A stretch of DNA of 64,000 nucleotides from Butyricicoccus sp. (GTDB lineage Bacteria > Bacillota > Clostridia > Oscillospirales > Butyricicoccaceae). The translations under genes and the position numbers were made by a program. The stretch's first letter is position 1, and the number at the start of each line of letters is the position of its first letter. This document shows, piece by piece, positions 1 through 64,000 of this stretch. A model generated the notes under the pieces. That model saw only the letters and a list, made by a program, of their open reading frames with translations, made no database searches and was not told the DNA's origin. The stretch is taken from NCBI GenBank assembly GCA_963931655.1, contig OZ007036.1, forward strand, positions 319,783 through 383,782. Direction: 5' to 3'.

Positions 1-480
1 AACCACATCATCAATATTTAGCCCTGTTTGTTTTTGATAGCCTTCACCGATTATGCAGACATTATCTCCGCCTTTTAACTCTTCTTTTGTAAAGTATCTC
101 CCTTCAATTATAGGAAACTCAAAAAAATCAGTATAATTTTCATCTATTAAATAATATGATAAAATATCTTGTGAAATAACATCAGAATATGTATTATATT
201 GTATAAAAGTGTAATCTTGTATAAAGCTATATCTATTTAAAAACTTTTTTATATCTTTTGATGAGACAATGTCATCATCTAAATTTGTTTGCGACTCATA
301 TAATATACTTTGTGATATATTTTTCATTTCGAACATTGATAAACCTAGTAGACCATCTTCTATATAACAACATACAAGGAAGAAAAATTGGTATGCAACA
401 AATAATGTTAATACAATAATAATATTCATTCGTATATTAGATTTAATAGACTTAATTGAGTTCTCAAATAAAAAATACAT
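1..480 (-). CDS. ABC transporter permease, MacB-like (N-terminal part, runs off window)
   Basis: Translated by hand, not in ORF track: MYFLFENSIKSIKSNIRMNIIIVLTLF...PIIEGRYFTKEELKGGDNVCIIGEG. Has an N-terminal TM segment and the MacB periplasmic IEGRyF..EE....vCiIG motif, with GGAGTGA RBS upstream. Confidence 0.85.
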   Translation of the reverse strand, partial: MYFLFENSIKSIKSNIRMNIIIVLTLFVAYQFFFLVCCYIEDGLLGLSMFEMKNISQSILYESQTNLDDDIVSSKDIKKFLNRYSFIQDYTFIQYNTYSDVISQDILSYYLIDENYTDFFEFPIIEGRYFTKEELKGGDNVCIIGEGYQKQTGLNIDDVV

Positions 481-652
481 AATATCACTCCAAATATAAT
501 TACTACAATTATGACTTAATATTACTACTAAAAAGAATAAAAGTCAATCAGAGTTTTTGAGAGGATATCCAAATTTTTAACTGCCCCAATTTACGAGGAT
601 AACATAAATTGGAGCAGTTTGTATTTTAACCGTAAGATTATCGGCTGTTTTA

Positions 653-2748
653 TTATATTTTTAGTATATTGCAAACTTTTCTTAGTGTTAATCTATAAAT
701 TAAGTATAAAACAAATGATATAATAGCTATTAATACTAGGCAAACTAAAAGACCTACAATTTCATATAAGGTTAACCTATTATCATTAAAGAACATAATC
801 ATTGAATAAAAAATATATATAAGTGATGTTCCAGTTATAATTGGAACTAAAAATACTTTTTTTACTTGGCTTCTAGCACAATTATTTAAATAATTATTAG
901 ATGCACCTAAATGTCTTAAATCATCATAGACCTTTTTGTTAGAAATTGCTATTGTTATACAGCGGGTGAAAGCAATTACTATAACTGCAACAAAACAGAT
1001 TATAGAAATAAATATAAAGAGCATTAAAAATACTGCTGTTGTTTTTATAAAATCTGCTTTATCAAGTACTCTAAATTGTGGCATATATTGCCAATACATA
1101 CGGAAATCTGAGCTATTACGATTATCGTAATTTGGTGGTTCTTGTTCATCTAAAAAGTAATAGCCATATAGCTCTTCATGAACTTGTTTCAAAATAGGGT
1201 CAAAACTATCATATACTGCTACTTCTTTGCCTGAACGGTCAACTATTTTATTAAAAAGAGCTTTTGCAAAATTATATGTTTGTTCATCATTTTCTACATT
1301 AAAAAATACCATTCGTTCTTGCCAGTCTAAAGGAAGACCAGTGGTGATTTTTTGATAATCTTCATCGCTTACAACATATCGACCAAATAATATATCATTA
1401 CATAAATGTTCAATGGGCTTAAATGACCAGCTTTCACCAGTTATAGTGTTTGTAACTAATGTTACATCACCATCAAATACTCCTTGACCATCACCAGATG
1501 CGTCCATAATTCCAGCTATCTCACCAGAATTTATATTTATATCTTCACCTGTTAATGCTTCATAAGACGATTTGGATAAGAAAATTTTAGATTGCAATAG
1601 ATTATAATAAACACTTTCCCATGTTGTACCAAGAGAAGTTTCTTTTTCTACGCTCATTTCACCGTCCACGCCAAGTCTTGCCATAGGAACATCTGCCCAT
1701 GAGGTTATTTTTACATTGTATTTATCAGCAAGCTTAAAAACTTCATCTTTTTTAGGTATGTTTTGGTCGGCACGGAAATGATAAGCATAATCAATAGGGC
1801 GGTCATCAAAGGACATTATTGCACCTGTACCAAGCATAGGAGTATAAAAACTTCCAAAATAAGCACCAGCAATAAGTAATGTCATTACAAGCATATTTCT
1901 TACTGTTTGACGACCTTGGAATTTCATCATTGATACAGAAATTATATCTTTATATTTCTTTCTTTTGTTCCAGCCATTGGAAACAGTATGCAATAAAATC
2001 ATATATAGCCCAATTAAAGCAGGAATATAAAATATAGCTGTAAGCCCCTCTGGAGGATACCAATGTAAACCTAAAATAAATATAGATGGTGCAATATATC
2101 CACAAAAACCACCTAGTATTAATAATATAATTCCAACCAATCCAAACCATTTAGGAACAGAATGTACAGGTTCTGCTGAATGGGTTTGCTTTATTATATC
2201 AATTATATTTGTTTTCATTATAGATTTATAGCCCATAATAAATAACATAAATATAACATATACACTGAAAATTATAATATATGAATATGAGTTTATATCA
2301 AAGTTAAGAGCCATTTCTTCTGTATCAACAATAAATAATCTGAAGATACTCCAAATTATATAAGCAAGTGGTATACCAAGTATTGCACCTAAACCGCATG
2401 AAATAATAGAGATTATAGAAAGTTCTTTCCAAAGTTCAGATTTAAGTTGTTTTTTTGATGCACCAAGAGCAAGAAAAACACCAGTTTCTTTTGATTTTTG
2501 CCTAAAGAAAAGCCCAGCAGCATATGTAGTAAACACTGCACAACCGATTACAGCTAAAACAAATATCATCATAACTTGTTTTCGACTGTCACCACCTTCA
2601 GGGAGTACATCTAAAATTGTCGGTGAACGCATCATAAAAATATAAGATGTAATAAGCATTACTGAAAAAAGCAACAACATGATAATAATGCATATTGACC
2701 TATATTTTTCTTTCTTAGTTTAGAATATAAAGCAGAAAACGACATCAT
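653..2748 (-). CDS. ABC transporter permease, FtsX-like (one apparent frameshift near the 5' end)
   Basis: ORF 653-2680 has two FtsX-type GVFLALGAS / LRHLGAS motifs and many TMs. The likely true start is ATG 2748 (MMSFSALYSKLRKKNIGQY, RBS GGAAAGGA). The frames join if one base is added to the A6 run at 2665-2670. Confidence 0.8.
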
Positions 2749-2753
2749 AAATA

Positions 2754-3497
2754 TCATTCCTTTCCCATATCACTAATGGCACTTAATAAATGGTCTTGAA
2801 AATCTAAGCGGTTCATAGTTCCTTTTTCTAAAGTTCTCCAAACTGTGCCATCTTTAAAACAATTACTTTATCACAAAATGAAGCAGCAAATGAGTCATGT
2901 GTTACCATTAAAATTGTTGCTCCAAGTGATTTTTTAGCTTGTTCAAATGAGCTTATAACTGCTCTTGAGGATTTAGAATCAAGGTTTCCTGTAGGTTCAT
3001 CTGCAAGGATTAGCAAAGGGTTATTTATGATAGCACGAGCGACAGCAGTTCTTTGTTTTTCGCCTCCAGAAATATCCACACTAGATCGCGTGTTGTATTG
3101 ATTTTATTCCAAATATATCACATAATTGTTCGGCACGAATTTCTATTTGATTGTTTATTTTACCGCCTATTATAGCGGGTAGTAAAATGTTTTCTCTAAC
3201 AGTAAGACCATCTAGTAATAGAAAATCTTGAAATACAAAACCTAATTTTTCATTTCTTATTTTAGAAAGCGATTTTTCATCTAGTTTAGCAAGCTCTATA
3301 TCACCAAGCAATATACTTCCATCATCTGATGGTATATAACATGATATACAGTTTAAAAGAGTTGTTTTACCAGAGCCAGAAGACCCCATAACAGCAATAA
3401 ATTCTCCTTTATTTACCTCTAATGAAACACCTTTTAAAACTTCATATTTAGTTTTTCCTACTTTGTATGATTTGTGTAGATTTTTAACAGTTAGCAT
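2754..3497 (-). CDS. ABC transporter ATP-binding protein (broken at ~3080 and ~2854; probably artefactual)
   Basis: Walker A GSSGSGKTT, signature ISGGEKQR and ILADEPTGNLD are spread over ORFs 3081-3515 and 2828-3079. The C-terminus (KDGTVWRTLEKG...DMGKE*) is in a third frame. Confidence 0.85.
3078..3094 (+). other. Probable PacBio barcode remnant ACACTAGATCGCGTGTT (sequencing artefact)
   Basis: GC-rich 17-mer replaces about 5 codons of a conserved ABC ATPase and adds a stop and a frameshift. It matches my recollection of PacBio barcode bc1012; not checked against the barcode file. Confidence 0.8.
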
Positions 3498-3593
3498 ATA
3501 TATCAATCCTTTCAAAAGTTTTTATTATTTCTATATTTTTAATATATAAAATATAGTTTTAATTTTCAAATGGGCTTGATATTTTATGCTTTT

Positions 3594-3660
3594 TATGTGT
3601 CATTTTTGGAGTTATATGATTTACATATGTAATTTTTGGTTTGTTTTATGTAAAGTTTGG
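3594..3660 (-). promoter_or_regulatory. Putative LytTR-type direct-repeat binding sites for the divergent ABC operon
   Basis: On the minus strand CCAAACTTTACATA and CCAAAAATTACATA recur with a 21-bp period, plus a third CCAAAAATGACACATA copy. They lie between the ABC ATPase and the LytTR regulator. Confidence 0.5.
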
Positions 3661-3723
3661 TTTGGATAAATAATTAAATTATGATACAATATGCACAGTT
3701 AAAAAGTGATTTGGAGTGATTAT

Positions 3724-4431
3724 ATGCTTAGAATAGGTATATGTGATGATGTATATGATGCTCGTATAATTTTAAAATCATCGCTTGAAAGAATGATTGA
3801 TGATAAAAATACAAGCTTTTATGAATTTTCATCAGGTGAAGGAATTGTTTCATGGTTTAAATCACATATTGGTGAACTAGATTTGCTGTTTCTTGATATG
3901 GAAATGAAAGATTTAAATGGCATGGAAACAGCAAAAAAACTAAAACAAATTGATAATGGGATACAAATAGTTTTTCTAACTGGTCATGCTGATTATGTAT
4001 TTGATGGATATAGTGTGGGAGCGTTAGGATATATTATAAAGCCTGCTAAAACTGAACAACTAAAAGATGTTATAAATAGAGCAAAAAGTGCTATTTATAT
4101 GGAAATGGATAAAGCATATATTTGCCATTTGGGTGAAACTTATTATAGAATACCAATTAAAAAAATACTTTATTTTTGCTCAGAAAAACGTCAGGTTAGT
4201 TGTATTACAACAGATAAGAGTTATAAATTTTATGGTAAATTAGATGATGTAGCAAGTGAGCTAGGAGATAAATTTATTAGAATACATAAACGTTATCTTG
4301 TAAAATCATCAGCTATTGAGAAAATAGACAGTAACGAGGTTAGCATTTATGGAAATATAAATCTTCCTATAAGCCGTTCTTGCCGTCAAGATGTGCTTTT
4401 AGCTATGACCAAAGCAGAATTGGAAGGTTAA
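3724..4431 (+). CDS. LytTR-family response regulator
   Basis: Receiver MLRIGICDD...DLLFLDMEM...IVFLT...YIIKP; C-terminal LytTR FIRIHKRYLV...LPISR. Confidence 0.92.
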   Translation: MLRIGICDDVYDARIILKSSLERMIDDKNTSFYEFSSGEGIVSWFKSHIGELDLLFLDMEMKDLNGMETAKKLKQIDNGIQIVFLTGHADYVFDGYSVGALGYIIKPAKTEQLKDVINRAKSAIYMEMDKAYICHLGETYYRIPIKKILYFCSEKRQVSCITTDKSYKFYGKLDDVASELGDKFIRIHKRYLVKSSAIEKIDSNEVSIYGNINLPISRSCRQDVLLAMTKAELEG

Positions 4432-4434
4432 AAA

Positions 4435-5700
4435 ATGATTTTATATTATATATTAGGTCTTTTTATGATATTTACAAGTGGATTTATGATTTTTAAACTT
4501 TGCACACCATTTGTAATTGTAAAAAAATCATTTATATGGAAGTGTATATTATTTCTGCTTTTAAGCGGGACAACAGGAATGGTTATATGGGTTGGAGATT
4601 TAAACCTTTTATATACATTACCTATATTTTTACTTGGATTTTTGATTAGCACAACAGGTAATTTTATAGGAAGACTTTCGGTTGCACTTATTTTCTTTTC
4701 AATGATAATGTCAATTTGTGCATTGTCAGATACATATATAGCAGCTATCTTTAAAGATTTATTTATATACGATTTTGTTGCTAAACTATCACGTATTTTA
4801 ATAATTTTTATAATATATATGCTGATGTATAAAATATTGCCAAAACAAACAGTTACACTTTCAGATAGATTATGGAAACTTATTTTAGGGCTTTCTGCAA
4901 TGCCTATTTGTTCATTGACAGCCATTGTACTTTTAACATATAACAAATATGATTTACAGGAAGTTTATAGCCTTTCAATGAATTTAGGTCTTGCTGTATT
5001 GCCAGTGGTGTTAATAACATGTGTTGTTCTTTTAGTATCAATAACTGTTTTAGTAAGACATCAAGAACTCGAAACATCAAGTTGTTTAGCATCTTTAAGG
5101 GAAACATATTATAAGGGATTACAAAATCAGGAACAAAGTATAAGGCAATTAAGGCATGATTTAAGAAATCATTTAACCGTACTTAGCGGTCTTTTAGAGA
5201 AAGAAGATATAAAATCCGCTAATAATTATATTAATAAACTATATAATATAAAAAGTTTAAAGGGTGTTAAAAATTTTTGTGATAATGAACTTATAAATGT
5301 TGTTATGTGTGCTAAAATTGGTGAATTAGAAAACCAAAATATAAAAACAGATATATCTATAAATGTGCCTAAAAAATTACCATTTTCAGATATTGATATC
5401 TGTGCTTTGTTTGGCAATGCACTTGATAATGCAAAAGAGGGTGTAAGAGGTTGTGAAAATCCTATAGTTTTGGTGCGTTGTCGATTTGATAAAGGGCTTT
5501 TTATGCTTAAAGTTGAAAACCCAGTAATAAAAAAAGTAAATGATGATTTATCTACAACAAAACAGGACAAATCAAAACATGGTTTTGGTATAATAGGTAT
5601 GAAAGATATTGCAATTAGAAATGGTGGAACACTAGAGGCAGGAGTAAAAAACGGAAAATTTAGCCTTATTGTGTGTTTACCTGAAAAAATAGGTGATTGA
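4435..5700 (+). CDS. Membrane sensor histidine kinase (AgrC-like GHKL)
   Basis: Multi-TM N-terminus, RHDLRNHL H-box, LFGNALDNA, HGFGIIGMKDI. Confidence 0.9.
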   Translation: MILYYILGLFMIFTSGFMIFKLCTPFVIVKKSFIWKCILFLLLSGTTGMVIWVGDLNLLYTLPIFLLGFLISTTGNFIGRLSVALIFFSMIMSICALSDTYIAAIFKDLFIYDFVAKLSRILIIFIIYMLMYKILPKQTVTLSDRLWKLILGLSAMPICSLTAIVLLTYNKYDLQEVYSLSMNLGLAVLPVVLITCVVLLVSITVLVRHQELETSSCLASLRETYYKGLQNQEQSIRQLRHDLRNHLTVLSGLLEKEDIKSANNYINKLYNIKSLKGVKNFCDNELINVVMCAKIGELENQNIKTDISINVPKKLPFSDIDICALFGNALDNAKEGVRGCENPIVLVRCRFDKGLFMLKVENPVIKKVNDDLSTTKQDKSKHGFGIIGMKDIAIRNGGTLEAGVKNGKFSLIVCLPEKIGD

Positions 5701-6357
5701 ATGAATAAAATATTGCTTTTAGAAGATGATATAACGCTGGGAAATGGTATTAAAATGGTACTCAAAAATGAACAAGTAACTCTTGTGAATACATTAAAAG
5801 ATGCCAGAGAAATATTAAAAAATAATGAGTTTGATTTGCTTATATTAGATATAAATTTACCAGATGGAAGTGGTTTGGATTTAATGAAGGAGCAGAAAAA
5901 CTTAAATTGTGAAACTCCTATAATATTACTCACAGCTAATGATATGGAAATAGATATTGTATCTGGTTTAGAATTGGGAGCAGATGACTATATAACAAAA
6001 CCATTTTCACTTGCAATTTTTCGTGCTAGAGTTAATAATCAGCTTCGTAGAAAAAAGATAAATATAAATAAAGTATTTGAAATAGATGATTGTTATTTTG
6101 ATTTTGATAACATGATATATCGAAAAAATCAAAAAATTGTTGAGCTTAGTAAAACCGAGCAAAAACTTTTAAGATTACTTGTGGAGAATAGAGGTCATAC
6201 ATTAACCAGAGAATTATTAGTTGATAAAATATGGGGTAGTGAATATGTTGATGAAAATGCACTAACAGTTACAATAAAGCGTCTTAGAGGAAAACTTGAA
6301 GATAATAAATATCTAAAAACAGTTTATGGTATAGGCTATACATGGACGGTGAAATAA
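5701..6357 (+). CDS. OmpR-family response regulator
   Basis: ILLLEDD, LDINLPDG, GADDYITKPF, winged-helix TVYGIGY. Confidence 0.93.
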   Translation: MNKILLLEDDITLGNGIKMVLKNEQVTLVNTLKDAREILKNNEFDLLILDINLPDGSGLDLMKEQKNLNCETPIILLTANDMEIDIVSGLELGADDYITKPFSLAIFRARVNNQLRRKKININKVFEIDDCYFDFDNMIYRKNQKIVELSKTEQKLLRLLVENRGHTLTRELLVDKIWGSEYVDENALTVTIKRLRGKLEDNKYLKTVYGIGYTWTVK

Positions 6358-6358
6358 A

Positions 6359-7243
6359 GTGCAAAATATTTTAATTATTGTACTGGTTATTTTACTTTGT
6401 TTAAGTGTTTTTTGTATTATATATCAAATGTATAAGATATCAAAACAGTTAAAAAGATTGAATGAAATGCTACAATGTGCAATAAATGATAATTTTTCAG
6501 ATAAGATTTTTGATGAAACTATGCTTTCTGCGATTGAAACTAAGTTTGCAACTTATTTATTATCTGCAAATACTTCAAAACAAAAGTTAAAAAGCGAAAA
6601 GGATAATATAAAATCGCTTATAAGTGATATTTCTCATCAGACCAAAACACCACTTGCAAATATAAAATTATATTCTGAAATTTTAAATGAACAAGAATTA
6701 GACGAACAAGGAAAAATATGTGTAAATGCCCTAAATGCACAGACAGAAAAGTTACAATCTTTGATACAAGCACTTGTAAAAATTTCAAGACTTGAAGCGG
6801 GAATAATATCATTACACCCAAAAACAGTTAATATAAATGGTTTAATATCAAGAGCTGTACAGCAGTATAAATATGCAAATATAGAAAATAAAGCATATGA
6901 TTTAAATGCTTTATGCGATGAAAAATGGACAGAAGAAGCGGTTTGCAATCTTATAGATAATGCTGTTAAATATTCAAAAGATGGCGGAAAAATATTGATA
7001 ACAGTGTCTAGTTATGAAATGTTTTGTTCAATAAATATAAAAGATAGTGCAAAGCCAATTCCTGAAAACGAGCAAAGTAAAATTTTTACAAGATTTTATA
7101 GAAGTCATGATGCTTATGAAAAACAAGGTTTAGGAATAGGGCTTTTTATAACTCGTCAGATTATGAACGAACAGGGCGGATATGTTAAAGTTAAAGCAAC
7201 TGAAGACGGTAATATTTTCTCTTTATTTTTGCCTAAATATTAA
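6359..7243 (+). CDS. Sensor histidine kinase (HisKA)
   Basis: DISHQTKTPL, NLIDNAVKYS, GLGIGLFI. Confidence 0.92.
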   Translation: MQNILIIVLVILLCLSVFCIIYQMYKISKQLKRLNEMLQCAINDNFSDKIFDETMLSAIETKFATYLLSANTSKQKLKSEKDNIKSLISDISHQTKTPLANIKLYSEILNEQELDEQGKICVNALNAQTEKLQSLIQALVKISRLEAGIISLHPKTVNINGLISRAVQQYKYANIENKAYDLNALCDEKWTEEAVCNLIDNAVKYSKDGGKILITVSSYEMFCSINIKDSAKPIPENEQSKIFTRFYRSHDAYEKQGLGIGLFITRQIMNEQGGYVKVKATEDGNIFSLFLPKY

Positions 7244-7351
7244 ATATAACAAAACTGTTATATTTTGGACAGTACACTGACATATTATTTTGATACAATC
7301 TGTGTTGTAGAAATACATCACAGATTTTTATTTTTGGAGAGTGATTAAAAT

Positions 7352-8032
7352 ATGAAAATTCTTGAAACACAAAATCTTAAAAAGATATATGGAACAGGTG
7401 AAACTGCTGTTCATGCATTAGATGGTGTAAATCTTGTAGTTGAAAATGGTGAATTTGTTTCAATCGTCGGCACATCAGGCTCTGGAAAATCAACACTTCT
7501 TCATATGCTTGGAGGTCTTGACCGTCCAACAGAAGGTAAAGTTATAGTTGATGGAAATGATATTTTTAAACTTAAAGACGAGGCTCTTACTATTTTTAGA
7601 AGAAGGAAAATAGGCTTTGTTTTTCAAAGTTATAACTTAGTGCCTGTGCTTAGTGTTTATGAAAATATAGTTCTTCCAATACAGCTAGATGGCTCAAAAA
7701 TTGATGAAGATTATATAAATGAAGTTATAGAAACATTAGGGTTGTCCTCAAAACTGCAAAATCTACCAAATCAGCTTTCTGGTGGTCAACAACAAAGAGT
7801 TGCTATTGCAAGAGCGATTGCATCAAAACCTGCTATAATTCTTGCAGATGAACCAACATGAAACTTGGATTCAAAAACCAGTCAAGATGTTTTAAGCCTT
7901 TTAAAAATAACAAGTCAAAAATTTTCGCAGACAATAGTTATGATTACACATAATGAAGAAATAGCACAACTTGCAGATAGAATTATAAGGATTGAAGATG
8001 GTTTAATTGTAGGTGGTGAAAATAATGATTAA
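7352..8032 (+). CDS. ABC transporter ATP-binding protein with in-frame TGA at 7859-7861
   Basis: GTSGSGKST, LSGGQQQRVAIARA, ILADEPT*NLDSKTS. The stop sits at the invariant Gly (GGA to TGA), and the same frame continues to TAA at 8030-8032. Confidence 0.85.
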
Positions 8033-10661
8033 AGTTAAGAACAAAAAAATTATATCTTTTCTTTCAAGAAAAACATTGTTTGCAAATAAAAATAGAAATA
8101 TTATAGCAATATCAGCTATTATTCTTACAACACTTTTGTTTACATCTCTTTTCACAATAGCTATATCAATAAATGATGGTTTTCAGCAGAGCAATTTCAG
8201 ACAAGCAGGAGGTTTCGCACATGGCACATTTAAATATTTAACTAAAGAACAATATGAGCAGTTAAAAGATGACACACTTATAAAAGAATATGGAGTTAGA
8301 AGATTTTTAGGAATGCCAACAGATGAACCTTTTAATAAATCTCATGTAGAAGTTGGTTATTCAGATGCAAATTATGCACACTGGACATATTGCGACCCAA
8401 TAGAAGGTACTTTACCAAAAGAAAATACAAATGAGGCTGCAACAGATACAAAAGTGCTTGAACTTTTAGGCGTAAAACCAGAATTAGGTACAGAATTTAC
8501 AGTTACATTTTATGTTGATGGGAAAAAAACAACTCAAACATTTACTCTTTGCGGCTTTTGGGAATATGATAGTGCAGTAGTAGCAAATAATATACTTATA
8601 CCAGAAAGCAGAGTTAATTATATTTTAAATGAATTAAATGTTCAGCCATCAGAACAAACTGGAAGCTGGAATTTAAATGTTATGTTTAAAAACAGCTTTA
8701 ATATAGAAAGTAAAATAAATAGGATACTAGAAAATCATGGCTATCAAAATGAACAAAAAGATGATAATTATATAGCTACAGGCGTAAACTGGGGATATTC
8801 AGCATCGCAGCTTTATCAAAATATGGATACAACCACCATTTTAGCTATATTATCAGCGTTAATAATTATAATTTTTACAGGTTATCTTATTATATATAAT
8901 GTTTTTCAAATTTCTGTTTCAAATGATATAAAATTTTACGGTCTATTAAAAACAATAGGAACAACACCAAAACAACTTAAAATTATTATACGAAAGCAAG
9001 CTATTATGTTATCTTGTGTAGGTGTTCCAATAGGGTTGTTGTTAGGCTGGTTTGTAGGTGGTAAATTGACACCAGTTATATCAAATCAACTTGATGGAAT
9101 TGTAACAGTTATATCTATAAATCCAATTATTTTTATTATATCTGCACTTTTTTCAATATTTACTGTGCTTATATCTTGTCATAAACCAGAAAAAATAGCG
9201 GCAAAAGTTTCTGCTATTGAGGCTGTACGTTATACAGATGCAGCAAACACAAAGCAAAAAGGAAAAAGAAAATCTCAAAAAGCTTCTATTTTATCAATGG
9301 CAAAAGCAAATGTTGGTAGAAACAAAATAAAAACAGTTGTAACAGTTTTATCATTGTCGCTTTCTGTTGTTTTGCTTACCATAACCATTATATTTACTAA
9401 AGGCTTTGATATGGATAAATATCTAAGACGAATGGCAGTTGATTTTCAAATCGCTAATGCAGGATATTTTCAAACTGGCGGAGAGATTTTTAATAAGGAT
9501 ATGGAACTTAGCGAAAATGTAATAGAGCAAATGAAAATATTTGACGGTATAAAAGGCGGAATAACATACGGAAAAGTATCCGCAGCACAGGAATTTGTAA
9601 CTGAAGAATATTATCGTAATAACTTACTTTCTCATTACAATACAGAAGAACAAATGGATAGTATAATTTCATTTATGGAAAAAGATAAGAATAATATGCT
9701 TGTATCAAACGTACAACTCTATGGCATGGAAGATTTTATACTTGATAAATTAACTGTCCATGAAGGAGATATTTCCAAAATAAAAGAGCCAAATAGCAAA
9801 TATATTGCCGCAGTATATTCAGACGATGATTACGGTGAAATCATTAAAGAAAGCCAATGGGCAAAACTTGGAGATACTGTAAAGATTAGATATGTGGATA
9901 AATTTGAATATTTTAATCCAAACACAGGGGAGGTTTATTCACAAGATGAAGATTTTTCTGATTTGCCTTTTTCTTCTCGTGCAGTAGAATACCATGAAGA
10001 AGAATATATAGTTGCAGCTATTGTTACAATTCCATCATCTCTTAGTTATAGATACTATGGAAGTGATGAGTTTATTTTAAATGCTCAAACACTCATTAAC
10101 GATACTGGTACAGATAGTGTTATGTATTATGCTTTTGATGTAGATGAAAACGAACAACAAATAAAAGATTTTCTTGAAAGTTATACAACAGAGATAAATT
10201 CTAGTCTTGATTATGAAAGTAAAGATACATATGCTGCTCAGTTTTCAGGTTTTAGAAATATGTTTTTAATACTTGGTATATCCATTAGTGCAGTTGTTGC
10301 AATTATAGGTATACTTAATTTCTTTAATGCAATACTTACAGGAATTTGTGTAAGACAACGTGAATTTGCAGTTTTACAATCTATTGGTATGACAGGTAAA
10401 CAACTTAAAAAAATGCTGGTATTTGAAGGTTTATGGTATGCCTTGACTTGTGCTATATTTTCACTTATTTTAGCTCTTGTTTTAAGTCCTATCATAGGAA
10501 ACATGTTTGAAAATATATTTTGGTTTTTTACATATAAATTTTCAATAATACCTGTTTTATTATTATCAATAATATTTGCGTTTTTAGGTATTATACTGCC
10601 GCTTATAACCTATAAATTCACAGTAAAGCATTCAATAGTAGAACGATTAAGAGCTGAATAA
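8025..10661 (+). CDS. ABC transporter permease, FtsX/MacB-like
   Basis: Two FtsX motifs (FYGLLKTIGTT, FAVLQSIGMT) and large extracytoplasmic loops. The start overlaps the end of the ATPase gene. Confidence 0.9.
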   Translation: MIKVKNKKIISFLSRKTLFANKNRNIIAISAIILTTLLFTSLFTIAISINDGFQQSNFRQAGGFAHGTFKYLTKEQYEQLKDDTLIKEYGVRRFLGMPTDEPFNKSHVEVGYSDANYAHWTYCDPIEGTLPKENTNEAATDTKVLELLGVKPELGTEFTVTFYVDGKKTTQTFTLCGFWEYDSAVVANNILIPESRVNYILNELNVQPSEQTGSWNLNVMFKNSFNIESKINRILENHGYQNEQKDDNYIATGVNWGYSASQLYQNMDTTTILAILSALIIIIFTGYLIIYNVFQISVSNDIKFYGLLKTIGTTPKQLKIIIRKQAIMLSCVGVPIGLLLGWFVGGKLTPVISNQLDGIVTVISINPIIFIISALFSIFTVLISCHKPEKIAAKVSAIEAVRYTDAANTKQKGKRKSQKASILSMAKANVGRNKIKTVVTVLSLSLSVVLLTITIIFTKGFDMDKYLRRMAVDFQIANAGYFQTGGEIFNKDMELSENVIEQMKIFDGIKGGITYGKVSAAQEFVTEEYYRNNLLSHYNTEEQMDSIISFMEKDKNNMLVSNVQLYGMEDFILDKLTVHEGDISKIKEPNSKYIAAVYSDDDYGEIIKESQWAKLGDTVKIRYVDKFEYFNPNTGEVYSQDEDFSDLPFSSRAVEYHEEEYIVAAIVTIPSSLSYRYYGSDEFILNAQTLINDTGTDSVMYYAFDVDENEQQIKDFLESYTTEINSSLDYESKDTYAAQFSGFRNMFLILGISISAVVAIIGILNFFNAILTGICVRQREFAVLQSIGMTGKQLKKMLVFEGLWYALTCAIFSLILALVLSPIIGNMFENIFWFFTYKFSIIPVLLLSIIFAFLGIILPLITYKFTVKHSIVERLRAE

Positions 10662-10739
10662 TATGCTTGATAAATTTAAAATATAAGTAATTAATACATG
10701 TTAAAAATTTTAGTTTAATTTAGTATTAAAGCAAAAATA

Positions 10740-10772
10740 AAACTGATTTCGTTTTAAAAACGAAATCAGTTT
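10740..10772. terminator. Bidirectional rho-independent terminator
   Basis: Perfect inverted repeat aaactgatttcgttt / aaacgaaatcagttt between convergent genes. Confidence 0.8.
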
Positions 10773-10776
10773 GTTT

Positions 10777-11142
10777 TTATTCAGAAAAAATATTGTTCAT
10801 AGACTTTAAAACTTGTTCACGATTAAATGGTTTATATATAAATCCTTTTGCACCTATTTGTTTTGCTTCAGTTATGGTGTCATCATAAGCAAGTGATGAA
10901 ATCATAAGTATGTTTGCATCAGGGTGTGATTGTAGAATTTGACGAGCAGCTTCTAATCCATCAATACCAGGCATAAGAATATCCATTGTAACAATATCAG
11001 GATTAACTGAATTGTATTGTTCTATAGCTTCTTCACCATTTTGACAACATGTGACAATCTCATATTCAGAATTTGATAATACTTGTTGAAGCTGAAACTG
11101 TACAACTCGAGAATCATCTACAATCATAACTTTTTTTGACAT
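10777..11142 (-). CDS. cheY: CheY-like single-domain response regulator
   Basis: KVMIVDDS, PDIVTMDILMP, AKGFIYKPF; receiver domain only, next to a CheX-like gene. Confidence 0.75.
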   Translation of the reverse strand: MSKKVMIVDDSRVVQFQLQQVLSNSEYEIVTCCQNGEEAIEQYNSVNPDIVTMDILMPGIDGLEAARQILQSHPDANILMISSLAYDDTITEAKQIGAKGFIYKPFNREQVLKSMNNIFSE

Positions 11143-11179
11143 AATATAACTCCTTTTTAAATTATGAATTTGATTTATA

Positions 11180-11656
11180 TTATTTTTTATTATCATTTAG
11201 TAAAACTGAAAATTCAAGAATTAGCAAAATACCTTCATTATAATTGTTTACATAATATAGCTCGCAGCAGTATTGTGTATGTTCATTTAAAATATGACTT
11301 CCATTTTGAAAAACTGGAATGTCAAATTTAGTAGGTTTATGGACAAGAGAAAATACTTTATTAACTAATCGTCCACAAATTACATTTAAGTATTCTATAG
11401 ATGCATCTTCAATATCTTGTTTAGAAACATTTTCATTTTGAAAAATTTCTTGTGTTAATCGAAGAAGAAATGATTTATCCGCCAATAATGAAAGAGTCGC
11501 TTTACAATTACCTTGAAAAGATGTATTTATGGTGCAAACATCTTGAGAAAGAGAACCAACATCACTTTTGATTTTAATATTTGCCATTTGCTCAGTGGTA
11601 TTAAACATTATGCCATTTAAAATTTCTTGCATTTCTTTATCACTCAATGAATTCAA
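11180..11656 (-). CDS. CheX-like chemotaxis phosphatase
   Basis: DASIEYLNVICGRL matches the CheC/CheX E-x-x-N motif, followed by FDIP. Confidence 0.7.
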   Translation of the reverse strand: MNSLSDKEMQEILNGIMFNTTEQMANIKIKSDVGSLSQDVCTINTSFQGNCKATLSLLADKSFLLRLTQEIFQNENVSKQDIEDASIEYLNVICGRLVNKVFSLVHKPTKFDIPVFQNGSHILNEHTQYCCELYYVNNYNEGILLILEFSVLLNDNKK

Positions 11657-11675
11657 GATAAATCACCTCTAATTA

Positions 11676-13409
11676 TTAAATGAAATTTATTTTTCCATCG
11701 TCTCTTAAACCTATCGTACAGTTAGTTTTTTCATCTTCTATATTAAATGACATTTTATCTATTGTGATAATTGCACCAGAATATATTTTTTCACAAGTGA
11801 GTGTACATGAGTTATCTAAACACATACTTTCAACATACTTATCAAATTCCTTTTGAATTTTATCTAGCTTCATTTTTGCTACACATTGACTAAGGCGAAG
11901 TTTAGCCAAAGTTTCGTCATTAGTGGGGGACTTTGGTCTGGCGGAAACTATCTGTATTTTTTTGGTGATTTCATTTAATTCAGCTTGTATATTTTCTATA
12001 TCTACCTCATCACAAGGAATACCACCCAAGATAATATTTATTTGTTGTTCTGCTTTAGAGCCAACTATTTTAGCTGAAATTTCTTTAGAACTACGAATTG
12101 TACCACAAGTAATTACACCTAATCCAGTTCGTGCTGTTACTGTACCATTGCTATAAATATTGCAATCAATTATACAATCTGCTTGCACAACATCTTGAGC
12201 GTAAGCAGTACAATGTTCAAGATATTTAGCATATATACCTTTATGTGCTCGAATAGTAGCATTATATTGTCCTTGAACACCGCCTAAAGCTATAATATTC
12301 TCACCAGCTTCTATATTACATGCTTCAACAACACCATCAACTTGAACATCACCAGTTGCACGTATTGTAACACCAACACAAGCATCACCATGTATATGTA
12401 TATCGCCTAAAAAATTAATATCATGTTGTTCATCACTTGATTTGATACCATTAAAAATTTCTAAAATTGGTTTAACTTGAAAATTTCCGCCAGAATAATC
12501 GACATTTCCTGTTTTTTCTGCAATAAGATATCGTCCATCTTTTGATAATCCTGTATTACGACCTTTTGGAATGTTTGCAGCCTGTCCATCTTTAGGAGGA
12601 GGGAGAAGTAAATCTCTTGTGACAGTTATTCCTGATATACCCAATGTTGGAGGAATAATTTCACATATTACACCACCTTTTTGAATTTTTCTATTTAAAT
12701 TAAGTCGTGCATAATCAACATGACTTAGTTCTGCTTTCTCCATATGAGTATAAACGTCACGAGAGTATAATTCTACAATATGACCGTCTTCACCATCAAT
12801 AGGAGGCTTGCCACAGGCTATTAAAAATAAACAAAAGTATCGTTTTTTATCATTTGGCAGTGAATAGAGAAAGTCAAAATCAATGCCAAAGCTAACACCA
12901 CGGTCTATAAGAATTTGAAGAATTTGAGAATTAGTCAATGTTTTACCTTTTCCAATAGGAGGAAAAATAGATATCCAAGCAAGCATTTTATCACTAGATA
13001 CATGTATAAATATTTCTTCATCTAAGTCTTGCAAACTTTGTTGAGTTTTATCTAGGAAAGCATGGTTTATTCTTCTTGTAGAAAATATGTGTAGCATTTT
13101 TAAAATTTTTTCTGCTTCAGATTTGTTGTTGTAAATAGAAGCAATTTCAAAATTTTTAGGGCTTGATAGCATATTTACAAGAAATGAATTTTGGTTTTTA
13201 ATGTTATTATATAATGTATAAATGATATTTAATGGGTTCTCAGAAGGAACAACAATACTAGATACAGTTTGTGTTAAACTATCTGTATTTTTTTTATCAT
13301 CAGTTATGTTATCAGTTTTAAGTTGGTTAGAATTGTCTGAAGAATTTGGGACATTTTGCAAATTATCATTTTTATTATTTCTTGAAAATAGTTTTTCCCA
13401 TCTAGCCAT
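11676..13409 (-). CDS. DUF342/FapA family protein
   Basis: IACGKPPIDGEDG, INFLGDIHIHGD, IRATGDVQVDGVVEACNIEAG beta-helix-like repeats. Confidence 0.8.
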   Translation of the reverse strand: MARWEKLFSRNNKNDNLQNVPNSSDNSNQLKTDNITDDKKNTDSLTQTVSSIVVPSENPLNIIYTLYNNIKNQNSFLVNMLSSPKNFEIASIYNNKSEAEKILKMLHIFSTRRINHAFLDKTQQSLQDLDEEIFIHVSSDKMLAWISIFPPIGKGKTLTNSQILQILIDRGVSFGIDFDFLYSLPNDKKRYFCLFLIACGKPPIDGEDGHIVELYSRDVYTHMEKAELSHVDYARLNLNRKIQKGGVICEIIPPTLGISGITVTRDLLLPPPKDGQAANIPKGRNTGLSKDGRYLIAEKTGNVDYSGGNFQVKPILEIFNGIKSSDEQHDINFLGDIHIHGDACVGVTIRATGDVQVDGVVEACNIEAGENIIALGGVQGQYNATIRAHKGIYAKYLEHCTAYAQDVVQADCIIDCNIYSNGTVTARTGLGVITCGTIRSSKEISAKIVGSKAEQQINIILGGIPCDEVDIENIQAELNEITKKIQIVSARPKSPTNDETLAKLRLSQCVAKMKLDKIQKEFDKYVESMCLDNSCTLTCEKIYSGAIITIDKMSFNIEDEKTNCTIGLRDDGKINFI

Positions 13410-13551
13410 TAATATCTCAGTCCCTTCCCACTTGAGATTTATAAAATTAATGTTATTTATGTTTTAATTATAAGAAAAAATAGTTAGAAATACAATAAAT
13501 TTTTAAAATAATTTTAAAAAAATTTTTATTATGAAAAAAATTTTTAAAAGT

Positions 13552-13641
13552 GTTGACATATGCTAACTAAGATGGTATAGTAAACACATCAGTTAGCTAG
13601 CGCTAACTGAATAAAATATCAAACAGTTAGCTTTAGTTAAC
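13552..13641 (+). promoter_or_regulatory. Sigma-A promoter with three GTTAG-N6-CTAAC operators (DtxR/MntR-like)
   Basis: TTGACA(13553)-17bp-TATAGT. Operators: GTTGA-CATATG-CTAAC (13552-13567, over -35), tcaGTTAG-CTAGCG-CTAACtga (13589-13610), GTTAG-CTTTAG-TTAAC (13626-13641). Confidence 0.7.
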
Positions 13642-13654
13642 GAAAGGAGGACAT

Positions 13655-14236
13655 ATGTTTAGTATTTCTCTTTTTGAGCAGGAGCTTGTACATCATTGTT
13701 CCCCTGCTTTTGCTAAATTAAAACCTGCAAATCTAGTTTGTTTTCAAAAACAAAAGTTTCCAAACTTTAATGAAGATTATAAAAAATATAAAAAAGAGCT
13801 TAAAAAATTTGGAATAGAAATTGAGGAGCTTTGTTCATGTGAAAAACGTCATCTTGTGCTTGTTTATCAAAAAGATGCATTGGAACATCAGCTAAAAAGA
13901 CCAGAGATTTTAAAACAGCTAATACGCTATGGTTATCCAGATGGCAATTTAAACACACAGCTTAAAATTTTAAGTGAGCGTTTAGTTAAGACAAATGGTT
14001 TTCCTCATGAAATAGGATTGTTTTTAGGTTATCCGCTTAGAGATGTGCTTGCATTTGAACATTACAAGGGTGAAGGTGCAAAACTTTGCGGTTACTGGAA
14101 AGTGTATTTTGATGTGGAAAATGCAAAGAAGACATTTGATATTTTTGATAAATGCAGAGATAAATTTGAAGAAAGACTATTTGCAGGAAAAACATTAGCT
14201 CAGTTGCTGGAAATGCAATTAATGCGTACAGCTTGA
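13655..14236 (+). CDS. DUF3793 family protein
   Basis: HCSPAFAKLKPANL, FPHEIGLFLGYP, CGYWKVY; typical pairing with flavodoxin. Confidence 0.85.
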   Translation: MFSISLFEQELVHHCSPAFAKLKPANLVCFQKQKFPNFNEDYKKYKKELKKFGIEIEELCSCEKRHLVLVYQKDALEHQLKRPEILKQLIRYGYPDGNLNTQLKILSERLVKTNGFPHEIGLFLGYPLRDVLAFEHYKGEGAKLCGYWKVYFDVENAKKTFDIFDKCRDKFEERLFAGKTLAQLLEMQLMRTA

Positions 14237-14276
14237 GAATATAAAATTATAACTCTTAATTTGGAGGTAAGATATT

Positions 14277-14705
14277 ATGAATAAGGTAGCAGTTATTTAT
14301 TGGTCTGGTACAGGAAACACAGAAGCTATGGCAAATGCTATTGCAGATGGTGCAAAAGAAGCAGGTGCAGAGGTTAGCCTAATGAGCGTATCAGAAACAA
14401 ATGCAAGTGATGCTGCAAAGTTTGATAGATTAGCACTTGGTTGTCCTGCAATGGGTGCAGAAGTGCTTGAAGAAATGGAATTTGAACCATTTTTCACAGA
14501 ACTAGAGTCCAATTTAACTGGTAAGAAAGTTGCACTTTTCGGCTCTTATGGCTGGGGAGATGGTCAATGGATACATGACTGGCAGGAACGTACTGATAAT
14601 GCTGGTGCATATATTGTAAATGGTGAGGGTTTAAAGGTACATGAAACCCCAACTGATGAAGATTTAGATGCATGTAAGGCATTAGGTAAGGCACTTGCTA
14701 ACTAA
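14277..14705 (+). CDS. Short-chain flavodoxin
   Basis: YWSGTGNTEAMA, LGCPAMG, ALFGSYGWG. Confidence 0.95.
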   Translation: MNKVAVIYWSGTGNTEAMANAIADGAKEAGAEVSLMSVSETNASDAAKFDRLALGCPAMGAEVLEEMEFEPFFTELESNLTGKKVALFGSYGWGDGQWIHDWQERTDNAGAYIVNGEGLKVHETPTDEDLDACKALGKALAN

Positions 14706-14771
14706 ATTAACACATATCGTTCCCATAAGCTTTTGAGCATACGGGTACTTCATTCCTCATTATCTTGTGGT

Positions 14772-14801
14772 AAAAGGCGTAGTCTAATGGCTACGTCTTT
14801 T
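14772..14801 (+). terminator. Rho-independent terminator
   Basis: aaaaggcgtagtc-taat-ggctacgtctttt hairpin after flavodoxin. Confidence 0.7.
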
Positions 14802-14865
14802 GCTATTGTGCTTAAAGCTTGGTTTATGATATACTTATTTAAATAGTAAAATGTAAGGCAGGAAG

Positions 14866-17502
14866 GTGAGAAAAATGAAAATCATGGTAATAGACGGCAA
14901 CAGCATACTTAATAGAGCATTTTATGGTGTGCGTTTGCTTACAAATCATGAAGGATTTTATACTAATGCAATATATGGATTTTTATCTACTCTCTTTAAA
15001 TTACAAGATGAAGAAATGCCAGAACATACTATTGTGTGTTTTGATGTAAAAGAAAAAACATTTAGACACAATAAATTTGAAAGCTACAAGGCAACTAGAA
15101 AGGGTATGCCAGATGAGCTTGCAATGCAGCTTCCTGTTATGAAAGATATATTAGATAAACTAGGCATAACAACATGTGAAAAAGCAGGTTATGAAGCTGA
15201 TGATTTAATCGGCACAATTTCACGCATAGTTAGTGAAAGCTCAAATGAATGTGTTATAGTAACAGGTGATAAAGATAGTTTACAACTTATAGGCAATGGC
15301 ACAAGTGTTAGACTTGTCACAACTAAAATGGGACAAAGCACCACAACTAAATATGATGAACAAACTTTTGAAGAAGAATATGGTTTTAAACCTAATCAAA
15401 TTATAGATTTAAAAGCACTTATGGGCGATACATCGGATAATATTTCAGGTGTTGCAGGAATTGGCAAAAAAATAGCAAATGACCTTATAAAGCTCTTTGG
15501 AAGTTTGGAAAATATATATAAAAATATAGATAGTGAGCAAATTAAAAAAGGTGTTCGTGATAAGTTAATACTTGGTGAACAAAGTGCAAAAGATAGTTAT
15601 TGGCTTGCAACTATTGATAGAAATGCACCTCTTGATATAGACCCTCTAAATTTACCAGATGAATTTATTGATGAAACTGCACTTCTTGAGATTTTTAATA
15701 AATTAGAGCTTAAAACATTTATAAATAGGTTGGGTTTGGTTTCAGATAATGTATTTGAGCAAAAAGAAATTGAAATTTTAAATATTACAGATTTTGATGA
15801 TATAAAAAAATTAGAGCCTCAAAATACTTCACAGCCTATTTTTGTGCATGTAAATAAAGTACAATCAGCGGTTTGTGTGCATGTAGAAGACAAATATTAT
15901 ATTATTAAGGCTCATCAGTTTACAGAAGATGAATGGTTTGAAATTTTACGTCGAATATTTAAGCTAAATGTTATTATGCACGATGCAAAAGAGCAGATTG
16001 TAAACCTTATGAACCTTGGAATAAATACAGATGGTATAAAATTTGACACATGTTTAGCAGCATATTTATTAAATCCGGCTGAAGGTTCATATGATTTACA
16101 GCGTGTTGCACTTGCTTATTGTCAAATTGAGCTTAAAGAACCAGAATTTGATAATGAAGATGCATTTTTAGGCTTAATTGATAACGAAGATATGTCAAAA
16201 CAAATGGCTAAATGGACACAAGCAATAGAATGTATTTATAATGAAATTATGCCAAAATTAAAGGCACAGCCTGAAATTGAAAAGCTTTATTATGAATTAG
16301 AGTTTCCACTAATGACAGTGCTTGCTGATATGCAAAAAATAGGTTGTAAGGTAGACGCTAATTTATTGCGTGAGTTTGGTGTAAATCTTGATAAGCGTAT
16401 AGAGCTTTTGACAAATGAAATATATGATTATGCAGATGGAGAATTTAAAATAAATTCACCAAAGCAGCTTGGAGAAATATTATTTGATAAACTTGGTTTA
16501 CCCGCTCAGAAAAAGACAAAAAGTGGTTATTCTACAAGTGCAGAGGTATTGGAAGCTATTTCTGGATATCACCCAATAGTTAATGCAGTTTTGGAATATA
16601 GACAGCTTACAAAATTAAAAAGCACATATGTAGATGGCTTATTAAAAGTTATAAGTAAATCTGATGGCAGAATACACTCACATTTTCAGCAAACAGCAAC
16701 ATCAACGGGTAGACTTTCTTCAGTAGACCCTAATTTGCAAAACATACCTGTTCGCACAGAACTAGGTAGAGAGCTTAGAAAAATGTTTGTTGCACAAGAT
16801 GAAAACCATGTGCTTATTGACGCAGATTATTCGCAGATTGAGCTTAGAGTGCTTGCACATATTGCACAAGATGAGGCTATGCTAGAAGCGTTTAGAAATG
16901 GTAAAGATATTCATGCAGCTACAGCAGCTAAAGTTTATGGAGTTAATATTGAAGATGTAACAAGCCAAATGAGGTCAAGCTGTAAGGCAGTTAATTTTGG
17001 CATTGTTTATGGTATTTCTGATTTTGCACTTGCTGGCGATTTAGGAATAAGCCGCAAACAAGCAGGCGAATTTATAAAAAGTTATCTTGAAACATATACT
17101 GGTGTTGATAAATATATGAATGATATTAAGGTTAGTGCAAGAGAAAAGGGATATGTGGAAACATTATTTGGTAGAAGAAGATATTTACCAGAGCTTTCAA
17201 GTAAGAGTTTTCCTATAAGAGCATTTGGTGAACGAATAGCAATGAACACACCAATTCAAGGTACAGCAGCAGATATAATAAAAATTGCAATGCTTAGAGT
17301 TTGGAAGCGTTTAAAAATAGAGGGATATAAAACAAAGCTTATTTTACAAGTGCATGACGAACTTATTTTAGAAGCACCGCTTGATGAGCGTGAAAAAGTT
17401 ACAAGTTTACTAACCGAAGAAATGGAAAATGCGATAAAAATGGACGTACCACTTGTAGCAGAAGCACATTTTGGGCATGATTGGTATACAGCTAAGGGGT
17501 AA
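14866..17502 (+). CDS. polA: DNA polymerase I
   Basis: 5'-3' exonuclease (IDGNSILNRAFY, YEADD) and polymerase motifs DYSQIELRVLAH, KAVNFGIVYG, LQVHDEL. Confidence 0.98.
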   Translation: MRKMKIMVIDGNSILNRAFYGVRLLTNHEGFYTNAIYGFLSTLFKLQDEEMPEHTIVCFDVKEKTFRHNKFESYKATRKGMPDELAMQLPVMKDILDKLGITTCEKAGYEADDLIGTISRIVSESSNECVIVTGDKDSLQLIGNGTSVRLVTTKMGQSTTTKYDEQTFEEEYGFKPNQIIDLKALMGDTSDNISGVAGIGKKIANDLIKLFGSLENIYKNIDSEQIKKGVRDKLILGEQSAKDSYWLATIDRNAPLDIDPLNLPDEFIDETALLEIFNKLELKTFINRLGLVSDNVFEQKEIEILNITDFDDIKKLEPQNTSQPIFVHVNKVQSAVCVHVEDKYYIIKAHQFTEDEWFEILRRIFKLNVIMHDAKEQIVNLMNLGINTDGIKFDTCLAAYLLNPAEGSYDLQRVALAYCQIELKEPEFDNEDAFLGLIDNEDMSKQMAKWTQAIECIYNEIMPKLKAQPEIEKLYYELEFPLMTVLADMQKIGCKVDANLLREFGVNLDKRIELLTNEIYDYADGEFKINSPKQLGEILFDKLGLPAQKKTKSGYSTSAEVLEAISGYHPIVNAVLEYRQLTKLKSTYVDGLLKVISKSDGRIHSHFQQTATSTGRLSSVDPNLQNIPVRTELGRELRKMFVAQDENHVLIDADYSQIELRVLAHIAQDEAMLEAFRNGKDIHAATAAKVYGVNIEDVTSQMRSSCKAVNFGIVYGISDFALAGDLGISRKQAGEFIKSYLETYTGVDKYMNDIKVSAREKGYVETLFGRRRYLPELSSKSFPIRAFGERIAMNTPIQGTAADIIKIAMLRVWKRLKIEGYKTKLILQVHDELILEAPLDEREKVTSLLTEEMENAIKMDVPLVAEAHFGHDWYTAKG

Positions 17503-17508
17503 TATAAT

Positions 17509-18489
17509 ATGAAACTTGGTATTTTAGGAACTGGCATGATTGCAAAAGAGGTTTTACAGTTTGTTAATCAGCTTGAAATTGAAAGTATTTATATTTTAAG
17601 CACGCAAAAAAGTATAGAAAAAGCCAAAGAATTAGCTGAAAAATATAATATTTCAAAATGCTTTACAGATTATAATGATATGCTTGCAAGCGATGTTGAG
17701 GTTTTATATATTGCACTTCCAAATCATTTACACTATGAGTTTGCAAAAAAAGCGTTAGAAAATGGTAAGCATGTTATATTAGAAAAACCATCTACATCTA
17801 ATTTTGCTCAGCTTGATGAACTTATAACTCTTGCGGAAAATAATAATGTATATTTGCTTGAAGCTGTAAACTTATATCATTTACCTGCATATAAAGCATT
17901 AAAAAATGATTTAGATAAAATAGGAAAAATTAAGATTGTAAGTTTAAATTATAGTCAATATTCTTCACGTTATAATGCATTTAAACAAGGTAATATACTG
18001 CCAGTTTTTGATTATAAAAAATCTGGTGGTGCATTAATGGATATTAATGTTTATAATATTCATGCTAGTTTAGGGCTTTTTGGAGAGCCTAAAAATGCCG
18101 AGTATTTCCCTAATATACAAAAAGGCATTGATACAAGTGGAATTTTAATAATGAATTATAATGATTTTCAAGCGGTTTGTATAGGCTCAAAGGATTGTAA
18201 TGCACAAGCGGTTTGCAGTATACAAGGTGAGCTTGGCACAATTAGCTTTATAGGTTCACCAAGTACACTTACAGAATATAAAATAACATTAAATAATGGA
18301 ATAGAACAAACTTATGCTATAAAAAAACCAGAGCATAGACTTATTTATGAGTTTAGGGAGTTTATAAGAATAATAAATGAAAAAGATGATATTTCATATA
18401 ATAATCTTTTGAAAAACAGCATATCATCAGCTAAAATTATAGAAAGTGCAAGAAAAAAAGCGGGAATATATTTTGCTGATGAAAGATAA
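17509..18489 (+). CDS. Gfo/Idh/MocA oxidoreductase
   Basis: GILGTGMIA, HVILEKP, GGALMDINVY. Confidence 0.9.
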   Translation: MKLGILGTGMIAKEVLQFVNQLEIESIYILSTQKSIEKAKELAEKYNISKCFTDYNDMLASDVEVLYIALPNHLHYEFAKKALENGKHVILEKPSTSNFAQLDELITLAENNNVYLLEAVNLYHLPAYKALKNDLDKIGKIKIVSLNYSQYSSRYNAFKQGNILPVFDYKKSGGALMDINVYNIHASLGLFGEPKNAEYFPNIQKGIDTSGILIMNYNDFQAVCIGSKDCNAQAVCSIQGELGTISFIGSPSTLTEYKITLNNGIEQTYAIKKPEHRLIYEFREFIRIINEKDDISYNNLLKNSISSAKIIESARKKAGIYFADER

Positions 18490-18493
18490 AAAT

Positions 18494-18523
18494 AAAACCT
18501 GTCTAAGTTTTTAGGCAGGTTTT
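18494..18523 (+). terminator. Rho-independent terminator
   Basis: aaaacctgtctaa / ttaggcaggtttt hairpin. Confidence 0.7.
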
Positions 18524-18541
18524 AATGTTAAGGGAGATAAT

Positions 18542-19615
18542 TTGAAAATGAATTACATATGTCAAAAATGCGGAAAAGTGGAAACTACCCAAACATACAA
18601 AGCAAATTGTGATTGCTCTGGCTTATGGCAATTAGATTTTATACCTCAAAAATTTGATTTAAAGCTAATTGATAATAAAGAGTGGAATATATTTCGTTAT
18701 AAAGCGTTTATGCCTATAAAGGATTATATAACACTAGGTGAGGGAATGACACCAATTATAAAATTTGACAATTATTTAAACCTTAAAATGGAATATTTTA
18801 TGCCTACACTATCATTTAAGGATAGAGGAGCAGCTGTGCTTATAAGCCATTGCAAAGAAATAGGTGTACAAAAAGTAGTGCAAGATAGTAGCGGGAACGC
18901 TGGAAATAGTATTGCAGCTTATGCGGCAAAGGCAGGCATTGAATGTGAAATTTATGTTCCAAGTGGTACATCACCTAAAAAAATAGATATGATTAAAGCA
19001 CATGGTGCAAAATGTCATATTATAGAAGGTAATAGAGATAATTGTGCAGATGTATGCCGTCAAAGGGTTATAAATGATGGTGTTTACTATGCAAATCACG
19101 TTTATAACCCATATTTTTATGAGGGCACAAAAACATATATATATGAAGTTTATGAACAGCTTGGACGAATACCAGAAAATATTTGGGTTCCAGTCGGAAA
19201 TGGAACTTTAGTGTTTGGTGTTATAAAAGGGCTTGAGCATTTATATAACAGCAAGATAATAGATAAAATACCTCAAATATATTTAGTGCAAAGTGAATTT
19301 TGTGCACCAATATATGATGAATTTAATCATAAAACAAGTGAGATAAAAGAAACTTTAGCAGAAGGCATAGCTATTGGTAAGCCTATGCGTAAAAATGAGA
19401 TATTAAATATAGCTAAAAAATACAATATAAAAATAGTAAAATCTCCAGAAAATAAGATTTTATATGCACGTGATAAACTCGCAAAACAAGGAATATATTG
19501 CGAACATACAACAGCAGCTACATATGCAGCATATTTATCATATATAGAAAAATATGGACAACTTGCGGATAATTTAATATCTATGTGTGGAGCTGGTTTA
19601 AAATCAGACCATTAA
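18542..19615 (+). CDS. Threonine synthase-like PLP enzyme (fold type II)
   Basis: TLGEGMTP, PTLSFKDRG, DSSGNAG, VPVGNG; N-terminal Cys cluster. Confidence 0.85.
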   Translation: MKMNYICQKCGKVETTQTYKANCDCSGLWQLDFIPQKFDLKLIDNKEWNIFRYKAFMPIKDYITLGEGMTPIIKFDNYLNLKMEYFMPTLSFKDRGAAVLISHCKEIGVQKVVQDSSGNAGNSIAAYAAKAGIECEIYVPSGTSPKKIDMIKAHGAKCHIIEGNRDNCADVCRQRVINDGVYYANHVYNPYFYEGTKTYIYEVYEQLGRIPENIWVPVGNGTLVFGVIKGLEHLYNSKIIDKIPQIYLVQSEFCAPIYDEFNHKTSEIKETLAEGIAIGKPMRKNEILNIAKKYNIKIVKSPENKILYARDKLAKQGIYCEHTTAATYAAYLSYIEKYGQLADNLISMCGAGLKSDH

Positions 19616-19730
19616 TGTAAAAGTGATATTTTGTTATATGATTGCATTTTAATGATATATTAGTTATAATGTAAGAGGTTAAATAGGTGATAAATATGAT
19701 AAAATAACGGCGATAAGGGAAGCATGTAAT

Positions 19731-21958
19731 ATGGATTTAAAAAAGAAATTTATAATTTTTATATGTTGTATTTTGTTTTTTGGTATAGACATTGCTCATG
19801 CGTCGAATGGAAAAGTGATTAAAGTTGGTTTTCCAATTCAGCAGGGTATATCATATATTGATGATAATGGTGAATATGCTGGATATATGGTGGATTATTT
19901 AGAACAATTAAGCTTATATACAAACTGGGATTATGAGTTTGTTATGGTTGATGGTGATACAAATACGCAAATTTCAAAGTTATTGAATATGCTTATTAAC
20001 GGAGAAATTGATATGCTTGGCACAATGAACCGTAATGAAGCTATGGAAAACTTATTTTTATATCCCAATTACAGTTATGGTACAACATATACAGCATTAA
20101 CGGTAAAAGAGGACTCACAGGACTGGCTGGAAGAAGACTTCGAGAATTGGGACGGTATAAAAATAGCCACATATTCTGGTCTCTCTGGTCGTATAGAGCA
20201 GTTAGAAAAATATGCCAATCTCAATGATTTTACATATGAGCTAATTGAGTATGAAAGCCTTGATGACTCTTTAAATGCAGTATTAAATGGTGAAGCAGAT
20301 GCAACTTTGCAAGTCGATATTGCTATAAAAGATGGCTTTAGTGCAATAGCCAGATTTTCACCAAATCCATATTATTTTGCTTTATATAAAGAAAACACTG
20401 ATTTACTACAAACATTAAATACTGCACTCTATAATATGGACAGAGCTTATCTTCATTTGCAAGTAGAGCTATATAATGAATATTTTCATTCTTATGGTCA
20501 ATTTGCAATGTCAAATGATGATAAGGAATATATAGAGAGCCTTGGCACAGTTAAAGTTATATTTTGTGATGGAGATGCCCCATTTCAGTATATAAAAGAT
20601 GGTGAAATAAAAGGGCTTGCAGTTTCGTTTTTTGATGAGTTTGCAAAAAAAACAGGTCTTAAATATGAACCTATTATAGTTAATTCATGTGCAGAGATGA
20701 GGTTACAGGGGCATATAATGGCGTTTATTTTAGAACAATTTTAACAGACAAGTGTAATAATCATGTTCCTTTAGCACTTAATGTATTAAATATACGTAAT
20801 TTTAAATATATTAATGAAACATACGGCGTATTAACTGCTGATAAGGTTTTACGTAGAATTAAAGAATGTTTGGATAGTATAAGAGAGGAAAATGAATTTT
20901 TCTGTAGAGAAACAGCCGATATATTCTATTTAGCTTTAAATGAACAATCTGCTGATAAACTTACAAAACGCATACATTCTATATATAAGCTAATACAAGA
21001 AAGCTGTAAAGATATATTAGGAGAATATGTGCTTTCATTATCTTGTGGCACAGTGTTTGTTGAGAAATCTCCAGAACCATATTAAGCTACTGCTAATTTA
21101 AATTATATTATGGTTACACTTGCTGAAACCAAAAAGAAAAAACAAGATGATATTTGTATTTATGATGAGGAACTACATAAAGATGAACAAATTCGTTCTT
21201 ATGTCGAAAATAATATGCAAAAAGCACTAGAACAAGGTGAATTTAAACTGTATTTACAGCCTAAAATTAACTTAGATAATGGAAAGTTAATGGGTGCCGA
21301 AGCATTGGTTAGATGGCAATCAAAAGATAGAGGTATGATTTATCCCGACAAGTTTATTCCTTTGTTTAAAGAAAATGGTTTCTGTGTAAAACTAGACCTT
21401 TACATGGTAGAACAAGCATGTAAACAAATTCGACATTGGATAGATAGTGGATTGCCAGCTATGCATATATCAGTAAATCAAACAAGATTATTATTTACAA
21501 GTGAAAATTATGTAGAAAAACTTCTCGAAATCACAAGTAAATACAAAGTATCACCAAAATATATCACCTTGGAGATATTGGAAAGTATTGCGATTGATAA
21601 TATTGAAAGTATAAACATTTGTATTGATAAATTGCGTTCAAAAGGTTTCCGTATTTCTATGGACGATTTTGGTAGTGGATATTATTCATTAAATACTCTT
21701 GGAAAACTAAAGATAGATGAGTTAAAATTAGACAGGCTGTTTCTTATGGACGTTACAAAAGATAAGGAAGGTGTCCAACGTAAAATTATGGCGTGTATAT
21801 TAGCATTAGCAAAACAGCTAAATATAGACACCGTAGCAGAAGGAGTTGAAACTGAACAAGACGAGGATATGATAACTAAGCTCAGTTGTGATTATGGACA
21901 GGGATATTATTATAGTCGTCCTATATCAGCTAAGGATTTTGAGAAAAACTTCTTATAA
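19731..21958 (+). pseudogene. Disrupted substrate-binding-domain / GGDEF / EAL protein
   Basis: The periplasmic binding domain (19731-~20695) jumps out of frame into the GGDEF start RDEVTGAYN, with no TM between. An in-frame TAA at 21083-21085 separates the degenerate GGDEF (ETADIF) from an intact-looking EAL domain (GAEALVRW, DDFGSGY). Confidence 0.75.
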
Positions 21959-21975
21959 AAAGTAAATATTATGTT

Positions 21976-22007
21976 TTATGACCACAACAAAAAAGTTGTG
22001 GTCATAA
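21976..22007 (+). terminator. Hairpin terminator
   Basis: Perfect 13-bp stem ttatgaccacaac / gttgtggtcataa. Confidence 0.7.
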
Positions 22008-22096
22008 CTAAACTTACCCAAAAAGTAGAAAATTTTTATATATTGTAGTATAATAGCTTTGATATGAAAATTTGGTGAAAGGGGAGTAATGTTACT

Positions 22097-23089
22097 TTGC
22101 TAATATCTAAAAATAGCTCTATAGAACAGCAGGTTGCAAAATTAACAAGCGATTTAATGCATAAATATTATTGTGAAAATGATGTACAATTTGTTATAGA
22201 GCAAATGGATAATGATATTATGTGGCTTGGTGCTGGTGAATATGAGTATTTAACAGGTTTCAAAGATGTAAGCAATATTTTTAGAAAATTTGCAGGTCAA
22301 GTGCCAAAATGCAATATATCAGATGAAGAATATAATGTTATTCAAATGTCACCAAAATCATATTTATGTACTGGGCGTATGTGGATTGCCACTGATGAGT
22401 CAACTCAAATAAGCTTGAGAGTACATCAACGTATAACCACAGCATTTAGACAATATGATGAATATATTAAATGCTGTCATATTCATATATCTAATCCATA
22501 TGTCGAGCTGGCAGAAGAGGACATTGGATTTCCTAACAAAATGGCAAAACAGTCTTATGATTATTTACAAGAACAGATAGAAAGACAAAAAAAGAAAATT
22601 TTGGAACAAACACTTGTGCTTGAGAAAATGAGTTATCAAGACACTTTAACAGGATTATATAATAGAAATAAGTTTAATGAAATTTTAGATGTTGAACAAA
22701 GTGTAAATCATATAGGTGTTGCTTGCTTTGATTTAAATGGATTAAAAGAAATTAATGATAGGTTTGGGCATAGTGCAGGAGACGAAATAATTTGCAACAC
22801 AGCAGAACATATTAATAAATTCTTTTATGGAAAAGGATATCGTACAGGCGGAGATGAGTTTGTTGTAATAGATAGTGAAATGAATGAAGCCCAATTTTAT
22901 AATACAGTGAATTTAGCTAAAAAAGCAATGGAACAAGCTGGTATAAGTTGTTCAGTCGGTGCTTGTTGGAGAATTGATAATTGTAATGTCAAACAACAAC
23001 TTGACCAAGCAGATAAGCTTATGTATAAAGAGAAAAGAGAACATTATAAAAGACAAAATAATATCAGACATTTTCGTGAATATAAATAA
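22097..23089 (+). CDS. Diguanylate cyclase with N-terminal SnoaL/NTF2-like domain
   Basis: DTLTGLYNR, DLNGLKEINDRFGHSAGD, GGDEF intact; N-terminus ends in CCHIHIS. Confidence 0.85.
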   Translation: MLISKNSSIEQQVAKLTSDLMHKYYCENDVQFVIEQMDNDIMWLGAGEYEYLTGFKDVSNIFRKFAGQVPKCNISDEEYNVIQMSPKSYLCTGRMWIATDESTQISLRVHQRITTAFRQYDEYIKCCHIHISNPYVELAEEDIGFPNKMAKQSYDYLQEQIERQKKKILEQTLVLEKMSYQDTLTGLYNRNKFNEILDVEQSVNHIGVACFDLNGLKEINDRFGHSAGDEIICNTAEHINKFFYGKGYRTGGDEFVVIDSEMNEAQFYNTVNLAKKAMEQAGISCSVGACWRIDNCNVKQQLDQADKLMYKEKREHYKRQNNIRHFREYK

Positions 23090-23117
23090 TATAATTTTAA
23101 TAGCCACACAAAAATAA

Positions 23118-23142
23118 AAGCCGCCAATATCATTGGCGGCTT
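23118..23142. terminator. Bidirectional terminator
   Basis: aagccgccaat / attggcggctt between convergent genes. Confidence 0.75.
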
Positions 23143-23163
23143 AAAGTTTATGTAATCACTTAA

Positions 23164-24015
23164 TTACTTCTTGGAGTAATCGTAGAAACCAACACCAGTC
23201 TTACGACCAAGCTTACCAGCTCTTACCATCTTTCTTAGAAGGGTGTGAGCTCTGTATTTAGGGTCGCCATATTCAGTGTATAGTACGTCCATAATAGCAA
23301 GGCAAACATCAAGACCGATAAGGTCGCCTAGCTCTAGAGGACCCATTGGGTGGTTAGCACCTAGCTTCATAGCGGTGTCGATACCCTTAGCATCAGCAAC
23401 ACCATCAGCCAGAATACCAATACCCTCGTTAATCATAGGGATAAGAATTCTGTTTACAACGAAACCAGGAGCTTCAGCAACTTCAACAGGAGTTTTGCCA
23501 AGAGCTTCAGTTAGAGCAAGGATAGTAGCCTTTGTTTCTTCGGAAGTAGTTAAACCCTTAATGATTTCAACCAGCTTCATAACTGGAACTGGGTTAAAGA
23601 AGTGCATACCAATAATCTTATCTGGTCTGCTAGTAGCAGCAGCGATTTCGGTGATAGATAGGGAAGAAGTGTTAGTAGCAATGATAGTTTCTGGCTTACA
23701 TAGCTTGTCTAGTTCAGCAAACAGAGCCTTCTTAGCTTCCATATCCTCAGTAGCAGCTTCAATTACTAGGTCAGCATCAGCGATGATGTTGATATCAGTA
23801 GAACCAGAAATTCTGCCGAATACGGTTTCAGCCTCTTCAGCTGTCATTTTGCCCTTAGTAACCAGTTTATCAAGGTTCTTTTTAACAGTAGCAAGACCTT
23901 TTTCAACAGAGCTTTCTCTTCTAGCTCTCATTACAACTTCATATCCATTCTGAGCTAGAACCTGAATGATTCCAGCACCCATAGTACCAGTGCCTAATAC
24001 GCCAATCTTTTTCAT
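23164..24015 (-). CDS. hbd: 3-hydroxybutyryl-CoA dehydrogenase
   Basis: [47 protein letters not shown]. Confidence 0.95.
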
Positions 24016-24056
24016 TAGAGAGTGCCTCCTTAAGTGTTTTTAAGCTTATAAAATGT

Positions 24057-24074
24057 TTGTTAAAAAATTAACTC
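24057..24074. promoter_or_regulatory. Rex operator upstream of hbd
   Basis: TTGTTAA-AAAA-TTAACTC versus the clostridial Rex consensus TTGTTAANNNNTTAACAA. Confidence 0.7.
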
Positions 24075-24187
24075 TCATTACTTAATATTATATCATAAAA
24101 AAAACAAAAGAAAAGACCTAATATGAAAAATATTACGATTTTTTTTAAATATATTACATTTAATTCATAGTATAAAACTATATAATA

Positions 24188-25558
24188 TTACTTTTTAACA
24201 GAATTTAATCGTTGCTGCAAAATTTTATCAATAAAACGAATAAATATAAATATACTAACAATAGGTGCTAATATATCTGATATTGGTTCGGAGAAAAATA
24301 TAGCTCTTGCACCAAAAAAAGCAGGCAGTATAAATAGTGCAGCAAAATATATTATTTTACGCCAGAAAGACAAAGAAAGAGCAAATTTAACTTGTCCCAT
24401 AGCAGTAAACATATCAACTATAGCATATTGAACGCCAAGAGGAATTATAAATAATGTGCATATATGAATAGCTTTTATAGCTTCATTTGCTAAAGCTTGA
24501 TTTTGAGTGAAAAGACCAACAAAATAAGGGCTTATAGTCCATGCAAATATAAACATAATAGATGTATATATAGCACATAATAAAATTATAAATCTATAGG
24601 CTTTTTTAACACGCTCAATAAGACATGCACCGTAATTAAAGCTTATAAGTCCTTGTGTGCCGCTGCTTATTCCACTAAGCGGCATGGTGACAATAAGCAT
24701 AAAACTTTGTACTATTGTTGCACATGTTACAAGCATATCGCCCTCTTTTATTCCGCCATAGTTTTGGAGTAAAGCATTCATTGCTATAATCATAAGATTA
24801 TCCATCGCTATTATAATAAATGGACAAAAACCAAAAATAACTATACGCTTTATAATTTTTAAATCATAACCTGAAAATTCAAGCCTTATTGCCATATGTT
24901 TTCTTGTAAGCATTCTTAAAACATATAATGAAGAAAAAATTTGAGAAGTCACAGTTGCTATTGCTGCACCTCTTACACCCATATCAAATACAAATATAAA
25001 TACAGGGTCTAAAACAATATTAGTTACAGCACCAATTATAACAGCTCTCATAGCGGCTTTTGAGTAACCTTGGCATATAACAAATTGATTAAGACCAACT
25101 GCTATAAGTGCAAATGGAGTACCAAGTAAATAAGTAAAAAAGTAAGGTTCTGCATAGCTTAGTGTGATATCCGAAGCACCAAAGGATTGTAAAATAGGCA
25201 CTCTAAATGGTAAAATAAGCAAATATACCAATATACTACATATAATAACAAGTAATGAACTATTAGCTAGCACCTTTCTTGAATATTTTGTATCGCCCTC
25301 ACCCATACTTATACCAGCGATTGGAGCACCTCCAACGCCTATTAAATAAGCAAAGGAACTTACCATAGTTACAATAGGACCACACACACCAACACCCGCT
25401 AGAGCAATATCTCCAACTTCTGGAATATTGCCAATATATATTCTATCAACAATACTGTATAATACATTTACAAATTGTGCAATCATACTTGGAATTGCTA
25501 TTTTAAGCACTAATTTTTTTATTTCATCATTAGCTAAATCATTTTCTCTTTTCATCAT
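24188..25558 (-). CDS. MATE family efflux transporter
   Basis: IAIPSMIAQFVNVLYSIVDRIYIG, NIVLDPVFIF; about 12 TMs. Confidence 0.92.
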   Translation of the reverse strand: MMKRENDLANDEIKKLVLKIAIPSMIAQFVNVLYSIVDRIYIGNIPEVGDIALAGVGVCGPIVTMVSSFAYLIGVGGAPIAGISMGEGDTKYSRKVLANSSLLVIICSILVYLLILPFRVPILQSFGASDITLSYAEPYFFTYLLGTPFALIAVGLNQFVICQGYSKAAMRAVIIGAVTNIVLDPVFIFVFDMGVRGAAIATVTSQIFSSLYVLRMLTRKHMAIRLEFSGYDLKIIKRIVIFGFCPFIIIAMDNLMIIAMNALLQNYGGIKEGDMLVTCATIVQSFMLIVTMPLSGISSGTQGLISFNYGACLIERVKKAYRFIILLCAIYTSIMFIFAWTISPYFVGLFTQNQALANEAIKAIHICTLFIIPLGVQYAIVDMFTAMGQVKFALSLSFWRKIIYFAALFILPAFFGARAIFFSEPISDILAPIVSIFIFIRFIDKILQQRLNSVKK

Positions 25559-25629
25559 TTTTCACCATATAAATTTTATTATAATAAACAACTAAAAAAG
25601 ACTGCTGCATTTTTGCAACAGTCTTTTAT

Positions 25630-25890
25630 TTATGCTTTTTGGGTTTCATAAGCTTGACGAACTAAGCGTGCGAGCTGGTCAGAACATGAAGTACCTTTTC
25701 CAGCACAATCTATACCATTAAACATTTGGTCAAGCTGCTCTACGGTCATGCCATCAACCACTCGGCTAAGTGCTTGTAAATTACCAGGACAACCGCCAGT
25801 AAATTTCACATTGTGGAGTATATTTCCGTCTAAATCAAAAGAAATCTGTTTAGGGCATACTCCCTTTGGTTTTAGTTCAAAATGTGTCAT
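25630..25890 (-). CDS. TIGR03905 family TSCPD-domain protein
   Basis: KPKGVC, FTGGCPGNL, TSCSDQL. Confidence 0.85.
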   Translation of the reverse strand: MTHFELKPKGVCPKQISFDLDGNILHNVKFTGGCPGNLQALSRVVDGMTVEQLDQMFNGIDCAGKGTSCSDQLARLVRQAYETQKA

Positions 25891-25914
25891 ATGTCTCTCC
25901 TTAAATAAAAAAAG

Positions 25915-26625
25915 TTATAAATCACATAATGTATGTATTTGTTTAGCTGCATGTTCAAAATTATCAGCTACATAAAATGGTTTGTCAAGCTTTGGAATAG
26001 CTTCACCTTTCCAGTTTAGCCACATTGCTTGCATATTAAAATCTAATGCACCCTTAATATCATGTTTGATACTATCGCCAACCATTAGCGTTTGTTTAGG
26101 CGATACATTTAATTTTTTACATGCTAAATCAAAAATAGGAGCATGAGGTTTATCACGTCCAGCATCTTCACTGCTTATTAATATACCGCAAATATCCTCA
26201 AGACCTAGTTTACAAAGCTTTTTCATTTGAACATCTGCAAGCATATTTGTACAAATACCAACAGGGATATTTGCATTTTTAAGTTCAGTAAGCAATTTTT
26301 CAACACCATTATGTATAACCATATTATCAATAACAGTGTTCCAGTATATATCATTCATATTTTGAGCGTATTTAAAAGGATTTACACCAATAGCCTCCAA
26401 GCCCCATTTTGCAAAAAGTGTACGATTATGCATTTCAGGTTCATATGGACAGTGTTTTCTTAAAAGCTCTCTGCCATTATTCATAGCATCAGCAGCTTTT
26501 TTTGCATCTATGCCTATTTCTTTTGATAGATATTCACCAGCAGCCATTAAACCCAATTTATCACAGCTTTTAAAATCCCCATACAACGTATCATCTAAAT
26601 CAAATAATACAGCTTTAATTGTCAT
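25915..26625 (-). CDS. HAD family hydrolase
   Basis: FDLDDTLY, KPHAPIF, MVGDSIKHDIKGA. Confidence 0.9.
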   Translation of the reverse strand: MTIKAVLFDLDDTLYGDFKSCDKLGLMAAGEYLSKEIGIDAKKAADAMNNGRELLRKHCPYEPEMHNRTLFAKWGLEAIGVNPFKYAQNMNDIYWNTVIDNMVIHNGVEKLLTELKNANIPVGICTNMLADVQMKKLCKLGLEDICGILISSEDAGRDKPHAPIFDLACKKLNVSPKQTLMVGDSIKHDIKGALDFNMQAMWLNWKGEAIPKLDKPFYVADNFEHAAKQIHTLCDL

Positions 26626-26646
26626 TTATCTTTTTCTCCAACAATA

Positions 26647-27204
26647 TTAAAGTAAATCTTCATTATAAACTGCTCGACTTCCACCAACAAATTTAGGACG
26701 AGTTCTTGCAGCAAGTAAGGTAGCTTCACCAAGAGTTTTAACTGAAAGACGCAAAGGAACAGCTACTTCTTTTAAATGCATACCAATTAATGTTCCACCA
26801 ATATCAATTCCAGCAGCAGCTTTATAACAAAGGCTTTCAACTGCAACAGGATTTTCAAATGCATTATATGCAGCGGTAGCAAAAGAACCACCTGCTTTAG
26901 GTTGAGGGATAACATTTACCTCAGTTAGATTATATTTAACTGCTGCATCATGTTCGATAATTATAGCACGGTTAAGATGTTCACAACACTGTGCAGCTAG
27001 AAATAAATTATTCTCACGAATAACAGGTAAAATAGCATTTACAATAGTTTTCGCAATATCAGGACTGGAGTCAGTTCCGATTTTATGTCCAGCGACTTCA
27101 CTTGATGAGCAACCAACAACAATAATATCACCCGCTTTAAGTTTTGATAGACTTATAAGTTCGGTAATTATTTGATTAGCTTGTACACTGATACAATCAA
27201 ACAT
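26647..27204 (-). CDS. TIGR01440/DUF436 (YwlG-like) protein
   Basis: VVGCSSSEV, AQCCEHLNRA, GIDIGGTLIGMHL, RPKFVGG. Confidence 0.88.
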   Translation of the reverse strand: MFDCISVQANQIITELISLSKLKAGDIIVVGCSSSEVAGHKIGTDSSPDIAKTIVNAILPVIRENNLFLAAQCCEHLNRAIIIEHDAAVKYNLTEVNVIPQPKAGGSFATAAYNAFENPVAVESLCYKAAAGIDIGGTLIGMHLKEVAVPLRLSVKTLGEATLLAARTRPKFVGGSRAVYNEDLL

Positions 27205-27293
27205 AAAAAATCCCTCCTAATAAATTTTATATCAACTAAGTATAACATAAAAAATATAAATTTTCAAACTATACACCAATTTAATTTTATAGG

Positions 27294-27301
27294 CATAGAA
27301 T
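27294..27301 (+). promoter_or_regulatory. Possible sigma-E/sigma-K -10 element of the cotJ operon
   Basis: CATAGAAT fits CATA-NNN-T about 50 bp upstream of cotJA; cotJ is sigma-E dependent in B. subtilis. The -35 element is not clearly identifiable. Confidence 0.4.
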
Positions 27302-27350
27302 AATGCACAACGCCTTTGCGTTAGATAAATGAAAGGAGAAGTGAGATTTT

Positions 27351-27659
27351 ATGGAGAAACAGCTGAAACCTATAAAACCCGAAGCGGGAAAATCGATTTC
27401 TGAAAAGAAAAAGCAAAATGATGTTACTGCATCACCGGGAGAAGGTCCATTACCACTTCCAACACCAAGTTTACCATCAGGCTCTTGTATTTTGCCAAGT
27501 GATAGTATAAATCCAGATTTATTATCACTTGCAATGGCATTTGTACCAACTCAAACATGGAAAACACCATATAATTATGATGTTGCACTAAAAAGGGGTA
27601 CAGTATTTCCTTGTCTTGATAAGCCATTTATTGGAGAGGAGGCATATAATAATGACTAA
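27351..27659 (+). CDS. cotJA: Spore coat associated protein CotJA
   Basis: C-terminal LAMAFVPTQTW...ALKRGTVFPCLDKPF motif; first gene of the cotJ operon. Confidence 0.85.
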   Translation: MEKQLKPIKPEAGKSISEKKKQNDVTASPGEGPLPLPTPSLPSGSCILPSDSINPDLLSLAMAFVPTQTWKTPYNYDVALKRGTVFPCLDKPFIGEEAYNND

Positions 27660-27906
27660 TAGAGAAAATATGCTTCAAAAAATTAGAGAATATGATTTTA
27701 CAATGATAGATACAGCACTTTTTTTAAATTCTCACCCTAAAGATGCAATGGCACTAGACCATTTTCGTAAGGCAAGAGAAAAATATAATAAAGCAGTTGC
27801 AGATTTTGAAAGTAAATATGGAGTGCTTACCATGAAAAATATGGATAATAATTTACAGTGGACTTGGATAGATGACCCATGGCCTTGGGAAGGAGCTGAT
27901 AATTAA
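27652..27906 (+). CDS. cotJB: Spore coat protein CotJB
   Basis: DTALFLNSHP...WTWIDDPWPWE; stop overlaps the cotJC start (TAATG). Confidence 0.92.
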   Translation: MTNRENMLQKIREYDFTMIDTALFLNSHPKDAMALDHFRKAREKYNKAVADFESKYGVLTMKNMDNNLQWTWIDDPWPWEGADN

Positions 27907-28092
27907 TGTGGGGTTATGAAAAAAAACTACAATATCCTGTTAAAATTAAAAATCCAGACCCTGTTGCAGCAAAAATTATAATGACACAATTAGGTGGCCC
28001 AGATGGTGAGATGGGAGCAGCAACAAGATATTTAAATCAACGTTACACTATGCCATATAAAGAATGTAAAGCAATTTTAACTGATATAGGTA
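27906..28092 (+). CDS. cotJC: cotJC (Mn-catalase family) segment 1, aa 1-62
   Basis: MWGYEKKLQYPVKI...GGPDGEMGAATRYLNQR...ILTDIG; similarity stops abruptly at the core ATATAGGTA. Confidence 0.93.
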
Positions 28093-28115
28093 TATCAGTA
28101 TCTATAATGTACCTT
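28084..28115 (+). other. attL of element 1
   Basis: Core ATATAGGTA (28084-28092) followed by arm agtatctataatgtacctt (28097-28115), which is the inverse of 45002-45020. Confidence 0.88.
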
Positions 28116-28121
28116 TAATTA

Positions 28122-28601
28122 TTATTTTATATTTATAACTTTTAAACCGTTTTTAACTGCATATTTAGTGGTATAAGCAGTGCCACCGCTATTTTTATAC
28201 TGATATGCAATACATACAGATGATATATCAACAAGTTGCCTATCTCTTTTATAATAACAGCCACGACTATAAGCATCTTGGGTATATATAACCCTTGAGG
28301 CTTTATTTTTATGATTTTCAAGCTGTATTATTTCTTCTGTACCCCATGTTTTCTCATGTTCGTAATGATTTTGAAAAGGTAAAATCAGAATTAGTTGTAT
28401 ATTTGGGTATTTTTCTTTAAGAGAAATAATAACTTCAGCGGCAAGTGCGTCAAAACCTCTTGCACCACCAGTACAAAAATATAAATATCCGTTTTCTATA
28501 AGTAATTCAACAGTATCATATACAGTTGAGAATAAAATATCTTGATTTTCTTTTAATAATCGGTGTCCTGTGAAACAGACAGTTTTTTCTTTATAAATCA
28601 T
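28122..28601 (-). CDS. DUF1273/SLOG (YpsA-like) protein
   Basis: CFTGHR, TGGARGFDALAA, SGGTAYT. Confidence 0.8.
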   Translation of the reverse strand: MIYKEKTVCFTGHRLLKENQDILFSTVYDTVELLIENGYLYFCTGGARGFDALAAEVIISLKEKYPNIQLILILPFQNHYEHEKTWGTEEIIQLENHKNKASRVIYTQDAYSRGCYYKRDRQLVDISSVCIAYQYKNSGGTAYTTKYAVKNGLKVINIK

Positions 28602-28700
28602 AATATCACCTCTATTACATATAATTATATTATATGTAATACTTAGTTTTGTCCAGTATTACTTCCATCTAAAATAGAAGCAAAAGACGGAGGTGTACTT

Positions 28701-29054
28701 GTGAAAAAAGAAATAAATGTATTAGTAGGCAAAAATATAAGATTTTACAGAGAAAATCGTGGTTATACTCGTGAAAAATTAGCAGAATTATTGAGTGTAA
28801 GTCCAAAGTTTTTATATGATTGTGAAGTTGGTAGTGTGGGTATATCTCTTTCTACATTAAAAAAGGTTTGTGAAATTTTAGGTGTTTCTGCTGATTGCTT
28901 ACTTTGGGATAATAAAAATGAAAAATTAGATATTTCAGAGCGTTTGAAACATATACCATCTGAATATATTGAAATAATTGAAAAACTAATACAAAATCAA
29001 CTCGAAATTATCGCTATCGCCACAAAAGAACCTCAAAAGAAAACAAGAAATTAA
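28701..29054 (+). CDS. XRE-family HTH regulator
   Basis: IRFYRENRGYTREKLAELLSVS...LKKVCEILGVSADCLL. Confidence 0.85.
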   Translation: MKKEINVLVGKNIRFYRENRGYTREKLAELLSVSPKFLYDCEVGSVGISLSTLKKVCEILGVSADCLLWDNKNEKLDISERLKHIPSEYIEIIEKLIQNQLEIIAIATKEPQKKTRN

Positions 29055-29140
29055 AAAAGATGCCGTAAATGGCATCTTTTTTTTGTTGACTTTAGTTTTT
29101 TCGGGACGATACTATAATAGAAAAATGGCGGTGATTAATT

Positions 29141-29488
29141 ATGACAGCGTATGACGTACTGTATAAGGGTTTTAAAAAGTGGTATGGCGTTTTTGTAGGT
29201 ATGCAGATGAAGTATATCGGCACTACTTATATTGATTTTGATGGATTTTGGGAAGATGTTCAAGAACTTAAAATGGACGGTCTTGTGATAGATACAGAGC
29301 CGCCGAAAATTGTGGGTTTAGCGGGATTAGAAGGTATAACCTATTCAAAATGGGAGGTGTTTGAAAAACTTAAGAATAAAAGTTTTTCAACGGGATATAA
29401 ATATTTTACTTTAAGTACAAGTCAGTATGATGAAATGTTTTTGCTATATGGGTATAAAAACAAAGAAAGAAATGCTAAAAAGTTTTAA
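29141..29488 (+). CDS. Hypothetical protein
   Basis: 115-aa ORF with GCGGTGA RBS; no motif recognised. Confidence 0.55.
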   Translation: MTAYDVLYKGFKKWYGVFVGMQMKYIGTTYIDFDGFWEDVQELKMDGLVIDTEPPKIVGLAGLEGITYSKWEVFEKLKNKSFSTGYKYFTLSTSQYDEMFLLYGYKNKERNAKKF

Positions 29489-29543
29489 ATTACAGAAAAA
29501 ATCGCACGATTTTTATATTTCAGTATATTTTAAGATGTAGGAA

Positions 29544-29891
29544 GTGTTAGATATGAGTTTTAAAGCAGATTTAGAGCAATTTTTCGAGAGCGAACAGACA
29601 GACTATGAATATAAGTTTAGTTATGATGTTGAAAATCTAGTACGTATAGATTATTTGAAATATATAAAATTAAATAAGGCAAATAATAACTTTGAATATC
29701 ATAATTTTCTTTGTTGGAAGATTGATGGTGAGATTAGGAAAGGTTTAAGTCTTTACGGTGATTTAGAACCGGAATGGGAGTGGTTACGTTACTACTATAA
29801 GGTAGAAACGGAAAAAGACATAGATTTTTCTTCTTATGAACCGTTTAGATTATGGGTACTCTTAGATTTTATTTTACAACTTAGCGAATAA
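29544..29891 (+). CDS. Hypothetical protein
   Basis: 115-aa acidic ORF followed by a terminator-like hairpin; no motif recognised. Confidence 0.5.
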   Translation: MLDMSFKADLEQFFESEQTDYEYKFSYDVENLVRIDYLKYIKLNKANNNFEYHNFLCWKIDGEIRKGLSLYGDLEPEWEWLRYYYKVETEKDIDFSSYEPFRLWVLLDFILQLSE

Positions 29892-30026
29892 GGATACGCT
29901 CCATTTTGGGGCGTTTTTTTATTGTCAAATTATAATAATACGCATGTAAGATGACAAAAGAGTACATGTGTGTTCATATGACTACAGTTGATTTTATATT
30001 CATATGAAATTAATAAAAGGTGGTAA

Positions 30027-30802
30027 ATGAAGATGAAATCTAAAAAAATATATGTGCGTGTAAGTGATAAACGCTATGAGTTTTTGGTAAATAAATCTGA
30101 AGTCGCATATACACTGTGGCAACATTCGGTTAAAGTTGGAATGGCGGGTTATAGTGAAAAGTTTAACAGATTTTTCCATACTATATAACTTATTTCGGGA
30201 ATAAGATTTTTTTAGTAAATCCTATTGAAGGTTGGGTTAAGGCATTTAAGAGAAGCGGAAAATTAAGAAAAAAGAAAATAAATGGTATTTTAACAGGTGT
30301 TATCAATCATAAACGTGTAGTTTTAGCAGCAACAAGCGAAGGGTTATATGTACCGCTTATTGAAGAAAACACTTTTTTTGGTTTAAAAGAAATACAGCCT
30401 ACATATTTAGCACAAAAAGATAACAAAAAATCAGAACGTAAGAAAAAACGTGAGAAAGGTTTAAAGTCAAAGGAAAAACCTTGGCTTACAACAACGTTAG
30501 ACAAGATAGGTAATTCCACTTTTACTATTAAAACACATTCTATGATAGCGCTTATGATATTTGGGCTTGAGGTTATGAAATACGGCGTCATGGAAGGCAA
30601 TAGTATTTTTACTATAGACCACATAAATGGAATACATAATGATAATAATATCGAAAACCTACAGCTATTAACAAGAATATCGAATGATAAGAAAAGAAAT
30701 AAACCGCAAAATTGGTATTTAGATTATTTTATTTATTGGGATACAAGAGTAAGACAAGCAAGGATAAATCAAGAATATTTGGATTTTAGAAGAAGAATCT
30801 GA
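30027..30802 (+). CDS. HNH endonuclease (apparent frameshift at ~30172)
   Basis: TIDHINGIHNDNNIENLQLL HNH motif. That frame is open from about 30176 without a start codon and joins ATG 30027 (AAAGGTGG RBS) if one T is added to the T5 run at 30171-30175. Confidence 0.7.
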
Positions 30803-30880
30803 TTGAAATTTAATTTAGTAAATGAAAAAAGTGATTATTGCCGATTTGCGTTGCAGTAATCACTTTAATATTTGATAAAT

Positions 30881-31804
30881 TTAAATCTTTCCGGAATAAA
30901 AATTATATAGAGTTTGTAATGTCTTGTATTTATAATCTGTTTCAATATCCAGTTTAGATAGGACTTCTTCTGATAAAGGTATGTCTATATTAACATTTTT
31001 TTCTTTAGTAATTTGGGCTGTCATAACTTGTAGTTCTTCTTTTATTTTTATTAGTTTATATGTTTTCAATATTTCACTTATTTGTGATAGATTATTCAAA
31101 TCGGTTTCGATTGCGTTGAAAGGGATACAGCCAACTTGAATATTTTTAGTTAAAACCTTTTTTAAATCTTCTAATTTAGAATATTTTGTTAAAATTATTT
31201 TATCAGTAAGCCATTCAAAATGAACATCTTCAAATACATATTTTGGGAAGTAATTTAATGAAAATAAATCCGCAATAATACCTATAATCGGCAAATATGT
31301 TTTACTATTCAATTGAGTATCAGTTTTATAAGTTCTAACATTAAAACCGTTTTCTTGCGACAGTTCAAGTATAATATTTAAGCCGTTTAGTAATTCTCTC
31401 ATATTTGAAGTGACTTCTTCAGGTGAATAACCTTGGTTTTCATAATGATTTTTAGCGTCGTCTAATGCTTTCCATGCACGGTATGAGAAACCATATTTTT
31501 CAAAAGGTGCATACTTAGAAGAATCGTCATGAACTGCAGCGTTGTCATAACCTAAAAGCCAACTTTCGGAAACTCCAAATGCTTCAGCTATTTTTTGTAT
31601 ATGTTTTTGTCGTGGTTGTATATCTTTTTTTAGCCAGTTATCAACCGCTTGAGGAGAAACCCCTGCTACTTTACCGATATCGCTATAAGATAAACCTTTT
31701 TTCTTATTTAATTTTTCCAATAATTCTGAGTTCTTAGGTTTATATGGAGATTTCGGGGACATTAAAGATATTAGATTTTTTGCAAAATTACTATTTTTTA
31801 TCAT
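30881..31804 (-). CDS. Phage-repressor-like XRE HTH protein with large C-terminal domain
   Basis: LSYSDIGKVAGVSPQAVDNW...IAEAFGVSESWLLGY; divergent from the 32062 gene cluster. Confidence 0.75.
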   Translation of the reverse strand: MIKNSNFAKNLISLMSPKSPYKPKNSELLEKLNKKKGLSYSDIGKVAGVSPQAVDNWLKKDIQPRQKHIQKIAEAFGVSESWLLGYDNAAVHDDSSKYAPFEKYGFSYRAWKALDDAKNHYENQGYSPEEVTSNMRELLNGLNIILELSQENGFNVRTYKTDTQLNSKTYLPIIGIIADLFSLNYFPKYVFEDVHFEWLTDKIILTKYSKLEDLKKVLTKNIQVGCIPFNAIETDLNNLSQISEILKTYKLIKIKEELQVMTAQITKEKNVNIDIPLSEEVLSKLDIETDYKYKTLQTLYNFYSGKI

Positions 31805-31851
31805 ATATAAACACCTCTTTTAAATAAGAATACCAGACATATGCAATTACG

Positions 31852-31965
31852 TCAATAAAAAATTGATAATATATAATATATCTATTTTAAATTGAATATT
31901 ATCCTTGCTTACAATAAAATATCAATTTTAATTTTAAATTATAAAACATATCAATAAAAAATTGA
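31852..31965. promoter_or_regulatory. Two identical palindromic operators in the divergent control region
   Basis: TCAAT-AAAAA-ATTGA at 31852-31866 and at 31951-31965. Confidence 0.6.
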
Positions 31966-32061
31966 AGAAAAGAGTTGCGGAGCAAAATACCGTATGATAT
32001 CATAAACACATCAAGAACGTTCTGATAAAAAATAAAATCTAATTGTTAGAAAGGTGTATAA

Positions 32062-32724
32062 ATGATGAATAGTGTTATTTTAGAGGCAAAAGGTGTACTG
32101 ATAAATTATTCTGAGATGTTAAAAAATGCCAAACAAAAACAAAAAGGTATTAAGATGGTAAATAATGAGTGGAGAAAATTAAGTGCAGATATTATTGACC
32201 GCTCTTTTTATAATATCATTTATGCTGGAGTTAGAGTTTTAAATGCTTGCAGAAAACCTTTCGATTTTCAAAAATATTTTGATAGTTTTGATATAAAACT
32301 GGCTGATAATTATGAAAGTCGTAAAAGTTTGCATAATTTTAAGGTTCTTTGGGATTTTTACGCAGATGAAAAGATTAAGCATGTTGTCGATATCTTTATG
32401 GAATATATAAACGATAATATAGATGATATATGTCAGTTTAATGAACAAACATTTGCAATGTGGATTTCATATAAAGTAAAAGAAGATGATTATAATTTTG
32501 ACCGTACTTATAACGATTACTTTAAGGCAACTGTTTCTGAAATACTCAATTTGTTGGAGGTAGATATTTTTTGTAGTAATAATGATTGTGAATACTGTGA
32601 ATGTTGTGAATATTTTAACACCGTTTGGCATAATTTCACATGTGATGAAGATTGTATTGATATTATAGAGTGCCATTATCCAGAAGTTTATCAGAAAATC
32701 GTTAATAGTGCATTCAATGTATAA
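32062..32724 (+). CDS. Hypothetical protein
   Basis: 220-aa ORF, RBS GAAAGGTG, Cys-rich C-terminus. Confidence 0.6.
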   Translation: MMNSVILEAKGVLINYSEMLKNAKQKQKGIKMVNNEWRKLSADIIDRSFYNIIYAGVRVLNACRKPFDFQKYFDSFDIKLADNYESRKSLHNFKVLWDFYADEKIKHVVDIFMEYINDNIDDICQFNEQTFAMWISYKVKEDDYNFDRTYNDYFKATVSEILNLLEVDIFCSNNDCEYCECCEYFNTVWHNFTCDEDCIDIIECHYPEVYQKIVNSAFNV

Positions 32725-32740
32725 TAAGGAGGATGTTTTT

Positions 32741-33388
32741 ATGAAAAAGTTAAATTATGAGCAGAAATCAGTGGTTTTTGAAGATTGTATATCACAAATT
32801 AAAATATCTCTTTGGGGATATATCACAGAACTTACTGATATCATTGATGAAGCAAGAGCAGCGTACGGTAATAGAGATTGTATTAATCTTGCTTATGCAG
32901 CGGCAGATTCTTTATTCCAAACACTAGGTATTGATACAAGTTTTATGAATAATCCACAATATAAAAATTGTATTGATGAATGCTATAGTGAGTTTGCATA
33001 TACAAAAAAATGGGTTAAAGATAATCTGTTACTTTTAACTGAAGAAATGTACGGTTATAAAGATTTAATTGAAGCATATGAAAAAGAATACGCTGATAAT
33101 ATTGATTGGCTATATAATAATATAAATCTTGTTATGCATAAGGACAGAAAATGCAAAGAGTTATGGTCTTTAGGTAGAATTATTCAAGAAAAAGTCGGAA
33201 GAAATCCACTTCAGTTAAAAGAGTTTTTTGATAAATGCAGTGATATTGAAAAGGTAAAATATTATATGGGTTTTGTATCGCTATGTGCATTTATAAGTTA
33301 TTTTCATATCGGAGATTGCATGGAAGAAATTAGAGAAGATAGTGGTTTTAAAAAATATACTATGGTTTTAGGACATGAAAACTTATAA
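32741..33388 (+). CDS. Hypothetical protein
   Basis: AAGGAGG RBS before ATG 32741; followed by a terminator-like hairpin. Confidence 0.65.
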   Translation: MKKLNYEQKSVVFEDCISQIKISLWGYITELTDIIDEARAAYGNRDCINLAYAAADSLFQTLGIDTSFMNNPQYKNCIDECYSEFAYTKKWVKDNLLLLTEEMYGYKDLIEAYEKEYADNIDWLYNNINLVMHKDRKCKELWSLGRIIQEKVGRNPLQLKEFFDKCSDIEKVKYYMGFVSLCAFISYFHIGDCMEEIREDSGFKKYTMVLGHENL

Positions 33389-33564
33389 TTTGCTTATATA
33401 TAATCTTTATTATAGAATAAAAATGCGAAAACTAGAAGGTTTATTATAATCATCTAGTTTTTTTATATCTAAAAATAATTTTTAGCTAAAAATATTTTAA
33501 ATCTACAGTTATAACTACAGTTAAAATAATATTAATGTGAAATTACATGAAGAAGGTGTTCGGT

Positions 33565-33723
33565 ATGAATAATCAGATTGACTCACTGCATGATTTTGCA
33601 TATATCGGTATTACTTATATGGGTATGAGTGAAGAAGAAAGTTATAAATGGGCTAATGATATGATAGAACTCATAAGAAATTGTATGATGAATTATATAA
33701 ATGGTGATAATCAAAGTTTATAA
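33565..33723 (+). CDS. Small hypothetical protein (52 aa)
   Basis: Translated by hand: MNNQIDSLHDFAYIGITYMGMSEEESYKW...; GAAGGTG RBS. Confidence 0.4.
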   Translation: MNNQIDSLHDFAYIGITYMGMSEEESYKWANDMIELIRNCMMNYINGDNQSL

Positions 33724-33747
33724 ATTGTATTTGAAAGCGGTGATTTT

Positions 33748-33900
33748 GTGGGACGTTTTTTTGAAGTTAATTGTCCATATTGTGGTTATGTGTTGCCGGC
33801 ATTACCACACTATAAAAATCAAGGACTAATTTTAGTGTTATGTAGAAAATGCGGTCGCTCCTGTTATATTAATCAAGGGAAAGCATTAAAGAGGTTTTAA
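33748..33900 (+). CDS. Small zinc-ribbon protein (50 aa)
   Basis: Translated by hand: VGRFFEVNCPYCG...LCRKCGRSC; two CxxC pairs; GCGGTGA RBS. Confidence 0.5.
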   Translation: MGRFFEVNCPYCGYVLPALPHYKNQGLILVLCRKCGRSCYINQGKALKRF

Positions 33901-33932
33901 AATTAGAAATTATATTAAAAATAAAATGAATT

Positions 33933-34211
33933 ATGGAGGATTATTGTATTATGGAAGAGAAAGATTTAGATTATTTAAGTTTACTAGAAGATGAAGACTG
34001 TTTAGTTGATGAAAAAGAGATACTTCCGTCGTTTAGTTGCAACACAAGATTATTGCACCGTTTGGCATATATAAAGCGTTGTTTAAGGCTGTTAGCGTTA
34101 AACACTATGGAAGAACATACAAAAATAGATGCAATTCGTTTGCAAGATGAAATTGATAAAATAGTTGTAATATATAGTCTGGATTGTGTTGATGATTACC
34201 TTTTGGGATAA
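33933..34211 (+). CDS. Hypothetical protein
   Basis: 92-aa ORF; no motif recognised. Confidence 0.4.
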   Translation: MEDYCIMEEKDLDYLSLLEDEDCLVDEKEILPSFSCNTRLLHRLAYIKRCLRLLALNTMEEHTKIDAIRLQDEIDKIVVIYSLDCVDDYLLG

Positions 34212-34486
34212 CATAAAAAGCATCTAATGGAATTAAAATCCTATTAGGTGCTTTATTTATTTTTAATGAGTAGCATGTATAAACTATTACATAGACAATA
34301 TGCACAAAAACATATGTGAATATATAAAAAATATTCTACTTTTAATGGGTTGAAATAGACATAAATTATAACTGTTAGAGACATATATATAAGGAATAGT
34401 ATAAATCAAATCATTATATATGACTTTACTTATATGATGATTTATGTTATAATAAATATCTTTAGTAAATAGTTAAGGGTGAAATA

Positions 34487-35332
34487 ATGAAAAATATAAT
34501 AGATGCTATAATAAATCTAGTAACTGATCCAAAAGTAGAGTTGGTTCGTCATTATTCTTATGTTAATCGTGCAAATAATATGGGTGATGCTCTTGAAGAA
34601 TACATAAAAGACTTGTTTGCAGGGACGGTAGATGAAACTGATGAGAACATAAGAAATAGTAAATTATCTGATGTTTTTTCTTATATGGGTAATGCAACAA
34701 ATCCTCCTGATAGTATGCTAAAAAATGGCGGAGATGCAATAGAAGTGAAAAAATTGCAGGGTATCAATGATTTGGCACTTAATTCATCACATCCTAAGCG
34801 TACTTTAAAAATAGATAATCCTAAAATTAATAGCCATTGTCGTGATTGTGAAAAATGGTCAGAGCGTGATATGCTTTATGTAATAGGTGTGTGTGATACA
34901 AAGAAGATAAAACAGTTGTGTATGGTTTATGGAACAGAATATTGTGCAGATATTGAAACATATACGAGAATAGAAAATGTAGTAAAAGAAGGGTTACAAA
35001 GTATAGAGAATGTGGAGTTAGCACAAACAAATGAGTTAGGTCGTTTGAATAAGGTTGACCCTTTGGGTATAACAAATATGCGAATTAGAGGTATGTGGAC
35101 AATAATGAATCCATTAAAAGTTTTCAATTATGTCTACATGCCCAATTCTTCTAAAACATTTAATTTTATGTGCTTGATTAATTCTGAAAAATACGCTACA
35201 TTAAGTAATATTAAAAATTTAGAGGGTTTTACAAATGAAGTACCAGATTTAAATATAAAAGATGTCAAAGTTAAAAATCCTAATAATCCCGCTCAATTAA
35301 TAGAGTGTAAGTTGATAACGTTTGCTATATAA
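34487..35332 (+). CDS. Type II restriction endonuclease, NgoPII family (GGCC predicted)
   Basis: [28 protein letters not shown]...[12 protein letters not shown]-like MRIRGMW; adjacent to an M.HaeIII-like methyltransferase. Confidence 0.85.
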
Positions 35333-35342
35333 GGAACATATT

Positions 35343-36323
35343 ATGAGTTTTAGAATTGTAAGTTTATTTTCTGGTGCTGGTGGTTTAGATTTAGGATTTG
35401 AAAAATCCGGATTTGAAATAGTAGCCGCAAATGAATATGATAAAAGCATATGGGCTACTTACGAGAAAAATCATAAAGCACCGTTAATTAAAGGTGATAT
35501 ACGTCAAATACCTTCTCAGACTTTTCCTGAATGTGATGGAATTATAGGTGGTCCACCTTGTCAATCATGGAGTGAGGCTGGTAGTCTTCGTGGTATAGAT
35601 GATCCAAGAGGGCAGTTGTTCTATGAATATATAAGGCTTATTAAAGATAAGCGACCAAAGTTTTTTCTTGCAGAAAATGTAAAAGGTATGATGGCTAACC
35701 GTCATAGTGAAGCGGTTGATGGTATTGTAAAACAATTTGAAGATGCTGGATATGATGTGTTTATAAAACTATTGAATGCGGCTGATTATGGTGTAGCACA
35801 AGACAGAAAACGAGTATTTTATGTGGGATTTAGAAAGGATTTATGGGTTGAGTTCGAGTTTCCTAAACAATATTCGTACAAACTTACTTTTAAAGATATT
35901 ATTTGGGATTTAAAAGATAGTGCTATTCCTGCTCTTGATAAAAATAAAACTAATGGTTCAAGATGTAATTTTTTAAACCATGAATATTTTACGGGTGCAT
36001 ATTCGACAATATTTATGAGTAGAAATCGTGTTCGTAGTTGGGATGAACCTGCTTTTACAGTTCAAGCAAGTGGTCGTCAATGTCAATTACATCCACAAGC
36101 ACCTAAAATGATAAAAGTTGATAAAAATGATTGTCGTTTTGTAGAAGGTTCAGAAAAATTATATAGAAGGTTGAGTGTAAGAGAAGCGGCAAGAGTTCAG
36201 GGGTTCCCCGATGACTTTGAATTTATATACACTAATCTGCAAGATGCTTATAAAATGATTGGTAATGCAGTACCAGTTGAATTAGCATATGCTATGGCAG
36301 AGCAAATAAAAAAATATTTATAA
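35343..36323 (+). CDS. C5 DNA methyltransferase, M.HaeIII/M.NgoPII-like
   Basis: [33 protein letters not shown]; TRD segment [12 protein letters not shown]...[14 protein letters not shown] closely resembles M.HaeIII. Confidence 0.92.
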
Positions 36324-36459
36324 TTTCATATACGATTTGTTGTTAGAAATAAAATATAGTTATATAAATATAAGATGGTAAAAACAAAAAGTTTTTATCA
36401 TCTTATTTTAATTTTGGGGTTTATTTAATTGTGTTTGTTAAAATTGAATATCGTTGTAT

Positions 36460-37023
36460 TCAGTTAGAATGATTTTCGTATTTTTGAAAAATTGAGTATA
36501 GTGTTTGACGGCTTATTCCTAACTCATGAGCCAATGCGGTTTTAGAAATTTCATTGTTTCGCCAGCGCTTATAATGGTGTTCAAAGTTATCAATTTTTAC
36601 AGGCTTACGTCCTTTGTATAATCCCTTAGATTTTGCAATTTTTATGCCTTCAAGTTGACGTTCACGTAAGTTTTCACGTTCAAATTGAGAAATAGCAGCT
36701 ATAACAGTCAAAAGTAATTTTCCAGTAGCGGTTGAAGTGTCGATATTTTCTTTACTACTGACAAGATGAATACCTTTGTTATTGAGATTTTCGACAATAT
36801 TCAGTAGGTCTTTGGTATTTCTTGCAAGGCGGCTAAAGTCATGAATATAGATGGTATCGCCTTCTCTTGCAAAATCGAGAAGTTCATTAAGTTTAGGGCG
36901 TTGGGTATTCTTTGCACTTATTTTTTCGGAGAAGATTTTTTCCACTCCGTAGAGTTTCATTGTTTCAAGTTGACGGGACTCATTTTGTTCCACAGTACTT
37001 ACTCTAACATAACCAAGTTTCAT
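36460..37023 (-). CDS. Small serine resolvase/invertase
   Basis: GYVRVSTVEQNESRQ, DFSRLARN, FERENLRERQLEGI, C-terminal HTH GISRQTLY. Confidence 0.92.
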   Translation of the reverse strand: MKLGYVRVSTVEQNESRQLETMKLYGVEKIFSEKISAKNTQRPKLNELLDFAREGDTIYIHDFSRLARNTKDLLNIVENLNNKGIHLVSSKENIDTSTATGKLLLTVIAAISQFERENLRERQLEGIKIAKSKGLYKGRKPVKIDNFEHHYKRWRNNEISKTALAHELGISRQTLYSIFQKYENHSN

Positions 37024-37191
37024 AAAATTACCTTGTATAGATGCATCACAAGCATAGCAGAACTGGTCAGCGGGCTCTAACTCTATTCCGCACTGATGAC
37101 AAAATAGCTTGATTTTTATATGCGTACCACATGTACTACAAAATTTTGCTCATTCACGCAGGTTAGCTCCGCATTTGTTGCAAGTATTCAT
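37024..37191 (-). pseudogene. Double zinc-ribbon segment in frame with the resolvase, with in-frame TGA at 37150-37152
   Basis: Translated by hand: MNTCNKCGANLRE*AKFCSTCG...FCHQCGIELEPADQFCYACDASIQGNF-MKLGYVR; GGAGGAG RBS before ATG 37191. Homologous to the N-termini of the LRR genes. Confidence 0.75.
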
Positions 37192-37360
37192 TCATATCTC
37201 CTCCATAATGTATAATATATTATAAAAATTGTACAATACTATATATAAAATTACAATTATTATCATTTGGTTGTAACTTATAAAAATATATGATAGTATA
37301 AAAATAGAATTGAATATTTTATAACTATTGAAATTAGTGGTAAAGAAAAGAGGATTTTAA

Positions 37361-38950
37361 ATGGAGTTATTACATAAAATTGATAGTTTATATGGTATTA
37401 TATTCGATGGTTGGTCAGATAAAGCTGATATATATATGATGCAAGAAATATTCACAAAAGCTGATGAATTTTTTAGTGCATTTACACTTAGCGTTTGGAA
37501 AGACATTGGCATAACTCCATCACAAGACTGTATTGATATATATAATATGATATATAGTGAATGTGAAAATAAACCGAAAAACTTGACGGAACTACAAAAT
37601 ATGGTAAATAATGCGATTGATATAGACAAGTCAGACAAATTTACATATTTAGATTATATTATAAATATTGATATAACTGAAAGTAAAAATGATAGTCAAG
37701 ATGAGCTTTCTATGTTTTTTGAAGCACTTAGTTCTGGCTCTCAAGATGAAATTGAAAAACTTGATAAAAATATGCCTTATAGCATTAAATTTATAAATGA
37801 TGCTTGTTTGTTCTCAAAGCTTATTGCGGAAGTATTACAATATCCATGTCCCGCTGACACAGAAGGAAAAATTATAAAGTATTGGGAAAACATAAGGGAA
37901 TATTGTTTAAATAGGGGTGTAAATATTCCACTTATGGCACAACTTAAACCACTCATACAGCTTAATCAAATAGAAGACAACGAAAAATTAGAGCGAATAC
38001 CTAATATAATAAATTGTGAGCCAACTCATGAAGATAAAGAGAAAAAAGACCGTTTAAATGATATAAACACACAAGAAAAATATTTAGAGGATAACGAGCG
38101 AAAAGAAAGAGAAGAAGAAACTCTTGAAAGCTTGCTTGATGAGCTTAATTCGTTGTGTGGAATGGATAATGCTAAAAAAGAGGTACAAAATCAGATTGCT
38201 TTTGTTAGAATGCAAAAAATACGCAAAGAAAAAGGAAAGAATGTTGATGCTATGTCAATGCACATGGCATTTTTGGGTAATCCTGGGACAGGAAAAACGA
38301 CTGTTGCAAGACTTATAGGAAGGCTGTATCGTGCTATTGGTGTTTTGTCAGAAGGTCAGCTTATAGAGGTGGACCGTTCGGGGCTTGTGGCTGAATATAT
38401 TGGGCATACTGAACCAAAAACACAAACGGTTATAAATAGAGCATTAGGCGGTGTGCTGTTTATAGATGAGGCATATTCACTTGCTAATCGTGGAGAAAAT
38501 GACTTTGGAAGGGCAGCGATTGAGGTGATGCTAAAAAATATGGAGGATAAACGAGAGAATTTTGTAGTTATAGTTGCAGGCTATCCAGAGGAAATGAAAC
38601 AGTTTATTTGCTCTAATCCAGGTTTGGAAAGTCGATTTAAAAATATTATTTCTTTTGAAGATTATAACGGTTTGGAACTTGCAGAGATATTTTTTACATT
38701 TTGCAAAAATGGAGATTTTACGCTTGAACCTGAAGTGCAGGAGTATGCAAAATCTATTTTTGAGCAGATTTATCAAAAACGAGGACAAAATTTTGGTAAT
38801 GCTCGAGAAGTTCGTAATTTTTATGAAAATGCTTTGATTTCAAAATCGTTGCGAGAGATATCGGTTTTAGATGATGAATGTGATGATGAAATTACAAAAG
38901 AAGATTTGATGTATGCACTGGATAAATCAATGAAATCTTTGCTCAGCTAA
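37361..38950 (+). CDS. AAA+ ATPase, CbbX/SpoVK-like, with uncharacterised N-terminal half
   Basis: HMAFLGNPGTGKTTVARL, VLFIDEAYSL, NPGLESRF, FGNAREVRN. Confidence 0.88.
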   Translation: MELLHKIDSLYGIIFDGWSDKADIYMMQEIFTKADEFFSAFTLSVWKDIGITPSQDCIDIYNMIYSECENKPKNLTELQNMVNNAIDIDKSDKFTYLDYIINIDITESKNDSQDELSMFFEALSSGSQDEIEKLDKNMPYSIKFINDACLFSKLIAEVLQYPCPADTEGKIIKYWENIREYCLNRGVNIPLMAQLKPLIQLNQIEDNEKLERIPNIINCEPTHEDKEKKDRLNDINTQEKYLEDNERKEREEETLESLLDELNSLCGMDNAKKEVQNQIAFVRMQKIRKEKGKNVDAMSMHMAFLGNPGTGKTTVARLIGRLYRAIGVLSEGQLIEVDRSGLVAEYIGHTEPKTQTVINRALGGVLFIDEAYSLANRGENDFGRAAIEVMLKNMEDKRENFVVIVAGYPEEMKQFICSNPGLESRFKNIISFEDYNGLELAEIFFTFCKNGDFTLEPEVQEYAKSIFEQIYQKRGQNFGNAREVRNFYENALISKSLREISVLDDECDDEITKEDLMYALDKSMKSLLS

Positions 38951-38962
38951 CAAATAATAAGA

Positions 38963-38989
38963 GCCTTGCCGTTTTATTTACGACAAGGC
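38963..38989. terminator. Bidirectional terminator
   Basis: gccttgccgt / acgacaaggc hairpin between convergent genes. Confidence 0.65.
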
Positions 38990-39001
38990 AATTTTTTATG
39001 C

Positions 39002-40105
39002 TTAGCGATATTTATTATATTTTTCTGGAAGCACTAGTTTATCGCAGCCATCAAAGGCAGTTTTGTCGATTTCAGTAACACTGTCTGGTATAATTATACT
39101 CTCAAGGCTTGTGCAATTTTCGAAAGTGCGTGCATTAATTTTAGTAACACTATTTGGTATTTTGATGCTAGTAAGGTTGGTGCAATCAGCGAAAGCACCA
39201 ACATCAATTTCAGTAACACTATTTGGTATAGTAATGCTGGTAAGCTTAGTGCAACCATTGAAAGCCCATTGACCAATTTTAGCAACACTATTTGGTATGG
39301 TGATGCTGGTAAGGCTATGGCAACCCCAAAAAGCGACTGCACCTATTATAATAACATTATTTGGTATTACAATATTTTTAAGACTTGTGCAATTGAAAAA
39401 AATTGCCTGACCAATATATGTAATACCATTCGGTAAAGTGATGTTTTCAAGGCTGGTGCACTCATAGAAAGCCTTATCACCAATTTGGGTAACGCTATTT
39501 GGTATTGTGATACTGGTAAGACTTGTGCAATTCTCGAAAGCCTGTTCACCGATTTGGGTAACACTATTTGGTATTGTGATGTTAGTGAAATTGTTGCAAG
39601 AATGGAAAGCTTTTTCGATAATTTTAGTAACACTATTTGGTATTGTGATGCTAGTAAGATTTTCGCAACCATAGAAAGCCTCCTCACCAATTTGGGTAAC
39701 GCTATTTGGTATGGTGATGCTGGTAAGGTTTCTGCAACAATAGAAAGCCCATTCACTGATTTTAGTAACACTATTTGGTATTGTGATACTAGTAAGATTT
39801 TCGCAACCATAGAAAGCCTCCTTACCAATTTGGGTAATACAATTAGGAATGACTACATCACCGCCATCACCGATATATTTAACTAAAACACCATTTTGGA
39901 TATCAAAATCGTTCATATTTATATTTGATTTTTGAGCACTTTCTTTTTGCATAGATGCACCGCAAACATGGCAAAACATATCATTAGGCTCTAATTCTAC
40001 TCCGCACTGATGACAAAACACCTTGGTTTGTACAGGTTCACCGCATTTATTGCAAAATTTTGCTCCTTCACGCAATTCAGCTCCACATTTAATACAATTA
40101 TTCAT
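39002..40105 (-). CDS. Double zinc ribbon + BspA-type (LRR_5) leucine-rich repeat protein
   Basis: Four CxxC pairs, DFDIQNGVLVKY cap, about 12 23-aa repeats LTSITIPNSVTxIxxxAFxxC; no signal peptide or anchor visible. Confidence 0.9.
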   Translation of the reverse strand: MNNCIKCGAELREGAKFCNKCGEPVQTKVFCHQCGVELEPNDMFCHVCGASMQKESAQKSNINMNDFDIQNGVLVKYIGDGGDVVIPNCITQIGKEAFYGCENLTSITIPNSVTKISEWAFYCCRNLTSITIPNSVTQIGEEAFYGCENLTSITIPNSVTKIIEKAFHSCNNFTNITIPNSVTQIGEQAFENCTSLTSITIPNSVTQIGDKAFYECTSLENITLPNGITYIGQAIFFNCTSLKNIVIPNNVIIIGAVAFWGCHSLTSITIPNSVAKIGQWAFNGCTKLTSITIPNSVTEIDVGAFADCTNLTSIKIPNSVTKINARTFENCTSLESIIIPDSVTEIDKTAFDGCDKLVLPEKYNKYR

Positions 40106-40122
40106 TTTTTATCCTCCTGTTT

Positions 40123-41598
40123 TTATCTATATTTTTCTGGAAGTGTCAGTTTATCGCAGCCATCAAAGGCTTTTTTGCCGATTTTTTTAACGCTATCTGG
40201 TATATCTATATTAGTGAGATTTTTGCAATTATAAAATGCACCAATTCCAATTTCGGTCACAGTATCTGGTATAGCAATATGTGTAAGACTTATACAGTTT
40301 TGGAATGTACTTTGACTGATTTTTGTAATACCATTTGGTATTTCAACATAAATTAGGCTTTCGCAGTCCATAAAAGCACATTTTTTTATTTTATCAACAT
40401 ATGGTATCTCGATACCGAAAAGACTTTGGCAATTTGCAAAAGCACATTCTCCAATCTCGATAAGGTCATATGGCATATGGACATTTTTAAGATCTGTACA
40501 GTTCATAAAAGTGCTTTCTTTGATTTCTGTAATATGATTTGAAATATATATATTTTTAAGGCTTGTACAGCAATCGAATACTTTCATTCCCATTGCTATA
40601 ACACTGTCAGGTATATGTATATCAGTTAGACTTATACAATCAGCGAAAGCTTCATCACCGATATATGCAAGATTATCATGCATAATGATATTTGTTAGGT
40701 TTTCACAGCAAGAGAAAGCACCTTCGCCGATATCTTCCAAGTATAATGGCAGTTTAATCGAATGAAAATTACAACAATTATGAAAAGCTAATTTTTTAAT
40801 ATGTTTAAGATTTCTTGGAAAACTAATATCGCAAAGACTTGTACAATATGAAAAGGCATACTCCTCTATTTCACCGAGTTTAGAAGGCATTGAAACATTT
40901 AAAAGATTTTCACATAAATGAAAAGCATTTTTTTTAATTGATATAAGTTCATCAGGAAGTATAATGTTTTCCAAACCAGAGCAGGCAAAAGTTTCTTCAT
41001 TTATATAGTTTACACCATCTGGAATAGCAATATTTTTTAAGTTCTCACATTCAGAAAATGCAGCTTTACCGATATAATAAAGGTCTTCTGGAAGGTCAAC
41101 ACTGACAAGATTAGTACATTGACTAAATGCACTATCTTCAATACGACCGACACAATCTGGTATTTTTATTTGAGATAAGCTAGTGCAGCTACCGAAAGTA
41201 CTGCTTTCAATGACAGTTAGGTTTTCGGGGAGCTTTACACATTTAAGATTTATACAATGTTCAAAAGCGGATATACCAATGCTGGTTACGCTATTAGGAA
41301 TATAAATGTTTTCAAGATTTATACAGTCAACAAAAGCAAACTTGCCTATTCTGGCTACACTTTTGGGGATTGATATGCTTTTAAGTTGATGATTACCCAT
41401 AAAGACGTCATCATTTATAACAGTTATCCAGTCGGGTATAACAATATGTTCATCTGAGCCTATATAGTTCATTAAGACAGAGTTTTTTATTATAAAATCA
41501 TCATTATGCATATCCTCATCATATATATCCTCAGTTTCTATTAAAGACATATCAAAATCATCGATAAAATCGGTATCGTAGTTTGAAGGATTATTCAT
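40123..41598 (-). CDS. BspA-type LRR protein with acidic N-terminus
   Basis: About 18 xxIPxxVxxIxxxAFxxC repeats, with the same cap motifs and C-terminal FDGCDKLxLPEKYR. Confidence 0.9.
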   Translation of the reverse strand: MNNPSNYDTDFIDDFDMSLIETEDIYDEDMHNDDFIIKNSVLMNYIGSDEHIVIPDWITVINDDVFMGNHQLKSISIPKSVARIGKFAFVDCINLENIYIPNSVTSIGISAFEHCINLKCVKLPENLTVIESSTFGSCTSLSQIKIPDCVGRIEDSAFSQCTNLVSVDLPEDLYYIGKAAFSECENLKNIAIPDGVNYINEETFACSGLENIILPDELISIKKNAFHLCENLLNVSMPSKLGEIEEYAFSYCTSLCDISFPRNLKHIKKLAFHNCCNFHSIKLPLYLEDIGEGAFSCCENLTNIIMHDNLAYIGDEAFADCISLTDIHIPDSVIAMGMKVFDCCTSLKNIYISNHITEIKESTFMNCTDLKNVHMPYDLIEIGECAFANCQSLFGIEIPYVDKIKKCAFMDCESLIYVEIPNGITKISQSTFQNCISLTHIAIPDTVTEIGIGAFYNCKNLTNIDIPDSVKKIGKKAFDGCDKLTLPEKYR

Positions 41599-41617
41599 TG
41601 TTTATTCCTCCTGTTTT

Positions 41618-42847
41618 TTATCTATATTTTTCTGGAAGCACTAGTTTATCGCAGCCACTAAAAGCACTTTTGTCGATTTCAGTAACACTATCTGGAATGG
41701 TTATACTTTCAAGGCTTGTGCAGCCAGAAAATGCAGCTTGTTCAATGTTTGTTATACCATCTGGTATAAATATGTTTTTTAAATTATGGCATTTATAGAA
41801 AGTACAGTATTTAATTTTTTTTATGCCATTTGGAAGCTTAACATCAGTAAGACTATCACAAGCAGAAAAAACACCTTCACCAATATCAATAACACTATCT
41901 GGTATACTAATGGTTTTTAAATTACGACAGTTACAAAAAGCAAAATCTTCAATTATTGTTACTGATGTAGGTATGGTAATTTCAGATAATTTATAACAAG
42001 CTGCAAAACTACATTTGCCTATTGTCTCTATATATGGAGAAAGAGAGATGTTTATAATTTTTTCACAACCACTAAAAGCTGATTCGCAGATTGTTAATAC
42101 ACTATTTGGTAAAGTAATATCAGTTAAAGCTTTACAATCACGAAATGCGGCGTATCCAATGTTTGTCACGCCATTTGGTATAACAACACGTTTAAGTTTA
42201 CTGCAATTTTCAAAAAGACCTGTACTAATCTCTTTGATATCGTTTGTTAAAGTGATATTTTCGAGTTCGTAACAGTTATAGAAGGCGCTTTCTTCAATTA
42301 CAGTAACACTATCTGGAATAATGATATTTTTAATTCCACAATTTTGAAAGGTTCGTGATTTAATAATTTTTACACTATCTGGAATATTGATATTGGTGAA
42401 TTTTGTACAATCTGAAAAAGCACCATATCCTATTATGGTAACACTATTTGGAATGTTTATACTAATAAGGTTTTCGCAATCTTCAAAAGCCATAGAACCA
42501 ATGGTTGTAACGCTATTAGGCATAGCTACACTGATAAGATTTGTACATTCAGAAAAAGCCTCGTTTCCGATTGATGTAACACCATTAGGAATAGCTATGT
42601 CACCGCCATCACCAAGATATTTAACTAGCACACCATCTTCAATTTGGAAATCGTCCATATCTATATTGATTGCCGATGAGTTTCCTTGTTGTATAGATGC
42701 ACCACAAGCATAACAAAATTTGTAAGTAGCTTTTAATTCTGTACCGCATTGATGACAAAATACTTTTATTTTGACAGGTGTACCGCATTCACTACAAAAT
42801 TTTGCATTTTCATACAATTCAGCTCCACATTTACTACAAGTATTCAT
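41618..42847 (-). CDS. Double zinc ribbon + BspA-type LRR protein
   Basis: MNTCSKCGAEL...FCHQCG...CYACG, DFQIEDGVLVKY cap, about 14 repeats, C-terminal GCDKLVLPEKYR. Confidence 0.9.
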   Translation of the reverse strand: MNTCSKCGAELYENAKFCSECGTPVKIKVFCHQCGTELKATYKFCYACGASIQQGNSSAINIDMDDFQIEDGVLVKYLGDGGDIAIPNGVTSIGNEAFSECTNLISVAMPNSVTTIGSMAFEDCENLISINIPNSVTIIGYGAFSDCTKFTNINIPDSVKIIKSRTFQNCGIKNIIIPDSVTVIEESAFYNCYELENITLTNDIKEISTGLFENCSKLKRVVIPNGVTNIGYAAFRDCKALTDITLPNSVLTICESAFSGCEKIINISLSPYIETIGKCSFAACYKLSEITIPTSVTIIEDFAFCNCRNLKTISIPDSVIDIGEGVFSACDSLTDVKLPNGIKKIKYCTFYKCHNLKNIFIPDGITNIEQAAFSGCTSLESITIPDSVTEIDKSAFSGCDKLVLPEKYR

Positions 42848-43087
42848 AGTTACCACTCTTATATAATTATATAAATGCCATAAAAAATATATATAAATAC
42901 ACTTATTATTGTATATATTTGCTATATAAGTATATCATATACTATTATCAATTACAATTATTTTCATATTTTATAAAACAAATAACATGTGTTATAAAAA
43001 AGTATGACATATTAATTTTTTTATAAGACATAAATGCAGACAGTTAAGCCTATATAAGTAAACCAAAGAATTAGGAGGGTTACTTAT

Positions 43088-43288
43088 ATGGGTATAAAGA
43101 AAGATAAAACACCATATATCTTTAAAGAGGAAGTGGTGCCATTGAGTGTTAAACTTAGTAAGAGTGAAAGAGGGATGTTAATACATAGGATAAAATTAGG
43201 TATATATAGGGATTTGCATAGAAAAAATCTTTTGACAGATTATGAATACCAGACTTTAGTTGAAAATGAGAGGAAAAGAAGAATGTAA
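43088..43288 (+). CDS. Small basic protein upstream of recombinase (candidate directionality factor)
   Basis: AGGAGGG RBS; 66 aa with a SHOCT-like C-terminus (LHRKNLLTDYEY). The RDF role is inferred from position only. Confidence 0.55.
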   Translation: MGIKKDKTPYIFKEEVVPLSVKLSKSERGMLIHRIKLGIYRDLHRKNLLTDYEYQTLVENERKRRM

Positions 43289-43332
43289 TGTGGTATACTG
43301 ATAATACTAACTAAAATAGGGAGATTAGTAGT

Positions 43333-44931
43333 ATGAAAAAAGTTGCTGCATACGCACGTGTAAGTACAGATAAGGATGACCAAGCAAATTCGTTTGAATC
43401 ACAGATTAAATATTTTAAGGATTACATAAATAGAGAAGCTGGTTGGGAGTTAGTTAAAATCTATTCTGATGAGGGATTGTCGGGTACTCAAACGACAAAG
43501 CGTCAAGGTTTCAATGAGATGATAAATGATGCGTTAGCGGGTAAAATAGATATTATAATAACAAAGGAAGTTTCTCGTTTTGCACGTAATGTACTTGATT
43601 CAATTAAGTATACAAGAAAACTTAAAGAAAACGGTGTTTCTGTTCGTTTTGTACTTGATGGTATTGATACTGAACAGGTAGACGCTGAGTTGAGATTGAC
43701 TATAATGTCAGCATTAGCACAAGAGGAAAGCCGTAAAACGTCTGAGCGTGTTAAATGGGGTCAAAAGCGTCAGATGGAGAAGGGCGTTGTTTTTGGACGT
43801 TCATTACTTGGTTATAAAGTTGAAAATGGCAAATTGTATTTAGTAGAAGAAGAAGCGGAAATTGTGCGGTTAATATTTCACAAGTATCTAGTTGAGGGAA
43901 AAGGAACTCATATTATCGCTCGTGAGCTAAAAGAAGCGGGTATTGAGCCTTACAATCCTAATGGTCATAAAAAGTTTAAAAACAGTTGGTCAAATACAGT
44001 AATTTTAAGGATTTTGAGAAACGAAAAATACGTCGGTGATTTATGTCAAAAAAAGACATTTACACAAAATTATCTCGACCACAAAAAGCGTTATAATCGT
44101 GGCGAAGAAGATATGGTGTATATAAAAGACCATCACCCAGAAATAGCAATTATAGACCGAACAACTTGGAACGAAACTCAAAAAGAATTACAGCGTAGAA
44201 GTCCATCAGCGGAGCAAAAGTTAAAGCATAGTAACAGGTATTGGGCAAGTGGTAAGATTTTTTGCGGCGAGTGCGGTCAGAGTTTCATAGGAAGAAGGAA
44301 AAAAACTTCATCTGGTTACACAAAGGCTTGGGCTTGCAGTACACATGCTCATGCTACAGGTTTTAGAAAAACTGAATGCAGTATGAGTGAGTGGGCAAGC
44401 GATAAAAGTTTGAAAACATGTGTATTATATGCTTTAAATCTGTTAATTGATGATAAAGATGCTATTTTGAAAGAGATTAGGCGTGAAATATTGGGTATAC
44501 AAAACAAAACTCAAAATAAATCAGATGATATAGAGAATAAAATTGAAATATTAGAGAATAAAAAAGTTAAGTTAATAGATTTAAGGTTAGCGGGTGAAAT
44601 AACTTCTGATGAGTTAAAAATTCAAAAAGAACATATAGATAATGAGATTGATGAACTTAAAGATAGACTTAATAATAATAACAATAGGTCTGGTGTATTG
44701 CAGTTAAACCGAATTCAAGCAATTTTTTCTGAGATTGATAAAATACTAAGTTTTGACTATCAAGATGTGGATTCAGTTTTGGGTACTATTCTTGAAAAAA
44801 TTATAGTATATGAAGGACATAAACTAGAAATATACTTAAAAGATATACCTTTTGTGTTTGAGATTGTATACAAGTCAACGGGACGACTTGAAACTTATCG
44901 AACAGAAATATTAAGTTGTGAAATAATATGA
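43333..44931 (+). CDS. Large serine recombinase of element 1
   Basis: AYARVSTD catalytic motif, TKEVSRFAR, recombinase domain, CGECG...C...C zinc ribbon, coiled coil. Confidence 0.95.
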   Translation: MKKVAAYARVSTDKDDQANSFESQIKYFKDYINREAGWELVKIYSDEGLSGTQTTKRQGFNEMINDALAGKIDIIITKEVSRFARNVLDSIKYTRKLKENGVSVRFVLDGIDTEQVDAELRLTIMSALAQEESRKTSERVKWGQKRQMEKGVVFGRSLLGYKVENGKLYLVEEEAEIVRLIFHKYLVEGKGTHIIARELKEAGIEPYNPNGHKKFKNSWSNTVILRILRNEKYVGDLCQKKTFTQNYLDHKKRYNRGEEDMVYIKDHHPEIAIIDRTTWNETQKELQRRSPSAEQKLKHSNRYWASGKIFCGECGQSFIGRRKKTSSGYTKAWACSTHAHATGFRKTECSMSEWASDKSLKTCVLYALNLLIDDKDAILKEIRREILGIQNKTQNKSDDIENKIEILENKKVKLIDLRLAGEITSDELKIQKEHIDNEIDELKDRLNNNNNRSGVLQLNRIQAIFSEIDKILSFDYQDVDSVLGTILEKIIVYEGHKLEIYLKDIPFVFEIVYKSTGRLETYRTEILSCEII

Positions 44932-44936
44932 TTTAA

Positions 44937-44977
44937 GAGTAATAATGGCTAAATTATGCTATTATTACTCTTTTTTT
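44937..44977 (+). terminator. Rho-independent terminator after recombinase 1
   Basis: gagtaataatggc / gctattattactc followed by a T-run. Confidence 0.75.
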
Positions 44978-45001
44978 ATTCGTATTTTGATTTTTGTTAT
45001 A

Positions 45002-45030
45002 AAGGTGCATTATAGATACTTATATAGGTA
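45002..45030 (+). other. attR of element 1
   Basis: Arm aaggtgcattatagatact (45002-45020) plus core ATATAGGTA (45022-45030). Confidence 0.88.
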
Positions 45031-45250
45031 CAGAAGAATTAGCTCATCAAGAAATGATAGCAGCTATTGTATATCAGTTAACTAGAAATTTAACTCCAGA
45101 ACAAATTAAACGAGATGGTTTTGATGCATATTTTGTAGACCATACAACAGGTATATTCCCACAATCAGCTTCTGGTTTGCCATTTAGTACCGCTGCAATA
45201 CAGTGTAAAGGTGATGCTATTACTGATTTGTTTGAGGACTTAGCAGCAGA
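45031..45250 (+). CDS. cotJC: cotJC segment 2, aa 63-136
   Basis: TEELAHQEMIAAIVYQLTRNL...YFVDHTTGIFPQSASG...KGDAITDLFEDLAA; has no promoter or RBS of its own. Confidence 0.93.
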
Positions 45251-45275
45251 TGCTATAGTTTTATAAGAACAAATT
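45243..45275 (+). other. attL of element 2
   Basis: Core GCAGCAGA (45243-45250); arm tataagaacaaatt (45262-45275) is the perfect inverse of 59592-59605. Confidence 0.85.
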
Positions 45276-45293
45276 AAATATATTAAAAGTCTA

Positions 45294-45343
45294 TTGACAA
45301 ATAACGTCTACAAGTGTAAACTATAAATGTCTACAAAGGTAGA
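45294..45343 (+). promoter_or_regulatory. Sigma-A promoter with BlaI-type operators
   Basis: TTGACA(45294)-17bp-TAAACT; TACA-AG-TGTA (45309-45318) and tcTACA-AA-GGTAga (45330-45343). Confidence 0.7.
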
Positions 45344-45368
45344 ATAAATAATTGGAGATGTATAACGA

Positions 45369-45737
45369 GTGTGTATGGATATTAGTATAGGAAAAGCAGA
45401 GCTTGAAATAATGAAAGTTCTGTGGAAGTCAAAAAAGCCACTTAGTTCAGCAGAAATTGGAAAGGCGGTTGAAAATCATGATTGGAAGCGTACAACTATA
45501 GCTACATTTTTAGCAAGATTATTAGACAAAGGTGCAATATCAGCTGAACAACAAGGAAAATCATTATATTATACTCCAATAATTACAGCAAAGGAATATA
45601 AAAAATCGCAGGTTAAAAATTTAATTAAAAATGTTTTTGATGGTTCATCACAAGATTTAGTAGCATCTCTTTTTGAAGAAAAAGCGTTAACAGATGAAGA
45701 CATAGAGGAGTTGAAATCTATTTTTAAGGGGTTTTAA
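45369..45737 (+). CDS. BlaI/MecI/CopY family repressor
   Basis: AELEIMKVLW, WKRTTIATFLARLLDKG. Confidence 0.92.
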   Translation: MCMDISIGKAELEIMKVLWKSKKPLSSAEIGKAVENHDWKRTTIATFLARLLDKGAISAEQQGKSLYYTPIITAKEYKKSQVKNLIKNVFDGSSQDLVASLFEEKALTDEDIEELKSIFKGF

Positions 45738-45740
45738 TAT

Positions 45741-47435
45741 ATGTTAAATGATATATTTAAATCTGTTTTAATATCAACATTTTCAGGTTCAGTTTTAGTT
45801 TTGGTAATAATGCTATTAAAACCAATTACAAGAAGAATTTTCGGGTATAAATGGAATTATTATATATGGCTTATTGTGCTTTTAGTTATGATTTTTCCAT
45901 TTAGTGTAAAGCAATATAAAGAGTTTGATATTTCACTAGAAAAAACGGGTGAGGTTTTAATTAATGAGATAGATGTTAAGCCAAATAATTACAATATTAT
46001 ACAGCAAAATAATATACAAAACACTACAGATAAAAATGTTAAAGTTAATAATACTGATATTATTCAAACAGTATGGATTTTAGGTGTTTTTATAACATTA
46101 CTTATAAATATTATTTCTTATCTGAAAATGCTTATAAAAATAAAAAAATATTCGGTTTTAATATCATTACCTGAGATAAAAAGATATACAAAACGAAAAC
46201 TTTCAGTAAGAGTGTGTCAGAATATATCTTCACCATTTATAATAGATATATTTAATCCTATATTGGTGTTACCAGATATAGAATTCACAAATATACAATT
46301 AGATAATATTTTAAGGCATGAAATAACACATTTAAAAAGAAATGATATTATTTATAAATGGTTTTCTGTATTTGTAAGATGTATACACTGGTTTAATCCA
46401 TTTGCGTACTACATATCAAAACAAATAAATATAGAATGTGAAATTTCATGTGATTTATCTGTTGTAGAACATATGAATAAAGCTGAAAAAATAGATTATG
46501 TAAATACAATTATTGATATTGTAAGTATAAATAACAAAAGTAGAAATCTTCCTGTATTAAAGATGATTGAAAGTAAAAAAATGCTGGAAAGGAGATTTAT
46601 TATGATTAAGAACAATAAAAAGACAAGTAAAATAATGTCTATAATATCTTTTTTAATGTCCATTATAATTTTATCATCAACAGCATTTGCAAATGGCATT
46701 TTGTCAGGAATAATTAAAGATGAATATGCAGCTTTAGTCACAAATAATGGACAAACTATGGAGTTTAAAAATCAACCATTTATAAAAAATGGTGAGTTAT
46801 ATGTGCCACTTCGTGAAACTCTTGAAAATTTGAATTTTATGGATAATGAGGAAAGCTCAATAACATGGGAAAGTGGTAATATAAAAATAGTTCTTGCTGA
46901 AAAGTCACAAGACACAATAATTCTTTATCATTATAAAATAACTATAGAAAAAGCAGAAATAATCGAAAATGCGACATATAGCCTTTCAGGACAAGATATG
47001 TCAATGATAATATATATGACAAATGCACCTATACTCAAAAATTCGGTTACATATGTTCCATATGAATATATAAGACATATGGCATCAAATATAGTAGGTC
47101 AAAGTTATGTAAATAATGAACTAGGGTTTGCAATGGTAATCCCAAAGGATTGGAATTGTAGTATAGTAGATAATCCTTATTCATCAGAAGGTGTTATAAT
47201 AGAAACATCTTGGGGCGGAATAGTGTGTTTTATATTTAGAGAGACTTTAGAAGATTGGGAAAAATATAAAAATGAAAGTCCAGTTGAGCAAATAGTGTTA
47301 GCACAAAACGATAAGTATGTATATAAAATGATTATGGCAAGCGATGTTCAGTATGATATTCAAAACAAGGAACAAGTTGAAAAATATAATTATATTAGGA
47401 GCAATATAGATAAGCTTAAAATAGAATTGTTATAA
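45741..47435 (+). CDS. M56 (BlaR1-like) metallopeptidase sensor
   Basis: HEITH zinc motif, IHWFNP, ECEISCD; C-terminal extracellular region includes a PFIKNGELYVPLR copper-amine-oxidase-N-like segment. Confidence 0.88.
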   Translation: MLNDIFKSVLISTFSGSVLVLVIMLLKPITRRIFGYKWNYYIWLIVLLVMIFPFSVKQYKEFDISLEKTGEVLINEIDVKPNNYNIIQQNNIQNTTDKNVKVNNTDIIQTVWILGVFITLLINIISYLKMLIKIKKYSVLISLPEIKRYTKRKLSVRVCQNISSPFIIDIFNPILVLPDIEFTNIQLDNILRHEITHLKRNDIIYKWFSVFVRCIHWFNPFAYYISKQINIECEISCDLSVVEHMNKAEKIDYVNTIIDIVSINNKSRNLPVLKMIESKKMLERRFIMIKNNKKTSKIMSIISFLMSIIILSSTAFANGILSGIIKDEYAALVTNNGQTMEFKNQPFIKNGELYVPLRETLENLNFMDNEESSITWESGNIKIVLAEKSQDTIILYHYKITIEKAEIIENATYSLSGQDMSMIIYMTNAPILKNSVTYVPYEYIRHMASNIVGQSYVNNELGFAMVIPKDWNCSIVDNPYSSEGVIIETSWGGIVCFIFRETLEDWEKYKNESPVEQIVLAQNDKYVYKMIMASDVQYDIQNKEQVEKYNYIRSNIDKLKIELL

Positions 47436-47441
47436 AAAAAC

Positions 47442-47468
47442 AAACGGCAACATTTTTTGTTGCCGTTT
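47442..47468. terminator. Bidirectional terminator
   Basis: aaacggcaaca / tgttgccgttt. Confidence 0.75.
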
Positions 47469-47488
47469 ATTTTATACGAAAAATTACA

Positions 47489-49165
47489 TTATCTTAGTTT
47501 AAATTGAGATACAAGTTCTTTTAAGCGACCTGCTTGTTCACCTAAATCAACACTTGCAGCAGCACTTTCTTCTGAAGTTGCTGAATTAGTTTGAACAACA
47601 ACAGAAATTTGATTTATGCCTTCACTTATTTGTGAAATTGCTTCAGATTGTTCCTTAACACTGCAAGAAATATCACCCATAAGTTTATCACTTCTTTGAA
47701 TACCTTCTACTACATTAGCCAAAGCATCTGCTGTTTGAGAGGCGATATTAACACCCTTATCGACCGCGTGTGACGAAATTTCAATAATCTGTGAAGTTTG
47801 CTGGCTTGCTTGGGCACTTTTACTAGCCAAATTTCTAACCTCATCAGCAACAACAGCAAAGCCTTTACCAGCAGCACCAGCTCTTGCGGCTTCAACCGCT
47901 GCATTAAGTGCAAGAATATTTGTTTGGAATGCTATATCTTCAATAGTTTTTATAATAGCCACGATTTTTTTAGAAGCCTCTCTAATTTCGTTCATAGCAT
48001 CTGTCATCTCGTTCATCATTTCATTACACTTATAAACTTCCATATTGGAATTATCAATTTCATTCATAGCTTCTTGAACAGATGTCTCAGTTCCCTTAAT
48101 TTGATTAGAAACATCATTAATTGTTGCAGCAAGTTCTTGTACAACAGAAGCTTGTTCTGTAGAGCCTTGAGCTAGTGCCTGAGCACCATTTGCAACTTGA
48201 GATGCATTTGAATTAACTTGTTGTGCTGAATCATCAATGCTATATAAAGTGCTATTAAGAGAAGATATAATATTTTCAAGTGCATTTTTGATTTCGGAAA
48301 ACTCACCAACATATTGTAATGTAACTTTTTGAGTAAGGTTACCCTTTGATATTTCAGATAATTTATCTTTTATATCAACTATGTATGAAGACAATGCCTT
48401 TCTAGTAGTTTGCATGGAACTAATTAACATACCAAGTTCAGATGTATCAGCTTGTAGTTCTGATTGTGTTGTCAAATTACCTTTAGACATTTCAAGCATT
48501 TCTTTTTGTATCTTATTTATTGGGTTTATAATACGTTTACGAGTTAGTACTATACCAAAAATTTGAGAAACAATAGTACCTATACATACAATAATAGCCA
48601 AAACTTTTAAAACTGAGCTCATAGCCATTCTTGAATTGATTTCGTTTTCAGTTCTAGTTTGAAGATTTTCTAAAAGTTGGTCTTGTAATGCATGAATTTT
48701 AGATAATGTATTAGAATAATCATTTCCATAAACATAACTTATTGCTGATGCGTTATTACCAACACTAACTTCTTCCATAGCACTTGTTTCTAATGGTACA
48801 AGCTCATTAGATAAATTAGACATTTCAGTTATTATTGCTAATTCATCGTCTGTAATTCCAATATCCTCCATAGCTTGAACACTTTTTTCACGATTTTTAT
48901 CAGTGTTCACTTCTTGCATATATTCGTTATAATAAGTTTGGTTTCCTGTAACAGCATATGCTCTAACTTTTTCAGTTAATAATGCAGACGCATCAATAAA
49001 CTGTTGAGCATAGTTGTTCAAAAAAAGCTGATTTTGAGCACTAGTCAAAGTTAGCTCATGAAAAGTTATAACCATAGTAAAAAAGATTATTACTAATACT
49101 GCAAATGTAATAGTTATACCATTTAAAATGCTTGTTAAAGTAGATTGTTTTATTGCTCGTTTCAT
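47489..49165 (-). CDS. Methyl-accepting chemotaxis protein
   Basis: Two TMs, HAMP domain, [37 protein letters not shown]. Confidence 0.95.
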
Positions 49166-49365
49166 AATCTTTTTCCTTTCACACTTTATAAATAAAGACA
49201 AGAAATATAAAGCTTAAAAATATATTTACGTTAACAAAATTTTAACATTTTAAACAATATATTGTCAAGCGAATAAATATATTCAGTCAACTATGTTAAA
49301 AAATGTAAAAATAATTTTTATTGCAATAAAAAATGACAACAAATATTGCTGTCATTTTTAAATGT

Positions 49366-49894
49366 TTAATATTCTATTAAAGGCATAAGTTGATTTTTAC
49401 AAATCCAATCAAGATTATATTTATATCTAGCCATAGTTTTAGCATTTAAGCATTTGTCTTCTCTCATTAGATTTACTATTATATTGCTATGTTCTTCATA
49501 ATAAGCTTTTTCTGATGGCTATATTATGCACTAAATGCCAACCTTGATATAAAATATCATGCATTATACATACATCTACATCTTTTAGATATTTTATATA
49601 ATCATTAGCGATTACATCAGCTTCTTGAAAGAAAGTGTCATGTACTTTACCATTTGGGGAGGAGTAATCATACCACTGTATATTTTTACCATTGAGAGTG
49701 TTGGTTATTTTAACCCATTCAATTCTTTTATCACTAAAAACACCAAATCTATCACTATCTGGACAGTTTTCACTTACTAAAACTTTAATATTAACATTTT
49801 CGTTAAGTAACATTTTTATTTGGTCAGCAACTACATTTACAAGTGAATATATAGTTGATAGACCATTAAACATTGTTAAAATTGCAATATTCAT
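49366..49894 (-). pseudogene. Glycosyltransferase remnant with large internal deletion
   Basis: The GT4-like N-terminus (YSLVNVVADQ...MHDILYQGWHLVHNIAIRK) joins out of frame to a C-terminal tail (...AKTMARYKYNLDWICKNQLMPLIEY*). The family call is from recollection. Confidence 0.6.
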
Positions 49895-49922
49895 ATTTAG
49901 ATAACCTACTTTCTTATTAAAA

Positions 49923-49955
49923 TTTTGGCGTAACCAATAAAAGGTTACGCCAAAA
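49923..49955 (-). terminator. Hairpin terminator
   Basis: ttttggcgtaacc / ggttacgccaaaa. Confidence 0.65.
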
Positions 49956-49961
49956 CTAGCG

Positions 49962-50264
49962 TTATTTTAATTTCTTACAATCACAAGAACATTCTTTAAA
50001 TAAATCTATTTTATCCTTGAGTATCATTTCAAGATTAGAAATGGAGTTTACCATGGCTTCAACAGATTTGTTAGTTTCTAGTAATATTTCAGCAGTTGCA
50101 TTTTCCATAGCAACCACTCTTTGAATTTTCTCGCCTTCAGCATTTAGAATGTGAGAAAGTGCGGTTTCCTCAAGTGCAACAGATTGAATAATGTCAGTAA
50201 TAGTCTGACTTCTAGTTGTTGTGCTTGATGTGATAACTGGCATTCCCATAATTACTTCAGCCAC
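49962..50264 (-). CDS. Small spore-surface-associated protein (SVALEETALSHILNAEGEKIQ family)
   Basis: I recall this motif in small Bacillota proteins near collagen-like/exosporium genes. A CATAGTAT sporulation-type -10 element lies upstream. Confidence 0.55.
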   Translation of the reverse strand: MAEVIMGMPVITSSTTTRSQTITDIIQSVALEETALSHILNAEGEKIQRVVAMENATAEILLETNKSVEAMVNSISNLEMILKDKIDLFKECSCDCKKLK

Positions 50265-50343
50265 TTAATTTATATTGATTGAGCTTTCGCTCGATAATAT
50301 ACTATGCAAGCTGAGATATAAAGTTGACTAAATTTTTGAAAAT

Positions 50344-51060
50344 TTAAGGTATAAGTCCTAATTGTCTAGCTCTGCGTTTTACAGCATTTTCATTTCTTTT
50401 TAGATAAAGACATATTTCTTTCATAGGTGTATTTTGGTTTATAGCATTTATTAGATATTTTTCATGTTCAAGTTTCCAAGATTGTCCTTGTAATGAAAAG
50501 CTACTTTTATTAAAATCAAGCATAGCATTTATATTATCAACTATAAAATGTTGAGCTTCATTGTTATATACAACGACATGATATATACGATATGGGTTAC
50601 TTCTTTCCTCTACACTAATACCCATGTCAATGCCAATTTTTGTAGGGCGTTTTCTTATATTACCATCTTCATTTATTATTTCTTCAAGCAAACCTAAAGA
50701 AATTAACCAAATATTAAAATGTCTTGCTTGAAGTTTTATCATATTTTCGCTTTCTCTTAATACATTAAGTCTATATGCTATTTCACTGATAGATATTGGT
50801 GAGCTAGAAAAATCAAAATGAGCTTTTTTGTTTTCAGAAATTGAAAAAGGGATTTTCTTTTCTTTCTTTTTGTTGTTTTTAGTTCCACCATTATCAATGA
50901 CATTTTGTAATATATCTCCAACAAAATAAAGACATCTTGAAATTCTAACATTATTTATTATATCATTGTCGTTTATGGTTTGACCATTTAGAGGATTTAT
51001 TCCTTTTGCTAAGTAATCAATATACATTTTAGCTCTTTTAATAGTTTCAAGTTCAGTCAT
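50344..51060 (-). CDS. Hypothetical protein
   Basis: 238-aa ORF; N-terminal YIDYLAKGINPLNG segment and C-terminal HTH-like tail. Confidence 0.65.
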   Translation of the reverse strand: MTELETIKRAKMYIDYLAKGINPLNGQTINDNDIINNVRISRCLYFVGDILQNVIDNGGTKNNKKKEKKIPFSISENKKAHFDFSSSPISISEIAYRLNVLRESENMIKLQARHFNIWLISLGLLEEIINEDGNIRKRPTKIGIDMGISVEERSNPYRIYHVVVYNNEAQHFIVDNINAMLDFNKSSFSLQGQSWKLEHEKYLINAINQNTPMKEICLYLKRNENAVKRRARQLGLIP

Positions 51061-51185
51061 ATCAAATTCACCCCAATCATTTACAATATTATATCAATTT
51101 GTAAAAAGCATATCAATTAGAAATATATTTATAAAAATATTTTTTAGTGTATAATGGTAGTAATAATGATAGGGAAGTGTTAATT

Positions 51186-51941
51186 ATGATTTTTTATTTT
51201 AGTGGCACAGGTAATAGTAAATATTGTGCAGATATGCTTGCGGATAAATTAGAGGATATAGTGATAAATACAGCCGATTATATAAAAAAAGATGGTAAAT
51301 TTAATTCAGATAAACCTTTAATATTTGTTTGTCCAACATATGCATGGAAAATTCCAAAAGTATTTGCTGATTTTATAAAAAAATCAAACTTTTCAGGCGA
51401 TAATAATGCATATTTTATTATGACTTGTGGTGGAGAAACAGGTAATGCAAAAAAAGAAATTACAGATTTATGTATGCAAAAAGGGTTTATATATAGAGGT
51501 TTATTACCTATAGTTATGCCAGATAATTATATAGTGTTATTTCCAGCACCAAAAGAAGAACAAATATCGCAAATGATTGAAAAGTCTCATAAAAAGATAA
51601 ATGATAACATAAATATAATAAAAAAGCTTGGTAATTTTAAACGTTTAAATACTAACGCTTTTGATAATTTAAAATCTGGTGCAATAAATACAGGAATGTA
51701 TAAATTTTTTATTAAAACGAAGAAATTTAAGGTGGAAAATACTTGTATATCATGTGGCAAATGTGAAAAAGTTTGTCCACTTAATAATATCAAGCTTATA
51801 AATAATAAACCAGTATGGGGTAATGACTGTACACATTGTATGGCATGTATATCATATTGCCCAGTAAGTGCTATTGATTATGGAAAAGCTACAAAGGGAA
51901 AAAGAAGATATACATGCTGTGAATATAAAAAAGAAAGGTAG
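51186..51941 (+). CDS. EFR1 family flavodoxin-ferredoxin fusion
   Basis: YFSGTGNS; two 4Fe-4S motifs CISCGKCEKVCP and CTHCMACISYCP. Confidence 0.9.
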   Translation: MIFYFSGTGNSKYCADMLADKLEDIVINTADYIKKDGKFNSDKPLIFVCPTYAWKIPKVFADFIKKSNFSGDNNAYFIMTCGGETGNAKKEITDLCMQKGFIYRGLLPIVMPDNYIVLFPAPKEEQISQMIEKSHKKINDNINIIKKLGNFKRLNTNAFDNLKSGAINTGMYKFFIKTKKFKVENTCISCGKCEKVCPLNNIKLINNKPVWGNDCTHCMACISYCPVSAIDYGKATKGKRRYTCCEYKKER

Positions 51942-51946
51942 AAAAA

Positions 51947-52720
51947 ATGTTAAATTATATAAAGGAAAGAATATATAAAAATCCATTACAAGTAGAATTA
52001 AATAAAATAGAAAAAATAGAAAATAAAATAATAAAAGAGCGAATTAATTATAAACCAAAAAATTTTAATATACCCGAAAAAGTAAATGATACTCTTAAAA
52101 AGGCATTTAATACAGCTTTTGACATTGTTTTTAGCAAAGGTACAAGTATAATAGAAAAAACATATGATAAATCTGAAAAAGAAAAGGATTTTTTGATAAG
52201 AGATTTTATATTTAATAACAATCCAAATAAAAAAGAAATCAAAAAGTTAAAAACTAAAAATATAAACAATATAGTATTAAGTACAGCAGAGGGCGTTGGA
52301 CTTGGTTTACTTGGTATAGGTTTACCAGATATAGTTTTGTTTGTAGGAATGATTTTAAAAGGTGTATATGAGATATCTATAAAATATGGTATAGATTATA
52401 ATTTGCCTGAAGAAAGAATGTTTATTTTAAAACTTTTACAAGCATCTATGCAAAAAGGAGAGGAATTTGTAAATGTAGATAATCAATTAAATGATATTAT
52501 AAAAAATGATTTTATAGAGAGTGATGAAGATATAAAAAATCAAATAACAAAAACATCAAATGTATTTGCAGATGAAATGTTAATTATGAAGTTTATACAA
52601 GGTTTACCTATTATAGGTATTATAGGAGGGCTTTCAAATCCAGTATATTATAATAAAATAATTAGTTTTGTTGAGTTAAAGTATAGGAAGAGATACTTAT
52701 ATAAAAAATTACATCATTAA
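51947..52720 (+). CDS. EcsC family protein
   Basis: EGVGLGLLGIGLPDI, KFIQGLPIIGIIGG. Confidence 0.7.
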   Translation: MLNYIKERIYKNPLQVELNKIEKIENKIIKERINYKPKNFNIPEKVNDTLKKAFNTAFDIVFSKGTSIIEKTYDKSEKEKDFLIRDFIFNNNPNKKEIKKLKTKNINNIVLSTAEGVGLGLLGIGLPDIVLFVGMILKGVYEISIKYGIDYNLPEERMFILKLLQASMQKGEEFVNVDNQLNDIIKNDFIESDEDIKNQITKTSNVFADEMLIMKFIQGLPIIGIIGGLSNPVYYNKIISFVELKYRKRYLYKKLHH

Positions 52721-52762
52721 ATTTATCTTTTTACCTCTTGCTATAAGGAGAGTTTAGCGATT

Positions 52763-53332
52763 ATGAAAAACAAGATTATCATCATATTGATAGTTTTAGT
52801 TAGCATTTTAATATTTGCAGGGGGTAAAAATTATATTTTAAACGATAGTAAAACCGTAGAAATAGGGTTTGAAAATATTGGTGAGCTTGTAACACAATCG
52901 GTATATTGTACAGAAGTAAATGTTATAGAGGCTTCAAGAGAATTATGGGGTATTGAAATACCATTTACGCAAAGCAAGTATATTTATAGCTATGATGTTA
53001 TAATAAAAGCGGGTTATGATTTTGAAGATATAAAATGGAGTGTCAAAGATAATGTTATAACGGTTATATTGCCAGAGGTTAAAATTTTAAGCAATGAAAT
53101 AGTTGATGGTTCATTTAAGGTGTATCATGAGCAAGAAAGTATATTTAGACCTATTTCCTTAGCAGAGAATAATAAAGCTCAAGAAAATTTAAAAGAAAAT
53201 GCAAAACAAAGTGCAATAGATAACGGTTTGTATGAAAATGCAACAGAAAATGCAAAAACAATACTTAAAAGCTTTTTTTCAAATGCATATGATTTAAAAG
53301 AATATGAAATTAAATTCAAAAAACAGCAGTAA
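52763..53332 (+). CDS. DUF4230 domain protein
   Basis: N-terminal TM, IGELVT, IKAGYDF, VILPEVKILSNEI. Confidence 0.75.
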   Translation: MKNKIIIILIVLVSILIFAGGKNYILNDSKTVEIGFENIGELVTQSVYCTEVNVIEASRELWGIEIPFTQSKYIYSYDVIIKAGYDFEDIKWSVKDNVITVILPEVKILSNEIVDGSFKVYHEQESIFRPISLAENNKAQENLKENAKQSAIDNGLYENATENAKTILKSFFSNAYDLKEYEIKFKKQQ

Positions 53333-53334
53333 AA

Positions 53335-54129
53335 TTAATTACTGCTGTTTTGGTTATTATGATGACCGTTTTGTTTGCCATATTGGTGATGACCATTGTT
53401 ATTATTTTGATTACAATTTTGACCTTGACCAGAATAGCTGGTTGAGTTTGTGTCATATTGGTTATCATTTTGTTTTACACTGGAAATTAAATCGTTAATT
53501 TCTCGCATTGACATTTGTTTTACTTCATCAGAAGTTAAATTTATACCTAACTCTTTAAGTTGTAAATATGCTTTATATTTGCCATATGATAGCCCCAGCG
53601 AATGAGCATCAGAAACTTCATCAGAATTTAAAGAATAACAATGCATATTTTGATTTTGAGAAGTGCAATGAGATACATATTCAAGTATATTTTCGCCTTG
53701 ACTTTGGTCTATTGGCAGTACAGCAATAGACAAAGTTTCATCATTAGATAGGCAGTTTAAAACAGTTTCACTTTCAAGAATTTCATCAATAGCAGAGTTA
53801 TAATCCTTAAACATAATATTCAGAGAGTCAGAAAGAATTTCACCATCAGAATTATAAGAGTCAACCGATATTATTTTATCAAAACGGTTAACATCAAGCT
53901 CAATAGAAGGGTTAATGTCTATGCTAATAACAGATGTAGGGGTAAAATATTCTTTATATCCGCCAAAGCCTATAAGGGCTAAACATGCAAAAGTTGCACA
54001 CATTGGACGTAAAATACTGCGTTTATGATGCGTTTTACTTTCGATAAAAGTTATAGTTTGACTTTTAAGGTTATCATCTGCATGTATGTTATCAAAAGCT
54101 GATTTAATTTTATTCTGCATAGTCATCAC
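53335..54129 (-). CDS. Anti-sigma factor, RsgI-like
   Basis: Single TM, ISIDINPSIELDVN motif, low-complexity N/Q/H tail. Confidence 0.75.
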   Translation of the reverse strand: MMTMQNKIKSAFDNIHADDNLKSQTITFIESKTHHKRSILRPMCATFACLALIGFGGYKEYFTPTSVISIDINPSIELDVNRFDKIISVDSYNSDGEILSDSLNIMFKDYNSAIDEILESETVLNCLSNDETLSIAVLPIDQSQGENILEYVSHCTSQNQNMHCYSLNSDEVSDAHSLGLSYGKYKAYLQLKELGINLTSDEVKQMSMREINDLISSVKQNDNQYDTNSTSYSGQGQNCNQNNNNGHHQYGKQNGHHNNQNSSN

Positions 54130-54595
54130 CTCCTAAAGTGGTTTTAAGAAGCTGTTTACCTCTATTTAGATATGTATATATAGTATTTACATTTTTATTT
54201 AATATTTTTCCGATTTCTGGTGCAGAATAACCTTCATAATAATGTAAATATATAACTTTTCTATATTTTTCGGGTAGTGCTAAAACAGCCTCCAATACTT
54301 CTTTATTATCATCATCTGGTATATCAGCTTGCTCTATAACTTCATCTAAAGATACAGTTTTGGCGCGAAAAAAGCTTTTTAATAAATCTTTACAAGCATT
54401 TATAGTAACACGAACAAACCAAGCCTTTTCATGTTCATAGTTTTCAAATACTGCGGAGCTAAGGGCATATTTTAAAAATACATTTTGAAATATATCTTCA
54501 GTATCAGCATAATTCTTTAAATGTATTAAGCAAATACGTCTAACTGTATCAGCATATTTTTCGATTGCTTGAGTTATTTCCCATTCGCTCCGCAT
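54110..54595 (-). CDS. ECF RNA polymerase sigma factor
   Basis: DTEDIFQNVF, AWFVRVTINACKD, region 4 LYLHYYEGYSAPEIGKIL-like. Confidence 0.92.
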   Translation of the reverse strand: MRSEWEITQAIEKYADTVRRICLIHLKNYADTEDIFQNVFLKYALSSAVFENYEHEKAWFVRVTINACKDLLKSFFRAKTVSLDEVIEQADIPDDDNKEVLEAVLALPEKYRKVIYLHYYEGYSAPEIGKILNKNVNTIYTYLNRGKQLLKTTLGGDDYAE

Positions 54596-54907
54596 AAAAC
54601 TACCCCCTAATTATCTATGCTTGCCTAGTTGTCTACCTGTGCCATCTTTTGGACAAGTACCCATGTTATCACAAATACCATCACCATTTTCATCTACAAA
54701 GTACGAGCCGTTGCCACAAGTACCTTTGTTATCACAAATACCATCACCGTTTTCATCTACAAAGTATAAACCGTTGCCACAAGTACCTTTGTTATCACAA
54801 ATACCGTCACCATTTGCATCAACAAAATATAGACCATTGCCACCAGTACTAATGTTATCACAAACACCATCGTTGTTTAAATCGACATAATTTGTGGTTT
54901 TATTAAG

Positions 54908-55961
54908 TGATAAATTGTCAAGTCAAAAGCGACAGTTGATGAAAGAAAACTTCATAGGCAGATTTCCACTTGAGACATTTTCGAGGTCTAGAATTTATAA
55001 GAAATAAAGCTTTTTGTAAATCATTATAGGAAACTTTAGCTAAATCAGTTTTTTTAGGAAAGAATTCTCGTAATAAACCATTTGAATTTTCATTTGTGCC
55101 CCTTTGCCAAGATGAATAAGGGTCAGCAAAATAAAATGGAATATTCAAATCACGTTCAATATTTAAATAACATGCAAACTCTTTACCTCTATCTACAGTT
55201 GCAGTTTTAAAAGCTTTTTTAGGCAGAATATTAGCAACAAATCTTACTGCATTTTCCATTGAAGATGCAGTTCTATCTGGAATTTTTATAGCAATATACA
55301 TTCGTGTTTTTCGTTCTGCAAATGTAGCAAAACAGCCTTTACTCTCACCACGACTAGAAACAATTGTATCTAATTCCCAATGACCAAATGTTGTTCTTTT
55401 CTTAATTTCTTTTGGTCTTTTAGATATTGATTTGCCAATATTGAAACGTCCTCTTGTTTCTTTTGGTTTATGTCTCTTTCCCTTATGTCTAAGTAATTTT
55501 AAACCATTTGTTGAGATTATACCTTTATAAATCCAACGGTATATCGTTTTGAAACTAACTACTCCTTTGGTCAGTGTATTTGCAATCTGTTCTGGAGAAT
55601 ATGTGCTGTTTAAACCTCTTTCTATCTGCTTAACCAAAGCTTTTGAATATTTTCCTTTTGGTTTTGAGTTTTTTCTTCGAATACAGTATTTTTTATGGGC
55701 AGTTTCTGCATTATACATTTGCTCATTATTGCGTTTTAATTCTCTTGCAACGGTACTATGATGTCTACCTATTTCTTTTCCTATTTTACGGGCTGAATAT
55801 CCCAATTTTTTTAATACCTCTATACGGCTTCTTTCAAATGTGGTAAGATGTTTATAGCTCATAAGTAAACTCCTTTTGTGTTATGTTGTGTGGTAACTTC
55901 ATTTTACACTATAAAGTTTACTTGTGGGCTTTTTTGTCGCACTTAATTTTACAATCCATCA
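54908..55961 (-). mobile_element. IS30-family insertion sequence (1,054 bp)
   Basis: Imperfect 26-bp terminal inverted repeats (54908-54933 and 55936-55961) and a 2-bp target duplication AG (54906-54907 and 55962-55963). Confidence 0.9.
54918..55862 (-). CDS. IS30-family transposase
   Basis: HLTTFER, GHWELDTIV, TVDRGKEF, WQRGTNENSNGLLREFFPK. Confidence 0.95.
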   Translation of the reverse strand: MSYKHLTTFERSRIEVLKKLGYSARKIGKEIGRHHSTVARELKRNNEQMYNAETAHKKYCIRRKNSKPKGKYSKALVKQIERGLNSTYSPEQIANTLTKGVVSFKTIYRWIYKGIISTNGLKLLRHKGKRHKPKETRGRFNIGKSISKRPKEIKKRTTFGHWELDTIVSSRGESKGCFATFAERKTRMYIAIKIPDRTASSMENAVRFVANILPKKAFKTATVDRGKEFACYLNIERDLNIPFYFADPYSSWQRGTNENSNGLLREFFPKKTDLAKVSYNDLQKALFLINSRPRKCLKWKSAYEVFFHQLSLLT

Positions 55962-56261
55962 AGTTTATATGTTTGATTTTGCCTACCATGATAAGCAAAT
56001 GCACTTGCTGTACCAGCTGTAATAACTAATGCAGAGATTATAACTCCAGAAACTAACTTTTTCATAATAATAATTCCTCCTGATAAATAGTGTTTTAAGT
56101 GGTTTCATATATAATACGACTGACAAATATAAATCCATTCAAAAAAATAAAAAAATTTTTTTGTTAAAATTTTTTAACAAAATATATTGTCATTTATTGA
56201 AAATTAAAAACTTTAAATATATACTTATTTATATAGTTTATATTGAATTGGGGGAATAAAT

Positions 56262-57818
56262 ATGAAAAAAGGTATGGCGGATACAATAAAAGATGCTAAA
56301 CTATTGCCAATAAGACTTATATTAGGTGGATTATTAGTTGGTATTGTATCAGGTTTTATTGTTATGCTTTATCGTCTTGTTTTGCAATATGCAGAACAGG
56401 TTTTGGAATTTATTGTAGATTTTATATCAGGCTCTATAGTAAAGGAAATTGTTTGGATAGCAATTTTAATGATAATAGCGGTTATTGTGGCTAAATTAAT
56501 AAAATTTGAGCCTATGATTTCGGGAAGTGGTATCCCTCAGATAGAGGGAGAAATGACAGGTAAATTAAATCAAACATGGTATAAAGTGTTACCTGCTAAA
56601 TTTATCGGTGGGTTTTTATGTTTGTTATCTGGTCTTTCATTAGGTAGAGAAGGTCCATCTATTCAGCTTGGTGCTATGAGTGGAAAAGGTATATCAAAAT
56701 TATTATCTTTGGGTAAAACTGATGAAAAATATATGTTAACATGTGGGGCAAGTGCAGGTTTAGCGGCAGCATTTAATGCACCGCTTGCAGGTGTTTTGTT
56801 TTCGCTAGAGGAAATACATAAAAATTTCTCAGTATCTGTTTTGATATCAGTTATGACTGCATCTGTTACAAGTGATTATTTATCTTCTAGCATATTAGGT
56901 AATGACCCTGTGTTTAATTTTTCGATTACACAAGACCTTCCTATGAAATATTATGGTTTAATAATTGTTTTAGGAATAATACTCGGATTTTTTGGTGCAT
57001 TTTATAACTGGTTTACATTGAAAATACAATCTTTATATCAAGAATGTAAATTTTTAAATCAAACAACTAGAGTTATGATACCATTTTTTATTGCAGGTAT
57101 TTTAGCATTTACTGTACCTGTACTTCTTGGCAGTGGTGGCAATTTAATAAAAATGATAACAACAACTAAGTTAGGTATAACAGTTGCAGTGTTAATTCTT
57201 ATAGGAAAATTTATTTATTCAGGTGTGAGTTTTGGTTCTGGTGCACCAGGAGGAATATTTTTTCCAATGCTAGTTTTAGGCGGGTTTACAGGTGGAATTT
57301 TTGCAATGATTTGTATAAATATCTTTGGACTTCCAGCCGAATATTTAAATAATTTTGTTTTATTAGCTATGGCAGGATTTTTTACAGCGATTGTTAGAGC
57401 ACCACTTACAGGCATTATTTTGATTTTCGAGATGACAGGTTCACTCAGTCAGCTTACATCTTTACTTCTCATATCTGTATCAGCATATATAGTAGCAACT
57501 CTTTTAAAATGTGAGCCTATATATGAAAGTTTGTTAACAAGGATTTTAAAGCGTCAAGGACAAAAAATAGATAACAAAGAAAAAGTGTTAAAAGAATATA
57601 TAATAATGCATAATTCACCTATTGATGGAATGAAGATAAGTGAAATTGATTTACCTTCAAATGTGTTAATAGTGGCTATTCGTAGAGGAAGTGAAGAAAT
57701 TTTACCAAATGGTGATACAAAACTATATGCCAGTGATGTGTTATTGGTAATGTCTAATGAAAATGGTGATATATATGATAGTTTAAACAATCTGTGCACA
57801 GAAAACAGTATATGTTAA
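56262..57818 (+). CDS. ClC family H+/Cl- exchanger with TrkA-C domain
   Basis: GSGIP, GREGPSIQ, GAPGGIFFPM, AIVRAPLTG; C-terminal IRRGSEEILPNGDT. Confidence 0.92.
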   Translation: MKKGMADTIKDAKLLPIRLILGGLLVGIVSGFIVMLYRLVLQYAEQVLEFIVDFISGSIVKEIVWIAILMIIAVIVAKLIKFEPMISGSGIPQIEGEMTGKLNQTWYKVLPAKFIGGFLCLLSGLSLGREGPSIQLGAMSGKGISKLLSLGKTDEKYMLTCGASAGLAAAFNAPLAGVLFSLEEIHKNFSVSVLISVMTASVTSDYLSSSILGNDPVFNFSITQDLPMKYYGLIIVLGIILGFFGAFYNWFTLKIQSLYQECKFLNQTTRVMIPFFIAGILAFTVPVLLGSGGNLIKMITTTKLGITVAVLILIGKFIYSGVSFGSGAPGGIFFPMLVLGGFTGGIFAMICINIFGLPAEYLNNFVLLAMAGFFTAIVRAPLTGIILIFEMTGSLSQLTSLLLISVSAYIVATLLKCEPIYESLLTRILKRQGQKIDNKEKVLKEYIIMHNSPIDGMKISEIDLPSNVLIVAIRRGSEEILPNGDTKLYASDVLLVMSNENGDIYDSLNNLCTENSIC

Positions 57819-57822
57819 TTAT

Positions 57823-57856
57823 AAAAGCCAAAAATCATTAAGATTTTTGGCTTTTT
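57823..57856 (+). terminator. Rho-independent terminator
   Basis: aaaagccaaaaatc / gatttttggcttttt. Confidence 0.7.
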
Positions 57857-57927
57857 CTATTAAAGTAATAGTAAAGTGTTATTTATTCATATAATATATT
57901 AAATTTATTTGAGAGGGGTAAATAATA

Positions 57928-58047
57928 ATGACAAAAAGTACATCTATTATAAATGTTTTTAAAAATGGAACAGATAAAATTTCTAAATCTGATTTCACAA
58001 AAAAATGGATTGAGCTTGTAAATCAAATGGAAAAAAACAATAAATGA
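57928..58047 (+). CDS. 39-aa protein translationally coupled to recombinase 2 (candidate directionality factor)
   Basis: Translated by hand: MTKSTSIINVFKNGTDKISKSDFTKKWIELVNQMEKNNK; GAGGGG RBS; ATGA overlap with the recombinase start; CATATAAT at 57888-57895. Confidence 0.6.
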   Translation: MTKSTSIINVFKNGTDKISKSDFTKKWIELVNQMEKNNK

Positions 58048-59591
58048 AAGTAGCTATTTATTGTAGATTGTCCGAGGAAGATAAAAACAAGAAATTTGAA
58101 ACTGATGATAGTAATAGTATACAAAACCAAAAATCAATGTTAATACAATATGTTATTGAGCATGATTGGGAGCTTTATAATATATATAGCGATGATGATT
58201 ATACAGGAGCAGATAGAAAACGTCCAGAATTTAACAGACTTCTTAAAGATGCAGAAAATCACAAGTTTGACATTATACTTTGTAAAACTCAATCACGCTT
58301 TACTCGTGAATTAGAGCTTGTTGAAAAATATATACATGGTTTATTTCCATTATGGGGTATACGTTTTATTAGTGTAGTGGATAATGCTGATACAGATAAT
58401 AAAGGAAATAAAAAATCACGTCAAATAAATGGTCTTGTAAATGAATGGTATCTTGAAGATATGTCAGAAAATATAAAAAGTGTACTTACAAACAGACGTA
58501 AAAACGGTTATCATATTGGTTCATTTGCACCTTATGGCTATAAAAAAGACCCTGATAAAAAAGGACATCTTATTATAGATAATGAGGCTGCAAAGGTTGT
58601 TCGTGAGATATTCATTTTATTTTCAAAGGGATATGGTAAAACTTATATAGCAAGAATGTTAAATGATAAAGGTATACCAAATCCAACTGAATATAAACGT
58701 TTACAAGGTTATAAACAAGCAAATAAGCATAATAGCACACTTTGGAAATACTTTACAATATCCAATATATTAAAAAATGAAGTATATATAGGAAATCTTG
58801 TCCAAGGTAAATATGGAAGTGTATCTTATAAGACCAAGAAAAATAGACCTCGCCCCCAAAGTGAATGGTATAAAGTTTGTGGGGTACATGAACCTATAAT
58901 TGAGCGGGATTTATGGGAGAGAGTACAAAATTTAATAAATCAAAAAAATAGACCTTTTGAAGTAGGAAAAATAGGTTTATTTGCTGGTAAAGTTAGATGT
59001 ATAAACTGTGGTTATACAATGCGTTCATCTAAAACTAAAAAAATAAACTATCTTAAATGCTCAACTAAGCATATCGCTAAAAATTCATGTATTGGTTCTT
59101 TTATATCAGTTGCAAAGCTTGAAAAAATAATTATTGATGAAATAAATAAATTTTTATCTGAATTTTTAGATAAAGATATGCTAGAAAGTAATATTCATTT
59201 TTGTAATGATTTTGAAAAAGAAAGAAATCAACTTATTTCAGATATAAAATTATATCAAAAAAAGGTTGATGAGTATTCAAAATATATAAAACAATTATAT
59301 ATAGATAAAATAAAAGGAATTATAAGTGAAAGTGATTATATTTCATTTTCAAATGAGTTTACTTTAAATAGAGAGCGCTTGAAAAATATAATAAATGAAA
59401 ATCAAAAACAGCTTGATGATATAGAAAAAAATATTAAATCTGGTATAAATCAAAAAGAGACAATAGAAAAATATATAAATTTAAAAAATTTAAACCGAGA
59501 GATAGTTGAAACACTAATAGATTATATATATGTTGGAAAACGAATAAAAGGAACAAAAGAAATTCCGATTGAAATTCATTGGAATTTTTAA
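58044..59591 (+). CDS. Large serine recombinase of element 2
   Basis: AIYCRLSEED, CKTQSRFTR, recombinase domain, CINCG...C...C zinc ribbon, coiled coil; stop abuts the att arm. Confidence 0.95.
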   Translation: MKVAIYCRLSEEDKNKKFETDDSNSIQNQKSMLIQYVIEHDWELYNIYSDDDYTGADRKRPEFNRLLKDAENHKFDIILCKTQSRFTRELELVEKYIHGLFPLWGIRFISVVDNADTDNKGNKKSRQINGLVNEWYLEDMSENIKSVLTNRRKNGYHIGSFAPYGYKKDPDKKGHLIIDNEAAKVVREIFILFSKGYGKTYIARMLNDKGIPNPTEYKRLQGYKQANKHNSTLWKYFTISNILKNEVYIGNLVQGKYGSVSYKTKKNRPRPQSEWYKVCGVHEPIIERDLWERVQNLINQKNRPFEVGKIGLFAGKVRCINCGYTMRSSKTKKINYLKCSTKHIAKNSCIGSFISVAKLEKIIIDEINKFLSEFLDKDMLESNIHFCNDFEKERNQLISDIKLYQKKVDEYSKYIKQLYIDKIKGIISESDYISFSNEFTLNRERLKNIINENQKQLDDIEKNIKSGINQKETIEKYINLKNLNREIVETLIDYIYVGKRIKGTKEIPIEIHWNF

Positions 59592-59618
59592 AATTTGTTC
59601 TTATATGATTGCAGCAGA
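59592..59618 (+). other. attR of element 2
   Basis: Arm aatttgttcttata (59592-59605) plus core GCAGCAGA (59611-59618). Confidence 0.85.
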
Positions 59619-59766
59619 GCAAAAGGCTCGTACAACTTATGATAATTTATTAAGACTTATTGATGACCCAGATGTTAGAGACCCTATTAAATTTTTACGT
59701 CAAAGAGAAGTAACACACTTCCAACGTTTTGGTGATACAAAAAGGATATTATCAAACACAAAATAA
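59619..59766 (+). CDS. cotJC: cotJC segment 3, aa 136-174 (then 10 possibly non-cotJC codons)
   Basis: EQKARTTYDNLLRLIDDPDVRDPIKFLRQREVTHFQRFG, then DTKRILSNTK*. Confidence 0.9.
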
Positions 59767-59773
59767 AATATAA

Positions 59774-59831
59774 TTGACTTATCTTGTCTAATATGATAGA
59801 CTAAAGAAAAACAAAGTCTAATAGATTAGAC
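59774..59831 (+). promoter_or_regulatory. Sigma-A promoter with two palindromic operators for the second BlaI-like repressor
   Basis: TTGACT(59774)-17bp-TAGACT; GTCTA-ATATGA-TAGAC (59786-59801) and GTCTAA-TAGA-TTAGAC (59816-59831). Confidence 0.7.
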
Positions 59832-59845
59832 AAGGAGGCTTATAT

Positions 59846-60214
59846 ATGGAAATTCCAAAAATTTATGAAAGTGAATATCGTTTTTGTTTGATTATGTGGG
59901 AGCATGAACCAATAAAAGCAGCTCAACTTGTTAAGTTGTGCAATGAGCAGCTAGGTTGGAAACGAACTACAACTTATACAGTAATTAAGCGTTTAGGTGA
60001 ACGTGGTGTTTTGAAAAATGAGAATGGAATAATTAAATCTTTAATATCTAAAGAACAAGCACAATCATCTGAAATTGATGAATTAGTAGAAAAGAAATTT
60101 GAGGGCTCATTACCAGCGTTTATAGCAGCTTTTACTAAACGTCAAGATTTATCAAGAAAAGAATTGGACGAAGTTCAGCAAATGATTGACCGAATTAGGA
60201 AAGGAGGATTTTAG
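59846..60214 (+). CDS. BlaI/MecI/CopY family repressor
   Basis: ESEYRFCLIMW, WKRTTTYTVIKRLGERG. Confidence 0.9.
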   Translation: MEIPKIYESEYRFCLIMWEHEPIKAAQLVKLCNEQLGWKRTTTYTVIKRLGERGVLKNENGIIKSLISKEQAQSSEIDELVEKKFEGSLPAFIAAFTKRQDLSRKELDEVQQMIDRIRKGGF

Positions 60215-62013
60215 TGAATGAGCTATTTTTAAAAATCTTCAATATGAGCATATCAGCAAGTTGGCTTATTTTAGCAGTGCTGATATTTAGGTTGATTTTG
60301 AAGAAAGCTCCAAAGTGCATATATGTTATACTTTGGGGTATTGTTGCAGTCAAATTAATTTGTCCATTTTCTATTAAAAGTGCGTTTAGCTTAATTCCAA
60401 GTGCAGAAACAATTCCTATAAACATTGAAATGGATTTTAAACCTACTATTGACAGCGGTATTCCAGCAATTAATAGTGTTGTAAACCCAGTAATAAACCA
60501 AACTTTTGCACCCGCTAAGGGGGGGAGTGTTAATCCTTTGCAAATTTTAATTTCTATATTTGCATTTATCTGGATAATTGGAATGGCGATATTATTTGTA
60601 TATAGTGCTTTTAGTTATTTAAGATTAAAAAGAAAAATTGATACAGCAGTTTTATATCAAGACAATATTTTTCAAAGTGAAAATGTAAGTTCTCCATTTG
60701 TTCTAGGTATTATAACCCCAAAAATATATATACCGTTTCAGATTAAAGAGCAAAATTTAAAATATATAATTGCACATGAAAAGGCACATATTAAACGTAA
60801 AGATAATTTATGGAAACCGTTTGGATTTATTTTACTAACTATTCATTGGTTTAATCCTTTGGTATGGTTATCTTATATGCTGTTATGTCGTGATATTGAG
60901 CTTGCTTGTGATGAAAAGGTTATCAAATCACTTGATAATGAGCAGAAAGCTGACTACACACAAGCACTTGTATCTTATAGTATAAATCGTCATTTGATTA
61001 CTGCTTGCCCGTTGTCATTTGGTGAGATTGGTGTTAAAAAAAGGGTGAAATCAATTATGAAATACAAAAAGCCTTCATTTTGGATTATTACAGTATCAAT
61101 TATTGCATTGATAATATTTGGAGTATGCTTTTTAACAAATCCTAAAACATCACAACAGTCACAAAATTTGGATTTATCAAAAGCATCTGAAGTTGAAACA
61201 CTACCAACGATAATAGATGAGTATGATACTGAAATAACAGCTGATGATATATTAAATTTGGCTGTTAAAAACGCTATTATAGATAATAATAAATCATATG
61301 ATACAAAAGATTTAATTAGTTGTGCAAGTTTTATAACTTTACAGCAGTCCAATTTAGCTATTGATAGTGCTCCAGCTCAGCCTAATCAAGTTATATTGTA
61401 TGGTATGGCTATGTATCAAGAATTCAAATTAGATAATAATCAGCTTAAAGAAGTAGGTGGCTTACATTGTCCAGTAGTATTGACATTTGAAGAAACTGGA
61501 GATAATTATAAATTACTAGAATATTGGCAACCTCGTGATGGAAGTTATTATGAACAGGATATTAGAGATAAATTTCCAGATGAAGTAGAAGATTATGCAA
61601 TGGATACTCAAAGGTATGTGGCACAGCAAACACAAAAATGTTATGACCAAGCGGTTGTATATCTTAAAAATACTATTAATGATAATTCAAATATTGGAAT
61701 TATACTTTATGATGATGATAGACTGGGAGGAAATGCTTCTGTTGTCTCTACTGATTTTACAGCAACTGATGGTTCTGGTAATACTATTAGTGTTTGGTAT
61801 GATAATCAAGAAAGTTCATCTGTTAAGGTTACACTATATAAGTATGGTTGGTTTGGTATGAAAGATGTTGTTCTTGAATTTGATGTTGCTGGAAATGATG
61901 ATGAAAGGAAAGAATACATAGCAAGCAAAGCTAGCAGGTATTATGTTAATATATCTGCAAATGATGGCGGCAAAGTAACAGGTCATTTACAAGTAAATCA
62001 AATTTATACTTAA
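60214..62013 (+). CDS. M56 (BlaR1-like) metallopeptidase sensor
   Basis: HEKAH motif, IHWFNPLVW, DIELACDE; its extracellular C-terminal region differs from that of the first M56 gene. Confidence 0.9.
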   Translation: MNELFLKIFNMSISASWLILAVLIFRLILKKAPKCIYVILWGIVAVKLICPFSIKSAFSLIPSAETIPINIEMDFKPTIDSGIPAINSVVNPVINQTFAPAKGGSVNPLQILISIFAFIWIIGMAILFVYSAFSYLRLKRKIDTAVLYQDNIFQSENVSSPFVLGIITPKIYIPFQIKEQNLKYIIAHEKAHIKRKDNLWKPFGFILLTIHWFNPLVWLSYMLLCRDIELACDEKVIKSLDNEQKADYTQALVSYSINRHLITACPLSFGEIGVKKRVKSIMKYKKPSFWIITVSIIALIIFGVCFLTNPKTSQQSQNLDLSKASEVETLPTIIDEYDTEITADDILNLAVKNAIIDNNKSYDTKDLISCASFITLQQSNLAIDSAPAQPNQVILYGMAMYQEFKLDNNQLKEVGGLHCPVVLTFEETGDNYKLLEYWQPRDGSYYEQDIRDKFPDEVEDYAMDTQRYVAQQTQKCYDQAVVYLKNTINDNSNIGIILYDDDRLGGNASVVSTDFTATDGSGNTISVWYDNQESSSVKVTLYKYGWFGMKDVVLEFDVAGNDDERKEYIASKASRYYVNISANDGGKVTGHLQVNQIYT

Positions 62014-62038
62014 TTAAAAATTTTATTTTAAACTCAAA

Positions 62039-62072
62039 AGGCTGGCAGATGAAAAATATCGTCTGTCAGCCT
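62039..62072 (+). terminator. Hairpin terminator
   Basis: aggctggcagatg / cgtctgtcagcct. Confidence 0.65.
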
Positions 62073-62142
62073 TATTATAGTATTTATTTTTTAGACAAAT
62101 AATGGTATAATTTGCTTAATCAAATAAGGAGAAAATATACAT

Positions 62143-62553
62143 ATGATTAGAGAAATTTGCAAAGATGAAAAATTTTTGGCACAGAAATCAGAATTTGCTA
62201 CATTACAAGATATATCTATTGCAGAAGATTTATTGGAAACATTAAAACATCATAAATTGGGTTGTGTTGGTATGGCAGCTAATATGATTGGTATAAATAA
62301 ACGTATAATTGCATTTGATAATAATGGTGAATATATGGTTATGTTTAATCCAGAAATTATAAAAAAATCTGAACAATATCAAACGGAAGAAGGCTGTCTT
62401 TCTTTAACGGGCACTCGTTCAACTAAAAGATGGAAATCAATTAAAGTTAAATATCAAAATGATAAATTTCAGGAGAGATTTAAAACTTTTACAGGCTTTA
62501 CAGCTCAAATTATACAGCATGAAATAGACCATTGTAATGGTATAATAATATAA
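62143..62553 (+). CDS. def: Peptide deformylase (short form)
   Basis: GCVGMAANMIG, EEGCLS, QHEIDHCNG. Confidence 0.88.
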   Translation: MIREICKDEKFLAQKSEFATLQDISIAEDLLETLKHHKLGCVGMAANMIGINKRIIAFDNNGEYMVMFNPEIIKKSEQYQTEEGCLSLTGTRSTKRWKSIKVKYQNDKFQERFKTFTGFTAQIIQHEIDHCNGIII

Positions 62554-62571
62554 AATATTGGAGGGATAATT

Positions 62572-62900
62572 ATGAAATTATTATTTGATTTTCCACAGTG
62601 TTTTTTAGTTCCTATTTTTGTTGCAGTTATTTTCGCTGTAGTTGACATTGTTCTTAACAAACGAATTTCAAAATTATCTTCCTTAATTTTCTTGTGTCAG
62701 TTATTTTTCTTTGTGCACATATAATGTATATGATTTCATTTTCTAATGAAAACGGCATTATAGAGCAATTTAATCATTTTTTACATACTGATGCAGCTAT
62801 AGCTGTTGTTGTTGTATGGACACCACTTTTAATAGAAATTATAATTATAAATGCAATAGTTTTAGCTTATAAAAAATTTATAGACAATACAAATAGGTGA
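62572..62900 (+). CDS. Small membrane protein (possible frameshift near 62690)
   Basis: The hydrophobic ORF from ATG 62572 (GGAGGG RBS) stops early; a hydrophobic frame continues in ORF 62694-62900. Confidence 0.45.
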
Positions 62901-62905
62901 GTAAA

Positions 62906-63400
62906 ATGTTTCGCAAAATGAGAAGATTTAAACAACAGTTAACAGATGAAGAAACAATTCAGATATTAAAAAAAGGTAAAACAGGTATTTTAGGGGTTAT
63001 AGGTGATGAAGGATACCCTTATACTGTGCCAATAAATTATGTGTATGAAAACAATAAAATCTATATTCATTGTGCCAAAACTGGTCATAAAATAGATGCA
63101 ATTAAAAATAATAATAAAGTTTCTTTTTGTGTAATAGAAAAAGATGATGTGGTGAAAGAAAAGTTAACTACATATTATAAAAGTGTCATTGCTTTTGGTA
63201 AAGCAAGAATACTTGAAACCGATAAGGAAATTTTTCGTGCAGCACAGAGTTTAGGTTTTAAGTATAGTGATGATAAAGAGCATGTACAAAAAGAAATAAA
63301 ACAAGAATTGAAAGCCCTTGCTTGTGTAGAAATTGTTATTGAACATATGACAGGAAAACAATCCAAAGATTTAGCTATACAATGCCTAGGAGTTGATTAA
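62906..63400 (+). CDS. Pyridoxamine 5'-phosphate oxidase / NimA-like protein
   Basis: MRRFKQQL, GYPYTVPINY, IYIHCAKTGHKID, YKSVIAFGKA. Confidence 0.85.
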   Translation: MFRKMRRFKQQLTDEETIQILKKGKTGILGVIGDEGYPYTVPINYVYENNKIYIHCAKTGHKIDAIKNNNKVSFCVIEKDDVVKEKLTTYYKSVIAFGKARILETDKEIFRAAQSLGFKYSDDKEHVQKEIKQELKALACVEIVIEHMTGKQSKDLAIQCLGVD

Positions 63401-63605
63401 AATGTTATTATTAGGTGGTATTGCACTTTTAATTATTGGGATTTTAATGATTATTGCACCAGATGAAATTTATGAAATAGTAGAAAGTTGGAAAAATAAT
63501 TCAGCTAGCTCACCATCAGATTTATATAAACTAAATACACGTATAGGTGGAATTATGTTTTCTATTGTTGGACTTGCTGGAATAATAGTATATTTTATTT
63601 CTTAG
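63393..63605 (+). CDS. Small two-TM membrane protein
   Basis: Two hydrophobic segments flanking ESWKN...PSDLY. Confidence 0.55.
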   Translation: MIKMLLLGGIALLIIGILMIIAPDEIYEIVESWKNNSASSPSDLYKLNTRIGGIMFSIVGLAGIIVYFIS

Positions 63606-63613
63606 AAGGTGAT

Positions 63614-63829
63614 TTGATGAAATGTCCATATTGCGAAAATGAAATGATTAGTGGAAAAATATGTTCTATATCTAGAAATTCAGGGCTTGTTTGGAAAGAT
63701 ACTGAAGAACAAATTAGATTAAATGATGAACCCAAACTTGTTGCACGTATAAACGGTGATAGAATATCAGGCTATATATGTAAAAATTGCAATAAGATAA
63801 TTGTTGATTATTTCCCATGCAATAAATAA
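63614..63829 (+). CDS. Small zinc-ribbon protein
   Basis: MKCPYCENEM...GYICKNCNKII. Confidence 0.6.
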   Translation: MMKCPYCENEMISGKICSISRNSGLVWKDTEEQIRLNDEPKLVARINGDRISGYICKNCNKIIVDYFPCNK

Positions 63830-63921
63830 TGATAGTGTGTTTTATGTCAACGTAACGTAGGTTGTTATATATGAACTTCATTGATATAATTATGACAATA
63901 AAAAATTAAGGAGAAAAAACA

Positions 63922-64000
63922 ATGAATTCTTATATTACAGGTTCTACAATAAAACGATTAAGAGAAGCTAAGGGACTAACACAAGCCGAATTAGCAGAAA
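63922..64000 (+). CDS. XRE-family HTH regulator (partial, runs off window)
   Basis: MNSYITGSTIKRLREAKGLTQAELAE; AAGGAG RBS. Confidence 0.75.
   Translation, partial: MNSYITGSTIKRLREAKGLTQAELAE

Follow-up and report, generated by a model that had tools for sequence, protein, structure and literature searches.

The window analyzed here, a stretch of 64,000 nucleotides, derives from a metagenome assembly, and its host is an uncultured chicken-gut Butyricicoccus. It carries a cotJ operon in the order cotJA-cotJB-cotJC, with cotJC last. The first two genes are cotJA (27351..27659, + strand; Pfam CotJA, 1.8e-15) and cotJB (27616..27906, +; Pfam CotJB, 1.8e-26); gene callers start cotJB at 27652 to give a product of 84 aa. 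A candidate sigmaK-type promoter for the operon, AC-N17-CATAGAATA, lies at 27275..27302 (+); it is a consensus match only, and the consensus occurs 3 times on the + strand, and 7 times on both strands, per 64 kb. The 5′ ends of contigs from two RNA-type libraries fall at 27320 (X37) and 27361 (X25). In Bacillus subtilis, cotJ is expressed in the mother cell.

Three unrelated mobile islands, together 43 kb long, divide the 633-bp cotJC gene into four pieces. Segment 1 (27906..28092, +) supplies codons 1-62 plus 1 nt, including ligand E35, and segment 2 (45031..45250, +) supplies codons 63-135, with ligands E65 and H68. Segment 3 (59619..59736, +; 118 nt) covers codons 136-175, with ligands E136 and H169. 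Segment 4, 108 nt encoding ALRTVQENLDAKNYYAYNPEFDVQPVPQPRNMPRI and the stop codon, lies beyond the window on contig L081, after the recombinase gene LSR3. L081 is a 2.0-Mb hifiasm long-read contig, identical to the window from 52143 to 64000 (11,858 overlapping bases). All insertions are inside the coding sequence of this cotJ-operon gene, at codons 60-63, 134-136 and 173-175, and interrupt CotJC motifs that are all conserved: DIG/TEE, LAA/EQK and FGD/ALR. The original prediction had described three segments and two elements. Its segment boundaries, its two direct-repeat cores (ATATAGGTA and GCAGCAGA) and its insert lengths of 16,938 and 14,368 bp all held, and a tblastn search of the window with an intact relative returned exactly segments 1-3, with E-values of 1e-22 to 4e-40 that place the match far beyond chance. 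What had to be revised was the end of the gene. The 555-nt, 184-aa open reading frame taken as its finished form ends in nine codons and a stop (59737-59766, ...TKRILSNTK) that belong to a third element, and there are in fact four segments and three elements.

When the four segments are joined, the resulting 633 nt encode 210 aa, the length also found in the best intact relatives (90-91% identity, 100% coverage). The in-frame join of segments 1-3 has a Pfam Mn_catalase match of 7e-52, and its alignment with the Lactobacillus plantarum Mn catalase 1jku is continuous across junctions 1 and 2. As had been predicted for the in-frame join, E35, E65, H68, E136 and H169 are intact; they fall on the 1jku ligand positions, are spread over segments 1-3, and include one residue, E136, whose codon is completed across junction 2. 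The product thus has the E, E, H, E, H ligand set of CotJC and Mn catalases, encoded by a gene downstream of cotJA and cotJB. The cotJC segments are under strong purifying selection. Across codons 1-175, comparison with L001, a Ca. Butyricicoccus avistercoris MAG, gave a dN/dS of 0.014 (33 nucleotide changes and 1 amino acid change, with every segment affected), and the relaxed selection that would have spoken against the original proposal was not seen. An intact cotJC paralogue may be present elsewhere in the 2-Mb genome.

The first island, E1 (28093..45030; 16,938 bp), is a non-phage element that not all strains of the species carry: L099-L102, about 99.5% identical to the window, lack it, and the number of excisions needed therefore varies by strain. 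It is bounded by two copies of core 1, ATATAGGTA, at 28084..28092 (attL1) and 45022..45030 (attR1), both on the + strand, with a predicted crossover dinucleotide GG at 28089-28090. Its cargo comprises a YpsA/SLOG gene, HTH regulators, an NgoPII-type restriction enzyme with a Dcm methylase, a small serine resolvase, an AAA ATPase, three zinc-ribbon/BspA-LRR genes, orfX1 and LSR1. orfX1 (43088..43288, +; 66 aa), a candidate recombination directionality factor gene with a strong RBS, lies 44 nt upstream of the large serine recombinase gene LSR1 (43333..44931, +; 532 aa), the stop codon of which is 90 nt before the right core. LSR1 matches Pfam Resolvase (1e-34), Recombinase (1e-20) and Zn_ribbon_recom (4e-7) and the integrase family phrog_95 (1e-125), and it adjoins segment 2 in 13 of the 13 LSR1-encoding contigs among the matches listed.

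E2 (45251..59618; 14,368 bp), also a non-phage island, lies between copies of core 2, GCAGCAGA, at 45243..45250 (attL2) and 59611..59618 (attR2), both +, with a predicted GA crossover at 45249-45250. It carries BlaI/BlaR1, a methyl-accepting chemotaxis protein, an Ena-like small protein, flavodoxin/ferredoxin, EcsC, DUF4230, an anti-sigma/ECF sigma pair, a ClC channel, orfX2, LSR2 and an IS30 copy. The IS30-family transposase (54918..55862, - strand; HTH_38 and rve domains) marks a secondary insertion that is missing from E2 of strain L099. orfX2 (57928..58047, +; 39 aa) is again a candidate directionality factor gene, and its stop overlaps the start of LSR2 (ATGA). LSR2 (58044..59591, +; 515 aa) has Pfam Resolvase, Recombinase and Zn_ribbon_recom domains with a DUF4368 tail, and stops 19 nt before the right core. 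Each of the first two inserts accordingly ends in its own large serine recombinase, as the original prediction stated.

Only the left 4.3 kb of E3 (59737..64000) is in the window; the element measures 11,912 bp in all, 7,648 bp of which lie beyond it. The left copy of core 3, TTTGGTGAT, is at 59728..59736 (+) in attL3, with a predicted GA crossover at 59734-59735, and the right copy is outside the window at L081 19498-19506. Cargo inside the window consists of BlaI/BlaR1, a peptide deformylase and a PNPOx-like gene; beyond it are an XRE regulator, MatE, MarR, PadR, an FtsW/RodA/SpoVE gene, orfX3 and LSR3. orfX3 (48 aa), the third candidate directionality factor gene, is directly upstream of LSR3 (L081 18015-19472; 485 aa), a large serine recombinase gene that stops 25 nt before the right core. 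Together they form a conserved module, which recurs at 74% and 88% amino acid identity in an element whose remaining cargo is different; homology at the DNA level ends just upstream of orfX3. Related elements carry whole riboflavin and biotin operons.

The three islands are alike in layout. Each has its recombination unit at the right end, in the same orientation as cotJC, and attL and attR sites that share a common core of 8-9 bp. Removing one copy of the direct-repeat core (9, 8 and 9 bp) together with the element restores a reading frame laid out as in uninterrupted orthologues. N-terminal resolvase, recombinase and zinc-ribbon domains are present in 3/3 recombinases, R-x-S motifs can be read in the sequences of LSR1, LSR2 and LSR3 (YARVS, YCRLS and YSRQS), and matches to phrog_95 range from 1e-125 to 4e-90; mutual identity is 24-29%. 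Directly upstream of each recombinase gene is a small ORF with an RBS (39-66 aa). The three small ORFs show no similarity to each other and gave no family match in Pfam and PHROG searches; they could encode directionality factors. The rebuilt attP1, attP2 and attP3 sites show dyad symmetry at 25/29, 21/29 and 17/29 positions, against a background maximum of 20 in 20,000 trials. The dyads center on GG, GA and GA within the cores, and attB symmetry is lower, at 13-14/29. This is the att pattern of large serine recombinases, in which attP is an imperfect inverted repeat with a non-palindromic central dinucleotide and attB is less symmetric. The recombinase units had no sigmaK-type motif upstream. 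By Pfam, the islands contain regulators, sensors, transporters and a restriction-modification system. PHROG searches of E1-E3 proteins, which took in part of the small ORFs, matched integrases only. We rejected a prophage or prophage remnant as the identity of the islands, as no phage structural, packaging or lysis genes were present among the proteins tested.

Comparison with relatives defines the empty sites. L001 is collinear with the window up to exactly 28092, then over 45018-45250, and then from 59611 onward. In a sister lineage (L096/L097; 92.2-92.7% identical) all three sites are empty and the identical protein is encoded. Among the matches listed, all DNA assemblies of the lineage itself carry E2 and E3, and the split arrangement occurs in 17, 13 and 14 contigs encoding the exact CotJA, LSR1 and deformylase sequences, respectively, which is every place listed for them. 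Both long- and short-read assemblies, made from several samples, contributed these contigs. A 53-aa fragment that can arise only when E2 and E3 are both in place is encoded on at least 42 contigs and the segment-4 fragment on at least 77. The 184-aa form expected of a gene free of E1 and E2 but bearing E3 is absent from the collection, and no DNA contigs of this lineage without E2 or E3 were seen. DNA-type runs read through attL1 and attR1/attL2 unjoined. Contigs of 12 runs, a form of data that drops rare variants, showed no attP back-joint, and assembled contigs, with the same loss of rare forms, likewise showed no attB in DNA and no partly joined intermediates.

In contrast to the DNA, RNA-type libraries from three studies (X25, X37 and X28) have cotJ transcripts whose segments meet exactly at the predicted cores; these data are assembled contigs, and the RNA samples differ from the DNA samples. 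X25, a declared metatranscriptome, yielded a 1185-nt contig (depth 10.9) that spans all three junctions along the path 27361-28083, 45022-45250, 59611-59736 and segment 4. In X37, which we counted as RNA from its patchy, expression-like chromosome coverage and not by declaration, a 2172-nt contig (depth 14.8) begins 31 nt before cotJA and shows joining at both site 1 and site 2. A contig from X28, an RNA-Seq run, crosses the junction between segments 3 and 4. Transcripts of E1, E2 and E3 genes are also present in the X25 library. Neither the recombinase genes nor the orfX genes had detected transcripts.

Taken together, we put at roughly three in four the probability that E1-E3 are three independent, non-phage intervening elements of the skin/gin type whose excision rebuilds cotJC. 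The divergence of the three recombinases and the joined transcripts in public RNA libraries support the central idea of the original prediction, namely that several independent excisions by serine recombinases put one cotJC together, and do so in a stronger form than was first proposed. An unlikely alternative is that precise excision is ordinary mobile-element behavior, stochastic or stress-induced and serving transfer in the manner of TnpX-type transposons, with no link to sporulation, and that cotJC is expressed only in an island-free subpopulation. The DUF4368 tail of LSR2 is typical of clostridial transposon recombinases, the catalytic domain of LSR1 is closest to that of a C. difficile conjugative-transposon recombinase (3g13, 2e-43), and the polymorphism of E1 implies that it is mobile now or was recently; the lack of a sporulation-type promoter motif upstream of the recombinase units also fits. 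However, conjugation, mobilisation and phage genes are absent from all three islands, among the proteins tested. A single cell should seldom see three stochastic events together, yet the cotJ transcripts that were assembled show complete joining, and none of the assembled sequence reads through from them into E2 or E3. Loss in dividing cells would, moreover, give element-free descendants, and none was seen for E2 or E3.

It is also improbable, in our estimate, that the islands are ordinary insertions that inactivated cotJC, with the joined transcripts coming from co-occurring island-free conspecific strains. Strains without E1 exist, as does the fully element-free sister lineage, and RNA and DNA could be compared across different samples only. 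Position 45036 is informative in this respect: allele A is present in 5/5 E1-bearing and 0/4 E1-free DNA contigs, and the X25 contig carries the allele of the E1-free strains. Its junction 1 may therefore reflect a strain without E1, and the case for E1 excision then rests on X37, whose joined contig bears the E1-linked allele A, and on that one linked SNP. Against this reading, the identity of the X25 contig is 99.41% to the window and only 92.66% to the sister lineage, the sole one that is element-free, and the DNA survey returned neither a contig of this lineage without E2 or E3 nor the corresponding 184-aa form. Joined forms were found in three RNA-type libraries and in no DNA run examined, and the dN/dS of 0.014, in all segments, speaks against inactivation of the gene. 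Finally, although the window comes from a metagenome assembly, an assembly artefact or chimera is most improbable: L081 and several short-read assemblies show the same junctions, and so do Logan contigs from more than 20 runs spread over at least 9 studies.

If E1-E3 are skin/gin-type elements, each recombinase would pair its own attL and attR in cells expressing the cotJ operon, and strand exchange at a 2-bp crossover within the core would release an island circle and leave a scarless attB. Three such excisions would yield the intact 633-bp cotJC and, from it, a 210-aa coat protein of the Mn-catalase type. We infer catalysis by LSR1-3, the role of the small ORFs and the exact crossover dinucleotides. 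The islands persist across the DNA assemblies, so cells in the excised state must form a lineage without descendants, which by analogy with skin, SPbeta and gin would be the sporulating mother cell. More doubtful, but possible, is that the triple interruption is a used feature and not a mere pile-up of selfish insertions at a safe site, with 43 kb restricted to the germline and CotJC placed behind a three-input AND gate or timer. Were this so, 43 kb of vegetative-only cargo (sensors, transporters, restriction-modification) would be eliminated from the mother-cell chromosome, and CotJC synthesis would report the firing of all three recombination units.

The cotJC case would thus be DNA splicing of the sigK/skin kind carried out in three steps, and would place E1-E3 among the intervening elements of sporulation genes, a class that includes skin, SPbeta, vfbin, gin and yin. 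In B. subtilis and C. difficile, skin is excised from sigK by SpoIVCA plus Skr (PMC5025042, PMC6957869; survey, bioRxiv 10.1101/2022.02.25.481979). Its directionality-factor gene overlaps the recombinase start, as orfX2 does LSR2, its remaining cargo is not conserved, and the element is inherited through the spore. E1-E3 differ in showing no prophage remnants and in their target, a coat protein gene as opposed to a sigma factor that drives late development; failed cotJC excision should consequently give a coat defect and not a sporulation block. As a precedent for the target, one sentence of the same survey notes, from genome sequence only, a single skin-like element in cotJC of Laceyella sacchari, a member of the Bacilli, and offers no evidence of joining. 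The SPbeta prophage in spsM (SprA/SprB; PMC4191935, PMC5499854) offers a parallel: a spore-envelope gene is restored when a large serine recombinase and a directionality factor excise the phage, as predicted for the cotJC islands, and LSR2 is a full-length but distant match to SprA/YokA (9dxh). SPbeta, however, is an active phage of 134 kb that has a second route of excision, induced by stress, whereas the cotJC islands have no phage genes.

The gin element in gerE of Bacillus cereus ATCC 10987, with its GirC recombinase and 42-aa directionality factor GirX (PMC5595907), also resembles E1-E3: it is a non-prophage island in a small mother-cell sporulation gene, with a large serine recombinase, scarless reconstitution, a 9-bp core and a tiny partner ORF without a recognisable motif. 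In comparison with GirX, the small ORFs of the cotJC islands encode putative factors that are mutually dissimilar, and a single gin element per gene contrasts with three unrelated units in one 633-bp gene of a gut anaerobe of the Clostridia. Repeated interruption is also known from heterocysts, where nifBHDK of Calothrix sp. NIES-4101 is in 13 parts (PMC11249958; survey, PMC4874684). There too, several independent removals from one gene or operon precede the product in a terminally differentiated cell, as would be the case for cotJC. The heterocyst systems belong to another phylum, cell type and gene set, and use XisA-type tyrosine and XisF-type serine recombinases, with inversions included; cotJC would be assembled by deletions only, through three large serine recombinases.

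In the window, cotJA (27351-27659) and cotJB (27616-27906) are followed by a cotJC gene in pieces. Segment 1 has its ORF start at 27906 and its CotJC match ends at 28092 (...ILTDIG), segment 2 occupies 45031-45250 (TEELAH...EDLAA), and segment 3 runs from 59619 (EQKAR...); sequence reading and tblastn both placed the three pieces where the original prediction had them. With an intact relative as query, tblastn found just these pieces and no further cotJC copy in the window. The longest sequences common to the break points are core 1, ATATAGGTA, at 28084-28092 and 45022-45030, and core 2, GCAGCAGA, at 45243-45250 and 59611-59618; these direct repeats, and the sizes of the first and second inserts (E1, 16,938 bp; E2, 14,368 bp), agree with those proposed. 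Each insert also ends, as had been claimed, in its own full-length large serine recombinase, LSR1 (43333-44931, 532 aa) or LSR2 (58044-59591, 515 aa), both with Resolvase, Recombinase and Zn_ribbon_recom domains. The product of the join has a Pfam Mn_catalase match (7e-52), its alignment to 1jku, the Mn catalase of L. plantarum, is unbroken across both window junctions (DIG/TEE and LAA/EQK), and the predicted metal ligands E35, E65, H68, E136 and H169 are intact, all falling on ligand positions of 1jku.

The original prediction took a 555-nt, 184-aa ORF, joined from three segments, as the complete gene. This ORF terminates in ...HFQRFGDTKRILSNTK and a stop, and its last nine codons and stop proved to be element sequence. 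Intact CotJC proteins of related genera, about 205-220 aa in length, run on as ...HFQRFGDALRVVQDHLDSKNYYAFNP..., with the C-terminal pattern ...ALRxVQxNLDxKNYYAYNP... after the third site. By tblastn no such tail is encoded in the window, and the exact 184-aa join is absent from a 15-billion-protein collection. Since relatives have a further tail that the window lacks, the 184-aa join was rejected as the finished CotJC.

The missing end was reached by a look-up of the deformylase gene (62143-62553), which gave L081, a contig that continues past the right end of the window; it belongs to a long-read metagenome contig of 1,999,770 bp and matches the window base for base throughout the 11,858-nt overlap. 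Comparison with L081 places the start of a third island, E3, after 59736; it measures 11,912 bp, and core 3, TTTGGTGAT, lies at 59728-59736 in the window and 19498-19506 in L081. At the right end of E3 are a 48-aa ORF, the 485-aa recombinase LSR3, and then the remainder of cotJC (...GDALRTVQENLDAKNYYAYNPEFDVQPVPQPRNMPRI and a stop). The four segments, of 187, 220, 118 and 108 nt, join into 633 nt encoding 210 aa; in a collection of 5.8 billion clusters, the intact proteins nearest to it likewise have 210 aa and are 90-91% identical over 100% of the length, and this match to intact relatives defines segment 3 as 59619-59736. The gene has three interruptions, where two had been proposed. The proposal that cotJC is assembled by several recombinases stands as regards multiple elements and needs correction as to their number, which is three elements and four segments rather than two and three.

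Codon comparison indicates that the cotJC pieces are under strong purifying selection. Over codons 1-175 the window and L001, a MAG of Ca. Butyricicoccus avistercoris, differ at 33 nt and one amino acid (dN 0.005, dS 0.345), with changes spread over segments 1-3, and a sister lineage 7-8% diverged in DNA still encodes an identical protein. The dN/dS check suggested with the original prediction thus returned 0.014, and relaxed selection was not seen.

Related genomes also supply the empty sites. Collinearity of L001 and the window (88% nt) holds to exactly 28092, after which L001 continues with 45018-45250 and 59611-59762. Its cotJC could not be taken as wholly intact, because site 3 holds another, ParA-carrying element with in-frame read-on. 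In the sister lineage (contigs L096 and L097) sites 1-3 are all empty, and the protein is identical to the four-piece reconstruction. When attP, the circle joint, was rebuilt by arm swapping, imperfect inverted repeats centred in the cores appeared at the three sites, with 25/29, 21/29 and 17/29 symmetric positions; random placement, repeated 20,000 times within the window, gave a mean of 11.9 and a maximum of 20. The symmetry of attB, the rejoined gene site, is far lower (13-14/29). The attP centres fall on GG, GA and GA. Large serine recombinases require a non-palindromic central dinucleotide, and we infer that GG, GA and GA are the crossover centres. The cores and arms of the three sites are unrelated to each other and the recombinases are only 24-29% identical in pairwise comparison, so a single recombinase serving all three sites was rejected; by these comparisons E1-E3 represent three separate recombination systems.

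Site 3 (FGD/ALR) is host to at least four different elements across related lineages. A comparison of window 59728-59762, L001 10520-10551 and proteins P0046, P0052, P0126 and P0135 revealed different left ends of elements in several related lineages, with ORF tails ...GDTKRILSNTK, ...GDAKRILPNTNSG.. into ParA, ...GEPKR and ...GDASQEDCSK..., making this the most used landing site. At site 1, a SNP at 45036 lies 6 nt right of core 1 in the B' arm of attB1, where the sister lineage has G; it might influence E1 integration or simply be a marker of the E1-acquiring clade.

E1, E2 and E3 each have the recombinase gene in last position, directly 5' of the next cotJC piece and co-oriented with it. 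Just before it comes a small ORF that has a good ribosome-binding site: orfX1 (43088-43288, 66 aa), orfX2 (57928-58047, 39 aa, overlapping the LSR2 start) and orfX3 (48 aa, outside the window). Pfam and PHROG scans gave no family matches for orfX1-3, which show no mutual similarity; directionality factors are usually without family matches, e.g. the 42-aa GirX (PMC5595907). A further element at site 3, on contig L103 from another lineage, has an LSR3 88% identical and a preceding small ORF 74% identical to those of E3 and differing cargo, and DNA similarity to E3 is lost just 5' of the orfX3 counterpart. That orfX3 and LSR3 are kept together in an element of other cargo argues that orfX3 is a genuine gene tied to its recombinase. 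The same layout, a portable attL-rdf-int-attR "SSR unit", is known from skin, SPbeta and ICEBs1 (PMC6957869).

No phage, conjugation or mobilisation genes were found in E1, E2 or E3, and there were no PHROG matches other than integrases. The E1 cargo comprises a YpsA/SLOG gene and genes for HTH regulators, an NgoPII-type restriction enzyme paired with a Dcm methylase, one small serine resolvase and an AAA ATPase, as well as three zinc-ribbon/BspA-LRR proteins. The restriction enzyme and methylase genes (34487-36323, + strand) are among the few element genes transcribed (metatranscriptomes X25 and X27, 100% identity), and this restriction-modification system could stabilise E1. The three zinc-ribbon/BspA-type LRR paralogues (39002-42856 and 36460-37023, both - strand) have common C-terminal ends; in several runs a 207-bp skip (39476 to 39684) occurs among these genes, as does a 42321-to-39191 joint with 28 extra letters. 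Cassette variation of the LRR genes is suggested, possibly linked to the nearby small serine resolvase/invertase; variant L087 has a broken copy of the latter.

The E2 genes encode BlaI/BlaR1, a chemotaxis receptor, flavodoxin-ferredoxin, EcsC, a pair of ECF sigma and anti-sigma factors and a ClC channel, and the island has a secondary IS30 insertion. The IS30-family transposase (54918-55862, - strand) is missing from E2 of the E1-free strain L099, and RNA contigs at the IS30 ends run into differing flanks (loose ends 54914 and 55960), which together point to a multi-copy, recently inserted IS. E3 contains BlaI/BlaR1, deformylase, PNPOx-like, XRE regulator, MatE, MarR, PadR and FtsW/RodA/SpoVE-family genes. 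The BlaI/BlaR1-type repressor and sensor-protease pair lies about 100 nt past attL in the same orientation in E2 (45369-47435) and E3 (59846-62013); the pairs are 23-27% identical, so the shared layout is not a recent duplication. Part of the cargo looks sporulation- or core-metabolism-related: the E2 gene at 49962-50264 (- strand) has a 95-98-aa counterpart in L099 and L100 with the precomputed annotation PF26595 A_ENA (endospore-appendage-like), the FtsW/RodA/SpoVE gene of E3 is at L081 15626-16981, and the E3-type element of L103 (1-7590) holds riboflavin and biotin operons.

Joined cotJC was found in public RNA-type runs. From X25, a declared oligo-dT metatranscriptome, a 1185-nt contig (depth 10.9) covers 27361-28083, makes an exact 16,938-base skip to 45022-45250, and continues through segments 3 and 4. 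X37, treated as RNA-like since its coverage of the neighbouring chromosome is confined to highly expressed genes, gave a 2172-nt contig (depth 14.8) joined at sites 1 and 2, whose first base is 27320, 31 nt 5' of the cotJA start codon; X37 has no E1 coverage. The RNA-Seq library X28 yielded a contig in which segments 3 and 4 are joined. Genes of E1, E2 and E3 are likewise represented by transcripts in the X25 library. RNA-level joining or reverse-transcriptase template switching was rejected because the pieces are 12-17 kb apart, the joined form dominates assemblies of three independent studies, and att-site anatomy is present.

Joined DNA of this lineage was seen in no assembly, and attB2 had no exact match among the JGI metagenome contigs scanned. 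Neither the 28092-to-45031 joint nor the attP back-joint was found in contigs of DNA runs X1, X4, X5, X15, X36, X38 and X39, public runs having been viewed as assembled contigs, in which rare forms are invisible. E2 and E3 are fixed in DNA and E1 is frequent; with no joined DNA assembled, the excised state would be limited to cells without descendants. The simplest account is that the known sporulation intervening-element mechanism works three times in one gene. Each recombinase, probably aided by its small ORF, would recombine its own attL and attR, releasing each island as a circle and leaving a scarless cotJC for transcription.

In B. subtilis, cotJ is a mother-cell operon, and this, with the analogy to skin, SPbeta and gin, suggests that the excising cell is the mother cell. 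A sigmaK-type consensus match (AC-N17-CATAnnnTA) lies at 27275-27302, just 5' of the RNA contig ends; the 64-kb window has seven such matches on both strands, which are consensus matches only, and the motif search found none before the recombinase units. We consider it unlikely that excision is non-developmental. A second sigmaK-type motif (L081 19618-19645) follows directly after the cotJC stop, 5' of a gene starting at L081 19679 that encodes a Cys-rich, 296-aa protein with no Pfam match; the X37 contig extends about 950 nt beyond the cotJC stop, which shows transcription of this gene in the same samples.

Strains free of the elements might instead have supplied the joined RNA. Element-free relatives do exist, and E1 is polymorphic within the lineage itself: L099-L102 (one of 248 kb) share about 99.5% identity with the window and carry E2 and E3 without E1. 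With the islands excised in silico, the window matches the X25 contig at 99.41% identity, against 92.66% for the element-free lineage, which assigns the contig to the lineage whose DNA always has E2 and E3. Position 45036 is A in 5/5 E1-bearing and G in 4/4 E1-free DNA contigs, G in the X25 RNA contig and A in the X37 joined contig. On the basis of this linked SNP, X25 probably comes from an E1-free strain that had excised E2 and E3, and X37 adds the excision of E1. A supply of joined RNA by element-free strains is, in our estimate, slightly less likely still than non-developmental excision.

The organism is common in chicken-gut metagenomes (at least nine studies), and the arrangement is split at every place shown by contigs, from long-read and short-read assemblies, with the exact CotJA (17 contigs), LSR1 (13) or deformylase (14). 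A 53-aa ORF possible only when E2 and E3 are both present recurs in 42 contigs plus variants, and the segment-4 ORF in 77 plus variants; DNA-type runs with even coverage span attL1 and attR1/attL2 unjoined. The chance that the split arrangement is an assembly artefact is negligible.

Excision at all three sites of one gene offers a natural system for studying how several excisions are coordinated per cell, and for this uncultured gut anaerobe the joined product can be seen in public metatranscriptomes. Programmed DNA rearrangement is thereby extended to chicken-gut Oscillospirales, and conserved motifs of a mother-cell gene can serve unrelated recombination units as a repeated landing pad. The three new, predicted orthogonal integrase/attP/attB sets and their candidate directionality factors are potential genome-engineering parts. 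For annotation, "manganese catalase" fragments of 44-140 aa in such genomes are not pseudogenes.

To our knowledge, every characterised sporulation-gene rearrangement removes one element from one gene; here, in contrast, a 633-bp gene would need three independent large-serine-recombinase excisions. Single elements have been characterised in sigK, spsM, spoVFB, spoVR, gerE, kamA and yabG (PMC5025042, PMC4191935, PMC5595907, PMC6957869, PMC10747680). For Laceyella sacchari, a genome survey notes in a single sentence that cotJC holds a skin-like element (bioRxiv 10.1101/2022.02.25.481979). Full-text searches, with most subscription journals outside their scope, returned no other relevant literature on interrupted cotJC and no report of multiple elements in one sporulation gene. 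The novelty lies in the combination of a new target, three orthogonal recombinase units within 633 bp, islands of non-phage cargo, polymorphism between strains and direct transcript evidence in an uncultured gut bacterium. In having several interruptions of one gene, cotJC resembles the heterocyst nif genes, in which genes or operons are interrupted multiple times, with up to 13 fragments in Calothrix NIES-4101 (PMC11249958, PMC4874684).

Follow-up and report, generated by a model that had tools for sequence, protein, structure and literature searches.

To our knowledge, the sporulation genes known to carry intervening elements have one each (sigK, spsM, gerE, spoVFB, spoVR and yabG). A more distant parallel is found in cyanobacteria, where nifD, fdxN and hupL carry heterocyst-specific interruption elements (with the recombinases XisA, XisF and XisC) that are excised during differentiation; these genes are needed only in the terminally differentiated cell, and several elements per gene occur. 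The heterocyst elements belong to another phylum and in part to other recombinase classes, and the parallel is an analogy only. Closer are skin in B. subtilis sigK (recombinase SpoIVCA) and skinCd in C. difficile (CD1231 and CD1234), which lie inside a mother-cell sporulation gene, carry a large serine recombinase (LSR) gene at the element edge beside the downstream gene piece and restore the ORF by exact excision. In skinCd, directionality is given by a small protein without known relatives that is controlled by sigmaE/SpoIIID (PMC5025042). The gin element in gerE of Bacillus cereus uses an LSR, GirC, and a small directionality factor, GirX, both of them sporulation-specific (PMC5595907). The serine integrase SprA and the sigma-controlled directionality factor SprB of SPbeta rebuild the mother-cell gene spsM (PMC4191935, PMC5499854). 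Finally, a skin-like element with a SpoIVCA-like recombinase has been mentioned in cotJC of Laceyella sacchari (Galperin et al., bioRxiv 10.1101/2022.02.25.481979).

We have analysed a 64,000-nt stretch of the Butyricicoccus sp. genome (the window; GCA_963931655.1, contig OZ007036.1, positions 319,783-383,782 of the forward strand), in which the spore-coat gene cotJC lies in four pieces, cut by three unrelated mobile elements with one recombinase each (Table 1). The host is a chicken-gut Clostridium-type bacterium. In B. subtilis, cotJ is expressed in the mother cell. Using tblastn with a B. subtilis CotJC query, we located cotJC pieces at 27906-28091, 45018-45251 and 59608-59751. Element 3 runs off the end of the window, and its remainder was read from L001, a public 2.0-Mb contig (ENA ERZ21549435) that is 100% identical to window positions 52143-64000 and extends beyond the window end. 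The three LSRs share just 24-29% identity with one another.

Table 1. Features of the split cotJC locus (positions are those of the window unless contig L001 is named).
Feature	Position	Strand	Remarks
cotJA	27351..27659	+	PF11007 CotJA, E 1.8e-15
cotJB	27652..27906	+	PF12652 CotJB, E 1.1e-26
cotJC segment 1 (MWGYEKK...ILTDIG)	27906..28090	+	tblastn; 3' limit is the element 1 crossover centre GG, 28089-28090
Element 1 shared core ATATAGGTA	28084-28092 and 45022-45030		attP arms pair 23/25 around GG
Element 1, 16,938 bp, own recombinase at right end	28091..45028	.	Shared core; X26 RNA contig skips exactly 16,938 bases
Element 1 LSR, 532 aa	43333..44931	+	PF00239 + PF07508 + PF13408
cotJC segment 2 (TEELAHQEM...DLFEDLAA)	45029..45250	+	3' limit is the crossover GA, 45249-45250
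Element 2 shared core GCAGCAGA	45243-45250 and 59611-59618		attP arms pair 20/25 around GA
Element 2, 14,368 bp	45251..59618	.	Left end BlaI/M56 pair, right end recombinase
39-aa ORF, candidate directionality factor	57928..58047	+	Overlaps start of element 2 recombinase
Element 2 LSR, 515 aa, DUF4368 tail	58044..59591	+	Pfam: PF00239 + PF07508 + PF13408
cotJC segment 3 (EQKARTTYDN...THFQRFG + GA of Asp codon), 39 codons	59619..59735	+	
9-bp identity TTTGGTGAT common to both element 3 junctions	59728..59736	.	Second copy at L001 19498-19506
Element 3 crossover dinucleotide GA	59734..59735	.	Core overlap of 8 loci; cassette identity in 7 species lost after GA
Element 3, left 4,265 bp	59736..64000	.	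Total 11,912 bp; remainder in L001 up to 19505
Left arm of element 3 (tacaaaaaggatattatcaaacaca)	59736..59760	.	Imperfect inverse of right arm, 16/25 paired
False tail (GA)T-KRILSNTK-stop, element-encoded, in frame from left end	59736..59766	+	In no intact homologue
Two operator-like dyads (GTCTA-N6-TAGAC, GTCTAA-N4-TTAGAC) 5' of BlaI-type gene	59786..59831	.	Sequence; putative function
BlaI/MecI-type repressor, cargo	59846..60214	+	PF03965, E 1.9e-20
BlaR1-type M56 sensor/peptidase, cargo	60214..62013	+	PF05569, E 3e-49
Peptide deformylase, cargo	62143..62553	+	PF01327
PNPOx-like flavoprotein, cargo	62906..63400	+	PF01243 / PF12900
Two small cargo genes	63402..63829	+	DUF6199 63402-63605; DUF6487 63617-63829
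XRE-type HTH gene, 5' end	63922..64000	+	Cut at window end; L001 11780-12364
Element 3 LSR, 485 aa	L001 18015-19472		Resolvase PF00239 (E 4e-34), Recombinase PF07508, Zn_ribbon_recom PF13408

Read by its sequence, element 3 is an 11.9-kb integrative element in cotJC, inserted within codon 174 at the GA of a Gly-Asp pair (...HFQRFG/D, the slash marking the junction here and below). The original prediction had placed a third interruption at GGT-GA/T, where the CotJC-like frame reaches HFQRFG and ends in D-TKRILSNTK and a stop, and both readings held: the ORF at 59569-59766 translates as ...AAEQKARTTYDNLLRLIDDPDVRDPIKFLRQREVTHFQRFGDTKRILSNTK*, departs from the family consensus right after ...HFQRFG-GA and stops 10 codons on. 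The closest intact homologues (P0007, P0009 and P0012; 210 aa, 87-90% identical) proceed after HFQRFGD with ALRTVQENLDAKNYYAYNPEFDVQPVPQPRNMPR(L/I), intact homologues past the junction read ALRTVQENLDAKNYYAYNPEFDVQP..., and none of the close intact C-termini that we aligned ends in a GDTKRIL-like manner. The missing tail was found downstream, beyond the predicted third serine recombinase: 28 nt past the LSR gene the sequence reads TTTGGTGA/TGCACTTCGT... (TGCACTT...), coding (G)DALRTVQENLDAKNYYAYNPEFDVQPVPQPRNMPRI*, with 32 nt between the gene end and the crossover GA. A fourth cotJC segment had been expected there as a short E(A/G)LxIxQ-like stub; the segment exists, and it comprises 36 residues after the Asp, exactly those that the interrupted frame lacks. 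That GDTKRILSNTK might be a natural C-terminal variant gains something from the B. subtilis query, in which ...RFREAVEIL aligns with ...RFGDTKRIL and matches at IL. Set against the long tails of the 87-90% identical homologues, the exact tail 11.9 kb downstream past a recombinase and the rebuilding of the gene in silico, we reject this reading, together with that of an assembly artefact, since the junction is spanned in contigs from nine public runs and in four assemblies; the chance of either being right is negligible.

Deleting the three elements in silico yields a 633-bp gene whose 210-aa product is 90% identical to intact P0007 over 210/210 residues without a gap. The rebuilt protein is recognised as a Mn_catalase domain (PF05067, E 4e-54), the CotJA and CotJB genes lie directly 5', and the four pieces contain zero frameshifts, stops or deletions.

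The two element 3 junctions have 9 bp in common, with the crossover GA inside. A partial dyad around this GA (ttttg-gt-GA-ta-caaaa) had been noted at the left junction; it is there, but weak by itself, and the symmetry emerges on comparison of the two element ends as attP, with 16/25 arm positions pairing around GA (null mean 7.3, P ~3e-4). As anticipated, the right arm is an imperfect inverse of tacaaaaaggatattatcaaac. At element 2 the junction codons are, as had been stated, GA/T on the left (gcagcaGAtgct) and GA/G on the right (gcagcaGAgcaa). A matching Asp-to-Glu change had been implied for element 3 and is absent: GAT is the Asp codon whether the gene is interrupted or restored, so that, unlike at element 2, no residue changes at the junction.

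The BlaI/M56 pair and accessory genes noted after the junction were assigned by Pfam, and the cargo further comprises DUF4407, a MATE pump with a MarR regulator, PadR and an FtsW/RodA/SpoVE homologue. At the right end a small conserved ORF precedes the 485-aa LSR, which matches phrog_95 integrase (E 4e-90). Among the gene calls and Pfam matches of element 3 there are zero mobilisation, conjugation, phage structural, packaging or lysis genes, and the LSR is at most 32% identical to the nearest phage integrase. On this gene content a prophage and a conjugative element are both ruled out. The LSR is distant from characterised LSRs, its best PDB match being the N-terminal domain of TP901-1 integrase (E 2e-17). 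Elements of the Tn4451/Tn5397 type have LSRs, TnpX/TndX, that cross over at GA, a likeness shown for element 3 and implied for element 2. The match of the element 3 LSR to TnpX covers the catalytic domain only (residues 13-106, E 1e-7); as it lacks the DUF4368 tail, and the element has no mobilisation or conjugation genes, membership in this group was rejected.

Relatives of the element 3 LSR (58-89% identity) are carried by 33 loci in other genomes. A cotJC-type tail FG(E/D)(A/S/G)L... adjoins the LSR gene in 30/33, in 27 of them ~20-60 nt past the stop, with the gene oppositely oriented in the other three (L021-L023). The identical attL/attR cores of 8 of the family's loci overlap in GA alone, which identifies GA as the crossover. 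These loci show the family to be dedicated to this one cotJC codon in many species. It is also actively mobile between species: a 1.8-kb recombinase cassette is 99.6-100% identical in 7 species, with identity ending at GA. Some family members, of just 2.4-2.6 kb, amount to about the recombinase and the small ORF, and in L008 the GA site holds a conjugative element.

In public RNA data the gene is found joined. A single 1,185-nt metatranscriptome contig of run X26 contains cotJA-cotJB-cotJC with the three elements exactly gone (window 27361-28083 + 45022-45250 + 59611-59736, and a final 115 nt that match the cotJC tail in their first 30 letters). Run X27, whose RNA type is a tool's guess, provides the segment 2-3 join and the segment 3-tail join. 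Joined cotJC is the sole assembled form in both runs, in which cargo transcripts of elements 1, 2 and 3 (X26) and of elements 2 and 3 (X27) are found as well. The interrupted form is covered by contigs of nine metagenome runs (eight guessed by the tool to be DNA, X35 without a type) that cross 59618 and 59736 at up to 72x, and none of these runs or of four independent assemblies holds an element-free cotJC of this sequence. Joined cotJC is made in cells, possibly within a mixture of strains: no attB or attP junctions were seen in DNA among assembler contigs, which drop rare variants, so that element-free strains living alongside could be the source of the joined RNA. Two metagenome scans detected no attB; nor was attL found there, which indicates that this collection lacks the organism.

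These data bear on whether cotJC is simply a safe landing site for ordinary mobile elements without developmental role, rarely excised for transfer, the joined RNA stemming from element-free strains. The movement of the recombinase family between species, the conjugative occupant of the L008 site and the lack of an excised-form DNA junction among the assembler contigs would all fit. Ordinary elements would not lead one to expect joined cotJC as the only assembled form beside cargo transcripts when 0 of nine runs and four assemblies contain an element-free gene, nor four in-frame pieces 90% identical to intact genes; members of 2.4-2.6 kb are hard to explain as self-transmissible. Further, in pairwise comparisons of the element-bearing L001, L012 and L013, the detached tail differs each time by 8 synonymous and 0 non-synonymous changes, a pattern that points to purifying selection. 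We consider this explanation unlikely. More improbable still is a cotJC that is dead here, hit by three successive insertions and never rebuilt. Three insertions per gene can resemble decay, and CotJC-type catalases are dispensable for C. difficile coat assembly (PMC11222575); the undamaged pieces, the constraint on the tail, the precisely joined cotJABC contig and the recurrence of a split cotJC alongside this recombinase family across families of Clostridia all speak against decay.

Taken as a whole, element 3 is probably a skin/gin-like intervening element that is excised to rebuild cotJC. Each LSR would recombine its own attL and attR across the 2-bp crossover (GG, GA and GA for elements 1 to 3), releasing each element as a circle and restoring the reading frame exactly. 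On the model of skin, SPbeta and gin, excision would be specific to sporulation and take place in the mother cell, driven by a CATA-type (sigmaE/sigmaK-like) promoter 5' of the small ORF, with the ORF product as directionality factor. We suggest, tentatively and at somewhat less than even odds, that three unrelated modules of recombinase and small factor must each fire in one mother cell, and that the element 3 module represents widespread, still-mobile minimal cassettes (down to ~2.4 kb) specialised on a single cotJC codon across Oscillospiraceae and Lachnospiraceae.

An ORF of 48-61 aa (..KMQFNIINRRP.Y....IEK.LF.VF.KY) lies 5' of the recombinase in 32/33 loci examined. It resembles the skinCd directionality factor in position and size and has zero Pfam or PHROG family matches, so that a directionality role, suggested by position and conservation, is a guess. 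In most relatives the conserved block AATAGTGTACTTGCTGTCTTTCATAAGAT, of the form ATA-N17-CATAnnAT, precedes this ORF. Of this promoter, the copy in element 3 of the window retains just the -10 (CATATGAT), a terminator hairpin standing where the -35 ATA would be. Across the window, ATA-N17-CATANNAT has 4 matches vs 4.7 expected, that is, no enrichment.

Compared with skin, the target here is cotJC and not sigK, the cargo is non-prophage-like and three independent elements occupy one gene. SPbeta is an active phage, and element 3 has no phage genes. Like element 3, gin interrupts a sporulation gene of very small size and is neither prophage nor conjugative. It differs in being one element of 28.6 kb that has three recombinase genes, one of them active, as opposed to three elements with one recombinase and site each, and its host is Bacillus cereus rather than a gut member of Clostridia. 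The Laceyella sacchari element has the same target gene; its account is a one-sentence mention for one Bacilli species that leaves out site, multiplicity and rejoining evidence, and the comparison is by description only. New here are three elements in a single small gene, with unrelated serine recombinases and their own crossover sites, and a rejoined gene in RNA data. If the three-module reading is correct, multiply split cotJC would be common and unrecognised in gut spore-formers, and would supply serine integrases that are naturally orthogonal, triggered by development and equipped with defined att sites. Automatic annotation labels the pieces as short "Mn_catalase" genes or pseudogenes, which biases sporulation gene counts for gut Clostridia. 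For integrase tool-building the family is a source of numerous natural attP/attB pairs in which the GA crossover is defined. How several excisions are coordinated in a terminal cell, whether the small ORFs form a new class of directionality factor and what draws elements to cotJC are questions that the locus raises.

In element 2, ATA-N17-CATATAAT is found at 57868, 5' of its 39-aa ORF, and in L038 a similar small ORF (..FTKRWIELINQREKN..) lies 5' of a recombinase related to that of element 2. In L018 and L038, elements that occupy the cotJC site of element 2 carry relatives of its recombinase (56-67% identity). Other fetched loci carry elements at the same three cotJC sites and at an apparent fourth site near codon 24.

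The open reading frame at 59569-59766 terminates in ...REVTHFQRFGDTKRILSNTK*, as described in the original prediction, which placed a third interruption of cotJC at the GA dinucleotide 59734-59735. Using B. subtilis CotJC as a tblastn query against the window, we find three collinear cotJC pieces, with cotJA and cotJB upstream. A naturally short C-terminus is ruled out for this frame: when a large protein collection was searched with the three pieces joined, the closest full-length homologues (P0007, P0009 and P0012, 210 amino acids each) carried a long tail, reading ALRTVQENLDAKNYYAYNPEFDVQPVPQPRNMPR(L/I) after HFQRFGD. Further homologues (P0001, P0004, P0008, P0021 and P0036) likewise depart exactly after RFGE, suggesting that other genomes are interrupted at this codon as well.

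A search for exact matches to the deformylase protein returned six contigs, one of which, L001 (taken from the 2.0-Mb ENA contig ERZ21549435), is 100% identical to window positions 52143-64000; its coordinates convert to those of the window by adding 52,142. L001 supplies the remainder of element 3, the third recombinase-bearing insertion in cotJC, and with it the two features predicted to lie downstream: a large serine recombinase (LSR) and, 3' of it (...ttattgTTTGGTGATgcacttcgtaccgttcag...), the fourth cotJC segment, coding (G)DALRTVQENLDAKNYYAYNPEFDVQPVPQPRNMPRI*. At the other end, a BlaI-type repressor gene and an M56/BlaR1 gene directly follow the left junction, as the original prediction describes. 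In-silico deletion of elements 1-3 yields a 210-amino-acid CotJC that aligns with P0007 over 210/210 residues, gap-free, at 90% identity. The finding is confirmed, with each of its descriptive points borne out, and its interpretation is supported: we regard element 3 as almost certainly a genuine recombinase element that splits cotJC. Its gene calls include no phage or conjugation genes, and we reject a prophage identity since phage genes are lacking and phage integrases are at most 32% identical to its recombinase. Between the left end and the BlaI-type gene lie two dyads (59786-59831; GTCTA-N6-TAGAC and GTCTAA-N4-TTAGAC), probably operators of that gene; a different pair (..TCTACAAGTGTA..) precedes element 2's own BlaI gene.

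Features of the interrupted cotJ region (window positions unless L001 is named; attB, rejoined gene site; attP, excised-circle site)
Feature	Location	Details
cotJA	27351-27659	Pfam; upstream of cotJC pieces
cotJB	27652-27906	Pfam; upstream of cotJC pieces
cotJC pieces	27906-28091, 45018-45251, 59608-59751	tblastn
Element 1		16,938 bp; shared core ATATAGGTA; attP arms 23/25 paired; centre GG
Element 2		14,368 bp; shared core GCAGCAGA; attP arms 20/25 paired; centre GA
Element 3		11,912 bp; shared core TTTGGTGAT; attP arms 16/25 paired (P about 3e-4); centre GA
Core at both element 3 junctions	59728-59736 and L001 19498-19506	TTTGGTGAT
Element 3 attB (predicted)		CAACGTTTTGGTGATGCACTTCGTACC
Element 3 attP (predicted)		GTTTATTGTTTGGTGATACAAAAAGG
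IS30-like transposase	54918-55862, minus strand	inside element 2; HTH_38 + rve
Deformylase gene	62143-62553	
XRE-type regulator	L001, past window end	
DUF4407 protein	L001, past window end	
MATE pump with MarR regulator	L001, past window end	opposite strand
PadR regulator	L001, past window end	
FtsW/RodA/SpoVE homologue	L001, past window end	
214-aa protein	L001, past window end	no assigned function
Small ORF	L001 17858-18004	48 aa; upstream of element 3 LSR
LSR	L001 18015-19472	485 aa; Resolvase, Recombinase and Zn_ribbon_recom domains

The recombinases of the three elements share only 24-29% pairwise identity, which marks them as three independent systems. A genome scan identified relatives of the element 3 enzyme (58-89% identity) at 33 loci in Butyricicoccus, Ruminococcus, Oscillospiraceae, Lachnospiraceae, Dorea, Anaeromicropila and other hosts. 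At 27 of these, the recombinase stop codon is followed after about 20-60 nt by ...TT(T/C)GG(N)GA and a CotJC-type tail, FG(E/D)(A/S/G)L(R/D)...; L021-L023 carry the recombinase in the opposite orientation, adjoining the same type of tail, L042 ends within the recombinase gene, and in L043 the tail is about 1.9 kb off. The identical cores intersect in GA alone (eight cases, this window included), and this limited overlap identifies GA as the crossover, in line with the original prediction. Judged from these junctions, the recombinase family is dedicated to a single cotJC codon. Where a locus holds both junctions, the elements measure 2.4, 2.6, 4.0, 4.1, 4.6, 5.0 and 5.2 kb. Seven GTDB species (L024, L026-L030 and L032) have in common a 1.8-kb cassette, 99.6-100% identical, that comprises the small ORF, the recombinase gene and the right end, and the DNA directly past GA is unrelated among them, which points to very recent horizontal spread between species by site-specific integration; the tails at these seven loci (FGEALD..) come from another CotJC/Mn-catalase paralogue.

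Quite different element types use the RFGE/GA site, as a conjugative element sits there in L008 (10508-20840; GCA_964261755.1), encoding a T4SS coupling protein, a MobA/MobL relaxase, RepA_N, Maff2 and DUF3801. Several loci are interrupted at more than one point of the gene: L018 and L038 carry elements at both the element 2 and element 3 sites and encode relatives of the recombinase of element 2, and cotJC of L033 and L039 looks interrupted at the element 1 site. In L022/L023 (about 9550-15300), where the element 3-type recombinase is oriented opposite to cotJC, the cotJC body begins only at about residue 24 (..QFGGPDGE) and adjoins a gene for a recombinase distantly related to that of element 1 (25% identity), a pattern suggestive of a fourth insertion site. 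No close relatives of the element 3 recombinase were found in the phage collection (best at most 32% identity) or the plasmid collection (best at most 47%). The best plasmid matches (47%, full length) are on plasmids of Campylobacter jejuni (AP025982.1 and NZ_CP028186.1), in which a Clostridia-type serine integrase would not be expected.

Whether the split gene is still in use can be judged from its 37-codon detached tail, in which each pair among L001, L012 and L013 differs by 8 synonymous and 0 non-synonymous substitutions, a pattern that indicates purifying selection on a fragment 12 kb from the remaining gene. The interrupted form is represented by contigs crossing 59618 and 59736, at depths up to 72x (50-70x in X2 and X8), in nine metagenome runs (X1, X2, X3, X6, X8, X9, X10, X11 and X35; run types as labelled by the tool, several of them marked as guesses), with no loose ends at either position among those listed. 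The joined form appears in RNA. A single 1,185-nt contig from the metatranscriptome X26 consists of 27361-28083, 45022-45250, 59611-59736 and 115 further letters, of which the first 30 match L001 19507-19536, and omits exactly 16,938 bases between 28083 and 45022; it corresponds to cotJA-cotJB-cotJC from which each of the three elements has been precisely removed. Run X27, which belongs to a separate study, contains the joins of segment 2 to 3 and of segment 3 to the tail; joins across elements 2 and 3 were read from contig loose ends at 59611 and 59736. In the RNA run X25 one contig spans the left element junction (attL), which could be carried-over DNA or read-through transcription.

Because the recombinase acts on DNA, joined RNA must stem from rearranged DNA, produced either by developmental excision or by rare element-free strains, and the contigs alone fit both. 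Transcripts of cargo genes, from all three elements in X26 and from elements 2 and 3 in X27 (97-100% identity), place the elements in the communities that yielded the joined mRNA. We consider it probable that element 3 is excised to rebuild cotJC, and we lean, with less assurance, toward excision being specific to sporulation. The JGI metagenome collection gave no match to attB or to degenerate attL/attB patterns; since attL is likewise missing, this chicken-gut, Butyricicoccus-like organism is not represented there, and the search is uninformative on excision.

Of the 33 loci examined, 32 have an ORF of 48-61 amino acids (..KMQFNIINRRP.Y....IEK.LF.VF.KY) ahead of the recombinase gene, the one in L012 having been missed by the pattern search; the three small ORFs upstream of the recombinases have no Pfam or PHROG match. 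Before the 48-61-residue ORF, most relatives carry a conserved non-coding block, AATAGTGTACTTGCTGTCTTTCATAAGAT(G/A)TA, readable as ATA-N17-CATAnnAT, which set against the generally known sigmaE/sigmaK consensus reads as a mother-cell promoter shape. The ATA-N17-CATANNAT motif shows no enrichment within the window (4 hits vs 4.7 expected), so that the promoter argument rests on cross-species conservation of the block and not on motif counts. Many relatives also have a predicted promoter of the TATAAT type in the stretch that separates the recombinase gene from the small ORF. In relatives with both promoters, the small ORF would be a directionality factor under a sporulation sigma factor and the recombinase would be constitutive; we infer this control scheme as a whole, promoters and small-ORF role alike. 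Element 3 in the window retains only the -10 part (CATATGAT) of the promoter block, and its small ORF and recombinase gene are 10 nt apart, so the two would be co-transcribed. In element 2, ATA-N17-CATATAAT stands ahead of a 39-aa ORF overlapping the recombinase start. About 50 nt ahead of cotJA (27294-27302 and upstream), AC-N17-CATAGAATA fits the familiar sigmaK-type promoter shape, which is consistent with mother-cell expression of the cotJ operon.

The kind of element is already known: intervening elements in sporulation genes that large serine recombinases cut out. The relatives' layout, with a CATA-type block before the small ORF and TATAAT before the recombinase, resembles skinCd and SPbeta, where constitutive expression of the recombinase is paired with control of a small directionality factor by a sporulation sigma factor (PMC5025042); the co-transcribed layout of the window's element 3 is nearer to gin or B. 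subtilis skin (PMC5595907). The TnpX/TndX family shares the GA crossover, but element 3 is not a member. For multiply interrupted cotJC, our literature search found no description, only a single sentence naming cotJC as a target in Laceyella sacchari, in a preprint (bioRxiv 10.1101/2022.02.25.481979); nor did it find a description of three unrelated elements in one small gene, of recombinases specialised, as a family, in a single codon of cotJC among gut Clostridia, of minimal 2.4-kb versions of such an element, or of RNA evidence for complete cotJC reassembly.

A conserved recombinase leader block (..TATAAT.. then GTGGGCGGCTCAnnTCAnnACATCGTTATGGAGG) lies in the 70-90 nt between small ORF and recombinase gene in L014-L018, L020, L024-L032, L034, L035, L040, L041 and L044; it may be a separate promoter with a leader structure or binding site. 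The window's element 3, L012 and L013 lack this block, their small ORF and recombinase gene being just 10-13 nt apart. The IS30-like transposase of element 2 is transcribed in all four RNA runs and flanked by contig breaks (54909-54914 and 55960/55961), probably where an IS present in several copies begins and ends; beside it, at 54621-54890, is a repeated coding-like unit (..PLPQVPLLSQIPSPFSSTKY..). The strain sampled by X2 has the same junctions, but its contigs diverge from the window within elements 1 and 2 (joints 28135>35203, 31180>36641 and 37769>42852, loose end 45275; window 28114-45275): strains differ in cargo, the ends and recombinases being kept.
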